Source of the DNA: Candidatus Poribacteria bacterium | GTDB taxonomy: Bacteria; Poribacteria; WGA-4E; UBA9662 | Assembly: GCA_036339735.1 (NCBI GenBank) | Contig: JAYZAL010000038.1 | Coordinates: forward strand, 1 to 64,000 | Reading direction: 5' to 3' | DNA length: 64,000 nucleotides | Shown: piece by piece, positions 1 to 64,000 of the stretch | How the letters are laid out: each line of letters starts with the position of its first letter | Position numbering within the stretch: position 1 is the stretch's first letter | Notes under the pieces: model-generated | What the model saw: the letters and a program-made list of their open reading frames with translations, nothing else | Databases searched by the model: none | What the model was told of the DNA's origin: nothing | Position numbers and translations under genes: made by a program

Positions 1-284
1 AGGCGGCGAAGATTTTGCCCTTCAGATTCCATCAGGTAAAGTTCCTCGTTGCCGTCTCGCGATGAAAAAAAGGCAATCTGATTTCCATCAGGAGACCATG
101 ACGGGTAAGCGTCCAAATCTGGATGTTGGGTTAGGTTAATAGTATTCAACCCATCTTTACTCAACCGATAAATCTCCCAATTCCCACTTGAATCAGCTGT
201 ATAACACAGCTGATAATCCTTATCCACAGGTAAATGCTGATCTGGCAAACACCATAGAAGGTGATACAGCAAGAGAATTTGCAC
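1..284 (-). CDS. TolB-like/PD40 beta-propeller repeat protein, N-terminal part (runs off left edge)
   Basis: Not in ORF track. Manual translation from GTG at 284: ...GNWEIYRLSKDGLNTINLTQHPDLDAYPSWSPDGNQIAFFSSRDGNEELYLMESEGQNLRR. PSWSPDG..IAF.S.RDG is the PD40 repeat; GAGG upstream. Confidence 0.85.
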   Translation of the reverse strand, partial: MQILLLYHLLWCLPDQHLPVDKDYQLCYTADSSGNWEIYRLSKDGLNTINLTQHPDLDAYPSWSPDGNQIAFFSSRDGNEELYLMESEGQNLRR

Positions 285-684
285 GACTTACTGGCCTCAT
301 TTTGATATCCTGGTTAAGAAGATCATATCCCGTAATGATTCGACCTGATTTGCTCAAGTCAAGAGTGTAACAAAAAAAACTGGTGGTGTAAAATTATTTG
401 TATTTCAATTTTGTGAAGTGAACATCGGTAGTCATAGTAGGAAGGATAAGTATCAGAAAAATACTCGGCGTCCTATTTTTCATAGCCAGTTAGCTGATAT
501 TTCCATATTCACCCTAATTGCTTGAATACTGATTTACCTGAATGGCGTTTAATTCCAACATATTACCTGATATAAATAAGCAGTGTCTGAAAATGAGGGA
601 ATGCCGGAAAAAGCTGACAGCTAATACCCGCCTGATTAGTGATTAAATAAGTTTCTTTTTCGTAAATACTAATTGTTAATCGAC

Positions 685-1311
685 TTAGTGATCTGTTTTG
701 TTACTTTTTTTTAGTAAAGATTGAATCTTTTCGTAATGTTTTTCCTCCCACTCATGCAAGGAGGTTGAGGCATCTGATTCTGCTCTTAATTTTGTTTTGA
801 TGTAAATTTCTTGTCTTTGATTATTTGGTATAACAGCTATACCCTCTTCATCAGCGACAACAATATCGTTAGGAGAAACATCTATTCCTCCGCAGTTTAC
901 CTTGATATTTAGCGGACTTTTTTTATTTTTTTGACCCGGAATTGGCATTACCCCACGAGCAAACACTGGAAATTGAGCCTCTCTAATTTCTGCTAGATCT
1001 CGAATTACTCCATCTATTACCAATCCACATATTCCCTTTTTTTGTGCGATGGCACAGACATTCCCTCCAGCAACGGCAAAATCTGTGTCCCCAGCTTCAA
1101 CCACAATGACTGAACCTGGTGGAGCTTGATAAATTGCCGCATGAAGCATCAAGTTGTCAGAAGGAGCTAATTTGACAGTAAAAGCGGCACCTGAGATTCT
1201 AGGAATTGGAGACCAAAGAGGCTTGATTTGAAAATCCATAAACTGGCTGCGTGGTAGAGCTTCGGCATAATCAGTTGGAGAATAAAGGCAATAATTTTGG
1301 TCGGGCTTCAT
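685..1311 (-). CDS. RraA family protein / HMG aldolase-like
   Basis: G.AFTV, DNL.LH.AI, GLVIDG.IRD, DIVVADEEGI motifs; AGGAG RBS. Confidence 0.85.
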   Translation of the reverse strand: MKPDQNYCLYSPTDYAEALPRSQFMDFQIKPLWSPIPRISGAAFTVKLAPSDNLMLHAAIYQAPPGSVIVVEAGDTDFAVAGGNVCAIAQKKGICGLVIDGVIRDLAEIREAQFPVFARGVMPIPGQKNKKSPLNIKVNCGGIDVSPNDIVVADEEGIAVIPNNQRQEIYIKTKLRAESDASTSLHEWEEKHYEKIQSLLKKSNKTDH

Positions 1312-1541
1312 GAATACTCCTTTTTCATTACTATTTCGATGGTGAATTCAATGAGATTAATCGTTTTTGGCTTTTATTTGATTGCAATACCTTTTCCCCT
1401 GGCTAGAAATAAAAGTTGATCAGCTTGATATATTAGTTGAAAACCCTTTTATAGTAGTAGATTTTTTTAAACTTCTATATCTTTTCAAAAGCACATTTTT
1501 CTAGTACTAGTTTAAGAAGATAATCTATCTAGTATTGATTA

Positions 1542-1949
1542 CTAAAGATTATAGAAGATCGATCCTAGGTTAACCAACAGAACTATCAAAGTTAATGCAA
1601 CACTCACTGTATGTAGTCTTTTGAAATTCAAGTCATTGCCAGCATCTCTTGCTCGATTAGTGGCTGGTACTATTATGTAGCACGTCCCCATTAAGATAAT
1701 TGTCAGAGTAGAAACAGTTAGTTGAATAATGGAGTAGCTTTTTAGCAAAAAAGTTTGCACCAGACTCAGGCCACCAAGAATCAGGATTGAAAGGAAGAGT
1801 TTGGGAAAAACTGATCTTAGAAATCGACTGGCATCTATTCCATCAAGAAATCTGAATACAACAGGGGCAACAATAGCGGTTTGAAATAGTATCATTCCAG
1901 AAATTATACCCGACATAAGAATCGACAATTTATTTGAAAATACTGACAT
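1542..1949 (-). CDS. DUF4149-like membrane protein
   Basis: Four TM segments; VAPVVF..L...A..FLR..FP and F.RLH..SV motifs. Confidence 0.7.
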   Translation of the reverse strand: MSVFSNKLSILMSGIISGMILFQTAIVAPVVFRFLDGIDASRFLRSVFPKLFLSILILGGLSLVQTFLLKSYSIIQLTVSTLTIILMGTCYIIVPATNRARDAGNDLNFKRLHTVSVALTLIVLLVNLGSIFYNL

Positions 1950-3166
1950 TGGTTCCTTGAAGTTTGTTAGGGTAGATTTGGGTTTAATCCTTATTTTATG
2001 TATGTTTTTTTATTTATTTGGATGAATCGTTTCTTAACAACTTTAAATTTTTCTTTTGCCCACACCATATAATTCGATAAACAATTCTAATTCGTCTTCT
2101 GAATATAACTAACTAATTAAAATGAGCTTAAACAAGATTTTAGAAAACTCCTTTAACACAAATTAGCATAATTTGTTACTAAGAATATTTTGGGACACAC
2201 CAGTATTGTCGAAATGTCAAATAATAAAACTCTTTAGAAAGTCGAAGTGTCATTGATGTTAAGAGATATCAATGCTGTTATCGAAAATCAACACTCACAC
2301 TAAATGAGCAAACCGAAAGCTATTTTATTAACTAAATCTACAAGGTTATAAATCATTTTAAGTAAACCTGAATTTTCTTCAGTCATAACATAGGTAAACA
2401 GTTTGATCGATAGCCCAGTCAACTAGTAAAAACAATTTTAAGTACTTGAAGGATTTTTGAACGGTGGAATTATCACTACTGTTATCTACGAAAAATTAAG
2501 TAAACAACGCTAGCTCAACCTTTCACTCCCTAATATATCTAGTTTCACCAAAGTATTCTCCTAATAACATTACTAGGGACGAAACAAGGAATTACCCAAA
2601 TAGCAAGAATCTAACATGTTCTACATTAGAACTATTTTTTGGAGAGGTTTAGTTATGCTTGATATTTGTAATGCTATCTAAATTGAGACCGATTGTCTAA
2701 TTGTAGCTACTATATAGTTTATACCTGATAGGTGTTGTTTAATTTTAAATCGTTTTCGTCAAGTATTGTTTTTGAAGTTACATAAATACTGTATGGTATT
2801 GTCTTTCAATTCAAAAATTTCTCAGAAGAAATACATATGAAAACGCATGGTAACACCAAAATGATAGAGCAATAAAGAGAGGCTAAAACGCTATCAGTCA
2901 ATATTGTTGGCGCAAATTCAGAGTAGGGTTGACTTGTTCTTTCTAAAAATAATATCGAATCAGATTTTACAGTACAGGGATCGGTGGCCCAATGATTCTC
3001 AAGATTTTTTGTTAGTTTGATACGACAAGGTTTTTGGGTACAAACAGTCCCCTTGAGAGTCAGGTGAATTTCGTTGTTTTTATATTATTTTCCGAATTTT
3101 TCTATTTCTTTTAATCTTAATAGTATTTATACTCTGTTGCACATCGGAAGTATCTAGGAGAATGTC

Positions 3167-4267
3167 ATGGCAAACAAAAAGGTTCGTATTGGTGTAATTG
3201 GTACAGGTAGCTGGGCTAATTCTGGACACATGGCTGTATACCAGCAACACCCTCAAGTCAAATTGGTTGGCGTTTGCGATATTGATCCTCTACGGGCAGA
3301 AAAATCCGCCAAGACATTCGGAGCCCAATTTGCGACAACAGACTTCACAAAACTCGTTGAACGAAACGACATTGATGCTGTTGATATTGTAACGCCCAAT
3401 GTAACCCATGCTCCAATCGCACTTGCAGTAATGAAGTCAGGTAAGCACGTCATCTGTGAAAAACCTTTAGCTATGAGCTATCACCAAGCAAAAGATATGG
3501 CACAAGTAGCACAAGAGACTGGCGTCAAAAATGGGATCAACTTTGTCTATCGCCATCACCCAGCAGCCCAATATGCTCGACATCTCATCAAGAAAGGATA
3601 TATCGGACGGATTTTCCAAATCAATGCTGCTTATATGCAAGGCTTTCTGATAGATCCCGCAGTTCCTCTAGTTTGGCGATTACAAAAGGATATGACTGGC
3701 ACCGGTGTCCTAGGTGATTTGGGATCGCACATCATCGATCTGGTGGAGTGGTTAACTGATCAACAGATCGTCTCCCTAGTATCCGACATGCAGACATTTA
3801 TTCATCAGCGCCCTCTAGTTGATGGTTCTGGTGTAGGACAAGTAGACGTAGACGATGGCACTACTTTCTTAACCCGATTTAATGGTGGAGCAATGGGTAC
3901 TTTTGTCAGCAGTCGTTATGCCACGGCTCGTGGTAACTACCAGCGAATCGAAATTTATGGAGACCAAGGAGCGCTAGTTTATAGGTGGGAAGATACGGAT
4001 CATCTCAAAGCCTCAATAGGACCTGCTTTTGTAAATGAAGCGCAGTGGGCTTCCATACCTATTCCCGATCGGTTTAAGGCAATTAGCGGAGAGAAGTCAT
4101 CTAAATACAACTTCACCCAAAACCTGAAAAATTTCATTCAATCTATTATCGACGATCGAGAAATGCAACCCAACTTTCAGGATGGACTACGAAACCAAGA
4201 AATACTAGAAGCCGTTGAAATATCGGCTCGCGATCGTAGATGGATTGATTTGCCCCTAGACACTTAA
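3167..4267 (+). CDS. Gfo/Idh/MocA family oxidoreductase
   Basis: GVIGTG Rossmann motif, HVICEKPL, GVLGDLGSH; AGGAG RBS. Confidence 0.92.
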   Translation: MANKKVRIGVIGTGSWANSGHMAVYQQHPQVKLVGVCDIDPLRAEKSAKTFGAQFATTDFTKLVERNDIDAVDIVTPNVTHAPIALAVMKSGKHVICEKPLAMSYHQAKDMAQVAQETGVKNGINFVYRHHPAAQYARHLIKKGYIGRIFQINAAYMQGFLIDPAVPLVWRLQKDMTGTGVLGDLGSHIIDLVEWLTDQQIVSLVSDMQTFIHQRPLVDGSGVGQVDVDDGTTFLTRFNGGAMGTFVSSRYATARGNYQRIEIYGDQGALVYRWEDTDHLKASIGPAFVNEAQWASIPIPDRFKAISGEKSSKYNFTQNLKNFIQSIIDDREMQPNFQDGLRNQEILEAVEISARDRRWIDLPLDT

Positions 4268-4476
4268 AACTACAGCGGAATATTTTATCTCTGATACTTG
4301 CTATTATTGCACTTGCTTTGTGATTGACGGGTTTGTGTTAACCAGCGGATTGGCGACGACGCCATCATTAGTTAAAGTTTTTTTAATTACATTTAAAATT
4401 TTAAATTTTGTCAAATGTGATTGTTAAAATAGGAATCTATTGGTATTTCAAATAACAGGACTATCAAGGGAAATAG

Positions 4477-4905
4477 ATGAGTAGATTACATTGCGCCTTA
4501 AATACAAATAACTTTGAGGCTTCGGTAGATTTTTACACTAAGCTCTTCGGCCTGTTGCCAGTGAGACTAGAAGATGGTTATGCCAAATTTTCTTCTAATG
4601 ACCCATCTATTAACTTGACCCTCAATTATGTATCGGATCCTATCACTCATAATGCTATCAATCACATGGGTATTGAAGTCGATGATAGTCAAGCAGTCTA
4701 TGCAGCACAGAAAAGACTTGAGAGTCTAGGAATAACAACGAAACTGGAGAAGGACATTGATTGTTGTTATTCTATCCAAGATAAAATATGGGTATCTGAC
4801 CCGAATGGACATAACTGGGAATTCTTTTTTGTAAAAGATCAAGAGATTATTGGAAATAGGGACAGTGTTTCAGAAGATCGTTGTCCAACGGAATGTTGCG
4901 AATAA
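4477..4905 (+). CDS. ArsI/CadI family VOC metalloenzyme (putative C-As lyase)
   Basis: MSRLH, NHMG, vicinal CC in CCYSIQDKIWVSDPNG..WEFF, Cys-rich tail. Confidence 0.8.
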   Translation: MSRLHCALNTNNFEASVDFYTKLFGLLPVRLEDGYAKFSSNDPSINLTLNYVSDPITHNAINHMGIEVDDSQAVYAAQKRLESLGITTKLEKDIDCCYSIQDKIWVSDPNGHNWEFFFVKDQEIIGNRDSVSEDRCPTECCE

Positions 4906-5084
4906 TATATTTTGATTATCGCTCCAAATCTCAGTCATCCATGATAACCAAGCAGATGTCATCAGAAATAATCGTTTTCTTTTTTCATATTACTTTCTAC
5001 CACTAACGGTTAGCATCAGAACAGCCTTCAGGCTAATGTAAGCCGTATATAACACAAAAAAGTATTTCAATCAGGAGAATCAAT

Positions 5085-5849
5085 ATGAAACGCTATCCGT
5101 TCTTTTTATGCTTGTTCGTGTTTTGCTCACTTATTATAGTCGATCAACCCCTTGCTGAACATCATAAACCAGAAAATTCTCAGAAAGATAAGGAGAGAAA
5201 AATTCCATCTCACAAAGTAAAAGACACAAAAACAAAACATAAGGAGGGCGCTCCCAGAAAAAATCGGTTAAAGCACCATGATCCGAACCAGTTATACCAG
5301 ATGGAACTGGAAAGGGAATTTCATCAAAGACAAATGGATTTCCAACTACAACTAGCCCAGCGAGAACAAGAATGGGACCAGGAGCGTGAACGTCGGGAGA
5401 CTGAACATCACTTGAGAATGGAGACCATGCGGATACAGCACGATCGTGAAATAGAAATGAGGGAGCGTGAGTCCCGCGGAATGGGGCACCAACTTTTCCA
5501 TCTTGATGTCGGTTTAGACCTAGATATGGAAAGGCTTCATGAAATTTTAAATATAGAGAATCGAGAAAAAGTAGAATTATTACAGCTCAGATTAGAGCAA
5601 GAACAAATTAAGATAATGGCTGAAATCCGAATTCAAGAAATAGAAATCCATATTGCCTTACGGAAGGCTTTTTTTGGATCGGAAAAAGTTGACCAGCAAG
5701 AAATAGCTGATCAGGTCAGCGCTATAGCTAAATCTCATGGAGACTTGAAATTCTTAGAGCTGAAAACTATGCTTCAAATTAAAGATTTACTTAGCGAAGA
5801 GCAAATTCAGCAACTCAGACACAAGGAAGAAGATCATAACGATGAGTGA
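5085..5849 (+). CDS. Secreted Spy/CpxP/ZraP-like periplasmic protein with charged coiled-coil insert
   Basis: Signal peptide; His/Glu/Arg-rich middle; C-terminal LLSEEQ (LTxEQ-like) motif; AGGAG RBS. Confidence 0.55.
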   Translation: MKRYPFFLCLFVFCSLIIVDQPLAEHHKPENSQKDKERKIPSHKVKDTKTKHKEGAPRKNRLKHHDPNQLYQMELEREFHQRQMDFQLQLAQREQEWDQERERRETEHHLRMETMRIQHDREIEMRERESRGMGHQLFHLDVGLDLDMERLHEILNIENREKVELLQLRLEQEQIKIMAEIRIQEIEIHIALRKAFFGSEKVDQQEIADQVSAIAKSHGDLKFLELKTMLQIKDLLSEEQIQQLRHKEEDHNDE

Positions 5850-6169
5850 TTATAATCAATAAGTTAAATAAAGATTATTTCTATTAATAGAAGCCAAGCT
5901 ACGATTAAAAAATCCGATTTATTCAATAAGCCTGAAATTTAGCTCCCGGTAGATCTTTGACTAGAAGACTAGACGGGTAACAGCGCTAGTTTTTACTTTT
6001 TTGCGTTTATCTGAGTAAGGTCCCCATATTTCGGCACACAAGTGCCCAATGTGTCTTTGAAAAGATACAAATTTATTTTATGAGTGTTGGACTAGTCTAT
6101 GACGTTAACCATTAACAAAATTCCGATGTTAGAGACTAACTCATAGCAAAAATGTAAAGGAGCAAAACG

Positions 6170-7111
6170 ATGTTTAGCCAAAAAGAAATAGATAAATTTC
6201 ATCAAGATGGCTTTATTATCGCTAGAAACGTAATCCAAGGCCAAGAGCTAGCCACGCTCCAACAGGCCGCTAGTCGAGTTACTTCTGAAGGAATTGCGGC
6301 CAACGACAGAACTAACCACCTCTATTACGACCAATCAGATGGTTCTCGTACCTATTTTCGCAGCGAGCGTATGTGGGATCGAGATCCAATATTTCAAGCT
6401 GTAACTGTAAACCCGACGCTCCTATCCATGTATGGACAGCTAATCGGTCATCCGTTTATGCCAATTGTCGATTCTTTCGTCTGCAAACTGCCTTTTGGAA
6501 ACGTGCCGGTGCGTTGGCACCAAGACCCACCGTTCGGAACACTAACTTGGCCGGACACACACCCAATCCCAAATATTGATGCGGATATTTATTTAGATCA
6601 TTCTACTATTGAAAATGGATGTGTATGGGCAATTCCTGGCCATCATCTGGTCGGCCACGTGCAGTTAGAGAACTTTACCGATGAAGAGTTATTCACCAAA
6701 ATGGGAGCAAAGCCAATCGAACTTGGACCTGGTGATGTCAGTTTCCATTGCTTATCGGCTCCACATGGTTCCAGAGGCAACCAGTCTGCGAGTCTCCGTC
6801 GCACATTTTACATCCATTTTATGAATCAAATTGTTTTGGATGAATGTTATCGTCACTTACCTTATATCGATGAATTAGAAGTAGAACGCGGCTTATTTGA
6901 TGAGAGAGCCATATTAGCAAGCCGAAAAATGATTGAATTGCGTGAAAACCTAGGTTATGAAGGGTTAGAAGGGAGTCAGATTCACTTAACCAACGAAGGA
7001 TTCGAATTCACAGGAGATCCAAGGACCCCGCCTAGGCATTGGAAACAATTAATTGAAATGATGACTCAGGAAGAAATAGAGCAGAAACGTACTCTAACCT
7101 ATCAAAGGTGA
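6170..7111 (+). CDS. Phytanoyl-CoA dioxygenase (PhyH) family Fe/2OG oxygenase
   Basis: F..DGF, WHQD, NGC..IPG.H, HGS..N.S...RR. Confidence 0.9.
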   Translation: MFSQKEIDKFHQDGFIIARNVIQGQELATLQQAASRVTSEGIAANDRTNHLYYDQSDGSRTYFRSERMWDRDPIFQAVTVNPTLLSMYGQLIGHPFMPIVDSFVCKLPFGNVPVRWHQDPPFGTLTWPDTHPIPNIDADIYLDHSTIENGCVWAIPGHHLVGHVQLENFTDEELFTKMGAKPIELGPGDVSFHCLSAPHGSRGNQSASLRRTFYIHFMNQIVLDECYRHLPYIDELEVERGLFDERAILASRKMIELRENLGYEGLEGSQIHLTNEGFEFTGDPRTPPRHWKQLIEMMTQEEIEQKRTLTYQR

Positions 7112-7430
7112 ACGTATTCTGACTAAGCCCCAAGATCAGCATATAATTTTTTGAAAATGTCCACTGAGCCAAAGTTCAATGGAAATTGACTGTAGTCTAG
7201 CTATTTATTCAAAACATTAGTATGAGCTAAGATCTTTTACTTTAGATTGTATTCCTGCTTCTTGCTCCCTTATTTAGCTGCAGTTAATCGATCTTCATAT
7301 CATAGCCTAAAGTTTTTTTATGTTTTACTTAAAAATGAACAATTTGCTTCCGCCAATGAGCTATATGGGAGACGGGTCGATTTTTTGCCCGATCATAAAA
7401 CATAATTTCACCGACTCAAGATGGTTATGT

Positions 7431-9314
7431 TTAAAATAGAAATCTGTATGTTGGTTGTTCCAATATAATTCCCAGCAAGCTCCAAATTGCACCCCCTGTA
7501 AACTCTCCTAATATAATCCCCAAGAATAGGGGGATAGCAGACCGATGCCAGCTGATTCCACCATATTTCAGCACAATCCATTTAAGCAACCAGCCGATGA
7601 AAATTGACCCTATCATTGGATTGATGGCCCAACTGCCCGAAATTGCGTATCCAACGGGGTGAAGATTCCACCATAAAAATCGTATTCTCAACAATGAGAG
7701 TAATATCGTGCCAAAAAAGCCAAAGACAGCAAAACCTACAGCTGGTGCATCAGTCTCTGGCATGTTAGTCAACCATCCCTCCAATCGTTGGAAAGCTTCC
7801 GTACCGAACCAGGACATAGAACCATTCTGATAAGAAAGGGTTACAAAAGCTACAAATGAGGCTACTGCTCCTAAAAAAGAAGCTAGTAACATCAATAAGG
7901 TTAAACGGGCTAATGGGCTACCAACCATCTCCGCAATTTTGAATCCTTCCAATTGGTGTGGCATGGTATGTGATCTATGTGCTCGGTTTAAGACGTAAAG
8001 ATAAGTGAATCCTACCAGATTGGTTACTCCAATACGTCTAACTCCTAGAATACTGGGCAACATTTCATCCGGCCCAACCCAATGCAGGTCGTGAACCGGT
8101 GAACCGAGTTCAGCCCTTAATCTGGTAATAGCTATACCAATAGCAAACCATATAATAAAAAAAGCGATAATAATCCCGATTGACATTCGCATTCTCAGGC
8201 AAAATATCACTATGAAGATCATTCCGATTATCAAACCAATGAGAGGAGCCGTATAGGACACTTTTTTCTGATCCACAGAGGACGTTGGATTGAAGGTTTG
8301 TTCCAGAACCTTCTTAAGGTGGTGTCTACTCATCCATAGAGCGAATACACACAAGCCTAAATAAGCCCCATGTGACTGCTCTGGCTCATAAGGAAAACGT
8401 GGCCAACTTTTCATCCCCAGGATTGCTCCGAGCAGCCGTTCTAGTCGCCAAATGATCCAAAAAACCCAGCAAGAGAAAGACAAATCCAATGGAATAAAGA
8501 AAGAAAGTCCAACGCCAAAAGGGAAGACTGCTAGAGGACTCCAGCCAATAGCATTCCAAGGACGCTCAGTTAGTAGTAGCTGTAGATCATACAATTTTCC
8601 CCCTAGGCTGGGTAAATGTGGAAACAAAAAATTGAGGCCGTTGATCATATTGATGGTAATGCCTAGAGTAAAGCCCAACCACATTAAGGGAGATCTGAAG
8701 AAATGGCCCTTACTCTGGGTCATTTCCACTGGTAGTTGAATTATGGGATAACTCAGTCGTTCTGACTCAACCCATTGTTTACGCAGAATGGAATTGAGGC
8801 ACAACATCATCAGGTGAAGGGCAAGCAGTAATAGGCTCCACCAGAGAATGATAGGCAACCAAGCAAACAAATTGGGTCGTTTGTAAAAAGTCGAAAATCC
8901 TTGATAATAATCTTTTAGGACATACTTATCGCTGATGGATAGCCAAGTTGGTATGTAATGGTGAAATAGATTAACCCAGTCGTTTTCGGGCGTTGCGAAC
9001 CAATTGGCATGCCCGATTAATGGGACCATTACCATCATTCGGTCGACCCCGGCTAAACTTGAACCAACCGAGATACAAGTGTAAATAGTCAAGAGTTCGA
9101 TACGGTTGAAAATAGGTTGATTTCGTTGTCCTGAACCAAAGAGTTGGTTTATCAAAATCAAAACCAAGATGGAAAAAATAGCGTTAAAATAGAGTGAAAC
9201 TTGGGTCGGGCTAACACCGCCATTGAATAGTGTTGCCGCTATCCACCAGCAATTAATTGGAACGAGTACTGTTATTAATACGACTGTTAACCATCGAATA
9301 CGGGAATGATGCAT
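7431..9314 (-). CDS. Polytopic membrane protein, DUF6785/DUF6784-type (putative transporter)
   Basis: Many TM segments; QWVE.ERL.YPI.QLP, RLRAELG.PVHDLH, LHPVGY, PLFLG.ILGEF; paralogue of 34049-35992. Confidence 0.7.
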   Translation of the reverse strand: MHHSRIRWLTVVLITVLVPINCWWIAATLFNGGVSPTQVSLYFNAIFSILVLILINQLFGSGQRNQPIFNRIELLTIYTCISVGSSLAGVDRMMVMVPLIGHANWFATPENDWVNLFHHYIPTWLSISDKYVLKDYYQGFSTFYKRPNLFAWLPIILWWSLLLLALHLMMLCLNSILRKQWVESERLSYPIIQLPVEMTQSKGHFFRSPLMWLGFTLGITINMINGLNFLFPHLPSLGGKLYDLQLLLTERPWNAIGWSPLAVFPFGVGLSFFIPLDLSFSCWVFWIIWRLERLLGAILGMKSWPRFPYEPEQSHGAYLGLCVFALWMSRHHLKKVLEQTFNPTSSVDQKKVSYTAPLIGLIIGMIFIVIFCLRMRMSIGIIIAFFIIWFAIGIAITRLRAELGSPVHDLHWVGPDEMLPSILGVRRIGVTNLVGFTYLYVLNRAHRSHTMPHQLEGFKIAEMVGSPLARLTLLMLLASFLGAVASFVAFVTLSYQNGSMSWFGTEAFQRLEGWLTNMPETDAPAVGFAVFGFFGTILLSLLRIRFLWWNLHPVGYAISGSWAINPMIGSIFIGWLLKWIVLKYGGISWHRSAIPLFLGIILGEFTGGAIWSLLGIILEQPTYRFLF

Positions 9315-10071
9315 CTTCTTCGGGTTAAATTTACTGTAAAAACTCAGGACAAATCTGATTAGAAGGGGGTGAGAAGCAAACTAAAGTGTAACAAGAAATT
9401 AGTATCTACATACACATGGATTGCGTAAGATTACATTGATTTGTAAACAGATCTACTCCAGCAGTTTCCCAAATTTTTACGGAAAAACTAGGGAGGCCTT
9501 ACTAGCTTGGTCCTTCTGTTTGGCAGGTCCGTGCACTCTTATCTCACAATTTCCTGATTCCGTCAAGACACAAAACTTTTTTCGCTGCTCCTGAGTTTGT
9601 TATTTAAAATGAAGTTATATCTTTTACTTGAGGTTGGTCAACTCGACCAATGGTTAAAAATTATCCATATGATTATGAGTCTGGTTGATAGAAATAACAA
9701 TTTTTCGCACTGATAATGAATCCATACTTGTGTACAATTTAACTCATCTCATTTTGTCAACAAAAAAGTAGTCTTTGCCTTCAGTTCTAATAGAGTGCTC
9801 TCCCTTCTGCTGAAGAATTGATAATTTCTATCAACCAATCTCTTGGTGCTCTGTATTTCTTCTAAAGCCTTTTTGAGCTAACTAATCTTTTCCTGTGCGT
9901 AAAACCTTCACCTTTGACTATTATTTTTTTATTGTATAATATCTATTGGATATTCAGAATTTAACAATCTGTAAACGAACGGAACGCCACAAAACCACAA
10001 CAAGTTTTGCCCAATTTATCATAAAAAACACCTCGTTGTATTTTGTGTATATGCCATTCAATACTTATTAA

Positions 10072-10818
10072 GTGAGGATAAATATTTTTATGTATACTTT
10101 TTTTCGAAACCATATTTCTCAATTGTTCATTTTCTTTTTTACAATTTTTTTATTTTCAGCTGAAGCCATCGGATTTAATGTTGACATTGATGGTGCCTTG
10201 GATGAGGCTGCTTACAAAAAAGTACCACCACTTAATAGCGCAACAAATATTGGTGTACTCTACCTTGTCCCTATGAAGGATGAATTATATATCGGAGCAG
10301 AAGTCAAAGACGCCAAGATCAATGTAGTCAATCCACAGAAATTCTGGGAAGGTAGCGGTATCGAAATTTGGTTTGATTGGGGAAATGAAGGAAACGCAAC
10401 ATTTGACAAGAACGATCAGCAATTCTGGTTTGTTCCAGTCAAAGGAAAAGGAAAAGAAGGTTATGCTGGTCAATGGCATCGAGCACAAGACAATATTAAA
10501 GCTACTATTTATGATTATGCTAATGAAGGCGATTTAGTCGACATGGCATTTGTTGTCGATAAAGGCCAGGGATATACTATCGAAGCTAGAATTGCAAAGA
10601 AAGCTATAGCTGGCTATAACCCCAATGCAACAATTGGTTTCACCTATTCTGTGGATAAAGGGGGGGCGAAGTTTCAGTGGGACAAAAAGAATTGTGCTAA
10701 TGGTTTTTGGGAAAATCCCAGTATGTGGCCAGACTTGGAACTTTCTGAAATTCTCTCAGTTGATGTCGCGAATAAATTGCCCATTCGTTGGGGAAATCTA
10801 AAGTTGGGGTTACAGTAA
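10072..10818 (+). CDS. Secreted CBM9/DOMON-like sugar-binding protein with C-terminal K-L-x3-W-G-x-L-K motif
   Basis: Signal peptide (start may be ATG 10090); IDGALDE, LYIGAEVKD, IEIWFD, GYTIEARI. Confidence 0.65.
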   Translation: MRINIFMYTFFRNHISQLFIFFFTIFLFSAEAIGFNVDIDGALDEAAYKKVPPLNSATNIGVLYLVPMKDELYIGAEVKDAKINVVNPQKFWEGSGIEIWFDWGNEGNATFDKNDQQFWFVPVKGKGKEGYAGQWHRAQDNIKATIYDYANEGDLVDMAFVVDKGQGYTIEARIAKKAIAGYNPNATIGFTYSVDKGGAKFQWDKKNCANGFWENPSMWPDLELSEILSVDVANKLPIRWGNLKLGLQ

Positions 10819-11816
10819 AAATCCCAATTAGAATCTAAATGTCTAAGTATGTCAATTCTGTCTGGAAATTGCACAAAGGCATGGGATTTGTTTATCCGGT
10901 AATAATCTATTGCGTGTCTGGTTGAAAAATTCGAACCAGATAACTTGTCTCTGAATGACATCTTGTCGCAAGTTGTAAGAAATATAATTGAAAAGAAAAA
11001 AGTAACCTTGATTGAGTTAAAATATATAAAAGAGGCCTAGGGTTGGGTGCACTAGAAGAGTTGGCCCCTTTCTTTTTTCGCATGTAGATCATAGTGAGAA
11101 TCTACATGTTAAATTGAGAACGTTATATAAGAACGGTTTAAGAAAAAATTAAGGTTATTTCTGATTATCTAAGGAGCTGAAAAGATAGGAATTCTCTAGT
11201 TTAGGTTTCTAATCAGATTTTTTTATTTGTTGTAATCACCATCTTTACTATTCTCTGTCGGTGCTCAATTTCACCTCAAATTATGAACAATAGAACAGGC
11301 CTAAAAACAAATCTCTTTTCAGCTGGTGCATCCTATTGACGAGTCCTACTAGCGTTAAACTAGTTCTAAGCCTTTAATTGATGGGTTCAAATTTGGATAT
11401 TCGCCTGAGAGAAGAAATCAAACTTTGGAAGGATAGTGTGCTCAGGTCTATGGCGTCTTAGAATCGGTACGATAATCTTCCGATAATTCGTAGTCCCTGG
11501 TAGATAGACTGGGCCTTCAAGAGCATCAGACTTCAATCCATTTCAGTTACAAAATCACCTGCCCTTCTTTGACACTACTAATCATTACAAACATCATATC
11601 ACAACGGCCGTGGACTGTTCCGAATGAAGAGTTCATATGTATTCGACGACCGAACTCAGTCATAACTACTATGCTGGCAAACTTGATGGTCTATTCTTTG
11701 ACATTCTGTGGACAAATGGAACTATCGATTATCAATACATAAGCAAGAACGGTTCAGTGAATCAAGTGGATGTCATTTGGTTGACAGTCACAATTTTTAG
11801 CTTATAAGGAAAATTT

Positions 11817-12575
11817 ATGTATCAGAAAGAAGTAGAGGAAACTCGTTGTTTGTGGAACAAACTGGCTGACGACTGGTTGATTCAAGTTGGGGATGAAGGG
11901 GACCGTAATCGTATCCTAAATTCTGATCCAGTTTTATGGGAATTTGCAGGGATGGTAGATGGATTAAAAGTAATCGATGCTGGATGCGGTACAGGCTATT
12001 TGGCTAATAAGCTACACCAACTGGGAGCAAAAGTCATTGGTGTTGATTTTTCTATCCGAATGCTGGAGATTGCGGGAAGTCGTTATCCAAATATTGATTT
12101 CCGACTAGATGATTGTTGCCAACTTAGTACAGTGAGTGATGAAGAATTCGATTTGTTGATTTCTAACTATGTACTGATGGACATGCCTGATTTAGATGGG
12201 GCAGTTGACTCATTTTACCGAGTGTTGAAACCAAAAGGGGTTGCTATTATAGTCTTTTCACATCCTTGTTTCGATGTTGGGAATTCAGAAAGTCTGGAAG
12301 GAGGTACCCGTCGTACTTTCACGTGGGAACATCCCTACTTTGAGATTGGAAGGCGTGTTGACAAACCTTGGTCCCATTTTACGGACGAGTTCATCTGGTT
12401 TCACCGACCACTCTCAGACTACTTTAAATCCTTTAAGAGGGCTGGTTTTTTAATAGAAGATTTTGAAGAACCCAGGATCCAGGAAGACAAATATCACTTG
12501 GTAAAAGATGAGAGAAAATTAAGCCAATTAAGTAGTTGGCCTTATTCAGTCGTCTTCAAATTGAACAAAACATAA
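11817..12575 (+). CDS. Class I SAM-dependent methyltransferase
   Basis: VIDAGCGTG, GVDFS, RVLKPKG, FHRPLSDY. Confidence 0.9.
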   Translation: MYQKEVEETRCLWNKLADDWLIQVGDEGDRNRILNSDPVLWEFAGMVDGLKVIDAGCGTGYLANKLHQLGAKVIGVDFSIRMLEIAGSRYPNIDFRLDDCCQLSTVSDEEFDLLISNYVLMDMPDLDGAVDSFYRVLKPKGVAIIVFSHPCFDVGNSESLEGGTRRTFTWEHPYFEIGRRVDKPWSHFTDEFIWFHRPLSDYFKSFKRAGFLIEDFEEPRIQEDKYHLVKDERKLSQLSSWPYSVVFKLNKT

Positions 12576-12961
12576 GACCTGAAATCCAAATCTATAAAAT
12601 TCGAACTAGTTTTTTTACTGAACTTGTGAAACTTGGTTGAAAGGCAGCTAATACAAATAGGATGGACATTATTAACAGCTCAAACTCTCCTTCTTCCCCC
12701 TAGTATTTCAAATTCCAATAATATATACTCGTTGGCCAGGCCATAAAATTTCTGTTATCGCCAATTTTAATTTGGGGGCAATAAATAATTTTATTCAAGC
12801 CTTGGATACCTACGCAGCAACACGATTAAAACCCACTGATCTGGGTAGTCATTATGGCTTACTGCTATTTTTTAGAAGTCTCTTCAATTCGTTTCTATGA
12901 TAACAAATCGATGGGTCGACTCCTGCCAAGACGAACGAAAATGAAGAACAGAGAAGAATCT

Positions 12962-13276
12962 ATGAGCTACGAACCTCACAAGACATCGGCAACACGAACA
13001 ATAGACGATAATTTAGATTATGTGGACTGGCAACTTGTCTATACCATTTCTGATCCGGTTAATCGCCAAATTATTTTGGATGCCTTAGAAGGTGCTAACG
13101 TCCGGACAATTTTGAAATCCCACGATAACGATGCTTATGGTGGGATTCTTGACCACAGATTTGCGCCAGGTTGCGGACAGATTCTAGTCGCACGTCAAGA
13201 AATCGAATTGGCCTCCGAAATCATAGCCGAGCTACTCGGCTCGTTATCATCGACTAATTCTTACCTTGATGAGTAA
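12962..13276 (+). CDS. DUF2007-like small protein
   Basis: W.LVY...D.....I...LE..NV, AYGG, ILV...E.E.A.EII pattern; start uncertain (12941 or 12962). Confidence 0.55.
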   Translation: MSYEPHKTSATRTIDDNLDYVDWQLVYTISDPVNRQIILDALEGANVRTILKSHDNDAYGGILDHRFAPGCGQILVARQEIELASEIIAELLGSLSSTNSYLDE

Positions 13277-13372
13277 TCGGCGATGGATATCGACTTGGTA
13301 ATTGTTTAATAACGATATAGGTAAGGCAAGCCAAGACTCCACGGGCAAGAATTATCGGCTTGTAACGTTAAC

Positions 13373-13594
13373 ATGAAACGACAGACCTCAGGCTCCGGTT
13401 TAACGATACGAGCCTTACTGTTAGCGATGGTCGCCACCACTATAATCGCATTTTGGACTCAACACAGTGATCGGACCTATCGAAAACTGTTGCCATTTTT
13501 CTTAGGACTCATTCTTGGCGATTTCTTCATGGGTGGGTTCTGGGGAGTAGTGGGCTGGTTCTCAGACCGACCAGGTTATATCTTCTTTCCATAA
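13373..13594 (+). pseudogene. Internally deleted remnant of a DUF6785/DUF6784-type membrane protein
   Basis: 73-aa ORF: an N-terminal-like TM joined to YRKLLPFFLGLILGDFFMGGFW, which matches the C-termini of the 7431 and 34049 paralogues. Confidence 0.6.
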
Positions 13595-13708
13595 TTTGTA
13601 CAAATGATAGACAGAAAATGGTTGCAAGACCGTTTCAAACTTGACTCGTACTGTAACCCATTATATGATGCCACCACTGGGCTACCAGTCACATGGAGGA
13701 ATTCATTG

Positions 13709-14062
13709 GATGGCTCGAGTAGAACTAAGAAAAAATTGGTTTTTGGCTTTGGGATTGGTTCTTGTCTTTGACTATAGTTCACTTTCTGCCATTGCTTTTG
13801 AATGGGTCGTTACTCCACTTGGAGGCAAAGATAAGCGCTCAAGTCCTTATGAACCAGGCGATGTCGATTTTTTGGACAATGGCTTTATGACCTGAGCTAC
13901 AGGTGGTGACATCTGGGGAGATAAGTTAGGTTGTACCCTATGTTCACCTTAAAAAGCCAATCAGCGGCAACTTTACCATCGTTTATACTATTGAAGAACA
14001 TACGATTGTCCCTCCTACTGCTTGGAGTAAATGTGGGGTAATGGTGGATCAGGAACTAGATA
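13709..14062 (+). pseudogene. Degraded secreted protein
   Basis: Signal-peptide ORF interrupted by TGA (13893), continues ATGGDIWGDKLGCTL, then shifts frame to GNFTIVYTIEEHT..PTAWSKCGVMV; no C-terminal part found. Confidence 0.5.
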
Positions 14063-14136
14063 TGGCAACAAGAATCTTGGGTAAATTTGCATGACTAAGC
14101 TAACCACAAAAGACCACAATGAGAGAAGGGTCATTT

Positions 14137-15444
14137 ATGGGTGATAAACTGAATATCCTATTCCTTTTCGCTGATCAAATGCACGCGTTTGCAATGGGCT
14201 GTATGGGAAACCCAGAGATTCATACTCCAAATCTGGATTGTATGGCAGACGAAGGCGTTCTGTTTAGGAATACCTATTCGAACGCGCCGGTATGTACTCC
14301 TTTTCGAGCAACTCTTGTCACTGGACGGTATGGGACACAAACCGATACGTTGAAAAATGGTAGCTACTTTCCACAAGAAACTCGCACAGTTGCCACGGCT
14401 TTAAACAATGGAGGATATCGAACCGGCTGGGTAGGTAAATGGCATCTCGGAGGTACTGGAAACGCTTGGATCCCACCGAACCTGCGAGCTGGTTTTTCTG
14501 AGTTTATTGGTTACCAATGCTACAATGATTTTTTACACAGCGTAAAGTTCTATGACGAGGAAGGCAAGGAATACTGGTATGATAAGCACCGAACAGAAGC
14601 CACGACTGATATTGCGATTGAACGACTAGAAGGGATGAAGAAGGGACCGTTTGCACTATTTGTATCTTATCAGAACCCCCACTATCCAGAACAGCCATCA
14701 TATGAATATGATCAAATGTATAAGGGTATCTCTTTGACTAGACGGCCCAATTGCCAAAGCGTTGACCCTTATACTCCAACTCACAGCCCACCGAGTCCCA
14801 AACCAAAGGAAAATGATCCTCTGTACCAAAAGTATGGAAATAATTTGGGGGAGTATCATCGACAGTATTATGCTATGGTTTCACAGTTGGATGCCAACGT
14901 AGGTCGCATTCGCCAAGCGCTTGATCGGCTAGGTCTTGCGAACAATACAGTGGTAATATTTACATCTGATCACGGAGATATGCAAGGAAGCCATGGCCTA
15001 ACTAATAAAGGCACTTTTTGGGAAGAGTCAAGCCGGATTCCGCTAATTGTGTACGTACCAAATGGCGCACAAGGATTGATTTCTGAGGATCTAGTATCAG
15101 GTGTAGATTTCTTTCCTACCTGTTTAGACTATGCTGGGTTACCTCCGGAGCCTTCGGTGGAGGGTGATAGCTTTGCCCCACAAACTCGTGGAGTACATCA
15201 GGTTCTTGAGCGACCAATTTTTTCTGAGATGAGGCAGTGGTGTATGGTACGAAAGGACAATCTTAAACTAGTTGCAACTAAGAAGCCATTGGAAACCACC
15301 CACCTATTTGATCTGGGAGTGGATGAATATGAAATGAACAATTTGATAGGTCATCCTAACTACGCCAGAAGTGAAGAAAATCTCATGTCCATTCTAAAGG
15401 ATTGGTACAAACGAGTTGGGTTAGTAGAGAATCACCCTGACTAG
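14137..15444 (+). CDS. Sulfatase (S1, formylglycine-dependent)
   Basis: NILFLFADQ, CTPFR, GKWHL, FTSDHG. Confidence 0.92.
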   Translation: MGDKLNILFLFADQMHAFAMGCMGNPEIHTPNLDCMADEGVLFRNTYSNAPVCTPFRATLVTGRYGTQTDTLKNGSYFPQETRTVATALNNGGYRTGWVGKWHLGGTGNAWIPPNLRAGFSEFIGYQCYNDFLHSVKFYDEEGKEYWYDKHRTEATTDIAIERLEGMKKGPFALFVSYQNPHYPEQPSYEYDQMYKGISLTRRPNCQSVDPYTPTHSPPSPKPKENDPLYQKYGNNLGEYHRQYYAMVSQLDANVGRIRQALDRLGLANNTVVIFTSDHGDMQGSHGLTNKGTFWEESSRIPLIVYVPNGAQGLISEDLVSGVDFFPTCLDYAGLPPEPSVEGDSFAPQTRGVHQVLERPIFSEMRQWCMVRKDNLKLVATKKPLETTHLFDLGVDEYEMNNLIGHPNYARSEENLMSILKDWYKRVGLVENHPD

Positions 15445-15690
15445 TTGATACCAATAGTCTACCGTTGATTAAATCGGATCAGCTAGAAGGCATTTAAAAA
15501 TTGTACCACGACCGAAATATGTTTTGTTAATTTGACTGAGATTTCTGACCTGATGAACTATAAATGGTATGGGTTCGAAACAATGGTGTAATATTACAAT
15601 CCATGATCATCTGTCGAATTAAACGCATAAGATACTCCAAGCAGGTACTGCTGTTTGCTTTCCAAAGAATCAAATGTAGGAATTTAGCCA

Positions 15691-16572
15691 ATGATCGATT
15701 TTACGGTCTTTGATGTTGACTTTCCGCTAGAAGCCAAGCAGCGTGTTGTCGTCAACACAGATGCTAAAAATGAGGCAGACGATCAATATGCAATTGTCCA
15801 CGCTGTACTAACCGGCATCATTCCTACCCATTTTGGAACACGTAAATCAGTCACAAGTAGCAGGACAGCTACGACGAGACCATGGTTACTCCTACGTCTA
15901 ATGGACCTCGAACAGAAGATAAGAGTCGAAGCCGGCGCAACGCAAGCCATGCCAGACGAATCGACGCCTATTGATTCCTAATCATCGAAGAGGCAATGAA
16001 AGAGGATAAAAGACCACTTCACATCGCCTCCTACGGCCCACTTACTGACATGGCATCCGCAATCTTACTTGAACCCGAGATTCAGAATCGAGGTGTCCGT
16101 GTACTTCTGGATTGGAGGGCACACATGGCCAATTGGAGGTAAGGAGTATAATCTCTCAAACGGCGTCCACGTCGCGAATATGGTAATGAAGTCAAATATT
16201 GAAATGTGGCAAATGCCGAGAAATACTTACTGGTCAATGAGTATTTCTTACGCCGAGCTAATCGAGAAGGTATACCCCTTAGGTGAAATCGGGAAATACC
16301 TAGTCGAGCAACTTCTGGAACACAACGCCAAAAGGAGTCCTATTATAGAATGCCGTTCTCTGGGTGATTCTCCTTGCATTGGCATTATTATTGATCCTGA
16401 GTGCGGCCAGTGGTCCTGGCGTCCGGCTCCAACATTCGACGAGTAGATGCACTATATTCACACTGGACAATACCGATCTATTCTTGTTTACGATGATGTA
16501 AACACCCGTTTTATCCACGAGGATTTTTTCGCCAAACTAGCACAATTTATCCGACGTGGGTCAAAAATCTAA
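15691..16572 (+). pseudogene. Nucleoside hydrolase family pseudogene
   Basis: NTDAKNEADDQYAI, GPLTDMASA, WIGG..W..GG.EYNL and LGDSP lie in different frames; in-frame TAG at 16444; C-terminus EDFFAKLAQF ends TAA 16572. Confidence 0.85.
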
Positions 16573-16650
16573 AAGCATCAAATTCTTTCACTGTTATACC
16601 GTTGGGAGCTTGAAAGCTCCGATTAGCCTCAATCTACAGTACTAAATAAT

Positions 16651-16697
16651 CGAAATCACGCTAGATGGTACCGGTACCGCCTAGATTTCGTTCTTTT
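16651..16697 (+). terminator. Possible intrinsic terminator / dyad element
   Basis: CGAAATC...TAGATGGTACCGGTACCGCCTA-GATTTCG inverted repeat followed by TTCTTTT. Confidence 0.35.
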
Positions 16698-16720
16698 ATG
16701 GGACTACCCTTTATAAAATA

Positions 16721-17845
16721 GTGGGAGTGAATTTCATGCAAATCTTTCACCCTTATATACCAATAAAACTCAAACTCACTGCTCGTATATGGGTATTCAT
16801 CAGTTTGCTGTTGATTCTTCAAAGCCATGCCAATTCAATCAATTGGGGAAAACCCGTCCTAAAACAACAGCCAGAATGGTATGCTTCTGCCGCAGCAAAA
16901 GCCATCGCAGATAATGTGCTGTTCTATCAATCCAAATTTGGCGCTTGGCCCAAAAATTGGGACTTAACAGCCACAATCACTGTTGAAGCTTTGGAGAAGT
17001 TGAATAAAGGAGGTAAAGCTAATACAATTGATAATGGTGCTACTGTAACGCCGATGCGTTTCCTTGCGTTGGTCTATCAATCCAACCCCGATGATAAATA
17101 CCGTACTGCTTTTAATTTTGGTGTGAATTATCTTCTCGATAGTCAGTATTCTAACGGCGGATTCCCCCAATACTTTCCTCTACGTGGTGATAAATACTAT
17201 TCCCGTGTTACTTATAATGATGATGCAATGATTAATGCTCTCAAAATAATCCGCGACGTAGCTAAAAGTCAAGCGCCCTACGATTTGGCAGATGATAAGC
17301 TTCGCGCCAAGGCCGTTACCTCGGTGGCAAGTGGCATCAGTTGTATACTGAGAACACAAATCAAACTCGATGGCAAACTAACTGCTTGGTGTGCACAGTA
17401 CGACGAAAAAATATTGGAACCAGCATGGGCACGCTCCTATGAACCACCTTCACTTTCGGGAGCTGAAAGCGTTGGTATTGTACGCTTTCTAATGTCGATA
17501 GAAGAGCCAACTCCGGAGATCATCTCGGCTGTTAATGGTGCTATTTTCTGGTTCAAGGATGTCGCCATTCATGGTATTCATGTTGAAGAGTTCATCGATG
17601 CTAGCGGAAAGAAAGATAGACGCGTGGTAGCTAGTTCTGACGCCAATCCGATCTGGGCACGTTTCTATGAAATTGGGAGTAACCGACCAATCTTTGTTGA
17701 CCGTGATTCGGTGATTCGCTACTCGTTCGCCGAACTCGGACAAGAACGTCGTAATGGTTACAGCTACTATGGTCGATGGGCAACTAAACTGGTGTCGGAT
17801 GAGTATCAGAAATGGAGCGAAAAGCACAATCTATCGAATGAATGA
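16721..17845 (+). CDS. pelA: Pectate lyase, PelA/Pel-15E type (PL10)
   Basis: GAWPKN, TIDNGAT, QY.NGGFPQYFP, TYNDDAM, WCAQYD...P..ARSYE, WARFYE, ERRNGY; signal peptide. Confidence 0.9.
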   Translation: MGVNFMQIFHPYIPIKLKLTARIWVFISLLLILQSHANSINWGKPVLKQQPEWYASAAAKAIADNVLFYQSKFGAWPKNWDLTATITVEALEKLNKGGKANTIDNGATVTPMRFLALVYQSNPDDKYRTAFNFGVNYLLDSQYSNGGFPQYFPLRGDKYYSRVTYNDDAMINALKIIRDVAKSQAPYDLADDKLRAKAVTSVASGISCILRTQIKLDGKLTAWCAQYDEKILEPAWARSYEPPSLSGAESVGIVRFLMSIEEPTPEIISAVNGAIFWFKDVAIHGIHVEEFIDASGKKDRRVVASSDANPIWARFYEIGSNRPIFVDRDSVIRYSFAELGQERRNGYSYYGRWATKLVSDEYQKWSEKHNLSNE

Positions 17846-17916
17846 CTGGAACTCGTTTCTCAGGCTCTCATTATGATGATAATGGACATAACACCCTAAA
17901 CTAAGAGGAACTACAG

Positions 17917-18645
17917 ATGAAAATAACCACAAAATATTCGACAGTTCTCTGGATATTTTTTGCAACTTCGATTGGGTATAGTGGCACTTTTTTCGATGAC
18001 TTTAGCGATATTGATAAAAGTAAAGAGATTTGGGAAGTAGTTCATCGAGATTGGAAGATCACAGACGGATTTTATTGGGCGCCAGGGAAAGCCGGTTTAA
18101 AAACGGTTGCCTTGAGCTTACTACCGATTAAGGCTGAAGACGGAATGGTGATTGAAGCACAATGTAGTGATATGGGAGACGGACAATGGCAAAATTTTGC
18201 TATTGTCTTTTCCTATGAAGATGAAGATGAAGTTTATACAGCTGGAGCAGGGGTAGGAAATAAGATGTGGCGATTTTTCCGACTGACCCCAAAGACTGCA
18301 GCTAAAGGAGGTAGATGGGGGGCCGACGTTATTGAGGGCTTACCAACCAAAACGCCTTTAGCTGTCAAGGAATGGTATAACATCCGGATTGAAATTAAAG
18401 GAAATGATGTATTCCTATTTGGCGACTCTAAACCAAAGGGGGTAAAATTGAAAGAAAAACATGTATTTAGGAAAAAAACAGCTCCCAAAGGTCGTTTGGG
18501 TCTTGCCGCGGCAGGTGCGTCACCAATGTATAACCATATCAAAGTTACCGGGCCAAATGTGGAAGACCTGTTTCCTGTTTCGCTTAGAGGCAGACTAAGT
18601 ACTATTTGGGCGCAAATTAAGCGGAAGAATTCCCCTGAGAGATAA
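17917..18645 (+). CDS. Secreted ConA-like/DUF1080-like protein with C-terminal R-L-x3-W-A-x-I-K motif
   Basis: Signal peptide; FFDDFSD, WYNIRIEIKG, GRLGL; GAGG RBS. Confidence 0.6.
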   Translation: MKITTKYSTVLWIFFATSIGYSGTFFDDFSDIDKSKEIWEVVHRDWKITDGFYWAPGKAGLKTVALSLLPIKAEDGMVIEAQCSDMGDGQWQNFAIVFSYEDEDEVYTAGAGVGNKMWRFFRLTPKTAAKGGRWGADVIEGLPTKTPLAVKEWYNIRIEIKGNDVFLFGDSKPKGVKLKEKHVFRKKTAPKGRLGLAAAGASPMYNHIKVTGPNVEDLFPVSLRGRLSTIWAQIKRKNSPER

Positions 18646-18828
18646 AGACAATGACAAAACCGTTTGGATGATCAGTCATGAAGTGAAGGGAAACAACTAG
18701 GGAGATATACTGTTATTGAAGAAACAAATAGTGATTCATTCTTGTTTAACTTGGAATTGTAGCAAACAATATCAATATATAGTCAAAAGATCTCCTTGGA
18801 TGCTGCTTGCCATCTGTTCCTGAAGAAT

Positions 18829-20433
18829 TTAGTAATCGTCTACAACGTGGGGATCAATTCCGGGCATGGTGTCAAGTTTCCATATGTCCACCGACACGTC
18901 GTTGGCCTGTGGCAAACCAGGGGTACTTCGCCCATTGGAAACCTGTTTCCTCAGCAAATCCAATAAATCCCGGACTTTGTCTGGATTTTTCATATACAGA
19001 TTATGCTTCTCTTCAGGGTCATCTTGCATATCATAGAGCTGAACTAAGGGAAAGCCTGCCTTGGCAGCTTCAGCATCATTATAAGTCCATCCACCGGAGC
19101 CGGGACACAATACCAGTTTCCATCGACCACCTCGGATTGCGAACTTACCAGAAATGGAGTGGTGCACTAAGTCCTCTCTTCTACCTGAAGAACTCTCCTG
19201 ATTCAATAAAGGTAGCATACTGATACTGTCTTCGCCAGCACTATCAGGAAGTGTATCACCCAACATCTCTGCACAGGTAGCTAGCAAGTCAGATAGGCAG
19301 ATCAGTTGGTCGCATTCAGTTCCGGGTTCGACGACACCTGACCATCGTGCGAAGAACGGAACCCTATGGCCTCCATCCCAGGCATCAGACTTATAACCTC
19401 GATATGGACCGCTCGGATAATGCCCCTGCGGCTCCATCGCTTTTTCGTAATTACCTTGACCATCTTCTGACACCCCGACATAGGGAGCACACCCGTTGTC
19501 GCTGGTAAAGACAATCAAGGTATTGTCGGCCATATCATATTTATTCAGTGAGGTTAGGACTTGTCCGAATATGTCGTCAGTCTCTAACACCAGATCGGCA
19601 TACAAATTATTCAATCCACTTTTTCCAATCCAAGGCTTATTGACCGAGAGTGGAGTGTGGGGAGAAGTCATGGGAAGGTAGAGGAAAAATGGTTGATCTG
19701 AAGCCGCCCGTTGCTGAATATAGTGGTCAGCCTGCTTGGCCCAGATTGGCAGCAATTGCTCGAAGTTCCAATAGGGCATGGCTGGACCTGAGAAGCTAGC
19801 CAAGTTATCACCAACCAGACGAGAGGGTAGGAATTCGGATGGTATTCCCACTGTACGATCGTTCTCGATAAAGCAGTAAGGAGGCCAGTTGGGAACATCC
19901 ACACCGAAATAGTAGTCGAAGCCACGAGTGGTTGGCCCACCGGTAGTCGGTCTGGAAAAGGCTTCATGCCAGCGTTGTTGTTGTTCAAAACTGGCTTGCT
20001 CTCCATCATCTGGTACCGTAAGGCCGGAGACGTAGTTGCTACGAGGATAAAAATCTTTCTCGTTGAATTCAAAGTCCCAACCTTGTCCTAGGTGCCACTT
20101 ACCGATACAAGCAGTATGATAGCCGTGCTGACGTAGGAAAGCAGGTACAGTCAGTCGATCCGTCGAGATCAGAGGTGGCCCATAAAGGCCGACAATTCCT
20201 TTTTGCAGAGGTGACCGCCAGTTGTAACGGCCAGTTAGTAGGCTATAGCGCGAGGGGGAACAGACCGCAGAACTGGAGTGTGCATCAGTGAACGTCATTC
20301 CTTCTCGAGCGAAACGATCAATGTTTGGTGTGTGGATCTTGCCGTTTGGGTTTAAGCAGGAGGCGTCTCCATACCCCATATCATCGACAAAAAAATAAAC
20401 AACGTTGGGTTTAACCGGTTTAGTAATCATCAT
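18829..20433 (-). CDS. Arylsulfatase (S1)
   Basis: PNVVYFFVDDMGYGD, CSPSRYSLLTGRY, GKWHLG, FTSDNG. Confidence 0.93.
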   Translation of the reverse strand: MMITKPVKPNVVYFFVDDMGYGDASCLNPNGKIHTPNIDRFAREGMTFTDAHSSSAVCSPSRYSLLTGRYNWRSPLQKGIVGLYGPPLISTDRLTVPAFLRQHGYHTACIGKWHLGQGWDFEFNEKDFYPRSNYVSGLTVPDDGEQASFEQQQRWHEAFSRPTTGGPTTRGFDYYFGVDVPNWPPYCFIENDRTVGIPSEFLPSRLVGDNLASFSGPAMPYWNFEQLLPIWAKQADHYIQQRAASDQPFFLYLPMTSPHTPLSVNKPWIGKSGLNNLYADLVLETDDIFGQVLTSLNKYDMADNTLIVFTSDNGCAPYVGVSEDGQGNYEKAMEPQGHYPSGPYRGYKSDAWDGGHRVPFFARWSGVVEPGTECDQLICLSDLLATCAEMLGDTLPDSAGEDSISMLPLLNQESSSGRREDLVHHSISGKFAIRGGRWKLVLCPGSGGWTYNDAEAAKAGFPLVQLYDMQDDPEEKHNLYMKNPDKVRDLLDLLRKQVSNGRSTPGLPQANDVSVDIWKLDTMPGIDPHVVDDY

Positions 20434-20781
20434 TTTTTATTAGAAGTAGCAGACAGGAATCTGATCAACGAAACAATGCTAGTTTTCCTTTTATTCACTT
20501 GCAGAAATTGCCGACCGGACAACTTTCACACCCTATCTTTCGCCTTGATTAATTAACCATTTGTAGACTCATGTTCTACACGAAATCCAGTGAACATATC
20601 GTTGAAATGCACCAAATCATGGATATTATTCAATTTAGTGACATGGGCCTTCACCGTTTTTCCTTTAACTAAATTAATTTGGCTTCTTTATTTCTATAGA
20701 TTTTACTAAAATTGAAGAATTCTGTATACTATCTTCTATTGGTCCCTGATTGTAGGTAATCGCGCAGACTATGTATTGATA

Positions 20782-21060
20782 ATGAATAATAAGCAATCAA
20801 AAGCCGACCCAAAAATGAAAAACTTATCCATCGTCTGGTTGACAAATAGAATGATTAGTCAATGCGAATACGAAATGATGTATCTCCATTTATCGAATCA
20901 ACTCAGCCTAACTCAACAAAGAAATCAGCACTTATGGTTAGCCAGGCTAACTCTATTTTCTGGAGCATCTTTGACAATTGCAGCTATCATATAATTCATT
21001 GCCTCTAACTGGAAAAGATTAGCATACGGATACAAAATCGAATTGATCGGTGGAGCAACA
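20782..21060 (+). pseudogene. DUF2157-like membrane protein N-terminal fragment
   Basis: W....IS, then GASLTIAAII*FIASNWKRL..GYKI with in-frame TAA at 20992; rest of gene not found. Confidence 0.55.
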
Positions 21061-21398
21061 CTAAATAACATACGTTTTGGCCACTTCGTCCTGCCTACTG
21101 AAAGATTACTTCCGGTTTTCCGGTTGTATCACAAAAAATATAGTTGCTGTGCATACGAATTAACTAAGTGTGTATCGATAGTAGTTGTTAGATATGTGAT
21201 CGCGTTGAACCCGTCCTGAATTTTGGCTTCCATAAGAAATCCCCGACCAATCTAATTAGAAAATTGATATCTAAAAACTAGATATTACCTAGATAAATTC
21301 TGATTGTCAGCCCCTCATGTATTACGTGTCACTTAAGTTTGGCATGCGAAATGCTCATCTGTTCCTAGTGATTTTAATAGTTCAAGGAAAAAATTAAT

Positions 21399-21617
21399 AT
21401 GAGTAGTTTGATTATGGCTTCACTGTTTTCATCTTCTCGATCTAAAAAAAGAAGAGTGCGCTCAAGGGAAAAAATGGCTGAAATCAACTCTTCAATTGCC
21501 ACATTTACAAAATTAAAAGAGAAAGGATTGATCTCAGAGCCAGAGTTTGAATTGCTAAAAAATAAATACCTCAATAGATATCAGACATACCTTGATCGAT
21601 CACGATTTGGTATTTAG
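21399..21617 (+). CDS. Small SHOCT-domain protein
   Basis: LKEKGLISEPEFELLKNKYL; AAGGA RBS. Confidence 0.6.
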   Translation: MSSLIMASLFSSSRSKKRRVRSREKMAEINSSIATFTKLKEKGLISEPEFELLKNKYLNRYQTYLDRSRFGI

Positions 21618-22170
21618 AAAGCCAGTGAGGATAGCTGAAAAACTAAACAGTTGTGTACAACTAAGACCGTATACGTCTATTATTTTATATAAAGTGTCAA
21701 CCTGAAGAAAATTTCTGAATAACCGAAGGTCTATCTGTGGCTAGCTTTCGTATGAAAGTTGATGGTAATTCAATTGAGTCTTTACTACCAAGCAATCCAC
21801 ATCCCAATTCGCACCCAACTCAAGCCTAAATTTGGCATCTTTTCGTTTGCCTCAAATACTATGGCAACTCTATTTTTCGCATCTACCCCAAAATTCGATT
21901 GAAGTTGTCTCATTTGTCATCTGGTTATCCCCTAATGTCGAATTGTATAATCGCTTTGTCTACCTGAAGTACAGTTAATCTTTTAGGTGTCTCTTTTTTT
22001 GTAGTTACGTTACTATTTATTTGTTTTCAGAAACTAACTGAGTTCATTTGGTAATAAAGGTAAGACATTATTTACCTAAATTAAGAAAGATTTTTCTCAG
22101 GAAAAATTTGAAGTTGGACTCTATACAAAAGACAATAATGGCTTAAGCATAAAATAGGTTTGGTTAAAAA

Positions 22171-23142
22171 TTGAAAACAAGAGAGAACAGTACAAGAAAT
22201 ATATCCATTATTGGTACAGGTTTAAGTGCGATATTTGCAGCGAGAATAATCCAAGAAAGGTCAGATAGAAAAGTTATTCTTTTTGATAAGGCAAGGGGCG
22301 TTGGAGGACGATTGGCGACAAGAAGGTCCGAAAATGGTAAATTCGATCACGGACTCCAATACTTTGATATTGAATCCATATCAGGTATACCAGAAATTCA
22401 AGAATTAATTGAAAAAGAAATAATTACTTCGATTTCAGGGTCTAACCGTTTTTTTGCTCCTGGAGGTATGACTAATATTGCAAAATATCTACTACAAAAT
22501 TATCAAATCAATAAAGAGCACAAACTGACTTCAATTTCTTCTAGAGACAAAGGTTTTCAAATCAGTTTTGAAAACGGTAAACATTATGTCTGCGATGATA
22601 TGATCTTGTCTTCTCCAATTCCACAAACTTTAGAAATACTAGAGAATAGCCAAGTAGTGATTAGCCCAGATACTTTGGGTTGCTTGAAGAAATTAGCTTA
22701 TGACATGTGTCTAGTAGTAATGGTAGAAGCAAATAACAAGCTTGAAAAAAAGAAAAATGAGCTTGGCTTAAAAGTGGGAAATGCCAAAATTTCGTGGATT
22801 GGAGATAACCATGTGAAAAATGTTTCTGACACTGTCAATTTTTATACAATTCACTGTTCTCCAGAGTTTAGTTTGGATAATTTTGACAAAAGTGATGACA
22901 AGATAAACGAAGCTTTAGATATTGAATTACAATCATATTTCCACGAAGGATATAGAATCTTATCCAATCACAAATGGCGATATTCGATACCAAAATCCTT
23001 TTATCAACTCGATACATCCTTGGTTCTCGAGTCCGATGGATTTTTGGGATTGTGTGGAGATATTTTTACCAATGGCAGATTTGATGGGGCAATACAATCG
23101 GGAATATCAATCGCTAAAAAGTATTTAACATATGATTTTTAG
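22171..23142 (+). CDS. Renalase-like FAD/NAD(P)-dependent oxidoreductase
   Basis: IIGTGLSA, FDKARGVGGRLATRR, FDHGLQYF, HKWRYS.P, CGD...GAIQSG. Confidence 0.88.
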   Translation: MKTRENSTRNISIIGTGLSAIFAARIIQERSDRKVILFDKARGVGGRLATRRSENGKFDHGLQYFDIESISGIPEIQELIEKEIITSISGSNRFFAPGGMTNIAKYLLQNYQINKEHKLTSISSRDKGFQISFENGKHYVCDDMILSSPIPQTLEILENSQVVISPDTLGCLKKLAYDMCLVVMVEANNKLEKKKNELGLKVGNAKISWIGDNHVKNVSDTVNFYTIHCSPEFSLDNFDKSDDKINEALDIELQSYFHEGYRILSNHKWRYSIPKSFYQLDTSLVLESDGFLGLCGDIFTNGRFDGAIQSGISIAKKYLTYDF

Positions 23143-23361
23143 ATCAACTTAAAAAACCTAAGCAACTATTTGACCACCGTTGGATTAGTTCACAACTAAA
23201 CTTGTTGATTATGTCTGTATTGGATCAAACTGATTGCTACTGAAATTCTCTAAAGTTTGGTCTTCTTAATAGAGTAGCTCTAAAATCCTGAACGGGTCAG
23301 TAAGCGTAATTCCCAAGGTGTGTCAATCACATCGAGCAAACGTCAGTAGTATGGACTTTCT

Positions 23362-24213
23362 CTAAATTAACCGCTCATCTGGAAATCTATTGTACTCCAT
23401 CGGTATAGCATCACCAGAATAATTGGGGATAACTTCCAAAATTTCATGAAGCGCAGATTCTGGCCATTTTCCATGTTTCGTATGGAATTGCTGATGGATC
23501 CAACTTTTTGTCCTTGGATGAAGGTCATCGAAATGCGGGTGATACCAGATGGTAATTACGGTTCGGCGTTCATCTGATTGGTTCTCGTGTGTTGCATGAA
23601 ACATACGTGCATCTCCAATCACTACATCTCCAGCATACATAGGTAGATCCTTTTCTCCCTCGTAATCCAAAAATCTAGGATCGTTGAGGTTTTTCATGTC
23701 GTTAATTTCTGATGTGTGGGCCTCACCCATTTCGTGCAGTATATGCCTCTTTCGATGAGTCCCTGGTAAAATTCTTAAGCACCCATTTTCTCTACTAGTG
23801 TCTTCCATGTAGTACATTAAAAAGATCATTGGGGCAATTTCACCGTATGACCTTGGGTCATCCCACATTAGGCAATCCTGATGCCAATATAGACGAGGAC
23901 CTCTTGGTGGCTTACTGATTATAACGGCTTTCCAGAAAGCACAATCATTCAATCCCATCTGATTTAATGCTTGTAAGACCACAGGGTTACCGACTATTCC
24001 AGAAAGTTCCGGATAGTCATCCGAGTCCACCATCAAACCAGGAGACTGATTTTTATTTGACTGTAAGTCAGCGTGCTTGGCAATCGCTTCATATACACAG
24101 TTCCTTGTGCGACTGAGTAGCTCACTACTTACTACATTCTTCAGGATACAATAACCTTCGCTTTGTAACTGTTCGCGACTGGAAGACAACATCTGCTTTT
24201 TTCTATAATCCAT
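23362..24213 (-). CDS. PhyH family Fe/2OG oxygenase
   Basis: EGYC, WHQD, ENGCLR.LPGTH, FHATH.N....RR. Confidence 0.9.
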   Translation of the reverse strand: MDYRKKQMLSSSREQLQSEGYCILKNVVSSELLSRTRNCVYEAIAKHADLQSNKNQSPGLMVDSDDYPELSGIVGNPVVLQALNQMGLNDCAFWKAVIISKPPRGPRLYWHQDCLMWDDPRSYGEIAPMIFLMYYMEDTSRENGCLRILPGTHRKRHILHEMGEAHTSEINDMKNLNDPRFLDYEGEKDLPMYAGDVVIGDARMFHATHENQSDERRTVITIWYHPHFDDLHPRTKSWIHQQFHTKHGKWPESALHEILEVIPNYSGDAIPMEYNRFPDERLI

Positions 24214-24870
24214 TAGTCGAATCCCTAATCAAGAAGAAATACCAAGTACAAGAATCAGGATTACTATTTTAGTCTGAATAAAATTTAAGGACAACGTAAT
24301 ATGTTGGCTATACAAGCACTTTTGTAGAGGAGGTCACAACTTCAATATCTAATTTGATTATTAGGGGTTATTTGTCCCTCTTAACATACTTATCACATTT
24401 ATTAGAACAAAAAAATATTCATACATTTAGTAGCGCATCGTCTACTTTGTAATTATGTAAGGCCAGATTGGTTTCAGAAAGTGCAAGCTGGACGCGAGTT
24501 TATTGGGTTATGAAGTTCTTAATTATTTACTTTTCTTTTTGATACAAAATATCATGTGTAATTGAAAAAATATTGTCAACCAAGTAACAGGGGTCATCCA
24601 AAAATTCAAACGAGTAATTTTCCCTGAAGGTATTTCTTGAATAGAGATTTCAGGTCTTTTACATTTAGTTATATTTAGAAAATGAGACTATCAGTTGATT
24701 TTTAACAATAATTCGAGATTCATTAAGTTGATAGTTCAACAGTTGCACATATTAAATTTCCTTTTTATAACTAAACTTAAAAGTAGGGGAAATTTGCTCA
24801 CCTGTGGTAAGTTGACCAATTTGGGAAGCTATGATAAGTTCTGGGCTAAGATTTATATGGTAGGAACCAA

Positions 24871-26022
24871 ATGGGAAAAAATTATCAATCTCTATCTGAG
24901 GTTAGAAAAGAACTACGTGTCGATTGGTATAGGTGTCCTATAGAATCCTCAAAATTGCGTGAATTATCAAAAAGGAGTGATTTGCAAGGTTGGTTTCAAG
25001 CTGGTGGGCACCTTGCTTTATTCATATTTACTGCAACGTTATCTTACTACTTCTGGCAACTCAAAAACTGGCCTATTGTAGTAATTACACTTTTTGTACA
25101 TGGAACCATTGGAAGTTTTTTTAGTGGTGTTGCACCACATGAATTAGGACACGGTACTGTTTTTAAAACTAAGTGGTTGAATAAGTTTTTTATGTATCTT
25201 TTCAGCCTTCTAAGTTGGTGGGACCCTTTTGACTATGCTACTAGCCATACTTATCATCATAGATACACACAATATGTAGATGGTGATCGCGAAAACGTGT
25301 TTCCTCTCGAACCAAATTTGGGAATTGGTTTTTTGTTTCAAATTTTCACTATAAATATCTTTTCTAGACCTGGTCGGTCATTTGGAAAGGGAGGCTTAAT
25401 TTACACAATTTACTTAACTTTTAGATCTGCGATGGGCAAAGTTGGATCGGTCCAAATTCCTAGCCAAGAATGGTTACAAGCTTTACATAATGATCAACCC
25501 AGACAACATCGAAAATCAGTTTGGTGGTCAAGGATACAACTTATATTTCATGGATCTGTTTTGGTCTATTCAATTTTGACGAAGCAGTGGATATTCTTAT
25601 TTTTGCTAAATTTTTTCTCGTTCACAGCTAATTGGTTAGGATATTTTGTCGGCATGACACAACATTGTGGGTTACAAGGTAATGTTTCAGACTTTCGTAA
25701 ATGTGTTCGTTCTATTAGAATCAACCCTTTTACATCTTTCTTATACTGGCGGATGAACTGGCACACCGAGCATCATATGTATGCGGGGGTTCCTTGTTAT
25801 AATTTGAAAAAATTATCCCAGATTATTGCCGACGATATGCCTCAACCGAGAACATTATTAGATGCATGGCGTGAAATGTTAGAAATTCAGAAAAAGCAAA
25901 TGGAAGATCCGACTTATCAATTTGATACCCCTTTGCCAGCATCAGCAAATCAAAAGTCAATAAAAAATTCGGATGAGCTAGTTGACTCAATTGGCGAGTT
26001 AGCACCCGCAGGTCTGGAGTAG
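24871..26022 (+). CDS. Membrane fatty-acid desaturase-family diiron enzyme
   Basis: His boxes HELGH, HTYHH, HTEHH; TM segments; VP.YNL. Confidence 0.88.
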   Translation: MGKNYQSLSEVRKELRVDWYRCPIESSKLRELSKRSDLQGWFQAGGHLALFIFTATLSYYFWQLKNWPIVVITLFVHGTIGSFFSGVAPHELGHGTVFKTKWLNKFFMYLFSLLSWWDPFDYATSHTYHHRYTQYVDGDRENVFPLEPNLGIGFLFQIFTINIFSRPGRSFGKGGLIYTIYLTFRSAMGKVGSVQIPSQEWLQALHNDQPRQHRKSVWWSRIQLIFHGSVLVYSILTKQWIFLFLLNFFSFTANWLGYFVGMTQHCGLQGNVSDFRKCVRSIRINPFTSFLYWRMNWHTEHHMYAGVPCYNLKKLSQIIADDMPQPRTLLDAWREMLEIQKKQMEDPTYQFDTPLPASANQKSIKNSDELVDSIGELAPAGLE

Positions 26023-26449
26023 ATCGATCCGATTGAAAATGATTAGCTAAATCAAAATTTTTATCAGTTCCAATAGTTGTTCATCAGTTGATTCTCTGCC
26101 CCAGCAAACCTCAACTCTTACCTGCATAAAAGGATTCAGATAATTTGTTGATGGGGATCCATCTCATGACTATAATTGTCAGAGATTTGATTGAAGGTGT
26201 CTTCATCTTTCCGTTTCACTTATCTACAGTAGAAGTGCGTATGAGTTCGGTTATGCTGAGTTAAATTGAAAAAACGTTGCATCACAATGTCTATCTGGAA
26301 ATATATAAAAGTAGTCAGGTCTTCGGTAAATCTGTCTGGGAAATAATTTTCACGTTTTCCACTTTTGCATCTTGGCCGAACCCAACGCACGGAAGTAGGT
26401 GGAAATAATTTATTTGAAAGATAAATATCAGGATTTAGAAGTAAAGTAG

Positions 26450-27443
26450 ATGTCTGTTTATATTGCCGATTCTCGTCGATATGGGACAATGCAGTACCGT
26501 CGATGTGGTCGAAGTGGCATCAAGTTACCTTTGATTTCGATAGGTTTATGGAAGAATTTGGGGGGATGATCCTATTGAAACTAGCCGATCGATTTTGCAT
26601 AGAGCTTTTGATTTGGGAATTACCCATTTCGATCTCGCGAACAATTACGGCCCGCCTTACGGTTCTGCCGAAGCAAATTTCGGTAAGATCCTGAATGATG
26701 ACTTTTTGGTCTACAGAGATGAAATGATTATTTCAACTAAAGCGGGTTTTGATATGTGGCCCGGTCCCTATGGTAATTGGGGATCTCGTAAATACTTAGT
26801 GGCAAGTTTGGATCAAAGTTTACAAAGGATGGGACTCGATTATGTTGATATTTTCTATCACCACCGGCCTGATCCTGAAACTCCTCTAGAAGAGACCATG
26901 TCTGCCTTAGATAGCATAGTGCGGTCAGGTAAAGCATTATACGTGGGTATTTCAAATTACTATTCTACTGAATTGACCCAAAAGGCGAACCAAATCCTGA
27001 AGTATCTTGGAACACCGTGCCTGATTCACCAACCACGCTATAATCTAATGGACCGACGAATTGAAAATAGTTTGTTAAAAACTTTAGAAAGTGAGGGGGT
27101 TGGTTGTATCCCTTTTTCAGTTCTCAATCAAGGGATTTTGAGCAATAAGTATCTGGGGCAAATCCCTGAAGGATCCAGAATAGCTAAAGCCCATACACCG
27201 ATGGAGAAAAGTAACTTAACAGATCATCTAACGCAAAAAATAGGCCACTTGAACAAGATAGCACTTGAACGGGGATAATCCTTAGCTCAAATGGCGCTGG
27301 CCTGAGTACTACGAAATGAGTCAGTAACGACTGCTCTATGTGGGGTCAGCCAGCCGAAATAAATTGAAGACAATGTTAAAGCTCTCAATTATCTAGAATT
27401 TGGTTCTGATGAGTTAGCAGAAATTGATCAAATTGTATCTTAA
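26450..27443 (+). pseudogene. Aldo/keto reductase (YghZ/Gpr/MgrA-like) pseudogene
   Basis: MQYRRCGRSGIKLP.ISIGLW at true start 26450; frameshift in G run ~26560; GITHFDLANNYGPP; three in-frame stops in RG*SLAQMALA*VLR...PK*IEDN; ends TAA 27443. Confidence 0.9.
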
Positions 27444-28182
27444 ATGAGCTGATCATCGGTCCTTAGGAAAATACCTCTTGCATGAATCCGATAGAAAATA
27501 GAGAAGATATTTCACCTAGTATGGCAATAATATGAAGTGGAATTTCCGTGTGTGAGTATGAAAAAATAAAATAGATCAACAAACCATTATATGCTTTTTA
27601 TAAAATTACAATTGACATATTTAACTGATTCTTAAATTAAAATCCCAATTCAGAGACAGATTGATGTCTTAAAATGGAGCGAGGAAAAAGCTGTTTATTA
27701 CTTTAATACTTCTAAACTTCTTTTCTTTTTGTTACACCTAATATTTGTTTGCAATCGCCTAATCCAGAGCATACATTTCTGCTGTTGTCCGTGTTATGCA
27801 ACAAAAGGTGCATTGTTTGTGTGAGGCAATGCACCTTCATCAGCAGTAATTACTTAGTCGGTATTCGGTTAGATGTGTGCCCACCCAAACGAGTTAAAAC
27901 CTGTATAGAAAAATGAGGCACTCCCATTATATGACACAATCTTTGGGCTCATACCAGTAGTGCACGACCTATGTACTACTACAGAATCTTCTACATTCAT
28001 TGGATACAAAAGTACGAATCACAAGTGTATCCTATTCAAGAAAAGAACTCATAAAGTTTGACGGCTGTCCTATTTGACCCCTAGGGAGCCTAGTTTCGGG
28101 GCCAATATGAGTCTCGCGGACAATTTCTAAGGCTCAAACGTTTCATTTCGCTCTAAATTAGAGCCCAATAAAAGCTAGTTGA

Positions 28183-28572
28183 TTACACGTTGACTTCATA
28201 ACTAAGCTTAATCTCATCACCGTGCATACCACGGAATCCCCAATTCGAAGCTGGACTTTCACTAATACAAATTTCTAAATCCATATGGCTGATGCCAACT
28301 TGTGCTTGAATCCTATCAAAAAGGAGGCGTATCAATCTCTTTTTGGTTTCACTTGTCCTACCTTCTATCATGGAAATTTCGATTATGGTGTAAGAATCCG
28401 TTCTGCCTTTGGGCATGAAGAAATTTTCTTTCTCTACAGGAATGAATCTCTGGGCACGCTTATCTTCAGGCATTCCTAGCGCATCCATAACACATGAATG
28501 CACTGTCGAAGACAATTTTTCTCTTATTGATATTAACTTGTTGCTGACACCAAAGATTTTAATTTGAGGCAT
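28183..28572 (-). CDS. Tautomerase family protein
   Basis: N-terminal Pro, P.DKR.QRF, IEISMIEGRT.E.KK.L, NWGFRG. Confidence 0.85.
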   Translation of the reverse strand: MPQIKIFGVSNKLISIREKLSSTVHSCVMDALGMPEDKRAQRFIPVEKENFFMPKGRTDSYTIIEISMIEGRTSETKKRLIRLLFDRIQAQVGISHMDLEICISESPASNWGFRGMHGDEIKLSYEVNV

Positions 28573-28777
28573 GTATTTTCGCTCCCTATTTGTATTAAGG
28601 CTGACTAGTCTATCTCAGATCGTAATCACGCTCTTTGAGTTTAATAAAACCATAGCACCTAATTTTTCATTGGCCATCTCCACCCCCTAACTCCGGAAAG
28701 ATAAAATAGAAAAATAACATCTGTTAAATGAAAAGCTGAATTTGGTTGAGTTCAGTTTCAATCGTTTGCTTCCTCAG

Positions 28778-29554
28778 CTAGCTTTTCTTTGCTACTGTTA
28801 GCATATTCACCGTTTCCTGCTCTGACAATTTTGAACCGTTCAATTCGTACTGACCCAAGACTTCAAATCCATTCCTAATCAATATTCTTCTTAGCTCTCT
28901 TGCTGTATAAATTTGTAGAGTAAATTTATCCTTGAGAACTTTCGGCTCATTACATTCTTTTTCTATAGTAAAACAATCATAAGATGTGAGACGTCCATTT
29001 TCTCTATCTATCTCAGAATTTTGACTATGGTAGATTTTAGTATCACCTGTTATTACCTTCACGTCCATTGCTAGGTTCTTTATTGCATCATCAGTCATTG
29101 CGTTCAAATTAAATATATCAAATACATATACTCCTCCAATTACTAGATTTTCATGTATATTTCTGATTCCTTTCTCAAAATCAGTTTTGGTAAGATGCCC
29201 TATAGCATTGAATATAGTTATAGCCGCATCAAAACTACCCACCTGCGTTTCACGAACATCGCCTTCTATCAGTTCTACACCTAACTTTTTTTGCTGAGAT
29301 TTTTCTCTTGCTATCTTCAACAAGAAAGGGCTGAGATCGACTCCCGTCACTTGGTAGCCCAATGTTGTAAGCCCGAACAATTGAGCGCCAGTGCCACAAG
29401 TAAAGTCTAACACTGTCTTTACTTTATGTTGGCTAAGTATCCTATCAATAAAATGATTTTTCCGATCTATCTCATCTTGACTCGCACTTAGTAAGTCGTA
29501 GTACTTGTACAATTTGCTATATGTAAGCGGAAATCCTAATTGATTTTTACCCAT
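28778..29554 (-). CDS. Class I SAM-dependent methyltransferase
   Basis: VLDFTCGTG, GVDLS, FDAAI, GGVYVFD. Confidence 0.88.
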   Translation of the reverse strand: MGKNQLGFPLTYSKLYKYYDLLSASQDEIDRKNHFIDRILSQHKVKTVLDFTCGTGAQLFGLTTLGYQVTGVDLSPFLLKIAREKSQQKKLGVELIEGDVRETQVGSFDAAITIFNAIGHLTKTDFEKGIRNIHENLVIGGVYVFDIFNLNAMTDDAIKNLAMDVKVITGDTKIYHSQNSEIDRENGRLTSYDCFTIEKECNEPKVLKDKFTLQIYTARELRRILIRNGFEVLGQYELNGSKLSEQETVNMLTVAKKS

Positions 29555-29874
29555 TATGGTTCTAAATTTTTCAACTTAAGGGAATGTAATTAAACATACG
29601 ATAGCTATTTGGAGCAGAGAATAAGATCTGACATAGTCCTTTTCCTGAGATTTACTGACAGGCAAATCCATTTCATATGTGTCCTGTAGCATATAACGGA
29701 CACCCCATATCTACAATGGTTGAATTACCTAATAGTTCCTACCCTACTTCTTTGTCTCCAGAACACCGACGTATCACCCGTATTGTATGTAGACATTAAA
29801 GGACCAGTTTGGCCACTAGACCACATACAATACAATAAGTTCAGCTTATAGCTTTGGCTGAAAAAATATTTAGC

Positions 29875-31197
29875 CTAAATTTCATCCAGAATGGCGTGAT
29901 CTTCAATAGAGATTAAGCCGGCAACCGTACCTTCTGGGTGTTGATACCAACCTGGATCCCGGTAATTAGTCAAATCTGACCTTACTTTAAGCAGAGTAAA
30001 CATGCCACCCATGGTGATATAGTCAAAAGGTCCATCGCCACCAACCATAGGCAACGAGTTATCTGGGACAGGCATTCCTCCCTTTTCAATATGTATACCC
30101 ATTTCCCCCATCCCGTCTTCACCCATTGGCATGTAGTCGGGTAGTAATCGACTAATTTGGTCTGCCGCTGTCGCTTTTTTCATGCCGATGACATTTCGAA
30201 AATCATGCCCCATCTGATTCATTACATGATGTGTCATATGACAATGTAAAGGCCAATCACCATTTTCACTAGCGATAAATTCAATCTCACGGGTACTACC
30301 AACCGGTACCAAAACGGTCGTTTCTGGCCATTGGGCAGATACTGGGAGCCGTCCACCATCCGTGGCTACGACCTTGAAATAATGGCCATGTAAGTGAATC
30401 GAATGATGATCCATAGCGCTTAAATTACCTAATCGAATACGAATCCTATCTCCGAGCTTGGCTACTAACGGAGCCGTACCAGGAAAGCAACGAGCATTCA
30501 TGGTCAAAACATTAAAGTCTTTCATTTCGTTAGGATTAGGTCGGAATGTACCAGGATCTAATCTCCACTCACTTAGCATGATAGCAAAATCACGATCTAC
30601 CTGATATTCAGGTGATTGATGGCGCGGATGAAAAATCATCATACCCATCATGCCCATCGCCATCTGAGTCATCTCGTCATGATGTGAGTGGTACATAAAA
30701 GTTCCCGATTGCCTGACGGTCCATTCGTACTTAAATGTCTGACCTGGCTTTATGGCGGGTTGGGTTAGCCCACCTACGCCATCCATTCCATTAGGCAAGA
30801 AAACGCCGTGCCAATGGACTGTGGTTGGTGCAATCAAGTTATTGGTGACATAAATCCTTATCCTATCACCTTCAACGGCCTCAATAGTTGGTCCATGCAC
30901 CTGTCCGTTGTAACCCCAACATTTACCTTTCATACCAGGTGCGAATTCATGCCATATTTCTTCGGCCACTAGGTGATAAACTTTAACTCCATTTACGATT
31001 TTCCAAGGTAAAAAAGTCCCGTTAGGCGTTTCAACCGGCTGATAATCTTGAACCGGTTGTCCAGGCGATAGAATAGGTTCGTTTGGGTTTCCAGCGTAAG
31101 ATTTCTCCCACTGTTGAGTTTGGCTTGCCTGAGCTAGGCCTAAAGCTTTACCCCCACCAGCTAATACACCAGTTTTTAACAAGTCTCGTCTTTGCAT
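29875..31197 (-). CDS. Tat-exported multicopper oxidase, Met-rich C-terminus
   Basis: Likely start MQRRDLLK (31197) just after the TolC stop; HWHG, YHSH, HSIHLHGH, HCHMTHH copper motifs. Confidence 0.9.
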   Translation of the reverse strand: MQRRDLLKTGVLAGGGKALGLAQASQTQQWEKSYAGNPNEPILSPGQPVQDYQPVETPNGTFLPWKIVNGVKVYHLVAEEIWHEFAPGMKGKCWGYNGQVHGPTIEAVEGDRIRIYVTNNLIAPTTVHWHGVFLPNGMDGVGGLTQPAIKPGQTFKYEWTVRQSGTFMYHSHHDEMTQMAMGMMGMMIFHPRHQSPEYQVDRDFAIMLSEWRLDPGTFRPNPNEMKDFNVLTMNARCFPGTAPLVAKLGDRIRIRLGNLSAMDHHSIHLHGHYFKVVATDGGRLPVSAQWPETTVLVPVGSTREIEFIASENGDWPLHCHMTHHVMNQMGHDFRNVIGMKKATAADQISRLLPDYMPMGEDGMGEMGIHIEKGGMPVPDNSLPMVGGDGPFDYITMGGMFTLLKVRSDLTNYRDPGWYQHPEGTVAGLISIEDHAILDEI

Positions 31198-31198
31198 A

Positions 31199-32668
31199 TT
31201 AATGGGCTCCATCAGAATATTCAATTTCAATTTTTTTATTATGGGTTGGTTGTTGGTCTTCTTCACTTGGTAGTCGGCCATTCAACAATTGTCTCAGTTG
31301 TGAAGCCTTAATTAGGTAATTGTAACCGGCTTGAAAATAGTCTAACTGGTGTTTAGCGAGTTGTTGCCTGGCTTCCAGTAGACGGATGGTTCCAATTTGC
31401 ATCGCATTATATTGCAGTTGTTGTTGTTCCAAAATTTGATTTTGTCCAGGTAAAACTTGATTTTGATAAAAGTCAACCACCCTTTTTGCACTGATTAGTT
31501 CTGCCTTGAGAATTCTAGCTCTGGATCGAACTTCGACAGCGGTTTGGTAATAAGAGTGCTCTAAGTTTTTTTCCCTAGATTCAAGCATTGATTTTTGGGC
31601 CTGTCCACGATTAAAAATAGGCAATGCTAAACCAATTAGTGGTCCAATCTTTTTTTCTGTCTGGCCTGAAGCGGTTTCCATACCTATTTCAAAATGAGGC
31701 AACAATCCACGCCTCTGCTCTAAGCTAATCTGTTTCCGAATTAGATTGATTTCCTGTTTCTGAATTTTGAGATTGATATTAGCTTCAACAGCCTGATTTT
31801 CAATCTGACTCAGATTGTTTGATTTAATACTGGTTTCTAGGAGAGGTAAAGGTAAATCTGATGGTTGGATCTGCCAGTTAATGTCTTTGCCCCATAACCC
31901 CATCAGTTGGTTAAGTCGCTCACGACTACGACGATAATCATCCTCAACTGTTAATAGACTTAGTTTAGCTTGTTGATAGATGGAAGTTTGTTGTAGGAAA
32001 TCCAAACGAGTAAGGTTACCAGCCTGAAATAGACCAGTGGCAAAATCTGTGGCAGCTTCGTTGGCGAGCACAATTTGGCGATGGACTTCCATACGATACC
32101 AATCAGTTACCAATTGGTGGTATGCTTGCTCAGTTTGACTAATCAAGTCGATTACTTCAGCTCTAATTTGATGAGCTGTCATTTTTACGTAGTACTTTTG
32201 TATTGCCTGTTGTTTAGGGTTAAATAACAGATCAGCTATATCCATACTGATAACCATCTCTGACTCTGCTGAATGTGCATGTTCATTTGGCCAATCTGTA
32301 TGCAGAGAAAAGTGAAGCGACGGGTTTGACCAAATCCCTGAAGCAACCCACTCTGCCTGATCGATGCCTAGCCGTTGGAAACTAGCCTGAAGGGATCTAT
32401 TATTAAGCAAAGCCATTTGGACTGTCCGTTGCAGATCAAGTGGCTGAGACAACATTTCTTCCCGTTTAGCTGAAGATAACGCACCCATTTTAAGCTGATG
32501 ACTAGTCTGTTGTTTAGTAACGGTGCTAATTTCCGAAAAAGTTTGTTGTACAGAGAAATTAGCACAGCCAGTTGCTATAAGCCCAATTACCCACGAGACG
32601 AGCAATATTAGAAACAATGTCTTGAGTCTCCACCAATTTTCAATGATTACTTTCTTTCTATTGGTCAT
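31199..32668 (-). CDS. TolC/CusC-family outer membrane lipoprotein
   Basis: Lipobox ATGC; A..NN..LQA, LPIFNRGQ, YNAMQIG...LL; coupled to MCO. Confidence 0.85.
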   Translation of the reverse strand: MTNRKKVIIENWWRLKTLFLILLVSWVIGLIATGCANFSVQQTFSEISTVTKQQTSHQLKMGALSSAKREEMLSQPLDLQRTVQMALLNNRSLQASFQRLGIDQAEWVASGIWSNPSLHFSLHTDWPNEHAHSAESEMVISMDIADLLFNPKQQAIQKYYVKMTAHQIRAEVIDLISQTEQAYHQLVTDWYRMEVHRQIVLANEAATDFATGLFQAGNLTRLDFLQQTSIYQQAKLSLLTVEDDYRRSRERLNQLMGLWGKDINWQIQPSDLPLPLLETSIKSNNLSQIENQAVEANINLKIQKQEINLIRKQISLEQRRGLLPHFEIGMETASGQTEKKIGPLIGLALPIFNRGQAQKSMLESREKNLEHSYYQTAVEVRSRARILKAELISAKRVVDFYQNQVLPGQNQILEQQQLQYNAMQIGTIRLLEARQQLAKHQLDYFQAGYNYLIKASQLRQLLNGRLPSEEDQQPTHNKKIEIEYSDGAH

Positions 32669-33368
32669 TACTTTCTCCCTGAGTCATTAGTGAACTAGTT
32701 TCTAGCTTAAATGCCTGACTATAGCACTTTAGCATCGTTGCACCAAAATAAGGGTTTCTCACCTCGGCCACCGATTGTAACCAGACTCCTTTTTGTGGTA
32801 CGTGTGGGGCCATACCACACACAAATCCGTAAACTTTCACAGGAAGAGCTAATTTATGTAGCCAATCCAATAAGCTATGGCTTAAAAAACCGTAATGCTT
32901 ACGAGCATCTTGTATGGAGCTAGAAGAGGATAATTGATGACCATACTGATGGATTTTTTCTAGAATCTGAATTATCTTAAGGTCTTCTTGGTTCGTTACA
33001 CTTTTTAGCTGATCTAAGGCAGATAAAAATGTGTGGGATTGAGAGGGAATCGTATCGTATTTGTCCTTAGCTAGCCGATTACCAACGGCAAAGTAAGCTT
33101 CTAACATATTTTGTAAGTATTTAATTGCTTCGTTGGATAAGGCTAAGGTTGAACCTTTCGGCATTTTAGCCCTTTCGCTTTGCCGAATTAGCAGAGTATT
33201 TTTTGATTGATCTAGATTAGTTGAATCTATTTTTGCCGATGTGGGTTGAGCAGGATGGATATTCGAACTATTGGGTGCAGAGTGATGACTACAACCAAAG
33301 ATGAACGCAAATACAAGGGCCGTAATGATCGAAATTAACATATGAATTAGTCGAATGAGGTTTCTCAT
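32658..33368 (-). CDS. DUF3347-domain lipoprotein (metal-efflux associated)
   Basis: Lipobox IFGC; Y..V...LA.D, AR..YG.LS, C.MA....WLQ....NPYFG..M..C. Confidence 0.75.
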   Translation of the reverse strand: MRNLIRLIHMLISIITALVFAFIFGCSHHSAPNSSNIHPAQPTSAKIDSTNLDQSKNTLLIRQSERAKMPKGSTLALSNEAIKYLQNMLEAYFAVGNRLAKDKYDTIPSQSHTFLSALDQLKSVTNQEDLKIIQILEKIHQYGHQLSSSSSIQDARKHYGFLSHSLLDWLHKLALPVKVYGFVCGMAPHVPQKGVWLQSVAEVRNPYFGATMLKCYSQAFKLETSSLMTQGESNDQ

Positions 33369-33434
33369 AACAATCTCCTATCTTAACCATAAATTATCCA
33401 AGTCTTAGATGGTTCAATTGATGATTTGGTGACT

Positions 33435-33488
33435 AAAAAGCACTGGGACTGGGGTCAGGTCCTCCCCAGTAAATGGGGGCCTCAGACC
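33435..33488 (-). promoter_or_regulatory. Alternative hairpins (terminator/antiterminator-like) upstream of the copper operon
   Basis: mRNA GGUCU..CCCCA-UUUAC-UGGGG-A-GGACC competes with ACUGGG(G)...CCCAGU-GC-UUUUU. Confidence 0.4.
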
Positions 33489-33519
33489 AAGTAATAAAAA
33501 ATAAACCGGATTCTAATTT

Positions 33520-33942
33520 CTAAGACAGATACGAAAATGGCGGAGAGCGAGGCGAACAAAAATTTAGGAAAGAATCTAAAATGCTTAGTGTGGAATGATG
33601 TCCGAACCATAAGTAAGAAACTGGCTCTACCGAAACCGGATAGGTGAGACTAGCTAGATCTATTACATGGTAGTAGGTATGTGAGTGTGGCGTTTTATTT
33701 TTACTTTGGTTAATTACTGATTTAATAGAACAACAATTGGTTTTGGTGTTCTTCGGTTCTGAATCAGGTCGATCTGTTTGATAGCAACAAAAAGAAATTT
33801 GATGAAATTTGGCAGTTTTGGAGAGATGGTCTTCGATTTGGTTGCAACTATCTAGACCACCCCAAGCACACACCACCCAGCAGGAAAAGTATACTGGCAA
33901 GGCAATAAGCGCCAGAATTGTTTTTCTTCTACGCTCTGTCAT
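33520..33942 (-). CDS. Cys/His-rich secreted leader protein with C-terminal PRSPP (CutF/CruR-like candidate)
   Basis: Basic+hydrophobic N-terminus, CWVVC, two CC pairs, RSPP five residues before stop; first gene of copper cluster. Confidence 0.6.
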   Translation of the reverse strand: MTERRRKTILALIALPVYFSCWVVCAWGGLDSCNQIEDHLSKTAKFHQISFCCYQTDRPDSEPKNTKTNCCSIKSVINQSKNKTPHSHTYYHVIDLASLTYPVSVEPVSYLWFGHHSTLSILDSFLNFCSPRSPPFSYLS

Positions 33943-34048
33943 ATTTTCTATACTAACCTAATCCCAATATAAAAAACAAATATACTCAAAATAGTCATGG
34001 CCAGCCTTTAGTTGAAAAAACAAACTTTACTCCACATCTTTTCATTGA

Positions 34049-35992
34049 TCACCAATTTTTGAATGCATACATAGGTTGTCCAGTGATTAAGCTCAGTATG
34101 CTCCAGAAACTACCCAAAACAAACTCACCCAAAATCAGTCCAATGAAAAATGGTAATGCCGTTCGATAAACACGTATCCCTCCTAATTTCAGCATTAATA
34201 GTTTTAGAGCCCAACCACATAAAACTGAAGACCAGATCCAGTTCATAGCATAATCATCGGCTAAGGTGTAACCAAGCGGGTGGATCTGCCACCATATCAA
34301 TCTCGATCGAACTATTAGCATTATTAAAGTTAAGCAGAAACCGAGAGCAACTGCAATCAATGCCGGAATATCTGGCGGGTCAGGATAGGTCAACCAACCT
34401 TCTAACAGTGTATAAGGTTCTCTACCAAAGGCAGAAACCGCGTAGCTGGCAATTCCTCGGGATCCACCTTCCAAGTAAAAAGCATCTAATAATTTCCACC
34501 AGACAGTGATAGCACCAATGGCTGAGCCAACAATTAGAGCGAAAAATATGCGACGACTCGAAAATTTCTGGACTTGTGCTAATTTTAAACTTTCTAGCTG
34601 TACTGGCATCGGATGGCATCGATAAGCTCGATTAAACCAAGAGAAGATCGACAAAAGTGTCAGATTTTGATTACCAACTAACTGAGTACCTGTAGCAAAA
34701 ACGACCAATCTCTGTGGCCCCATGAAATGTAGGTCATGAACTGGAGCACCTAGTTCCGCACGAATCCGAGATAATCCAATTGACAAGGTGAAATAAAGCG
34801 AAAAGAAAGCCAAGGCAATCCATACTGACATACCAGCATAAATAGAAAATCCGATGAGAAAAAGGCTACCTACAGACACGTAGATAAAAGCATAACGCAT
34901 CGAAATAGGTCCCTCACTATCCGTATTAGTAGACCGATAAGCTTCAAGTAAGGCATTAATAAAATGGTGTCGACCTGCAAATAGGACAAAAGCAAAAATA
35001 CCCATATAGGCACCAAATGACTGGTGACGAGAATAGGGAAATTGAGGTAATGTACGCCAGCCGAAAGCAGATCCCATCACTTTCAGCCCCTTCATCAACC
35101 AATAGAAAAACCAGCAGGAAAAAGAGAGTTCATGAGGTATTAAAAAAGCCATTGAAACAACAAAAGGAAAAATTCTAACTGGAGTAGGGCCAATCGATTT
35201 CCAAGGCGAATCAGTGACAACAGACCTTAGGTCCAAGCTCCAGATTAGTATCGGTAGATGGGGGAACAGATAGGCTAGTCCATTGTATAGCGTAATGATC
35301 GCTGTTACAATAAAACCAACCCAGAACGGGTATAAGCGTAGGATTTGGTTTTTTGAATCCAATAAGGAAAGTGGTAACTGAGTAATGGGATAAGTTAATC
35401 GTTCATGCTCTACCCATTGGCGACGCAAAATGGCAGATAAACCTGCTGTTACAAAGATAATAGCCATCAAAAAACTTGTCCAAGCACCAATAACAGGTAG
35501 CCAATGTATCAAGTACGCTCCAAATCGATCCTCTCCTTTATAAAAACCATTTAGAATACTACGATCATGAATGACCCACCAATCAGGCAAATAGCTCAGA
35601 AACAATTTATCCCATTCATTTTCTGGTGTAGCAAACCAAGTTGGGTAAGCTGTAATAGGAACGAGTACCTGTAGCATGTCTACACCTGCTACAGCAGTTC
35701 CAATCGTCATAATTGCGTAAATAATAGATAATTCGGTGGTACTTAGGAAGTAGGGTTTCCAAGATTGAGGTAATGATTTCTGCAGAACAACCAAAACAAA
35801 TAGCAATGCTACGACGTGGAAGAATATGGACATGGCCGTCGGGTACGATGCTCCACCAACAGCTGTTCCACCTCCCTGCGTAGAACCACCGCTCAGCATT
35901 TCCATCTTTAACATCCAAATAACGGAAATAGGAACTAGTACATACCCAATTAGCTGTGCACGTATCCTTGTGTCTTGGTTTTTCAATAACAT
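34049..35992 (-). CDS. Polytopic membrane protein, DUF6785/DUF6784-type (putative transporter)
   Basis: WFATPENEW, ERLTYPI.QLP, RIRAELGAPVHDLH, IHPLGY, PFFIGLILGEF; paralogue of 7431-9314. Confidence 0.7.
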   Translation of the reverse strand: MLLKNQDTRIRAQLIGYVLVPISVIWMLKMEMLSGGSTQGGGTAVGGASYPTAMSIFFHVVALLFVLVVLQKSLPQSWKPYFLSTTELSIIYAIMTIGTAVAGVDMLQVLVPITAYPTWFATPENEWDKLFLSYLPDWWVIHDRSILNGFYKGEDRFGAYLIHWLPVIGAWTSFLMAIIFVTAGLSAILRRQWVEHERLTYPITQLPLSLLDSKNQILRLYPFWVGFIVTAIITLYNGLAYLFPHLPILIWSLDLRSVVTDSPWKSIGPTPVRIFPFVVSMAFLIPHELSFSCWFFYWLMKGLKVMGSAFGWRTLPQFPYSRHQSFGAYMGIFAFVLFAGRHHFINALLEAYRSTNTDSEGPISMRYAFIYVSVGSLFLIGFSIYAGMSVWIALAFFSLYFTLSIGLSRIRAELGAPVHDLHFMGPQRLVVFATGTQLVGNQNLTLLSIFSWFNRAYRCHPMPVQLESLKLAQVQKFSSRRIFFALIVGSAIGAITVWWKLLDAFYLEGGSRGIASYAVSAFGREPYTLLEGWLTYPDPPDIPALIAVALGFCLTLIMLIVRSRLIWWQIHPLGYTLADDYAMNWIWSSVLCGWALKLLMLKLGGIRVYRTALPFFIGLILGEFVLGSFWSILSLITGQPMYAFKNW

Positions 35993-36301
35993 TTGATTTT
36001 GAATATAAGGCTCCCTTGGTCTGGTGTCTCAAATGATATGAAATCGGAGGGACTTAGTAGTTTACCCAAATTGGAATCCCTATTTATCAACATTTTTCTT
36101 GAAAATTGTTATTATGGTCTCAGCCCAAAAGTCTTACGTTATTCCGAATTGACTTAGTGGTATTGACTAAGCTCTGAGAGCAAATTAGAATAGAACCAGA
36201 TCTAACAGGTTTTGAGAATTTATCGATGATATTGGCAGTAAATTCTAATTTATTATGCTAGACTTTTCTTTCAGACATGCATTTTAATATTAGTCTTTAT
36301 C

Positions 36302-37738
36302 TTATTTAGTTTGGTAACGAATAAAATGTTTTCCAGCATCAACAATTGTTTCAAAATATCCAGTAGCAACAGATGCAGATAGAGCTGCACCCACAGCAGC
36401 TTCCTCTGTGTGTATTGGTATCGACATAGAAGTCGAAAACTTACTTTCAATCGATTTTTGTAAGACTCTATTACGCCGAATACCATTACCTGCCCCTACG
36501 AGCTTGGTTCGTTCAGACAAACCGGACCTCTTCATTTGTTGATGGAAAACGTCAAATTCATTGGCTATGCCTTCTAGAAGGGAACGTGCAAAATGACCGA
36601 TTGTGAAGTTAGTTTCACTGATGCCTGACCAAATACCTCTTCGATCCGGTTGCTTCCGAGAACCACCGAATATAGGCTCACACCTTAACCCTTCTGATTC
36701 GCCAGGGATACAGTCAGCCAGTTGGTTCAAAATCAAGTAAAGATCACTTGTATTCTGATTTGGTTCTATACCGAAGACCGATTGGCCAATTTGTTGAACG
36801 AAATGCTTGAGCGAACGATAAGACCTGCCACCACATAAGCCGGCGCCAACTAATAGATAACCATCTGACAGAAAGGGTCGAATGTCTAAAGATTCATTTT
36901 GATGCAGATTCGGTACAAAAGCAGAAATTTGGCCACCAGTTCCAACGTTGACCAGAATACTATTTTTAGGATCATCCACACTTCCGGCAAAACTGGCTTG
37001 ATTGTCCCCACAAGCCACTGAAACTGGAACTCCATCTAACGAGTCTAGTTTTTTGACCATACCAGCCACACTACAATTTTCTGAAACAAAAGGGAAATGG
37101 GTTGTGGGTAAATTCAACGACTTGAGAAAGTCTGTGTTCCAGGAGTTATTCGTGATATTGAAACAGCCAGAACTAGCAGCATTGGTTCGATCAGTCGTAG
37201 GTGTACTTTGGCACAATTGACTAACAAGATAATCTGGAGCGAAACAGGCTTGCGTGTTAGCTGGCAGACGACCATTTTCTGAAAGCCAAAATAAAGTCGT
37301 TCCCATATATCCAGTTGAAGGTAAAGAATTAGACTGAGTCGAATTAGCTACTGATCGCATTCGCTGAACATATGTTAAATTGCCAGAATGAATCTGACTC
37401 CCACGTTTATCTTGCCAACCGATAAAGTTTGAGCATGGTTGGTAGTTTTTGTCCAGTAAAGCCATGCCGTGCATCTGTCCAGTCACACCAATTCCTCTAA
37501 TCTCTCGATTTGGTATTCCAGTTGTTATGTTGACCAGTAGATTTAAAGCTAAACTAATCATTCGGTCCAAATCCCATTCTGAATAATTCGGTTGGCCTGA
37601 TATATCTATCTGACTGTCATTATCTATGCTCAATTGCCGAAGAACAGGACTACGGTTAGGAAAGTTCACCACATTCAGATCAATTAGGACAGTACTGATA
37701 GAAGTCGTCCCAAGATCAATTCCAACAAATTTAGACAT
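36302..37738 (-). CDS. FGGY family carbohydrate kinase (sedoheptulokinase/xylulokinase-like)
   Basis: GIDLGTTS, IGVTGQMHG, WQD.R, GDNQASF.G, NVGTGGQ, EEAAVGAA. Confidence 0.9.
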   Translation of the reverse strand: MSKFVGIDLGTTSISTVLIDLNVVNFPNRSPVLRQLSIDNDSQIDISGQPNYSEWDLDRMISLALNLLVNITTGIPNREIRGIGVTGQMHGMALLDKNYQPCSNFIGWQDKRGSQIHSGNLTYVQRMRSVANSTQSNSLPSTGYMGTTLFWLSENGRLPANTQACFAPDYLVSQLCQSTPTTDRTNAASSGCFNITNNSWNTDFLKSLNLPTTHFPFVSENCSVAGMVKKLDSLDGVPVSVACGDNQASFAGSVDDPKNSILVNVGTGGQISAFVPNLHQNESLDIRPFLSDGYLLVGAGLCGGRSYRSLKHFVQQIGQSVFGIEPNQNTSDLYLILNQLADCIPGESEGLRCEPIFGGSRKQPDRRGIWSGISETNFTIGHFARSLLEGIANEFDVFHQQMKRSGLSERTKLVGAGNGIRRNRVLQKSIESKFSTSMSIPIHTEEAAVGAALSASVATGYFETIVDAGKHFIRYQTK

Positions 37739-37930
37739 ATCACCGCTCAAATAGTTGATTAACAATTCGATCCATAAGATTGCAAAGAGAGCCGCTCATT
37801 ATAGGTCAGTCGAGTTTATTGGTCAAACCACAGGTAATTTATTATAGATAACACGTACCAGAAATTAGGTCGACTGATAATCACCCTGACCATTATGGTA
37901 ATCTTTTAAGAATACTTGAAAGGATCAATT

Positions 37931-38716
37931 ATGAGTTCGATCATCCAAACAAATAAGAACATTACGACTAAACTCAACCTCTTTCTCTTATCCTTTTATT
38001 TTATCTTCTTTTTAGCGACGATCAATCTTGAAGCTGGAGATCTGGTTCTACATCTAACTTTCGATAAGTTCTCCGGGCCTGTTGTGAAAGACCAATCAGG
38101 TTTTGGTCATAACGCAACTTTTAATGTTCAGCCTAGAGAAACTAAAGGCCCATTGGGTAATCAGGCCGCAAAACTGGATGGTGTCAGTTGGGCAGAAATT
38201 GAAGATAGCGACGATCTTGATTTGATGACAGCTTTGACCATCGAGGCTTGGGTGTTTATTAGTTCTGATGAGAAACAAATCGTGGTGGAGAAAGGTGCTA
38301 CTTGGAAAAGAGATGGCGAATACAGTCTATTATTTTACGAAAAGCGAAGACCCGTAATTCAGGCACAAGACCTTGCTGATAATTGTGATGATGAAGCGGT
38401 AGGCGATGAAATACCACGTGATACTTGGACACATATAGCCGGTACCTGGGATAGTAAAGCCTTCAAATTATATATCAATGGTGAATTGAATCTAGAACTT
38501 GAGTGTGCCGGAAAACTATTAAAAAGCCAGGAATCTTTGTATATTGGTAGTCGAGGAGGAGGCCTCCGTTTTCTCAAAGGATCTATTGACGATTTACGGA
38601 TTTATAACTATGCATTAGAAAATAAGCAAATTCGAATGGACATGGAAAATAAGCTATTGATCTCGAAAAAAGAGAAGATCGCAACCACTTGGGGAAGAGT
38701 CAAGGCAGTCAGGTAG
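37931..38716 (+). CDS. Secreted LamG-like jellyroll protein with C-terminal K-I-x3-W-G-x-V-K motif
   Basis: Signal peptide; LTIEAWV, WTHIAGTWD, LYINGE, G.IDDLRIYN.AL. Confidence 0.85.
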   Translation: MSSIIQTNKNITTKLNLFLLSFYFIFFLATINLEAGDLVLHLTFDKFSGPVVKDQSGFGHNATFNVQPRETKGPLGNQAAKLDGVSWAEIEDSDDLDLMTALTIEAWVFISSDEKQIVVEKGATWKRDGEYSLLFYEKRRPVIQAQDLADNCDDEAVGDEIPRDTWTHIAGTWDSKAFKLYINGELNLELECAGKLLKSQESLYIGSRGGGLRFLKGSIDDLRIYNYALENKQIRMDMENKLLISKKEKIATTWGRVKAVR

Positions 38717-38803
38717 ATAACCACGTCTATCACTTATTCCGTAATTATTTGAACTTAACTAACCCGTGACGGCCTACGCTTTTATGATAGGAGATAATGT
38801 TCG

Positions 38804-39790
38804 ATGAATTCTGTTCCAACCAAATTTACTCGTTTAGATATGAATCGATTAATCACCTTTACACAACAAGCATTCCAAAAGGTCGGTACGAACGAAAAGG
38901 ATGCGTCTCTTATGGCCAAACTATTGGTCGAAACTGATCTTCGTGGTGTCTTTAGCCATGGTACCCGTCAGCTTGATGGTTATATTCAAATGATGATAGA
39001 CCAAAAGGTTAATCCTAGACCAAATATTCAAAATGAAGTGAGTAGTCAGACTACTGCTATCTTTGATGGTGATGGTGGGATGGGCCATTTACCATCCTAC
39101 CAAGCTGCACAATTCGTCGTAGAGGCGGCTAAATCGTTTGGTATCGCTGGCGCGGTAACTCGAAACCATTTCCACTTTGGAGCAGCTGGAACATACTCAC
39201 GTCTAGCTTTAGAACAAGACTGCATTGGGTTCTCGACTTCAGCTCACCGATTTAGGCCTAGCAAGGATCATTCGATCCTCTCCGCATCTGGCGCATCCCC
39301 CATTAGTTTTGCTATTCCTGCAGGTAAACAGCCTCCAATAGTCATTGATATGGGTGCCTACCTTGGTGGTTCGGGCGAGTTGTCCCAAGATCAGCTATTC
39401 AAATATATTCCAGCCACGTTTTTTAAATTTATTGGTCTAGGAGCAGCTGCACATATGATGGGTGGGTTTATGGCTGGCATTTGGATGTCTGACCCAGAAA
39501 TCGATCAGAATGCATGGGAGGGGGCCAACCAAGGAGCCTTTATTTGTGCCATTGACATTTCACGGTTTCGCGATTTGGAACATTTCAAACAAGAAGTTGA
39601 TCGACATCAAAAAGATATTCAACAAATGATACCTGCACCTGGATACGACCACGCTAATCTCCCTGGCACTTTAGAATACCAAAGAGAAAAAGAATGGGCA
39701 CAAATAGGAATTCCGATTGGTATCGATCACCAATCAATACTCAATGTAGTTGCCAACAAAATAGGCTTGGAACCACTGTTTAGTAATTAA
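38804..39790 (+). CDS. Ldh_2 family (malate/L-lactate/sulfolactate-type) oxidoreductase
   Basis: DLRGVFSHG, DGDGGMG, RNHFHFGAAG, PISFAIP; AGGAG RBS. Confidence 0.85.
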   Translation: MNSVPTKFTRLDMNRLITFTQQAFQKVGTNEKDASLMAKLLVETDLRGVFSHGTRQLDGYIQMMIDQKVNPRPNIQNEVSSQTTAIFDGDGGMGHLPSYQAAQFVVEAAKSFGIAGAVTRNHFHFGAAGTYSRLALEQDCIGFSTSAHRFRPSKDHSILSASGASPISFAIPAGKQPPIVIDMGAYLGGSGELSQDQLFKYIPATFFKFIGLGAAAHMMGGFMAGIWMSDPEIDQNAWEGANQGAFICAIDISRFRDLEHFKQEVDRHQKDIQQMIPAPGYDHANLPGTLEYQREKEWAQIGIPIGIDHQSILNVVANKIGLEPLFSN

Positions 39791-40091
39791 TTGATTTCAT
39801 AGTGATGGATTAAGCGAATTGAAATTTTCTTGGTTGAAAAGGAATAATCAAGGAAAAACTGAATTCTATTCTTTGGAATAACCCAAACCATGTCTGTTAT
39901 TTCTGTTCTGTTATACAAATTCGATTGAGAATTGCCATATTAAAACCAAATTTTAACGAGATTTTTTATTGTGGTTTGTTTATTTTCGGCATCAGAAATA
40001 ATTGAGAAATTCTTAGAAGGATTCGAGCGTTGTAGGAAGATTTAGTTAATTGGCATAAACACATCTTTCTACCTTTGAATCCAATAAAAAT

Positions 40092-40433
40092 GGATATGAT
40101 ATTGAGAACTCGACCCGAAGCAGATTAACACACTTTGGTTCTGGTGCAATCACGGTTTCGGAACTCATAGAAAAATATCCTGAATTGGTACATCCAAATC
40201 TTGAGCTGACTAAAGGAGAAGTAGTTTAGTTTTGTCAATATGAGATAGCTAGAACGGTTGATGACGTGCTTGCAAGACGGTCTCGATCTCTGATAACCAA
40301 TGCGAAGGCTGCTTCAGAAGCCGCAGAGGCTGTCGAAAAAACAATGTCCAAAATACTGAAAAATGATGCCTCTTGGGTGGAGCAGCAAATCCTTATCTTC
40401 CAGAGTTTAGCCAGAAAATATATTAGCACCTAG
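40092..40433 (+). pseudogene. C-terminal fragment of FAD-dependent glycerol-3-phosphate dehydrogenase (GlpD-like)
   Basis: Not in ORF track. HPNLELTKGEVV*FCQYEIARTVDDVLARRSR...W...Q...F..LA..Y; N-terminal FAD domain absent; TAG at a likely Trp position. Confidence 0.8.
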
Positions 40434-40528
40434 TCTAAGTTCTTAGGTAGGAAAAATTGAAAAATTAAAGATCAAGCTGGACTAGATAATTTTCTTTAAA
40501 ATTCGTTTTCTATCTAAAGTCTTTGGTT

Positions 40529-41257
40529 CTAAATGCTTCTTTTTTGGTTGACATATGTCCCAATGTTTTCTACCGTATCAACCCATATATCTCCCTTCTT
40601 CAGAAATTGGCACAACTTTTCTAAAACAGAAATATTGACGGTTTGTTTACCTTGATGGCTAATCTCGTGCCCAAGAAATATTAGCCAAGAATTATTCTTT
40701 CGTGCGTAATCTAAATATAGCTGCACCGTTTCAAAAGTCACATCATCCATATCAAGTGCGGTTACCTGTGCTAGATCCGTGAAGGTTGGATCGTTGGGTA
40801 CTTCATTGAAGGCATCACGACCAACAAGGAAATATTCTGCTACCAATGGCACGTAACTCTTGACATCTTTGGATCTTCCAACGAACTTTTGTCCACAAGG
40901 GTAGGCAAATGTCTTCGGCTGTATGCCTAGTTCTTGTTCGATGCAGGAGTTTGCTTTTAAGATCTCATCTCTCATTTGTTCTAGGTTGTATTCTTCTAGG
41001 GGCTTGTGTCTGGCAAAAGAAAAATTGCCACTACATGGGTGATTGAATGTATGATTACCAACCTCATGCCCATTTTTGATCGCCTGTTCCCACTCAGTTT
41101 TTCTACTTCGCATCGGCTGAATTGAAACATAAAATGTTGCGTGAATATCATAGCTATCAAGTAATGGAAGACCATAATCAACTTGACTGGGTCTAGCGTC
41201 ATCAAACGTTAGGCTAAGTGCAGCCACTTTACCTTCTGGCCAAAATCCAATTGACAT
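40529..41257 (-). CDS. Polysaccharide deacetylase (NodB/CE4) family
   Basis: LTFDD, GHEVGNHT..H, TFAYPCG. Confidence 0.9.
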   Translation of the reverse strand: MSIGFWPEGKVAALSLTFDDARPSQVDYGLPLLDSYDIHATFYVSIQPMRSRKTEWEQAIKNGHEVGNHTFNHPCSGNFSFARHKPLEEYNLEQMRDEILKANSCIEQELGIQPKTFAYPCGQKFVGRSKDVKSYVPLVAEYFLVGRDAFNEVPNDPTFTDLAQVTALDMDDVTFETVQLYLDYARKNNSWLIFLGHEISHQGKQTVNISVLEKLCQFLKKGDIWVDTVENIGTYVNQKRSI

Positions 41258-41260
41258 AAT

Positions 41261-42385
41261 TCAGTTTCCTAGTTTTGAATAAATCCAATCTTTATCTATA
41301 ATGGCTACATGTAAATCGAAGACATCAGGATTTTCCCATCCACTCCGACCGTTGTCACATGTACGATTTGGTCCATAAACACAGTAGCTTATTATTGCCT
41401 TCTCATCGTTTAGCCAGTCGCATCCAATATTAGTAAAGTTATACTCTTGATGACTAGCTAGATCGCCAACTTTATGCCAAGTACTACCCTGATCCTTTGA
41501 AAGAGCAATACTCAACGGTGAGCGCAATCCATAATGATGATGGACGGGGTCGTACCAGCTGTCATTCCAAAGCAAAATTAGATCTTCAGTGTTAGGAATC
41601 GTCCTCAAACAAGTAGATGATTCTGGAGCCTTCAATCCTGTTGTCTGGGCGAGTTGCCAATTTTCTCCTTCATCATTAGACCTAGACAAAAATACTGATC
41701 CTAGCTGAGTTCTCAGCGACATCACTAATTCGCCATTTGGCAACTCCGCCACGGAAGATTCCATTGCACCTCGCATGGGAAGATCAAGGGGCTGAGCGTT
41801 TCGATTCCAAGTTTGTCCATCGTCATCACTGTAATAGCAGTGAACAACATTATGTTGCGAAGCTTGGTGGCCTTCCCCACCATGGAATGGTAGCAGAATT
41901 CGTCCTGATTGAAGTTGCAACAAACTGGTAGAACCACCTTGTAGCCACTGACCAGGACTTTTTTGCCAAATTGGGTTTTGCTGATGAAAGGAATATCCAC
42001 CATCAACTGATCTCAGCACATCCATGGTACTACTTTCACCACCTGTGTGCCCACGCAAACAAACCAGCAAAATATCACCATTCCTAAGTTTGCGTAGGGC
42101 AGGTGCCTGCACATTATTATCAGACGGGTTACAAGCGACTATTCTTTCCTCGTCTTGCCAAGTCAATCCTCCATCATGAGACCATTTTGCTGCTATATCG
42201 CATTTGCCAAAATCACTACTCCCTCTACTACTGTTACGGTACTTGTGCCATACAGCCAATAGTGAATCATCATCTAGCTGAGCGATAGAGGCGGTATCAT
42301 TGCGCGGAGTCATTTCACCCGACACACCCACAACACTGTATGCGACTTCTGATTGTCTAGTATACAGGCTTAATCTTTTGTCCAT
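41261..42385 (-). CDS. BNR-repeat sialidase-like protein
   Basis: Asp boxes SHDGGLTW, SVDGGYSF, SDDDGQTW, SNDEGENW, SKDQGSTW. Confidence 0.85.
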   Translation of the reverse strand: MDKRLSLYTRQSEVAYSVVGVSGEMTPRNDTASIAQLDDDSLLAVWHKYRNSSRGSSDFGKCDIAAKWSHDGGLTWQDEERIVACNPSDNNVQAPALRKLRNGDILLVCLRGHTGGESSTMDVLRSVDGGYSFHQQNPIWQKSPGQWLQGGSTSLLQLQSGRILLPFHGGEGHQASQHNVVHCYYSDDDGQTWNRNAQPLDLPMRGAMESSVAELPNGELVMSLRTQLGSVFLSRSNDEGENWQLAQTTGLKAPESSTCLRTIPNTEDLILLWNDSWYDPVHHHYGLRSPLSIALSKDQGSTWHKVGDLASHQEYNFTNIGCDWLNDEKAIISYCVYGPNRTCDNGRSGWENPDVFDLHVAIIDKDWIYSKLGN

Positions 42386-42388
42386 TAA

Positions 42389-43210
42389 TTAACTCCTACT
42401 CATCGTTTGTTCATATCTTTTGGCCATTTCAGTCCTCTGTTGTTGAAGATAAATTTGTTCCAACTCTCGAGCATTATCTTCACATGGGACTCTGGGTACT
42501 TCAATTATTGCCGTAGTAATCTGATCGTTTCCCCATTTGTAGGCGACAATTTCTCCATGGCTAATAATCAAGTTCATACCTACGTTGGCTTCAACTATTG
42601 GCACTCCATTTTCTCTGGCTCGAGCCAAGACCGTTTGGTTTTGTGCTTTACTCTTAGAACCATATGATGGAATCAAAATCAAGTTAGCGCCATCTAACAC
42701 TAATGTTCGGATGATAAGTGGATTCCACCGGTCATTGCAAATAGCAATCCCAACTCGCCCTAGAGGAGTGTCAAAAGCACGTAACACCTGTCCAACTCGA
42801 TTGAAGTTCCAGGATGGATGAGTACCTTCCGCTAATTGTGTTTTATGATATTTGCCAGAAATTTGCCCGTCATAATCGATAAAAATAGCTGCATTGAAAA
42901 TCTCGTTTCCAATCCGCTCTGCAAAGCCGAAACTGATACAAGTATTCAGGCTGTTTGCCAAGCGTTGAAACCGCCGGATATAAGATCCATTGATCGGTTC
43001 TGCTAAATCAAGCATTTCCTCTGGAGTTCGAATTTGGTTGATCACATCCATTATGACGTAACCTTCTAGGACGCCTTCAGTAGTGACAATGAGATCTGGT
43101 TTATCTTTGGCTGCTTCAACAAAGAAAGACTCCATTTTATCAGCGTTAGTATCTTTATCCCATTTAACAGGTCGAAGCGAAATCGCAGAAACTTTGAATG
43201 CGTCAAACAT
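42389..43210 (-). CDS. Carbon-nitrogen hydrolase (nitrilase superfamily)
   Basis: E-K-C triad: VTTEG, YHKTQ, ICNDR. Confidence 0.88.
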   Translation of the reverse strand: MFDAFKVSAISLRPVKWDKDTNADKMESFFVEAAKDKPDLIVTTEGVLEGYVIMDVINQIRTPEEMLDLAEPINGSYIRRFQRLANSLNTCISFGFAERIGNEIFNAAIFIDYDGQISGKYHKTQLAEGTHPSWNFNRVGQVLRAFDTPLGRVGIAICNDRWNPLIIRTLVLDGANLILIPSYGSKSKAQNQTVLARARENGVPIVEANVGMNLIISHGEIVAYKWGNDQITTAIIEVPRVPCEDNARELEQIYLQQQRTEMAKRYEQTMSRS

Positions 43211-43598
43211 ATGGCTTGTACTACCAAATCGGGGTAATTTAGTGTTAGTTTCTTATTCTAGACAAAAAAAACATTATTAGCAAGAAACCGGGCCAAAAAT
43301 GGACATTTTCCCGTATAGAGGAATAAAATCAAGTCCCGCCCCAAATTACAAAATAGCTGTTGTTTCTCTAAAAAAATTATCGCTCAATTTAAATACTTAA
43401 ATATTTAAATACAGAAAGCGGAAAATAACGAGAAATAAAAATCTAGCTAGCCCATACATAGTTCTTAAGATACATCAACCGATTGACAGTCTTCATTTTA
43501 GCTATTTTTATATTTCTATTGGAGGTAATCCCCAATCAATAATAGAAATATAATTTTGGGTGTTGTACAATAGCTCCCTACTTGCGTAGGAATTTACC

Positions 43599-44420
43599 AT
43601 GACACCTGAATAACGTTTCCTACTTGATGTCTCAGGATATCTGCATTTGAAAAGCGTATTAATCGGTAAAGAACTTGAGCAATGCCAAAAGAGTGTAGAA
43701 CAGTGTATTCGTACACCTGTTGATCAACTTCCATCAGGAATGAGTAGTTCTTACCCTGGTACAGATACGAGTATCGGTGGAATTGGTAGTGGGTTTTCAT
43801 ACAATAAATCATTGGAGCAGTTGCTTTTCCATCCGGACACTTGGCCTATTGTCAAAGAACTAACCGATAACAAACCTCGGTTCGATAGAGGTACCTTAGC
43901 GGTTAATACACATCTTACTACTCAAATGACCCCACTTTACTGCGCTAGAGAGGACTTTGGCTGGCAAAGTACTCGATATGGGTATAGGAACGGACGCATA
44001 TTCTGTGATACTTTTGTCATCTTCTTTTACTTCACTGATGTTTATCCAGGCGATGGTGGATTAATTGTTGTGCCGGGTTCACATAGGGTTGAGGTTCAAC
44101 GCCCTGCAAATTACTTTTTTCCTGATCTCAAGAACCCGAAAATTGATAATTTACCACAGATTACAAACATAACTCCTAAGGCTGGAGACGTCATTGTGAT
44201 CTCAGAACTTCTAACCCACGGAGCATTGATATGGAAACCGACAGACCGAGAAAGAAGATTTCTAATCCTTTGCTACAACCCACAATATTTTTATTATCAG
44301 AATGGTATTCGTGATGAAGTGATACCTAGACTTTCACCAGAAACAAAAGAATTGATCGCTTTTGCCTCTTTTACAGAAACCAAGGATATTTGCAACCGAG
44401 AAGTAATTGAGTTATCGTAA
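43599..44420 (+). pseudogene. PhyH-family dioxygenase, probable pseudogene
   Basis: ATG 43599 MTPE*RFLLDVSGYLHL (TAA at codon 5) aligns with MTEEQKYLFDLQGY of 47688; first metal His position reads Tyr (LYCARE); an in-frame TTG at 43647 could give a truncated product. Confidence 0.7.
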
Positions 44421-44677
44421 TTCCACACTAGCTCAAATAGCATTTAGGTTGCGTATTACAACTCAGCTTCCAACTCTTTATCCTAAGATCCAGATAGCAA
44501 TATCCGACTTCATTTGTATTGAATCAAAAAATCACCTACATTTACCTGAGATGCGTACTGAATAACTGTACTAATCTACGGCCCCCAACTTCGCTCCGGA
44601 AATTTTACGATATCGTTTGCAATTACTTAATCACAGCCGAGCTATCAAGAGGGAAGAACTAAAATTTTTCGTAGGGC

Positions 44678-45133
44678 ATGAATGGAAATAAACGCTTCAA
44701 AACTAAAATTGATTGGTGGTTGGCTGCCTTATTGTGCGTATCGCCCCTCATTTCTCTTCTTACGCTGTTAGGTTTCTACTTACTTGGTATTTCCTATGCA
44801 TGGCTAAGCTGGCTTGGGGTTCTAATTGTTGGTTTAATCTACGCTGGGCTGATTTTCCCGTTGTATTATGAACTCGAAGAAAAAACTTTGTTGATACGAT
44901 TCGGGTGTATTCGTTCCAGAATACCTTACCAACGTATCAACAAAGTTATTCCGACTCGCAGTACAAGTTCCAGCCCAGCCTTATCCTTAGATAGACTCTA
45001 CATAGATACAGGGGATAATTTAGCCGTTAATATATCCCCAGCCAATAAAATTCGTTTCTTACAAGCTCTGGAAGAAAAAGCCAATCATCTTGTATTGATC
45101 GACAATCAGTTAGTAATAAAAAATGAGTTATAA
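44678..45133 (+). CDS. Bacterial PH-domain membrane protein
   Basis: F.TKIDWW, two TMs, SSPALSLDRL.I, ISP. Confidence 0.8.
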   Translation: MNGNKRFKTKIDWWLAALLCVSPLISLLTLLGFYLLGISYAWLSWLGVLIVGLIYAGLIFPLYYELEEKTLLIRFGCIRSRIPYQRINKVIPTRSTSSSPALSLDRLYIDTGDNLAVNISPANKIRFLQALEEKANHLVLIDNQLVIKNEL

Positions 45134-45494
45134 GAAGTTGGGTTTTTGTACAAATTTTTTATCCGACATCAATACAAACTATAAAATTGGTGGTCTCTGT
45201 TTACCTGACAAGATAAGAGGAGACTATAAACAATGTCATGCTGCAGATTTGAGTAACGATTATTCTAATCTAAATAATGTGTTAGCATATACACGGTAAG
45301 TCGATAGAAAAGATAGATTTGACTCTTGTTAAAAAGTAGGGGGTATAATTTTAGCTGTCGATACAAACTAGGAAAACAGAACTTGGATATATTGTCAAAG
45401 TTTTTAGACTTGAACTTACAAACAAATCATATAAAGAGATTGACATTCTCTAAGTGCAAAAGCAAGTATAATACCTATTTGAGGGAACAAAATA

Positions 45495-46109
45495 ATGTTG
45501 CAGGTTAATAAATGGTACTACCGGTTTCTAATAACGTTGTCTATTATTTTTCTGGTTAGCTGTCAGAGTAAGGAAACACCCAAAGAATTAACAAATACAT
45601 CCATCCAGAGTCAACCCTCCAGTAATACTTCTCAGGTCCAAAAAGATACTAATTTGAATTACACCGCGGCCAGTGGTTGGATACGACAACAACCATCTTC
45701 ATCAATGAGACACGATCAATATGAATTACCTGGTCCTAAAGGTGTTGAAGCTGCAACCTTAGCAATCTTTAAGGGGATTGGTGGATCAATCAGTAGCAAT
45801 ATCGACCGATGGAAAAAGCAATTCGTACTGCCTCCAAATGGTTCAGATCCTGACTCGGTTAGGAAAGAATCCAAGGTTATCAATCAAATACCAGTACATA
45901 TTGTTGCTGTACAAGGGACTTACCTTAAGCCTAGAATGCCGATGATGATGGATGGTCCCAAAGTGGAACTCAAAAATTATGCTCTACTGGCAGCAATAGC
46001 TGAAACTAAGGATGGATTATGGTTTTTCAAAATAACTGGACCTGAAAAAACTGTTATGATGTGGCAAAACGATTTTGACAATTTCATCGGTACATTTAGA
46101 TTAAATTGA
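45495..46109 (+). CDS. Conserved hypothetical lipoprotein
   Basis: Lipobox LVSC; SSMR..QY.LPG, GG...NIDRW..QF, WFFK.TGP. Confidence 0.7.
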   Translation: MLQVNKWYYRFLITLSIIFLVSCQSKETPKELTNTSIQSQPSSNTSQVQKDTNLNYTAASGWIRQQPSSSMRHDQYELPGPKGVEAATLAIFKGIGGSISSNIDRWKKQFVLPPNGSDPDSVRKESKVINQIPVHIVAVQGTYLKPRMPMMMDGPKVELKNYALLAAIAETKDGLWFFKITGPEKTVMMWQNDFDNFIGTFRLN

Positions 46110-46226
46110 TTAATTCTATGTTTTTCGCACTGCATCTAAATCAATTCTTGTTTAAGATAAGGTCTAATAATTTTTGTGTTTTAGCTAGCTCAAATCATAC
46201 ACTAAATCAACTGAGTAAGTAACCCT

Positions 46227-47054
46227 ATGGTCGAGTTGACAAATAAACAAAGAGATAGTTTCTTTCGGACTGGTTTTTTCATCGTGCCAGGTGTCTTTGA
46301 TTCAGATGAAATTAAGGAGATGAAGAATAGCTTTCAAGCACTGCAAAAGACGGCTTTTTCCCTTGCTAATCTGCACCTGGAACAATTAAAACAAGAGAAA
46401 GAGACCTATATAATGCATCGGGGAGCACAATTTGTCTTAGGTCAAGTACAGAGAGGTACTCACTCAGGGCAACCTGCTATTCGCCGGATTTCATGGTGTG
46501 GTGCAGCAGAACCAACGTTGTCAAGATATGGAAAAGATCCTCGACTATTGTCTGTGGCCAGCCAATTACTGGGGGCTAAAAAGATGAATCAGCTAATCAA
46601 TCAGGCTCATTTTAAATTGCCCGGGGACGAAGTATTTTTTGAATGGCATCAAGATAGTACCCATCGCGGTTATGGTGGGAAATATTGGCAAGATATCAAC
46701 GGGCAAGGAAGTTATGTGCAAACCCTGATAGCACTGGATGAGATTACTAGTACTAATGGCCCCGTTTGCTTCATTCCTAATTCTGTTAAATTGGGGCATC
46801 TGGATCTACCCCAAAATCTGAATAACTGTTTAGCAACAGGAAAAATCAGATTAGAAGATGCCATTCCTATTGAAATGCAGGAGGGAAGTTTAGCAGTTTT
46901 TCACCCTTATGTTATTCATGGTAGCGAGCCTAACCGCTCAAAAGAAACACGCCGAGCATTCATCAATGGATATGCTTACCCGGGGGCTAACGCTAGAAAA
47001 TATCCTGGAGAAGGCGCTGGCCGAATTGTTGTCAGCAAACCGTCGCTAAACTAA
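46227..47054 (+). CDS. PhyH family Fe/2OG oxygenase
   Basis: F.RTGF, WHQD, NGP, IHGS.PN.S...RR. Confidence 0.9.
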   Translation: MVELTNKQRDSFFRTGFFIVPGVFDSDEIKEMKNSFQALQKTAFSLANLHLEQLKQEKETYIMHRGAQFVLGQVQRGTHSGQPAIRRISWCGAAEPTLSRYGKDPRLLSVASQLLGAKKMNQLINQAHFKLPGDEVFFEWHQDSTHRGYGGKYWQDINGQGSYVQTLIALDEITSTNGPVCFIPNSVKLGHLDLPQNLNNCLATGKIRLEDAIPIEMQEGSLAVFHPYVIHGSEPNRSKETRRAFINGYAYPGANARKYPGEGAGRIVVSKPSLN

Positions 47055-47066
47055 CCATTAGTTGAG

Positions 47067-47618
47067 ATGGAGATTAATAAAGCAGCTTTGCAGCTTACTT
47101 TTTTCATCTCCATCTCAACTAATCTGCTAGCACTAGAGCATATAGACAAAAAGCGAGTACTCGCAGTAGAAATATTGTCTTTTAGCTTTGGAGGTTTCTT
47201 GGGATATTACGGAACCCAAGTAGGTAATGGTAAATATGAAATTGGATTAGGTTTGGGTTATTTTGAGCCTAATGGTGAAAATGTAAATGCAATTGGTTTT
47301 TATCCATCCATACGGGCTTTTCACTTTGGTCGCCCGAAAGGTGTGTTTTATGAAGCTGGATTTGGTCTGGGAAGATTCAACTGGGATTACAAAGAATCAT
47401 CTCAACCAATAAAAAAAATATTGTTGTTTCCTTCACTCTACCTTGGATACAGAGTAGTATCATCAAAATTAGGGTTAACTTTTACATCCTACCTTGGAAC
47501 AAATTATATTTCTAGTTCATTGCAAGCACCAGATGGAAAGGTTGCAAAATTTGGAGACATTAGGCTAAATCGTGGCTTATCACCAGCGTTAGGTATGGAG
47601 ATAGGGTATTTATTTTGA
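47067..47618 (+). CDS. Putative outer-membrane beta-barrel protein
   Basis: Signal peptide, alternating Gly/aromatic strands, C-terminal EIGYLF. Confidence 0.6.
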   Translation: MEINKAALQLTFFISISTNLLALEHIDKKRVLAVEILSFSFGGFLGYYGTQVGNGKYEIGLGLGYFEPNGENVNAIGFYPSIRAFHFGRPKGVFYEAGFGLGRFNWDYKESSQPIKKILLFPSLYLGYRVVSSKLGLTFTSYLGTNYISSSLQAPDGKVAKFGDIRLNRGLSPALGMEIGYLF

Positions 47619-47687
47619 TATCAATCTTTTTTAAGGAAGATTAATAATCAACTTTCAGAACCTGAATTAAAAAAGTGAGGGAATAAC

Positions 47688-48431
47688 ATGACCGAAGAGC
47701 AGAAATATCTATTTGATCTTCAAGGGTATATTGTACTGAAGGATGTTGTACCATCATCTGTTATAGCGAGATGTAATCAATCACTAGATCGACTTGAGGA
47801 TATGCGTCCCCAAGATTTCCCTCCACCTCTTTGCTTAGGCACACAAAAAACAGAAAAAGAACTCTATATTTCTAATATTCTGGAATCTGATACTGCTTTC
47901 AATTTTTTGATTGATATTCCTGAAGTTTTATCAATAATTGATGGTGTGACCTATGGTTCATATCGACTTAATCACACCTATACTATCTATCGGTGGGCAG
48001 ACGGTTATTCAGGCTTACATGGGCACAATACCCCAATCAGTTATAAATGCCAGTATCATTTCCGCGATGGTGAAATGATTTCAACCTTAACCAAGGCCGT
48101 CTTTCCATTAATTGATTGTAGGGTTGAGGATGGTTGTTTTGCTGCTATTCCAGGGTCACATAAAAGTAATTTTAATCGGCCTTGGGGTAACCATCCTGAT
48201 GAAAACCCAGTTTTGATGCCAATCCTAGCGGATGTTGGAGACGCTATCATTTTCACTGAAGCGTTAACACATGGTTCTGTGGTCAATACTTCAGGTCGCC
48301 CACGACGAACTCTTTATTACTGTTACAGCGTTGGCTACATGCCAGACTGGGGCGGACAAGGATTAACCTTTAGTGATCACGTTATGGAAGGTTTGACAGA
48401 AGCTCAAAAAGAAATCATCCGCCTAAAATAA
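47688..48431 (+). CDS. PhyH family dioxygenase (non-canonical HGH motif)
   Basis: YLFDLQGY, GLHGH, IPGSHKSNF, FTEALTHGS, RR. Confidence 0.88.
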   Translation: MTEEQKYLFDLQGYIVLKDVVPSSVIARCNQSLDRLEDMRPQDFPPPLCLGTQKTEKELYISNILESDTAFNFLIDIPEVLSIIDGVTYGSYRLNHTYTIYRWADGYSGLHGHNTPISYKCQYHFRDGEMISTLTKAVFPLIDCRVEDGCFAAIPGSHKSNFNRPWGNHPDENPVLMPILADVGDAIIFTEALTHGSVVNTSGRPRRTLYYCYSVGYMPDWGGQGLTFSDHVMEGLTEAQKEIIRLK

Positions 48432-48491
48432 GTATTTTGCCTTGAACAAGTAGTATCTGTAATAAGCATTCAAGTAATTGTAAATCTCGTT

Positions 48492-49934
48492 TTGAGGAAT
48501 ATATTAAAATTAAGAAAAAATTCGGTATTTCTAATCATTCTGGCTTATCTAACGAGCATCGTTAATGCCGAAGAGTCAGTAAATGATGTTTTAACAAGGG
48601 ATACTATATTTCCATCTGATCGAGTTTTAGACGTTAAAATTACCATCGACCCCGAAGATTGGAATACTATTTGCCATCAAAGTCGAGACTTTCGGACTGC
48701 ATTAGCCGATAGGCGACAATACCATCCCATTGCCCATCCTTATACATACGTCGAAGCCATGGTTTCCATTGATGGAATTGGATTTGATCGTGTAGGCATT
48801 CGCAAAAAAGGATTTATTGGTTCTCAAAATCTAACCCGACCATCACTCAAAATAAAGCTAAATCACCTAGATAAACAGGGCCAGATTGATGGGGTAACGA
48901 ATTTGACTTTTAACAATAATCAACAAGATACTAGTCTGATTAGTCAATTTATGGGCTATGGATTGTTTAATGCGGCTGGTTTGCCTGCCCCACGTTGTGC
49001 TTATGCACACTTGAGTGTCAATGGTCAGAGTTTAGGTATTTATTCACATGTAGAAAGAATACATCGATCTTTTCTGAAGCGAAATTTTGGTGCTGATGAC
49101 GGAGTCTTATATGAGGGAACCGTAGTAGATTTTTTTGAAGATTGGTCAGGAAGTTTTGAAAAAAAACTAGGCAAAGACAAAATAGGTCGTCCGAGAATTA
49201 AACAGCTAATTCGTGCGCTACAGCTCGATAATCATGAAATTGAAAGTGCGATGAACGATTTGATTGATCTAAACTCTTTTTATCTGTTTTGGGCAATGGA
49301 AGGATTACTAGGTGCTTGGGATGGTTACTCAGGAAATAGTAATAATTTTTTTGTTTATTTAAATTCAGACACAAATAAATTTCACTTTATTCCTTGGGGA
49401 GCAGACAGTTTATTTGAGCGATTCAGTCACATCAAGGACGATAGGAAAGATCCTATTTCTGTCAAGACCAAAGGGTTGGTAGCACACAGGCTATACCAAT
49501 TAACATCAGGTCGCCGGCGCTATGAACATGCATTAAGAGAAATTTTAGAAAAGCATTGGAGCGAAAAAGATCTTATATCAGAAACAGAAAGATTAGAGGA
49601 GTTACTCAAACCCCATCTGTTAATTTATCAAAAATCCAGAATCAGCTTTCAAACTCAGAATAAAGCCAAAAGTAAACGGAACGAGAGAGATTTCGATCAA
49701 TCGTTAGAACAATTTATCGAATCGATAAAAAAGAAAAAGAAATTTATTCGTAAACGACGAACTGAAATTATGAGGGAAATTTCCGGAGGAATGCCAGAGT
49801 GGGATACTGATCCGGAATTACCATTTCTCATTAGTGGTATGGAGAAAGCTATGTCATTTTTCGCTGGTTGTATAGGTGGAGGGTGTATTGGGTTTTCTGC
49901 AGCAATACTGGTTGGTTGGCTGATCGATCTTTAG
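48492..49934 (+). CDS. CotH kinase family protein
   Basis: VGIRKKG, RPSLKI, GIYSHVE, WDGY..N.NN, FIPWGAD; signal peptide and C-terminal hydrophobic tail. Confidence 0.85.
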   Translation: MRNILKLRKNSVFLIILAYLTSIVNAEESVNDVLTRDTIFPSDRVLDVKITIDPEDWNTICHQSRDFRTALADRRQYHPIAHPYTYVEAMVSIDGIGFDRVGIRKKGFIGSQNLTRPSLKIKLNHLDKQGQIDGVTNLTFNNNQQDTSLISQFMGYGLFNAAGLPAPRCAYAHLSVNGQSLGIYSHVERIHRSFLKRNFGADDGVLYEGTVVDFFEDWSGSFEKKLGKDKIGRPRIKQLIRALQLDNHEIESAMNDLIDLNSFYLFWAMEGLLGAWDGYSGNSNNFFVYLNSDTNKFHFIPWGADSLFERFSHIKDDRKDPISVKTKGLVAHRLYQLTSGRRRYEHALREILEKHWSEKDLISETERLEELLKPHLLIYQKSRISFQTQNKAKSKRNERDFDQSLEQFIESIKKKKKFIRKRRTEIMREISGGMPEWDTDPELPFLISGMEKAMSFFAGCIGGGCIGFSAAILVGWLIDL

Positions 49935-50095
49935 TCTCAGGATAAGATTTATCTCTATCTGAGTAATTAACATGTCAAATCATAGATTGACTACAAGACA
50001 ATAATTAATTATCCTAGAAATAGCTCGAACTAATTTGTTTCTTCACTATTACTTTTAGTTTCACCATCTTTTATAAACTGTGATTACGTGATTTT

Positions 50096-51934
50096 ATGCT
50101 CAACTTGCGACAGCTCCTTTTTCAATTAATTCGATTTCCGGTTGTTTTAGTAATTCTTGGCATCTTTGTGTTAATCATAGGTCACGGTTGTGTGAAAGAA
50201 GACCCAGCTGAAAAATTACCCACTTCCGATAGAGGTTCAACTCTTATTTCAAAAGTTGATAGAAAAGACACTGTAATTTTTGATCTTGGTGGTAATGTTA
50301 TTCCTGATCCACATAATCTCAATCCATTGGTCCCCTCACCAACAGGACCTGGTATGCATCAGTGTGTGTGGGAACCTTTGTTTATTTTGAATTATGAGAC
50401 AGCAGAAATTGAGTCCTGGATTGGAGAATCCTTTATATCTAATCAAGAACTTGATGTTTGGACGCTAACGATTCGACCTGATGTTAAGTGGTCGGACGGT
50501 GAAGCCTTTACGGCAGACGATATTATTTTCACCATTAATACCCTACTTGCTGATGACACTCAATCTCTTGGAGATTCCGCTAGTATGCAACAGTGGGTCG
50601 AACGAGTTGAAAAGGTTGGACTTCTGAAGATCATATTTTATCTGAAGAGCCCCAACCCTCGTTTCAAATTAGATTATTTTTCGGTGCGAGTTGGTGGTAG
50701 CATGGTCATCTTACCAGAACACATATGGAGTGATAAAGATCCTTCTACTTTCAAGTTTTACGATCCCAAAAAAGGGTGGCCAATTGGTACAGGCGCCTAC
50801 CGCTTGGTCAGTACTAGTATGAACGAGGTTGTTTTTGATCGTCGAGACGACTGGTGGGGAGCCAAGTCAGGCTTCCAACCCTTGCCCGAGCCTAAACGTT
50901 TGATTTGGTTAATTACGGGCGTAGAAGAGAATCGGGCTTTACTGGCGGCGAATAGCGAACTCGATAGTCTTACTGATATAACATTGGGTGCGTTCGAGAG
51001 TATTCGTGCCCAAAATTCTAATATAGTAGCCTGGAAAGATGAGATGCCTTATGCATGGCTGGACCCTTGCCCAAGGCAGCTATCGGTCAATCATACAATT
51101 CCTCCTTGGGATAACCCAAAAATGAGGAAGGCTATTAGCTTGATTATTGATCGACAGCAGATTGTTAAAATCGCTTATGAGGATACCTCATTTCCTTCCA
51201 AAACAATTTTCGTTGAGTATCCAGCAATGAAGCCATATATAGATGCTATTCAGGACCTTTGGATCGACCCAAAAAGTAACGTTTCAGCCGGGCGGCAACT
51301 AATTGAAGCTGAAGGTTGGCAACTCGGAAGCAACGGATATTACCAAAAGTCAGGTGAAGAACTTTCTCTGAACATACAAACACATGCAGCGGCAATTGAG
51401 CTACGACGAGTAGGAGATGTGATTGTCGAACAACTAAGATCGGCAGGGATTTTGGCTACTAATCGTGCTATTACTGGAGCAACTTGGCAGGAGAATAAAG
51501 CTTTTGGTAAATTTGAGGCCGTGGTAGATTGGGATGCTTGTGGATCGGTTAATGAACCTTGGTTGTCGATGAATCGGTACACTAACCGATTTCTACGTCC
51601 CGTTAACCAAAGGTCTCCTAGTGGTAATAACCATGTACGCTGGAGTGGTAGCCGAGCAGATAAATACAGTGAAATTGTGGCAAAAATCGGGGTTATGCCA
51701 CTTGGGGATCCGAAAATTGAGGCTATGGTAATCGAGGCCATGAAACTCTTTATGGATGATCAAGTAGTAATTCCAATAACTCAGGCCCGGAAACTAGTCC
51801 CGTTTATTACCACTTATTGGGAAGGTTGGCCAACAGCTAAAAACAATTATTTTCATCCACCAACTTGGTGGATGAGTACACATCGGATCATTCAGGGCCT
51901 AAGAAGGACTGGAAACAACCCTAATAGAAAATAA
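50096..51934 (+). CDS. ABC transporter substrate-binding lipoprotein, family 5 (orphan)
   Basis: Lipobox GHGC; VKWSDGEAFTADD, PIGTGAY, RKAISLIIDR, YWEGWPT. Confidence 0.9.
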   Translation: MLNLRQLLFQLIRFPVVLVILGIFVLIIGHGCVKEDPAEKLPTSDRGSTLISKVDRKDTVIFDLGGNVIPDPHNLNPLVPSPTGPGMHQCVWEPLFILNYETAEIESWIGESFISNQELDVWTLTIRPDVKWSDGEAFTADDIIFTINTLLADDTQSLGDSASMQQWVERVEKVGLLKIIFYLKSPNPRFKLDYFSVRVGGSMVILPEHIWSDKDPSTFKFYDPKKGWPIGTGAYRLVSTSMNEVVFDRRDDWWGAKSGFQPLPEPKRLIWLITGVEENRALLAANSELDSLTDITLGAFESIRAQNSNIVAWKDEMPYAWLDPCPRQLSVNHTIPPWDNPKMRKAISLIIDRQQIVKIAYEDTSFPSKTIFVEYPAMKPYIDAIQDLWIDPKSNVSAGRQLIEAEGWQLGSNGYYQKSGEELSLNIQTHAAAIELRRVGDVIVEQLRSAGILATNRAITGATWQENKAFGKFEAVVDWDACGSVNEPWLSMNRYTNRFLRPVNQRSPSGNNHVRWSGSRADKYSEIVAKIGVMPLGDPKIEAMVIEAMKLFMDDQVVIPITQARKLVPFITTYWEGWPTAKNNYFHPPTWWMSTHRIIQGLRRTGNNPNRK

Positions 51935-52384
51935 ATGCTGTCTGACCTTATATCCTACTTGTACTAACAACAACTATTTGCTAGACACCCTTGGCGCTTA
52001 ACCGACCAAAATTTCCTTTTTCACGGGCTTTCTATCTTAAAATTGAGATTCTCTAACATTTTGCCAGGCTTTTAACTTTCCATACTAATTGTGTAAGATT
52101 AATCTATGATATGAAATCCATTTCTCACTGATCCTCTAGAGACTTTGATGAGGTTTTTATAATTTTATTATCTTCCCTGATTCTTACTGACCTATCTATA
52201 TAGAACAGATTCTCTTATTTCGCTCTTCAATTAGTGTTTCTCAAGAGCAGAAAGGCTAAACTCGTACGTAGCCGAAGACTCAGCTATTTAGCGACCCAAA
52301 AATCAAGATCAATAGACTCCTTTGTCTTATCAGTAGTCATTTTTTAAACTTGGTAACCTTGAACTCTTGTTGGTAGGATTATTT

Positions 52385-52576
52385 CTACATCGTATTTTCC
52401 CGAGCTAATTCTATTTTATTACGATAACTCCGTATGAGTCTTTGATAAAATCCGTCTATTTTTGACCATTCTGTCGCATTCATACTTTGATATTGATGTT
52501 TTTTCTTTTCTGCAACTACGTTTCTGATGAGTTCTTTATAGTGTGTGACATCATGCTGCTTGCTAGTATTTATCAT
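52385..52576 (-). CDS. Small hypothetical protein
   Basis: 63-aa ORF with AAGGAG RBS; no recognised motif. Confidence 0.45.
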   Translation of the reverse strand: MINTSKQHDVTHYKELIRNVVAEKKKHQYQSMNATEWSKIDGFYQRLIRSYRNKIELARENTM

Positions 52577-52680
52577 AGTAAATCTCCTTAAATTTCTAGT
52601 TTTGTTTTCTTGAGTCTGTAGACAATTTGAGTCAGGTTATAAAACTTTTAGCCCATAAGCTTGTTACCGCTTGATTTTTC

Positions 52681-52826
52681 AAAAAACACCACTCCCGAGG
52701 ATTAATGTTAGGAATACTATTTGTGTTTTATACTGGTCGAGTGATTTGTTCGCTAGCCCGACGGTACGTAGCAAATAATTTCAAATTGCATAGTATTCAC
52801 CCCTTAGGTCCACTGGTCTCCTCTCA
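52681..52826. ncRNA. Candidate rod-like structured RNA
   Basis: Nested stems incl. perfect GAATACTAT/ATAGTATTC and end-to-end pairing; strand and family unresolved. Confidence 0.3.
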
Positions 52827-53598
52827 TATAATTCAGTCAGCAAAGAAAATAATCTAATTATCTGAATCCTTCAATTTATTAATAGAAGAGACGAAGGTGA
52901 AAAAAGTGAAATAAAAACTGGTTTTATTATTTGCATTTTCACCAATGGAAAAAGGCATAGAAAATTCAAACTTATTCCACCACACCAATTTCATTTTTTG
53001 AAACCAATATATCTTCTAATTGATTTGTTTACAGTGTTTCATGCTCTGTCGTCTCTAAACGAGAACCGTAGAGATTTGGCCTTAGAACCTCTACATTACG
53101 TGTTCAGAGTAAAAATCCAATCGAAGAGAAAATGCATCACTGACCTATTATGAATCTAAACTTAGAGCTCAAACAGTGATAGTGGTAAGTAGGAAAATAG
53201 AAGCTGGTTATTTTTCTGTTTTTATTGTGATAGGCAAGACTCCTATAATTTACGATTATTTCCTTATCGGTGATTGTTGGTATAATGTTTAGTAATAAAC
53301 ACTGTCTTGAATGATGCCGAAGATTTTATCGAGAATTTCAACATACTCATTTCACTAGAGATCATAGAAGTTTAGTAAGAACAGATGAGATTAATAATAT
53401 TTTTACGTGCCTTGATATTTACAAACAGTTAAATTATTGACCTGACGGATATAAGAAATTTTTTCAATCCAACCTAGACATACTGTTTAGCTTTCTATTG
53501 AACAGAGGAGTAGCAACTACAGAATTAATTTTCAAAACATCTTTTGGTGATCATTACAGAAGTGGGACTAGAAATAGAAGAATAAAATTTGGAGAATT

Positions 53599-54093
53599 AT
53601 GAGAAAAATATTGCTAGTAATAGTTTTTTCCCTATCCTATTTGCCGGTACATATCGTTTCTGCTCAAAATAATGAAAAAACAAGTCAGAGACAAATCAAT
53701 ACGAAGCACTCAATAGTACGTCGTATTTTTACTAATGGTAGGGTTGGTATGGGAGTAGGGTTGCCATATGGGTCACCGTTTTTAGGTTTGGGGATGCAAT
53801 TTGATATTAGTAATCGTTTGGCTTTGCTTGTTGGCAGTACCAAGCTCGCAGGTTGGATGGGAGCGGTAGGAATTCGGTACTATCCAGGGACAACTAAACA
53901 ACGTCTACGGCCACACCTGTCGGCACATGCATGGCCGTATGGGGGGGCAGTCTATGTCGGTTCCGATTATGACGCTGGTCAGAAAGGGGGGGTTGTTGCT
54001 ACTTGTGGTTTAGGAGGATTCGGAAATATAAAAACAAGTGATGGATTGATAGACGGATTGAGCTTATTACTTGGCTTTGGTTATGGTTTTTAA
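53599..54093 (+). CDS. Putative outer-membrane beta-barrel protein
   Basis: Signal peptide; G.GVG.PYG, G.RYY, C-terminal LGFGYGF; GGAG RBS. Confidence 0.6.
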   Translation: MRKILLVIVFSLSYLPVHIVSAQNNEKTSQRQINTKHSIVRRIFTNGRVGMGVGLPYGSPFLGLGMQFDISNRLALLVGSTKLAGWMGAVGIRYYPGTTKQRLRPHLSAHAWPYGGAVYVGSDYDAGQKGGVVATCGLGGFGNIKTSDGLIDGLSLLLGFGYGF

Positions 54094-54168
54094 AATCCTA
54101 TTTCTTTGTGGTAGCGGATAGAATTAACTGTCAAAGAGTTTTTCAGTTGATGTGTGAAGTTCAAAAAA

Positions 54169-54987
54169 TCATAAACAAAAAGGTAACAAGCTCTCGTACA
54201 TTTCCTTGGCGGCATCTTCAGTGGGGAGATTCCACAATCTTTGGCTAAACATTTCAATCGAGAAGTCCCCACAATAGCCATGTAATTCCAATCGATTTAA
54301 GATAGAGCTTAAGTCCAAGCATCCTTGGCCAGGAAGGACTCGATCTCGATTATGGTCACAAAATTCAGCGGGTATGTCTTTCATATCATTGATGTGTACA
54401 TGCTTAATCAGAGAAACATTTTCAATGCTAAGCTGATCAAACTTGGTGGGTGTACAGTAATAGTGTGCCGTATCAAACAATACGCCTACATTTAACATAC
54501 CGGATCCACGAGCAATTTCAGCTGCCGTACGTAATGACTTAACAAACGGTGACCAATTAAACTCTATACAGATGGTAACACCAGTATCTTCAATTTTATG
54601 CGCCACTTCAGCCACGATTTCTGACATTTGCTTTAGCGGGTCGCTTATTTTCTTACTCGGACCATCAGTCCCAACCACCAGAATAGAACCACCCAACTCG
54701 GCAACCATATTCGCATTTTGTATAATTTGTTGATTATGAAATATCCGTTGTCTGGATTCATCAAAACAAGAAATGGTACTTTCAAAACCGCCAATGCAGG
54801 TTAAGCCTGACTGACGTAGCATTTTTTTTATTTGTTCTAAGCTGAAGCCTAATGCCATTTTATTTTTTATTTGTGACAGAGAAAACTCCACCTTTTCAAA
54901 TCCCGCTCTTCGGTAATCGTGCAAACGTATTTCTAAATCAACATCTTGGGTCGAAATAGAGTTAATTGCCAACTGAGAACGCCTCAT
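54169..54987 (-). CDS. Sugar phosphate isomerase/epimerase (AP endonuclease 2 TIM barrel)
   Basis: CIEFN, FDTAH, HVHIND, RVLPGQG, SIEMF. Confidence 0.88.
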   Translation of the reverse strand: MRRSQLAINSISTQDVDLEIRLHDYRRAGFEKVEFSLSQIKNKMALGFSLEQIKKMLRQSGLTCIGGFESTISCFDESRQRIFHNQQIIQNANMVAELGGSILVVGTDGPSKKISDPLKQMSEIVAEVAHKIEDTGVTICIEFNWSPFVKSLRTAAEIARGSGMLNVGVLFDTAHYYCTPTKFDQLSIENVSLIKHVHINDMKDIPAEFCDHNRDRVLPGQGCLDLSSILNRLELHGYCGDFSIEMFSQRLWNLPTEDAAKEMYESLLPFCL

Positions 54988-55266
54988 TGAACACCCCTTG
55001 AGTACCAGTCTTCTGTTTTCCGTACTTAAGACTGTAACTACTACACAATTGAATTTTATTATAATAAGTTTAGGCCTAATTCAACTCAGTATTGGATGGA
55101 ATTAGTCTTTAACAGGTGTGGATTAATTGGAAAAACTAACCTTGGTTGTTATGGTTTTCCGTGTTAGTCAATAAAAATAAACATAATTTTTACTATAATC
55201 CAAAACTAAACAAGGATTGATAATAGTTCATCCCACCAGAAACTGGAAATTCAACGACTAAAAATT

Positions 55267-56088
55267 TTATATTTGAGGAGTTCTCGGTATTGGCGTTTGT
55301 GGCGATACTATCCTTCGACGTTCAGGTGTTAACCTATCCAGCAACTCGGGTGAAGGATGATAACCATGTCGAAAATTACCCCAAGATGGGCCATATCGGT
55401 AAACAATAACGCGGCGTTGCCCTTCGTTAGTTCTATTGGCTGAACCATGAGTACAGCAATCAACAAAGAGTAATGCATCCCCGGCTTGCATGTGTATTTC
55501 AGTAGCAGCTCTCATCATAGACGGACACTCACCTTTTGCTCCCATGCTGAATTGACTAAAATCAGGATTGGCAAAATTACTTTTATGACTACCAGGTACA
55601 ATGACTGTTCCTCCATCGCCTGGGCCAATATCTGTTAAAGCGATCAAGATATTTATTTGATTGCAATGAAATTTACCATTGATATAACGAAATTGGCACC
55701 GACTGATTCCAAGTTGTCCTCCGTTATGTAACCCGATACCTTGTCCTGGTTGTCGAAAATTGAGTAAATTTTCATCAATAAACATTGGCCCATGCATTTC
55801 GTCGAACGAGCCTTCTCCTCCAATAAAAAACCTTGCTCGATCGAACCAAGATGGATGGTCGATCAATTTTTCGAATGGCTCCCCAGCTTCGTAAATCTGT
55901 TGATAGTTTAAACCGTCGTTGTCTCCATAGGTATGTCCATGGATATAACCATACCACTGGCCAGGATTCAATGACGGAATATTATCTGCACACGAATTGA
56001 GTTCATCTATTTCACTCTCAGTTAAAGCGCCTTCAATATGTATGTATCCTTGTAAGTCAAAGAGGTAAATATCCATATCAGTGATCAT
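55267..56088 (-). CDS. PhyH family dioxygenase (non-canonical HNG motif)
   Basis: YLFDLQGY, GLHNGG, DGGT..VPGSHKSNF, VDCCTHGS, RR. Confidence 0.88.
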   Translation of the reverse strand: MITDMDIYLFDLQGYIHIEGALTESEIDELNSCADNIPSLNPGQWYGYIHGHTYGDNDGLNYQQIYEAGEPFEKLIDHPSWFDRARFFIGGEGSFDEMHGPMFIDENLLNFRQPGQGIGLHNGGQLGISRCQFRYINGKFHCNQINILIALTDIGPGDGGTVIVPGSHKSNFANPDFSQFSMGAKGECPSMMRAATEIHMQAGDALLFVDCCTHGSANRTNEGQRRVIVYRYGPSWGNFRHGYHPSPELLDRLTPERRRIVSPQTPIPRTPQI

Positions 56089-56160
56089 ATATTCTCCACC
56101 TTCCTGATGTGTCTAATAATTAAATAAATTAGAATAGTTGACAGAATTAAGCTAAATAAT

Positions 56161-56982
56161 TTAAGCGACTAAATTTAAATTAATCTGGTCCAATTTAATA
56201 TCTTTTCGCTGGCGATCAAGAAAAATGGATACCTGTTGGTAGCCGACCTGTGCCAGTATTTTCAGTCCTTTTTCAAACTGATCTCCGACTCTAGTCGGAT
56301 CATGAGCATCAGCCCCGATTACAACTGGGATCTGTCGCTTTTTCATCTCTTCGAGCATAAACAATCCAGGATTCATTTCCGGTATCGATTTATACAAGCC
56401 CGAGGTATTGAGTTCCATAGCAGTTTCAGTTTTAGCGATTCTGTCTAGGACGGAGAGAATATGATCTTTCAATGGTTCTAAATCCCAATCATTTGGCGCT
56501 ACATTTTTAACTAAGTCAGGGTGAGATAAGGTGTCAAACAAACCAGTTTCGGCAGCTAATGCCAGATGATGAAAATATGTCTTCTGGAAATCTCTTATGT
56601 TACCTGTAAAATAACGATCTTGATACTCCACTAGGTGAGGGTGGACCGAACCAAGCACATGATGTAACTCCGCTCGGTCGTGTAGATCTTCCAACCAAGA
56701 CTCCATACCCGGAGCATAATCGCTTTCCAATCCTAGACGGATGTCAATTCGACCTTCCCACTCTCTTCGAGCTAAGTCCACCATATCAATATAGTCTTCA
56801 AATTGTTGGATAGTCATACGGACATTTGGTCCCCAATTTTCAACAGGATTGTGACAAGTAACTATGATACCTTTCAATCCTCGTTTTTCTGCTACCGCTG
56901 CATATTCTTGTGGTAAACCACGTGCATGCTGACAGAGAGGTGTATGCATGTGAGATTCGTATAGAATGGGTTTTGTTTTCAA
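56161..56982 (-). CDS. hisJ: Histidinol-phosphatase, HisJ/PHP family
   Basis: SHMHT.LC.HA, TCHNP, GSVH, SHPDL, ELNTSG, GADAH. Confidence 0.8.
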   Translation of the reverse strand: MKTKPILYESHMHTPLCQHARGLPQEYAAVAEKRGLKGIIVTCHNPVENWGPNVRMTIQQFEDYIDMVDLARREWEGRIDIRLGLESDYAPGMESWLEDLHDRAELHHVLGSVHPHLVEYQDRYFTGNIRDFQKTYFHHLALAAETGLFDTLSHPDLVKNVAPNDWDLEPLKDHILSVLDRIAKTETAMELNTSGLYKSIPEMNPGLFMLEEMKKRQIPVVIGADAHDPTRVGDQFEKGLKILAQVGYQQVSIFLDRQRKDIKLDQINLNLVA

Positions 56983-57236
56983 TATTTATTCTCTCTGATA
57001 CTTCTAAATTTTACGCTTAGCTCTGACTGCTTCTGATATCTTAGTCATTTCAACCTCAATAGTCTGGACCAATTTGTTCTAAGAGTCAATAGGAACAACT
57101 ACATAAATTGAATAATGTATACTGACCTATCTGGATCTGCAAGAAAAAGTAAATTTCACCTCAAAACGAGTGAAAATCTAGTGAATAGGGTCAAATGCTG
57201 TAATTTTTGAGGTGAAAAGGCTACGAACTATGCTAG

Positions 57237-57998
57237 TCATTGAAAAATTACTGGACTGTATTTCATATCTTCTAAATGTGAAATGTAATAATTATTAGTA
57301 CTCCGAATTGGATCGGCTCGTTCATCACGAAGGTGAACAGCAAAACTCCATCTTGATTTATCCGAAATATTTTCTTGACTGCCGTGGTATGTCAAACAAT
57401 TATGAAGACTGACACTACCCATCGGTAAAGGAACAGAAGTTTCTTCCCACTTTTCTTCTACTACTGTTTGTATACTTGTCCGAAGTGTGTCCTGGTCAGA
57501 ACTAAAAAAATCTCCCTCTCCTAAGAAACCCCATTTGTGAGAGCCAGGCACGAATTGAAGCGGTCCGGATTCTTCACTGACATCACTTAATGCAATCCAA
57601 GCAGTGAAGAGTCCTTCACTTTTCTGCCAAAATTGCCAGTATTGACGATCTTGATGCCAGCCAACACGACCTGAACTTCCTGATCTAGGTGGTTTAATGA
57701 GTAATTGGCTAGCCCACACTTGTACCATTTTAGATCCTGTTATATTGGCAATACTTTCGCCAAGTTTAGAATCAACGAGCATCGTATAAAGAGCGTGGTT
57801 GGCTAAGTGAGCATCGTTAATTTTGCACAACTTGGTATGATCGAAACCAGGGTGAGAGGAAGGTTGAGACCCAGTGTCGAAGATTCCATCTCTTACAGCC
57901 AACATACCTTTTCGTGCGTCCTCGATAAATTTCCGGCCGATGGCTGAACCCGGCAACACACAAAAACCCCGTTTAGCATATTGTTCAGTTAAAGTCAT
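57237..57998 (-). CDS. PhyH family Fe/2OG oxygenase
   Basis: KPP, GWHQD, WIALSD, PGSH.W, YHGS..N. Confidence 0.9.
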   Translation of the reverse strand: MTLTEQYAKRGFCVLPGSAIGRKFIEDARKGMLAVRDGIFDTGSQPSSHPGFDHTKLCKINDAHLANHALYTMLVDSKLGESIANITGSKMVQVWASQLLIKPPRSGSSGRVGWHQDRQYWQFWQKSEGLFTAWIALSDVSEESGPLQFVPGSHKWGFLGEGDFFSSDQDTLRTSIQTVVEEKWEETSVPLPMGSVSLHNCLTYHGSQENISDKSRWSFAVHLRDERADPIRSTNNYYISHLEDMKYSPVIFQ

Positions 57999-58182
57999 AG
58001 TATCGAATTAGAAATCATGTACCTTTCTAACTTGTGGTATATCAGTCTAAGCAATTTACTCCATTTTTCTGACCCTATACTATATCAAATTGAATAATTT
58101 TGCTAATTAGCTTAGAATGCTAGATGATAGGTAGTACTATTCCATCTCTGTAAAAATACGTGTTAGTAATGGTGAGCAATTC

Positions 58183-58809
58183 ATGATTAAGCCTTTCTTC
58201 ATTGGTCTAGCTGGTGGGAGTGGGAGTGGTAAGAGTACATTAGCTAAGTCTTTGAATTCCCATTTGGGCACTAACCAAACCAGTATGTTTTGTCTAGACT
58301 GGTATTACCATGACATCTGTAAACAACCAAAATTGGATGATGGATCAATTAACTTTGATCATCCCTCTGCACTAGACCAATATTTATTGATTAATCATCT
58401 ACAGCAGTTGAAAAAAGGGCGAAATGTGAATGCACCTATCTACAATTTGGCAACTCATCGCCGGTCAAAATCAACCAGAAAAATCGTAAATAGGCCAACG
58501 ATTTTCATCGAGGGGTTACATACGCTCGTTTTGAGTGAAGTTCGCCAGATGCTCGACTTGAAGATTTTTATCGATTTATCAGATGATATTCGTTTTATAC
58601 GTCGTTTATTACGAGATAAATCTGAACGAAAACGGAGCCTACAAACCGTGATCAATCAGTACCTTGCTACAACGCGACCAATGTACATAGAATGGGTCTT
58701 ACCTAGTCGTCGATTCGCTGATGTGGTCCTTTCAGCAGAAAATTCGGTCTCAGAAATGAAGCAAACGGTGCTGAGCCAAATACAAGCCACAAGCAAGACT
58801 AGAAACTAA
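58183..58809 (+). CDS. udk: Uridine kinase
   Basis: IGLAGGSGSGKST, NFDHP.ALD, IRFIRRLLRD..ER, ADV. Confidence 0.88.
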   Translation: MIKPFFIGLAGGSGSGKSTLAKSLNSHLGTNQTSMFCLDWYYHDICKQPKLDDGSINFDHPSALDQYLLINHLQQLKKGRNVNAPIYNLATHRRSKSTRKIVNRPTIFIEGLHTLVLSEVRQMLDLKIFIDLSDDIRFIRRLLRDKSERKRSLQTVINQYLATTRPMYIEWVLPSRRFADVVLSAENSVSEMKQTVLSQIQATSKTRN

Positions 58810-59042
58810 AATAAGAGTAGTTCATTAAGGTATTTGAATATTTATAACAGTCATTTTTTGAGTCAATCTATTACTATTGACTCGGTATTCATTATTGAAG
58901 AGTTTACATTGGCTGTTGTGTTATGTGATGCAGCATTTCATTCAAATAATATCGATTCTCATTTCAACTTGTATCTGGCTAACTTACGATCTCTCTTTGG
59001 TATCTATAAGATACTGAAATTTAGCCCAATGGCCATATTGTT

Positions 59043-60068
59043 TTAGTTAATAACCTCAGTTATACCATTAACACGCACATCTGGTAGTAGGCATTTTACG
59101 TATCGACCATTGTCATTAAAATCTATTGGGATTTTTGTTCGACAAAGATCGGTTTCCCGACTACATCGACCGACATACTTACAACCTCCACTTTGTATGC
59201 TATCAGTATCAATAGATTCGAGACGGATCAGTTCATTCCACTTTTTATCAGGATCTGGAGTGGGAATAGATTGTTTCAGATTTTGTGTATATGGATGTTG
59301 GGGATCGCCTAATACTTGCTCAACAGAACCAGATTCTATAATCCATCCGGATAGCATAACGGCAATTCGGTCTGCGGCATAGTAAGCTGTCGCTAAATCG
59401 TGCGTGATATACAAAATGGTAACACCTTTTTTATCCCGAAGTTCTCTAAATAGATTAACAATCGACATTCGCAGTGAAGCGTCAACCATAGAAACAGGTT
59501 CATCGGCTACTAATAATGTAGGGTTAGTAATCAATGCTCTAGCAATCGATACCCGTTGAGCTTGGCCGCCTGATAACTCGTTTGGATATCTCCCGCTAAT
59601 TTCTGCTAAGGAGAGACCAACAGAATTGAGGACTTCACTAACGTAGGAATGTAGTCGAATCTTGTCAACTATATGATAGTTCAGAGCTGTTTCAAATAGA
59701 TAAGTTTCTATCTTTTTTAGGGGACTAAAAGTCGCGAAAGGGTTCTGAAAAATAGGCTGGACTTGCCTGAAATACCAAGACTTTTTCTCCCGTTGGCTTA
59801 ACTTAGTAATGTCTCGTCCTTGATAAAGAATTGTTCCGCTGGTAGGCTCTACTAATCCTAAAATCATACGAGCGATAGTAGTTTTCCCACTACCGCTCTC
59901 ACCAGCTAGAACAAAAATTTCTGGTTTGTCGGATCGAATTGAAAAATTAGCCCCATCAACGGCTGTTAATTCAACGCTAGAAAGCCCTTGCTGGATTTTG
60001 AAAATCTTAGTTAATTTGTCAACCGATAATAATATTGAAGACTTCGAGTGGCTATCGTTGAGAGTCAT
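59043..60068 (-). CDS. Oligopeptide/sugar ABC transporter ATP-binding protein (OppF-like)
   Basis: GESGSGKT, LSGGQ, ADEP, HPYT. Confidence 0.92.
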   Translation of the reverse strand: MTLNDSHSKSSILLSVDKLTKIFKIQQGLSSVELTAVDGANFSIRSDKPEIFVLAGESGSGKTTIARMILGLVEPTSGTILYQGRDITKLSQREKKSWYFRQVQPIFQNPFATFSPLKKIETYLFETALNYHIVDKIRLHSYVSEVLNSVGLSLAEISGRYPNELSGGQAQRVSIARALITNPTLLVADEPVSMVDASLRMSIVNLFRELRDKKGVTILYITHDLATAYYAADRIAVMLSGWIIESGSVEQVLGDPQHPYTQNLKQSIPTPDPDKKWNELIRLESIDTDSIQSGGCKYVGRCSRETDLCRTKIPIDFNDNGRYVKCLLPDVRVNGITEVIN

Positions 60069-61056
60069 ATTGGATTTTGTCTTCCGCTAAGAAACAAGCT
60101 ACCTCTTGCCCATTTCCCATCGCAATTAAAGGTGGGACCTCTTCCTTACATTTATCCTGAACGTGGGGGCAACGGGGATGGAATCGACAACCAGTAGGAG
60201 GTTGGTCAAGTGCCGGTGGCCTGCCAGGAATACTGATCCTCTCCGACCTATCACCGAGCCGAGGTAAGGATTCGATCAAGTATTGGGTATAAGGATGTTT
60301 GGGTTTTTTGAAAACAGATTTGGCATCGCCAATTTCAACGAGCTTTCCAGCATACAAAATGGCAATTCGGTCTGCTAAATTAGCATGTACCCCCATGTCG
60401 TGAGAAACCAACACTAGCGTGTTCCCCTCACGTTGTTGTATTTCTTTTAATAATTGGACCACACCACGTTGGACCAGAACATCTAATGCGGTGGTTGGTT
60501 CGTCGGCGAATACCAGTTTGGGTGAAAGTACGGTGGCCAAAGCAATGGTTACTCTTTGCCTCATTCCTCCTGATAATTGATGCGGGTAAACGTTCATGAT
60601 GTCCGACGATAACCCCAACTGATTTAGATAATCTTGGGCGAGCCTCTTAGTGGCGTTCTTATTGATTTTTTTGTGGGTAGATATGAAATCGTGAAATGTA
60701 TCGACGATTTTTCGTACAGGGTTTAGAACTTGCATTGACCCTTGCGGGATATAAGATATTAGGGACCAGCGAATTTTTCTCAAATTGTCAGCAGACGTCG
60801 AAGACAGATCGAATTTTTGCTGTGAAAAATTGTATTGTATATTTCCTTCGATAATACGCAGTGGCGGCTCAACTGAACCCAGAAGGGTTTTTAGTAGAGT
60901 TGATTTTCCGCAGCCAGATTCGCCAGCAATGCTTAGAATTTCTCCCTCTTTTATCTGAAGACTAATACCATCAACAGCTTTAACTGTTCGTTGGACCCCG
61001 TATGATTGAGTAATATAGTGGGCCTGAAGATCCTTGGCTTCTATTAAAACTGACAT
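60052..61056 (-). CDS. Oligopeptide/sugar ABC transporter ATP-binding protein (OppD-like)
   Basis: GESGCGKS, LSGGMRQR, DEPTTALD, GCRFHPRC. Confidence 0.92.
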   Translation of the reverse strand: MSVLIEAKDLQAHYITQSYGVQRTVKAVDGISLQIKEGEILSIAGESGCGKSTLLKTLLGSVEPPLRIIEGNIQYNFSQQKFDLSSTSADNLRKIRWSLISYIPQGSMQVLNPVRKIVDTFHDFISTHKKINKNATKRLAQDYLNQLGLSSDIMNVYPHQLSGGMRQRVTIALATVLSPKLVFADEPTTALDVLVQRGVVQLLKEIQQREGNTLVLVSHDMGVHANLADRIAILYAGKLVEIGDAKSVFKKPKHPYTQYLIESLPRLGDRSERISIPGRPPALDQPPTGCRFHPRCPHVQDKCKEEVPPLIAMGNGQEVACFLAEDKIQYDSQR

Positions 61057-61068
61057 TAATATCCCTTG

Positions 61069-61926
61069 TTAATTTACTCCTAGTCGCTTGAGTCGTGTCC
61101 GGGGATCTAGATATTCGCTTAGGCTCTCTGAAATTAAATAAAAGGCAACGACGATAAATATTGAACTGATGACTGGGGCCGCCAATACCCATAGTCTCTG
61201 AGATAATAGCGCTTGATAGTAGTTGCCCCAATAAATCATGGTTCCAATGGTAGGCCTAGTTAGGTCACACAAACCGAGGATCGCTAAGGTAATTTCCATT
61301 CCGATAGCCCACAGGAAACCACTAACGGCATCAGCCAACAGATAGGGAATGAAAAAAGGAAAGTGTTCTTTCAATATAACAGAAAAAGTGTTCATACCTG
61401 AAAAGACAGCTGTGTGAGTAAACTCCCGTTCACGCAAAGTCAATATTTGAGATCGATACCTCTTGGACGGCCAAAAAATATCCAGAAAGCCAAGAAGAAT
61501 AGCTAAACCCCACACCCCTAGTCCTCCCTTTATGATTACAGAGATTAAAATTAGTAGCGGCAAACGAGGAATCACAATAAAACTGTCAACGATAGACTGT
61601 AATACCCTATCGATAACACCACCCAAATAACCAGATAATGAGCCAATTAGAACCGCCATAGATCTGCCAATCAAGACGGCTAAGCCCGCAATAATAAGCG
61701 AATTGCGAATAGAAAAGGTTAGTAACCAGAAAACATCCTGACCCAAAGCAGTAGTTCCCAAGAGATGCTCGAGCGAAGGTGCAAGATTTTTTGGCGTCAC
61801 ACGACGCTCACTAGCTTCATAAGGTGAAACAAAAGACAGTAAAACTAGCAACAGGATGCCAATTAAAATTGTAATGCCAATACGGAATGCAAGATGAAAT
61901 TTAAAAAGCTCAGTGATTATTTTCAT
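61069..61926 (-). CDS. ABC transporter permease (OppC-like)
   Basis: HLLGT..GQD, TM segments, YLDPR. Confidence 0.9.
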   Translation of the reverse strand: MKIITELFKFHLAFRIGITILIGILLLVLLSFVSPYEASERRVTPKNLAPSLEHLLGTTALGQDVFWLLTFSIRNSLIIAGLAVLIGRSMAVLIGSLSGYLGGVIDRVLQSIVDSFIVIPRLPLLILISVIIKGGLGVWGLAILLGFLDIFWPSKRYRSQILTLREREFTHTAVFSGMNTFSVILKEHFPFFIPYLLADAVSGFLWAIGMEITLAILGLCDLTRPTIGTMIYWGNYYQALLSQRLWVLAAPVISSIFIVVAFYLISESLSEYLDPRTRLKRLGVN

Positions 61927-61947
61927 TTGGTATATGAGGTTGAGTAA

Positions 61948-62940
61948 CTATTTGTAACGAACCCTTGGATCTAAAAAAGGATAACTCAAGTCAACCAGTA
62001 GAGCTGCAGTAGCAATACCAACAATTGAAAAAATAGTTATACCTAGAATTAAATTAAAATCTGCCTGAAAGACTCCCATATACAGGGAATACCCAATCCC
62101 AGGGTAACTAAAAACAATCTCGATGATCAATGCACCACCAAAGACAGATCCCAGAGAAAGCCCTAAATCAGTTATCTGAGGTAGCATGGTATTCCTTGTG
62201 ATGTAAAAAAGGACGATTCTCCACTTTTCCAAACCTGCAGTTTCGGCGTATTTGACGTAATCGCTGCCAATAACGGTAGTGGTTAAGGCCTTAGCCATGA
62301 TAAATCGAAATGCAGTTGAGAGGAAAATCAATGAAGTAGCAGGTAATAGACTGTGCTCAAAAATACTGCTGATATATGCCCAACTTAATGCGGGTTTTCC
62401 TGAGGCTCCACCTACTAGTGGAAAAATAGGAAAATAGTAAGAAAAAATCATTACTAAAATCAGGGCTAGTATGTAATGCGGAATAGGATAAATTGAGATA
62501 AATACCTTGTCAATAATTTGCCACTTTACACTTGACGGAGAGTAACCAGCCAAAGTACCAAGAATTACACCAAGTAACCAAGAGATCAAAGTAGAAGTCG
62601 TCAGTAATCCCACTGTCCACGGTAATCCTTTAGCAATAATTTCAGTAACTGGTGTAGGAAAAGAACTTAGCGATGGGCCAAGGTCTCCTCTTACTAACCG
62701 TTTCCAAAAGTTGATATACTGGTCTAGTTGGGTTCCACCTAAACCGTATAGATCAGCTAAAACTTCCTTTAGATTTTCTACAGCTCTAGGATCTAGTGTC
62801 TGCAAACTACCCAAAGAACTAAGAGTCCTTTCAACTGGATCACCAGGAATCATTCTGGGAATAATGAAAGTAACAGTGATACCAATGAAGATTGTAATAC
62901 CCCATTGACTAATTCGAGGTATCAAATAACTCTTGAACAT
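61948..62940 (-). CDS. ABC transporter permease (OppB-like)
   Basis: RMIPGDP, GDLGPS, EIVFSYPGIG, DL.YP.LDPR. Confidence 0.9.
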   Translation of the reverse strand: MFKSYLIPRISQWGITIFIGITVTFIIPRMIPGDPVERTLSSLGSLQTLDPRAVENLKEVLADLYGLGGTQLDQYINFWKRLVRGDLGPSLSSFPTPVTEIIAKGLPWTVGLLTTSTLISWLLGVILGTLAGYSPSSVKWQIIDKVFISIYPIPHYILALILVMIFSYYFPIFPLVGGASGKPALSWAYISSIFEHSLLPATSLIFLSTAFRFIMAKALTTTVIGSDYVKYAETAGLEKWRIVLFYITRNTMLPQITDLGLSLGSVFGGALIIEIVFSYPGIGYSLYMGVFQADFNLILGITIFSIVGIATAALLVDLSYPFLDPRVRYK

Positions 62941-62949
62941 ATTTGCAGG

Positions 62950-64000
62950 CTATTCACTTGCCGTTTCAGGATCGATTGGTGTGAGGTGTTGTAAGGTAAA
63001 TCTCCCACCACCAAACCAATAAAGCGGTTGAGTAAACGGATTTTCACTAGTTGGAAAGCCAGTCCAGTAATGCTCGTCAATAGTTACGAATTTCTTAAAG
63101 CTTATGGTGACGATTGAGTACATATTCGCAAGCCACAATTTCATAAATGATTGACCCAGTTCTATCGAGCGAGGATCTTCAGGGTGGAGTTGATCTAATT
63201 CATCTATGATATGGTCCATTTGTTTTGATTTTATTCGTAAAATATTACTACTACCGTTACCGGCTGTGGATTTGCCGACCGGGGTATAAAAACGAGAGTG
63301 TAGGCCAAAAATCGCCTGCCATTTATCACCTGTTACATCTCCAGCACTGGCATTGCCCCAACTGGAAGTAGATTCGAATTCACCCATGTATTCGCGTGTG
63401 CTGTATGGATCGCGCTGTAACGTTTCTAACTCCAACTTGAGGCCAAATTCAGCCCATTGGTCTTGGGCACCAATAGCTAATCGATAAATGTCTACTTCAT
63501 CTGGAGCTACGATCATGCTGACCGTCCACAATTTACCGTCTGGTTTTAGCCATTGACCATCAGAGTTACGAGCAAAGCCATTTTTCAGTAATAACCTTTC
63601 CGCCACTTTTGGATCATGCTTCCACCAACCGGTACCAAACATTAATCTTAATTCTTTAGCGTCAGTAGGTACAGTATAGCCTTGTTTCCTAGCCCATTTA
63701 GCAATTTGTTCTGGGATGGTATCATCATATGGATGATATAACTCTCCGTCCTCAATCTCAATCTGGAATGATTTTAACCAACTTTCCATGGGATCATGAT
63801 ACAAATCCATCAGTTTGGGGGTAGCTGGCTGAGGAAGTGCTGTCACACGAGCAACACCACCGATATATTCCGTTTGTAGATCTACGATATCTAATGCTAA
63901 GGTCAAGGCCCATCGAACCTCCTTATTTTCTAGTATAGTCTCTTGACCTAAATTGAAACCAAAATACCTACAGGTCAATTCGTTTGGGTATGCCCAAGGA
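62950..64000 (-). CDS. ABC transporter substrate-binding protein, family 5 (5' end beyond window)
   Basis: Frame open to right edge (PWAYPNELTCRYFGFN); VRWAL.LALD; YWTGFPT..NP. Confidence 0.88.
   Translation of the reverse strand, partial: PWAYPNELTCRYFGFNLGQETILENKEVRWALTLALDIVDLQTEYIGGVARVTALPQPATPKLMDLYHDPMESWLKSFQIEIEDGELYHPYDDTIPEQIAKWARKQGYTVPTDAKELRLMFGTGWWKHDPKVAERLLLKNGFARNSDGQWLKPDGKLWTVSMIVAPDEVDIYRLAIGAQDQWAEFGLKLELETLQRDPYSTREYMGEFESTSSWGNASAGDVTGDKWQAIFGLHSRFYTPVGKSTAGNGSSNILRIKSKQMDHIIDELDQLHPEDPRSIELGQSFMKLWLANMYSIVTISFKKFVTIDEHYWTGFPTSENPFTQPLYWFGGGRFTLQHLTPIDPETASE

Follow-up and report, generated by a model that had tools for sequence, protein, structure and literature searches.

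A short C-terminal tag on small exported proteins of Poribacteria resembles the leading part of a type IX secretion signal, detached from the rest

Why should exported proteins with unrelated folds end in the same short peptide? This question is posed by the window, a stretch of 64,000 nucleotides from a marine bacterium, Candidatus Poribacteria bacterium (assembly GCA_036339735.1, contig JAYZAL010000038.1), which contains the following genes and tags:

10072..10818, + strand: tagged exported protein 1 (signal peptide, CBM9-like domain, tag)
10756..10803, + strand: tag 1, 4 residues before the stop, 28.8 bits
17917..18645, + strand: tagged exported protein 2, ConA-like, of a 12-member family whose members match PF06439
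18574..18621, + strand: tag 2, 7 residues before the stop, 31.7 bits
37916..38716, + strand: tagged exported protein 3, LamG (Laminin_G_3), in a 38-member passenger family
38657..38704, + strand: tag 3, 3 residues before the stop, 28.2 bits

A sequence-only reading of the window had picked out three 15-residue segments, 3-8 residues before the stop. They lie where it placed them, at the measured distances of 4, 7 and 3 residues; the tag is 16 aa long when the small residue preceding the conserved Val is included. Pfam searches bear out two of the proposed folds. Protein 1, whose start is probably 10090 as in its 242-aa relatives, matches CBM9_1 (E 1e-12), and protein 3 matches Laminin_G_3 (E 5e-24). 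Protein 2 has no Pfam match itself, and its ConA/DUF1080-like assignment holds only through the family into which it clusters, some members of which match PF06439 (3-keto-disaccharide hydrolase). The signal peptides claimed for all three were recovered for two by a crude hydrophobicity filter; protein 2 fails this filter, but its N-terminus resembles a signal peptide by eye. All other ORFs of the window score at most 7.7 bits against the tag profile, so the pectate lyase, the lipoproteins and the OMPs are untagged here as had been stated, although two lipoproteins do bear the tag genome-wide. None of the three window proteins matches TIGR04183 or PF18962, and no CTD-bearing form was found among 28 relatives of the CBM9 protein (133-424 aa searched; only PF06452 listed). 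An ESM Atlas search with a window tail gave three uninformative clusters at 0.82-0.86. The LamG gene is partly covered by RNA contigs from four runs in three studies, one contig reaching across the tag and stop; such contigs cannot show transcription.

The three window tails are confirmed as members of one genome-wide tag. A profile seeded from these tails only, and iterated to convergence in a position-blind scan of the genome, gave 91 matches, all of them (91/91) within 20 aa of the stop; a looser cut-off gives 93. The consensus of the sequence-only reading matches 44 C-termini and no internal position among 3,246 genes, compared with a mean of 0.05 and a maximum of 1 match in 20 shuffles of the proteins. 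The tag is carried by 26 unrelated passenger families, and 83 of the 87 complete tagged proteins pass the signal-peptide filter, as opposed to 613 of 2,844 untagged ORFs. The protein at 17917 is one of the four failures. No twin-arginine motif occurs in the signal peptides of the tagged proteins. The tag is thus neither internal, rare nor part of one fold in this genome, and the data support the proposal that exported binding proteins carry a portable C-terminal signal for sorting or attachment. The view of the passengers as glycan binders was correct in part, but HmuY, cohesin and F5/8 domains carry the tag too. The tag was found in 151/151 genomes of the phylum Poribacteria, with about 90 tagged proteins in the present genome and at least 55 in most relatives. 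The suggested lineage specificity may not hold, since several further groups, including Krumholzibacteria/Eisenbacteria-type genomes, have a similar tag. NCBIfam holds no model of the tag, nor does Pfam, and the same is true of the similar tag. PDB sequence searches with the tag profile and with an operon-protein profile (from the loci described below) returned nothing under E 0.5.

Within the tag, Trp is invariant (93/93), Val is found in 83/93 copies, Lys is near-invariant and a small residue follows the Trp. Polar and basic residues make up the tail, which stops 1-13 residues beyond the Lys and has a net positive charge in 82/93 tags; there is no transmembrane segment. Could such a peptide bind the membrane or LPS directly, as an amphipathic Trp/Lys helix that needs no protein reader? 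The positive tail would suit this role, and a helix is modelled, with pLDDT below 50, over the last W-x-x-h-K turn only. However, the helical moment of the tag is 0.29 against 0.31 in shuffles, while its strand moment of 0.40 exceeds the shuffled 0.30 (maximum 0.35), so that the amphipathic helix of the sequence-only reading is not supported. The strict conservation of Trp and Val argues against direct binding as well, as does the replacement of Trp by Leu or Phe only when a CTD follows (see below), and we consider this explanation very improbable. For the CBM9 protein of the window, AlphaFold gives a mean pLDDT of 50 and values below 50 in the tail, which is too weak to rely on.

Contrary to the statement that the motif fits no known system, sequence comparison indicates that the tag is homologous to the segment directly preceding a subclass of T9SS type A CTDs. 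The pattern G-x-h-K...N[YF]PNPFN is present in 58/61 genomes of the phylum, and its reversed control in none. In 31 CTDs from 30 loci the register is fixed, with the segment ending 6 aa before N[YF]PN. Its columns hold Val in 21 of these 31, Glu in 18, Pro in 19 and Thr in 18 and 19, and the Trp column is Leu, Phe or Trp in 27/31. Judged only by columns that the search pattern does not fix, 24/31 segments score above the 99th percentile of a null set of 2,009 sites. The change from Trp to Leu or Phe is confined to copies that a CTD follows. Rosettibacter primus has an Ig-like domain that occurs in two forms, one ending in the similar tag and the other in a T-G-I-K-E linker and a CTD, and the two align in register (33% identity, E 1e-16). 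By these comparisons, the tag resembles the leading part of a type IX secretion signal standing by itself. The present genome has one fusion of tag and CTD (1/43 CTD proteins). Tag genes lie beside CTD genes in Poribacteria at chance level (9/93, compared with 10.4% of controls). An AlphaFold model of tag plus CTD places the tag outside the CTD strands, at pLDDT 58-76 versus above 90, and calls neither strand nor helix in it.

The homology also means that truncation of a CTD protein could leave a tag behind, and the tag may then be a functionless remnant or, alternatively, a structural end of lectin folds. Of all the readings we regard this as the least probable. The tag is kept on 26 unrelated families and in 151/151 Poribacterial genomes, its terminal copies have a Trp signature of their own, and within one family Val and Trp are invariant though the flanking tail residues vary.

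The likeness to the type A CTD (TIGR04183/PF18962) extends beyond this segment. Both are C-terminal labels on unrelated passengers with Sec signal peptides, and SprA-, PorV- and PorU-like genes co-occur with the tag (PorV shuttle NF033709/NF033710). The tag opens with [GSA][VLI] in 62/93 copies (background 4.5%) and with [GSA][VLI][DE] in 38/93 (0.6%), resembling the (GSA)(VLI) start described in PMC4560394 for products of PorU (sortase NF033707); PMC11969387 gives a PT/GI cut consensus. On the other hand, a T9SS CTD is a beta-sandwich of 70-80 aa with motifs B, D and E, whereas the tag has about 16-20 aa and neither feature. The tag is also limited to small cargo, with 86/87 tagged proteins but only 1/40 CTD proteins at or below 350 aa. 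PorU is described in PMC10202324 as preferring T/E/D/N before the cut, yet these residues precede the putative cut in only 20/93 tags, where Leu and Phe dominate. Even the short CTDs of Prevotella intermedia (40-55 aa), which PMC11969387 presents as shrunken T9SS signals that are still sortase-cleaved, have not lost motifs B, D and E, and are modelled on PorV with a sheet of three strands, while the tag retains only the segment ahead of the CTD.

Two further systems invite comparison. The LPXTG, PEP-CTERM, GlyGly-CTERM and MYXO-CTERM signals are likewise C-terminal, present in many copies on proteins with signal peptides, and composed of a near-invariant signature and a basic end, and in some lineages the enzyme gene lies beside its substrates (10.1101/2023.06.07.544157). 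In contrast to these tripartite signals, no transmembrane helix follows the signature of the tag, no exosortase (PF09721) matched in the genome, and the enzyme proposed here, a C25 cysteine protease, would act at the surface instead of being membrane-bound. Dockerins, which pair with cohesins, are short modules that occupy the same pre-CTD slot, and cohesins and dockerins occur here on tagged and CTD proteins, but the tag logo lacks their Ca-binding D-x-N-x-D-G loop and helix repeat. A dockerin ancestry was rejected at an hhalign probability of 0.03% between the similar tag and operon dockerin-like proteins.

A lipobox is found in 2-4/93 tagged proteins versus 88/586 untagged signal-peptide proteins, and 53 HmuY ORFs comprise 27 lipoproteins without the tag and 20 tagged proteins without a lipobox (by regex), the remaining six splitting likewise by eye. 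The HmuY pattern comes from one orthologous pair, and is therefore in effect one evolutionary event.

Which machinery could read the tag? Kamke et al. 2014 (PMC3909097) report TIGR04183 domains in Poribacteria but no structural genes, and leave the pathway open. The present genome encodes a SprA-like protein of 2,172 aa (TIGR04189, E 7e-39; 133 bits, below the 200-bit cut-off) with a Phe-Gly-rich loop at about residues 756-800, and SprA-like matches occur in 13/13 phylum genomes. It also has 18-19 PorV-family barrels (NF033709 over cut-off), two of which adjoin tag genes; tag-bearing genomes hold 8-31 such barrels, compared with 5 in one Bacteroidales control. Two PorU-like C25 proteins (C16:26838-32993 and C38:117621-123827) carry a CTD of their own and an intact His/Cys dyad, both below the NF033707 equivalog cut-off, and at least two PorU-like proteins are found in 60/61 phylum genomes. 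SprA-, PorV- and PorU-like genes are present in 57/58, 58/58 and 58/58 tag-bearing genomes searched. GldM was not found in the present genome, which is 92% complete, or over cut-off in any of the 58. The GldN search reached only E 0.09 at best, and the GldK matches are two FGE-sulfatase proteins far below cut-off.

These gaps, together with a single secretin system in the genome and tag genes that show no linkage to T9SS parts in Poribacteria (1/16 informative loci beside PorU-like genes, chance level), leave room for a reader unrelated to T9SS, be it the secretin system, a periplasmic protease or a retention scaffold. The pre-CTD copies would then be two labels fused. We consider such a reader improbable: it does not account for a six-residue register with the CTD that is fixed across families, for the near-universal co-occurrence of the T9SS-like genes or for the tag genes that, outside Poribacteria, share operons with a PorU-like clade, and neither an exosortase nor a transmembrane segment points elsewhere.

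This operon linkage concerns a second, catalytically intact clade of PorU-like C25 proteins (support 100/99) in genomes with the similar tag, such as the Krumholzibacteria/Eisenbacteria-type ones. Similar-tag genes lie at most 3 kb upstream of it on the same strand at 11/13 informative loci, compared with 0/20 canonical PorU loci and 5/145 ordinary CTD genes. Ten of the 20 second-C25 loci had been chosen for coordinate overlap with tag genes (the unchosen ten give 4/6 informative positives), and the loci include kin, and are hence not independent. Orthology of the Poribacterial second PorU with the operon-linked enzyme is not supported, as both Poribacterial paralogs form a clade of their own (100/97). 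The profiles of the two tags share only an 11-column core, partly by construction, and do not cross-match genomes at E<=0.01, and the similar tag reaches only 9% probability against the tag+CTD profile. A complex prediction of the operon-linked C25 (residues 255-1215) with the similar tag scored 0.00 against a mark of 0.32, was run with no controls and counts neither way.

We propose, at a confidence evenly balanced between right and wrong, that a type-IX-like system for export and attachment uses the tag as a short signal without a CTD. Judging from the signal peptides passed by the crude filter, Sec would carry the protein as far as the periplasm. The tag stands alone on small single-domain cargo of about 200-350 aa, and large cargo bears a type A CTD, at times with the same segment ahead. 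The tagged cargo would cross the outer membrane through the SprA-like barrel without a CTD of its own. A PorU-like C25 cysteine transpeptidase would then recognise K-L-x-T-T-W-G-x-h-K, cleave just before the tag at its small-Val-acidic start, and link the protein to a surface acceptor or release it. In Poribacteria, the reader may be one of the two phylum-wide PorU-like paralogs, more likely the one not encoded beside PorV (C16:26838-32993). The outcome would be a coat of small lectin-like and ligand-binding proteins. The pre-CTD segment, the start of the tag, the Rosettibacter primus swap, the machinery, the size split, the HmuY pairs and the second-C25 operons all speak for this proposal. 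Against it stand the lack of CTD or PorU linkage in Poribacteria, the missing orthology with the operon-linked C25, the poor pre-cut residue and the profiles that do not cross-match. Moreover, transport in Flavobacterium requires a CTD-carrier complex and the GldLM motor (PMC10994853), and the tag has no CTD fold and the host no detected GldM.

Alternatively, the tag may be a docking peptide of the same system that is never cut. Here, the tag would bind non-covalently to a receptor that ferries the small protein or holds it at the surface; candidates are a PorV-family barrel, a C25 domain serving as scaffold and a carrier with a CTD. Some relatives carry tandem or internal tags in 2-4 copies, one such protein being a lipoprotein with four, and this suggests binding over cutting. 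The residue before the cut points the same way, as does the one after it in the similar tag, often Pro (40/88), which weighs against cleavage. Three C25 proteins with Asp replacing the catalytic His likewise come after tag genes, the PorV-family barrels are expanded, and the invariant Trp, the Lys and the small residue after the Trp would suit a protein pocket. Docking, however, has no need for a conserved small-Val-acidic start or its register with the T-G-I linker, and the operon-linked clade keeps His and Cys in 17/17 rows; we judge it possible but somewhat unlikely. A more specific form of the cleavage proposal, which we put forward only tentatively, is a motor-less type IX system with two lanes in Poribacteria and several other groups. 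Large cargo would travel with a CTD and a PorV-type carrier, whereas small cargo would pass the SprA-like pore, here with its Phe-Gly-rich loop, without a CTD and be trapped outside by a dedicated second PorU-like transpeptidase that reads the 16-residue tag. If true, this would be a Gram-negative sortase-plus-peptide-tag system over several phyla.

According to reviews, T9SS belongs to Bacteroidota or the FCB group, with three classes of CTD (PMC10202324, PMC11205867). Beside these, the tag would be a fourth, peptide-sized label tied to a T9SS-like system, and would suggest a shorter route, so far undescribed, by which small proteins reach the cell exterior and are displayed there. New here are its link to a type-IX-like system and the SprA-, PorV- and PorU-like genes across Poribacteria that lack a detectable motor. 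No description of the tag and no paper joining TWG with T9SS was found in the freely accessible main texts searched; the available text of the Haft preprint (10.1101/2023.06.07.544157) mentions neither TWG, Poribacteria nor T9SS. If right, the proposal would account for the display of binding proteins, about 90 of them in this genome, by dominant sponge symbionts and their planktonic relatives. It would also ask how a T9SS can do without GldLM, and yield a very small tag for showing proteins on the cell surface. The idea is testable in cultured Ignavibacteria, which have a single conserved tagged protein. As a side observation, a viral scan gave three matches, one of them in frame at a C-terminus.

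The three tail segments lie at the positions a sequence-only reading of the window had given, with the stop codon 4, 7 and 3 residues beyond them (3-8 in that reading). Its consensus has 44 C-terminal and no internal matches among the 3,246 genes of the genome (4.32 Mb, 92% complete; the window is contig C38:1-64000), against 0.05 in shuffles. It had also proposed a genome-wide profile scan; a position-blind iterated profile seeded with the three tails returned 91 matches, all 91 at most 20 residues from the stop. The logo of this C-terminal tag (n = 93 matches) reads [LTF]-[ASP]-V-[DES]-P-x-x-K-L-[ATS]-T-T-W-[GAS]-x-[ILV]-K, and its Trp is present in 93 of 93. The tag profile has matches in 151 of 151 phylum genomes, most with at least 55 scored matches each. 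The phylum is taken as Poribacteria because, in the 90% cluster closest to the CBM9 protein, the named members belong to Candidatus Poribacteria. The amphipathic helix suggested earlier for the tail is unsupported. The tag has no model in Pfam or NCBIfam and is undescribed in the literature searched, whose scope stopped short of subscription papers and supplements.

The tag is portable. After removal of tail and signal peptide, tagged proteins cluster into 26 passenger families, from LamG to HmuY, which bears out the earlier claim of unrelated folds. LamG has 38 members, other families being 3-keto-disaccharide-hydrolase-like, CBM9, F5/8, cohesin and HmuY; many passengers have no Pfam match in a scan of 59 chosen proteins out of 93. 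Signal peptides, noted earlier on the three window proteins, extend genome-wide by a crude filter to 83 of 87 complete tagged proteins, compared with 613 of 2,844 untagged ORFs. Lipoboxes, by regular expression, occur in 4/93 tagged (two convincing) and 88/586 untagged proteins. The cargo is divided by size. A length of 350 aa or less is seen in 86 of 87 tagged proteins, as against 1 of 40 proteins with a type IX secretion (T9SS) C-terminal domain (CTD). Cohesin proteins carry the tag at C91:3754-5346, C104:131203-132243 and C50:8423-12859, and many CTD proteins carry dockerins, which hints at a cellulosome-like assembly at the surface. Two tagged genes flank a LAGLIDADG-like ORF (C30:42877-43617; L043:1003-1740). 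A contig from a viral collection (L395:314-1438) encodes a signal-peptide protein, a 375-aa frame with the Poribacterial tag at its end, which could be phage-borne or host DNA.

The host encodes a T9SS-like kit. The type A CTD has 42 matches in the genome, and a SprA homolog of 2,172 aa scores under the family cut-off. Two PorU-like C25 proteins retain the His/Cys pair intact and each has a CTD of its own; 60 of 61 phylum genomes have at least two PorU-like genes. PorV-family barrels, spread over several contigs, number 18-19; some carry fused SLT, OmpA/SPOR or other domains, and one follows a TonB C-terminal-domain gene with a tagged gene on either side (C101:21100-22783). The SprA-like barrel (C3:40581-47099, L025) is rich in Phe-Gly between about residues 756 and 800. 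Neither GldM nor exosortase has a match in this 92% complete genome, and the best GldN match reaches only E 0.09. Kamke et al. 2014 (PMC3909097) reported the CTD in Poribacteria without finding structural genes, leaving the pathway open.

Judged by sequence comparison, the tag is homologous to the segment preceding a subclass of CTDs. In one subtilase of the genome (1 of 43 CTD proteins) a tag-like stretch, with Phe replacing Trp, immediately precedes the CTD. Of 61 phylum genomes, 58 contain a pattern in which G-x-h-K precedes N[YF]PNPFN (reversed control, 0). Among 31 CTDs read from 30 loci, out of 466 pattern matches, the tag-like stretch keeps a constant register, its last residue six before N[YF]PN; conserved columns are Val (21), Glu (18), Pro (19) and Thr (18 and 19), and the Trp column holds Leu in 22, Phe in 4 and Trp in 1. 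When only columns unfixed by the pattern are counted, 24 of the 31 stretches score above the 99th percentile of 2,009 null sites and seven do not. A profile comparison matches tag and pre-CTD stretch at 94% across 24 columns, a figure due in part to construction. An AlphaFold model of tag plus CTD has a confident CTD, with the tag outside its strands.

The tag begins with [GSA][VLI] in 62/93 cases (background 4.5%) and with [GSA][VLI][DE] in 38/93 (background 0.6%). Published work describes a small residue followed by V/L/I after PorU cuts in Porphyromonas gingivalis (PMC4560394), and the same type of start in Prevotella intermedia (PMC11969387). Just before the cut, PorU is described as preferring T/E/D/N (PMC10202324); these residues precede the putative cut in only 20 of 93 tags, which counts against PorU cutting.

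The tag is neither a type A CTD nor a tripartite signal; it would act like a pared-down T9SS/PorU signal. We put at even chances an account in which the tag is a CTD-less signal. Small cargo would cross the outer membrane via the SprA-like pore without a CTD of its own; a PorU-like transpeptidase would recognise the tag and cleave just before it, and the cargo would then be attached or released. In Flavobacterium, according to PMC10994853, SprA loading is energy-free and release depends on the motor together with a CTD-carrier complex, whereas the cargo here is CTD-less and the system motor-less.

A natural comparison is offered by one locus:

C80:12282-19910, heme-uptake-like locus encoding a pair of HmuY paralogs along with ABC parts, a Fur-like gene and a probable TonB-dependent receptor

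One paralog is a lipoprotein without the tag; the other has an ordinary signal peptide and the tag. Among 53 HmuY ORFs at 30 loci of relatives, 27 are lipoproteins without the tag and 20 carry the tag without a lipobox (by regular expression), and the remaining six odd rows fit the same split by eye. Since this is a single orthologous pair, the split counts as one event. In Bacteroidota, HmuY is a hemophore at the cell surface, so the tag may replace the lipid anchor on HmuY.

A similar, TWG-type tag was sought with a motif-based pattern. It has at least 127 loci, in Latescibacterota, Krumholzibacteriia, Eisenbacteria, Zixiibacteriota, Gemmatimonadota and Ignavibacteria, two named matches being chance; upstream columns beyond the pattern show [PA]-[VT]-E. 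Of 51 complete proteins, 43 appear exported (length 178-497 aa). By the corresponding profile, 31 genomes have 9-89 copies each, a Zixibacteria genome has one, and 13/13 Ignavibacteria-type genomes have a single copy each; two controls and four Poribacteria have none. It matches 1,317 protein clusters, with a terminal copy in all of the best 150. Because the two tags have an 11-column core in common, their homology is probable, though unproven. Some relatives have two to four tags in tandem or at internal positions, and this favours binding, as in the main rival account, in which the uncut tag docks on a PorV-family barrel, a C25 scaffold or a CTD carrier; we consider it rather unlikely. Four proteins with two to four tandem or internal similar-tag copies (P0181, P0304, P0182, P0316) are lipoprotein-like.

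Among 60 genomes compared, SprA-like proteins occur in 58, PorV-family in 59 and PorU-like in 59; GldM exceeds its cut-off in the tag-less Bacteroidales control alone. This co-occurrence indicates compatibility, not exclusivity, as the genomes were selected for having tags. The Ignavibacterial copy is exemplified by:

L143:3004-3396 (Rosettibacter primus; among L116-L177), signal peptide, Ig-like domain and TWG-type tag, about 130 aa

This unnamed, conserved protein has 602 relatives; its single-copy gene lies in housekeeping surroundings, usually directly upstream of a Maf-like gene, and it may be a system component rather than cargo. Its Ig-like domain in Rosettibacter primus shares 33% identity with one that precedes a CTD and its T-G-I-K-E linker; the similar tag starts in register with that linker.

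For the preferred account, with cleavage by a PorU-like enzyme, a candidate reader of the tag is a second C25 clade in non-Poribacterial tag-rich groups, set apart from canonical PorU and retaining His/Cys in 17/17 rows. Its gene is preceded, on the same strand, by one to five tag genes, as in:

L263-L270 (Krumholzibacteria/Eisenbacteria-type genomes), operon of 3-5 tagged proteins, a protein with a C-terminus of two dockerin-like repeats, in some cases a multiheme cytochrome, and finally the second PorU-like C25

This operon possibly encodes a sortase-assembled surface structure. Tag genes lie at most 3 kb upstream at 11 of 13 informative second-C25 loci (four loci without upstream DNA left out), as against 0 of 20 canonical PorU loci, 17 of them with more than 5 kb of upstream sequence. 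Ten second-C25 loci had been chosen for coordinate overlap with tag genes; among ten unpicked ones, 4 of 6 informative loci are positive. The same arrangement is seen at 5 of 145 ordinary CTD genes, drawn from 254 matches in two complete genomes with five short frames excluded. Tag genes also lie upstream of three C25 proteins in which Asp replaces His. In Poribacteria, tag genes stand beside PorU-like genes at only 1 of 16 loci, with no operon link, and near CTD genes in 9/93 cases against 10.4%, with no enrichment. The two Poribacterial PorU-like paralogs form their own clade (support 100/97), and on this phylogeny the pair is a parallel duplication.

The window also holds seven PhyH dioxygenase genes in 64 kb (6170-7111, 23362-24213, 43647-44420, 46227-47054, 47688-48431, 55267-56088 and 57237-57998). 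Long stretches without an ORF of at least 100 aa lie at 1950-3166, 9315-10071, 20434-22170 and 51935-53598, besides other gaps, and two DUF6785/DUF6784 membrane proteins are encoded at 7431-9314 and 34049-35992.

Follow-up and report, generated by a model that had tools for sequence, protein, structure and literature searches.

A cysteine-rich leader ending in RSPP heads a multicopper oxidase operon in Poribacteria: a candidate ribosome-arrest switch acting through the next ribosome-binding site

Three described kinds of leader come closest to the locus reported here: CutF, upstream of cutO in Rhodobacter capsulatus (PMC8456105, PMC9973294, bioRxiv 10.1101/2025.02.05.636593); CruR (Bp2923, DUF2946/PF11162) of Bordetella pertussis (PMC9426467, its arrest in PMC12992588); and the ApdA, ApdP and SecM-type monitors (PMC10951233, PMC10987492, PMC12992588). 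CruR and CutF are described as keeping their Cys motif about 45 residues away from the arrest motif (PMC9426467, PMC9973294), RAPP arrest is reported to leave one Pro codon in the P site and the next in the A site (PMC12992588), and OEP genes are given as the commonest downstream neighbours of CutF-like genes (PMC8456105, PMC9973294, bioRxiv 10.1101/2025.02.05.636593). For CutF, copper bound to the exported cysteines has been proposed to prevent disulfides and so prolong arrest (bioRxiv 10.1101/2025.02.05.636593). CruR and CutF respond in opposite directions, for a cause described as unknown (PMC9973294). For the question of how metal bound outside the membrane can make a stall longer or shorter, the leader family presented below offers a natural series, with RAPP, RGPP and RSPP motifs, another Cys geometry, a 65-residue spacer and at least two couplings to the next gene. 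It also suggests that Poribacteria, an abundant uncultured phylum of marine and sponge-associated bacteria, control copper genes at translation. The switch principle has already been published, and the value of the present case therefore lies in the variant.

The window, the whole stretch of DNA analysed, comprises 64,000 nucleotides of a Candidatus Poribacteria contig (JAYZAL010000038.1, assembly GCA_036339735.1). A preliminary description had singled out a 140-aa Cys-rich ORF with CWVVC, two CC pairs and a C-terminal RSPP, lying directly upstream of DUF3347, TolC and multicopper oxidase genes. The ORF translation bears this out and adds the strand: the ORF fills positions 33520-33942 of the minus strand and ends in CSPRSPPFSYLS followed by the stop, and the plus-strand reading of the same interval, full of stops, was rejected. 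The gene order was confirmed as well, with a 151-nt gap and family matches for the three genes, that of the DUF3347-like gene to PF11827 (24.9 bits) being just under the 25.5 cut-off. The features of the leader and operon are:

33862..33936, minus strand: hydrophobic N-terminal helix, residues 3-27, a probable Sec signal or signal anchor (hydropathy and structure model)
33520..33942, minus strand: leader ORF, 140 aa, with six conserved Cys and C-terminal RSPP (ORF reading and homologues)
33868..33882, minus strand: CxxxC (CWVVC, C21 and C25) at the C-terminal end of the hydrophobic helix; C21 kept in 44 and C25 in 43 of 45 aligned homologues
33784..33789, minus strand: first CC pair (C52, C53), kept in 44 and 45 of the 45 homologues
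33730..33735, minus strand: second CC pair (C70, C71), 62 residues before the Arg in the window leader (alignment)
33538..33549, minus strand: RSPP arrest-type motif, five codons ahead of the stop; R132 and P135 invariant and P134 nearly so (n = 45)
33369..33519, minus strand: intergenic region, 151 nt, unique in the genome, without a sigma-70-like promoter on this strand
32658..33368, minus strand: DUF3347-like predicted lipoprotein, 236 aa, first target gene (PF11827, E 3.8e-5)
31199..32668, minus strand: OEP/TolC-family outer-membrane protein, overlapping the DUF3347-like stop (PF02321; TIGR01844 below cut-off)
29875..31197, minus strand: multicopper oxidase, 440 aa from the Met that opens a twin-arginine signal (family match and motifs)

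The DUF3347-like protein has a lipobox-like Cys, as read from its sequence. The oxidase carries copper-ligand His motifs in both domains, with HCH in the second, and its closest relatives in named genomes are from Candidatus Poribacteria. No other genomic copy of the intergenic region scored better than E 0.18, and a repeat origin was rejected on that ground. A separate promoter between the leader and the DUF3347-like gene would have told against a leader function; none of sigma-70-like type was seen there on the coding strand. Contigs assembled from four metatranscriptome runs bridge leader and intergenic region (33379-33650, 33443-33780) as well as intergenic region and DUF3347-like gene (33181-33417, 33243-33437); with depth below 7, no strand information and possible DNA carry-over, these bridges were not counted as evidence of co-transcription. 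On the plus strand of the window, positions 26595-27278 hold a 227-aa ORF that looks cut short at both ends and that we take to be aldo-keto-reductase-like. The preliminary description had recognised no CsoR, CueR or CusRS regulator in the window; this holds for the window's whole contig, on which no CsoR, MerR or CusS-type gene was found, but another contig of the assembly (C23; the assembly is 92% complete) carries a CsoR/RcnR-family gene, so that transcriptional control is possible. A narrow pattern for a CsoR operator matched nothing upstream of the leader.

The leader protein has no passing Pfam or NCBIfam match. Its N-terminus is basic and then hydrophobic, with a 19-residue hydropathy peak of 2.14, and in the structure model confidence is confined to helix 3-27 (block pLDDT 89/86/71), which would make this helix a probable Sec signal or signal anchor. 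The mean pLDDT of the model is 50. Upstream of the ATG (33943-33975, minus strand) there is no evident Shine-Dalgarno (SD) sequence, which may mean weak translation or a leaderless mRNA. A TAGTAT hexamer 7 nt before the ATG would agree with the latter; in one related genus the corresponding site carries a strong SD instead.

A DUF3347-like orthologue is present in 21 of 41 related genomes, counting our own. In 20 of these 21 loci the gene is preceded by an intact small leader ORF; residues 21-25 of these leaders read C[P/W]xxC, two CC pairs are present, and R[A/S]PP stands four or five residues before the stop. The remaining locus, in genome G001 of the same genus (L003:941-1336, plus strand, approximate; contig C129), has a leader that is interrupted by frame changes and stops and yet keeps RGPP at its end; it forms no SD helix, the operon genes behind it look intact, and the broken leader may reflect either decay or an assembly error. 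A profile built from 18 leaders matched 74 of 151 genomes of the phylum, and it also matched 31 cluster representatives. In an alignment of 45 leaders, mostly 15-26% identical to the query, the only invariant or nearly invariant residues are the six Cys and the R, P and P of the motif, so that the Cys conservation that the preliminary description had proposed to check was found. A seventh Cys (C33) is kept in 36 of the 45. The His clusters also listed in the preliminary description do not hold up as a sensor, each His being kept in just 2-3 of the 45 homologues. Between the leader and its nearest relative dN/dS is 0.32 for codons 1-33, 0.83 for codons 34-109 and 0.21 for codons 110-140, all from small counts.

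For measurements of spacing, 62 distinct leaders with a callable downstream start were kept by script from loci L001-L092. L066, L070 and L072 had no such start and were left out, and the filter removed leaders in which a CC pair is lost, among them L054 and L080. The CxxxC, the two CC pairs and R-[A/G/S]-P-P are kept across these 62 leaders at about 20% identity. From the last CC to the Arg there are 62-67 residues in all 62 and exactly 65 in 52 of them; this spacer is free in sequence and fixed in length. The residue x of R-x-P-P is A in 36, G in 23 and S in 3, all three being reported as fully or partly arrest-permissive at this position (PMC12992588), and R[AGS]PP is followed by 2-9 residues before the stop in 62 of 62, in a set that was itself selected for the motif; the 20 of 21 loci chosen by their downstream gene give an independent count. 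The genome otherwise avoids such motifs. In its ORFs of at least 300 aa (928,213 residues) RAPP, RSPP, RGPP and RDPP together occur once against 23.9 expected, while the control motifs RTPP (5 against 5.1) and RLPP (9 against 8.9) are not depleted; RSAP is also low, with 2 against 9.6. Within the last 15 residues R[ASGD]PP occurs in 3 of 8287 ORFs of at least 60 aa, two of which are Cys-rich leaders of this family.

The leaders fall into three classes by the genes that they head. Class A (34 leaders) heads the oxidase operon, and R-x-P-P is present in all 34 (32 RAPP, 2 RSPP), as the preliminary reading had required; seven loci were moved into this class by hand because they had been fetched as DUF3347 orthologues. 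Class B (13 leaders, all RGPP) stands before a YtkA-like gene, an FMN_bind-like gene and the gene of a probable heme protein. Class C (15 leaders, including L056 despite its mis-called start) heads an uncharacterised exported protein with an in-frame TGA. The genome under study has a paralogous leader of its own, with CxxxC, CC, CC and RSPP, on contig C19 (59158-59562; L022:3159-3563, plus strand). Outside the 62, locus L054 (G145, contig C95) has an RAPP leader before an ECF sigma factor, and by eye its SD region looks complementary to the Pro codons.

When the leader end and the intergenic region were folded, the arrest codons were found to pair with the SD of the next gene. This anti-Shine-Dalgarno helix, built from the arrest codons themselves, is a coupling absent from the preliminary description. 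In the window it consists of:

33519..33549, minus strand: 5' arm of the predicted long-range helix, Arg-Ser-Pro-Pro codons through the stop (folding)
33374..33409, minus strand: 3' arm, ending in the SD AGGAGA (33374-33379) of the DUF3347-like gene (folding)
33449..33469, minus strand: inner G+C-rich hairpin inside the loop (folding)

We assumed the canonical anti-SD tail of 16S rRNA, for which the assembly gave one match in an unconvincing context. A scan found no intrinsic terminator in the intergenic region, and none is claimed at the inner hairpin because the nearest relative lacks the run of T that follows it here. At most class A loci GCA CCT CCG TTT pairs with AAACGGAGGT. This 10-pair helix is the sole consensus structure in 21 aligned class A loci, with thin covariation (a two-sided change in 1 of the 10 pairs, and any CCTCC pairs with any GGAGG), and a 7-pair version is found in 11 class B loci. 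Pairing of the ribosome-binding site (RBS) to the leader tail reaches P of at least 0.5 at 31 of 34 loci in class A, at 9 of 13 in class B and at 2 of 15 in class C. Class C, in which most loci lack the SD helix, also often has CCT as the first Pro codon (9/15). Compensated changes occur at the third base of the second Pro codon (G-C 30, A-U 6 and G-U 3 of 44), and L048 changes both sides of the adjoining pair. The register of the helix shifts between loci: the window pairs its Ser-Pro codons (TCT CC) with GGAGA and has a second arm through the stop codon, L068 uses the second Pro codon, and in the C19 paralogue the codons after PP give a 12-pair match. An RNA-driven origin of RSPP, with the Ser codon supplying the anti-SD, is weakened because this paralogue has RSPP and takes its anti-SD from later codons.

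Among adjacent gene pairs, 2 of 776 match the window duplex between tail and RBS (-25.7 kcal/mol), as do 31 of the 2997 other RBS regions, 10 of the 664 that bear GGAG, and 31 of 3000 synonymous recodings; the duplex of the C19 paralogue is unremarkable by energy, 120 of the 776 pairs being as good. Five positions flanking the SD core are Watson-Crick in 175 of 220 cases against 140.9±5.9 with partners shuffled, and none of 5000 shuffles was as high, a statistic that overstates the case because the genomes are kin; slid controls gave at most 90 against 141 of 176. In 17 cross-comparisons a leader's own RBS ranked first in 4 and among the top three in 12. Taken whole, the region folded in the window is no more stable than its shuffles (z -0.94), and the SD of the window is paired at 0.26 with the five RSPPF codons alone and at 0.64 with the whole tail. 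Since the Pro codons would sit in the P and A sites, a stalled ribosome would cover the 5' arm. In 19 of 20 loci the RBS becomes cheaper to open once a ribosome footprint is placed on PP, the cost falling in the window from 11.2 to 8.1 kcal/mol against 10.9 with the footprint 12 codons upstream. Even so, most of the SD then pairs with other partners at equilibrium (unpaired at 0.33 in the window and at 0.00-0.20 at other loci). In L052/L087 and in L077, palindromic repeat-like insertions extend the intergenic region to 238 and 249 nt and make the predicted SD pairing weaker (P 0.20 and 0.22).

Taken together, the leader is very probably a stall-operated translational switch on the operon. Leader and operon would share one mRNA. 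With no ribosome at the leader end, the codons from RSPP to the stop would pair with the SD region and block initiation on the DUF3347-like gene, as the computed and conserved helix suggests. The N-terminal helix would thread the nascent chain through the Sec channel, and when the ribosome stands at RSPP the fixed spacer of 62-65 residues would just have brought both CC pairs out of ribosome and channel, going by the approximate tunnel and channel lengths in PMC9973294. If metal is absent, the cysteines would fold or form disulfides and, together with the pull of export, a weak arrest would be released; the helix would then re-form and the operon would be off. RSPP is described as only partly arrest-permissive in ApdA/ApdP (PMC12992588). 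If the thiols bind a soft metal, of which Cu(I) is the likeliest, the stall would be longer and, by analogy to CutF, would keep the anti-SD covered, so that the lipoprotein, TolC-type and oxidase genes could be translated. That the stall would turn the next gene on follows from the geometry of the helix; copper as the cause of the stall is proposed from the target genes and from CutF.

We give this whole reading, a CutF-like switch in which a copper-dependent stall at RSPP unmasks the RBS of the DUF3347-like gene, a probability of roughly 60%. Its parts differ in strength. We have little doubt that the ORF is a cis-acting ribosome-arrest leader, we consider SD unmasking likely to be what couples the stall to the operon, and copper, by analogy, is the inducing signal that we favour with more reserve. 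The translocation-coupled arrest sensor of the preliminary description is in this respect supported by the sequence comparisons. Against a switch stand G001, which keeps the operon behind a broken leader, and the paralogues, which precede genes other than oxidases.

The signal is the part of the reading most open to a different answer. The same stall-and-unmask switch might respond to a different metal or metalloid that reacts with thiols (Ag, Hg, Cd, As), or to the capacity of the periplasm for export or for forming disulfides. The conserved ligands are all Cys, set in vicinal pairs as known from Hg- and As-binding proteins, without a conserved His or Met, and leaders of one family stand before three distinct gene sets and, at one locus, before an ECF sigma factor. 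We nevertheless think it unlikely, since the targets of the window operon include a multicopper oxidase, which needs copper, and no sec or dsb gene lies directly behind the leaders listed. The related OEP-oxidase pair of Myxococcus xanthus also speaks for copper: OEP gene, oxidase gene cuoB and corE are described there as linked and CorE/copper-regulated (PMC3107203). An M. xanthus locus with a 61% identical oxidase behind an OEP gene, which may be cuoB, is among the matches.

A switch of opposite sign, in which the ribosome stalls by default as in CruR, metal releases it, Rho-dependent termination is the main output and copper turns the operon off, appears improbable. Rho is present in the genome, the intergenic length resembles the 162 nt of CruR (PMC9426467), and over their last 120 nt the leaders have more C than G (mean skew 0.51 for class A); the window's own skew is just 0.22, however, and Pro-rich coding inflates the measure. 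The targets look like detoxification rather than uptake, and in class A the SD helix is the conserved structure. Nine aligned paralogous loci with weak SDs form no SD helix, which counts for this reading in that another coupling then exists within the leader family; a Rho layer on top of translational control is possible. Least probable is that the leader works in trans, as an exported metal-binding protein or chaperone of the ordinary kind, with RSPP and the RNA complementarity incidental. A signal-like N-terminus, the many Cys and the lack of a global folding signal in the RNA would agree with such a protein, but the model offers no confident fold past the N-terminal helix, the spacer is constrained in length and not in sequence, and the rest of the proteome avoids R[ASGD]PP-type motifs. 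The CutF-like switch thus remains our preferred reading.

The nine loci just mentioned (L053, L057, L058, L060, L079 and L081-L084) have RGPP leaders before a TGA gene. They share two hairpins in the intergenic region and a third, local one that covers the RGPP codons, and 12 of the 29 pairs show two-sided changes, which suggests that intergenic hairpins may be a second mode of coupling within one leader family. At several of them YHS, two OEP and CusB-like genes lie downstream. In the genome under study, the gene behind the C19 leader (L022:3627-4682) encodes an exported protein with an in-frame TGA-Gly-Ala-TGA after the signal peptide. Its homologues have C-x-x-TGA or TGA-x-x-TGA followed by a conserved SNP, with a hairpin 3' of the TGA. 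SelA and SelB are encoded in the genome; tRNA-Sec was not found among the 34 tRNAs of an incomplete set. The product has no Pfam or NCBIfam match, and all 16 database homologues are 288-313 aa long, against 351 aa for the read-through product. To judge from these features, the gene is probably an unannotated selenoprotein. Our broadest proposal, which is tentative, is that Poribacteria have a family of six-Cys arrest leaders with a 65-residue ruler and a geometry unlike that of CruR and CutF, which would sense soft metal through a membrane-proximal CxxxC and two CC pairs and would serve as a portable module, acting by SD unmasking at the oxidase and YtkA-like operons and by an intergenic-hairpin mechanism before an exported CxxU/UxxU selenoprotein. 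If this is true, an arrest peptide gates a UGA-recoded gene.

Some neighbouring families can be set aside. Language-model look-alikes at 0.95 include DUF6769 (PF20558) clusters, and the name HYC_CC_PP (NF047658) describes, as we take it, a Cys/CC/PP layout similar to that of the leader. The profiles PF20558 and NF047658 had no match in the genome, the best DUF6769 value was E 0.068, in 2 of the 45 homologues, and the shared-feature count (142-145 of 256) is below usual same-family values; membership was rejected for want of a passing profile match. PF11162 (DUF2946) likewise had no match in the leader, its 45 homologues or the genome at E≤10. Outside Poribacteria, none of 39 loci had an R[ASG]PP leader upstream of the oxidase. 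By eye, eight of the loci from other phyla (L142, L152, L158, L162, L169, L170, L185 and L188) have, in the slot before an OEP-oxidase operon, a small ORF that contains Cys and ends in a Pro-rich tail of another kind; none of these ORFs passed a family cut-off, and one had a weak CopL-family score below it. In a distant member of the Poribacteria (L153:2617-3024, plus strand) the same slot holds an RAPP leader with CxxC 43 residues upstream, counted by hand, and without CC pairs. This is close to the geometry of CruR and ties the operon slot to a known kind of leader. The literature titles found on copper and multicopper oxidases in Poribacteria, and on DUF3347 and copper, include none on this system, and the protein lists of PMC9973294 may already include such leaders.

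Compared with the rules for CutF-like proteins, the window leader is 140 aa long (the limit being under 150-170), has no Pfam match and carries PP in its last 15 residues; a multicopper oxidase lies within ten genes and the next same-strand gene within 1000 nt. A CxxxC is present (CWVVC, 21-25), N-terminal and not central, and the basic-hydrophobic N-terminus with its predicted helix may be the cleavable Sec signal peptide for which these rules also ask. Of the analogy with CutF and CruR drawn in the preliminary description, the CutF-like sequence rules thus stand; CWVVC does not stand as a positional equivalent of the CutF CxxxC, nor is there a DUF2946 match.

CruR likewise has R-A-P-P near its stop, a fixed Cys-motif spacing, a long intergenic region and the first place in a copper-related operon. 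According to PMC9426467 and PMC12992588, it differs in its CxxC with 45-residue spacing, in acting by Rho-dependent termination, in a signal peptide that is dispensable and in an uptake operon that copper represses. The ApdA, ApdP and SecM-type monitors combine the same motif class with a localisation signal, and the window leader has, like RAPP-type leaders, an invariant Arg and Pro-Pro with a small residue between. In the monitors a stalled ribosome opens the SD-hiding stem and induces the next gene, a step that here would follow from the inferred stall; their targets are sec or yidC genes, whereas the genes downstream here are metal-handling, with no sec or yidC, and the window has the weaker natural variant RSPP (PMC10951233, PMC10987492, PMC12992588).

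The closest likeness is to CutF-cutO, in the descriptions given by PMC8456105, PMC9973294 and bioRxiv 10.1101/2025.02.05.636593. There too a small exported Cys-motif leader with a C-terminal di-proline motif heads an operon that includes a Tat-type multicopper oxidase, and an mRNA helix, predicted by computation in our case, hides the next SD and would be opened by a stall. The terminal motif is PPP in CutF and R-x-P-P in the Poribacteria leaders. The CutF stem-loop is described between genes, whereas here the arrest codons are the 5' arm and the loop spans 74-238 nt in class A. Finally, the CxxxC of CutF is central, about 45 residues from its motif, and CWVVC ends the hydrophobic helix, 111 residues before the Arg. 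With no profile match and this different Cys geometry, the leader is, on sequence grounds, not a member of DUF2946, and would work like CutF.
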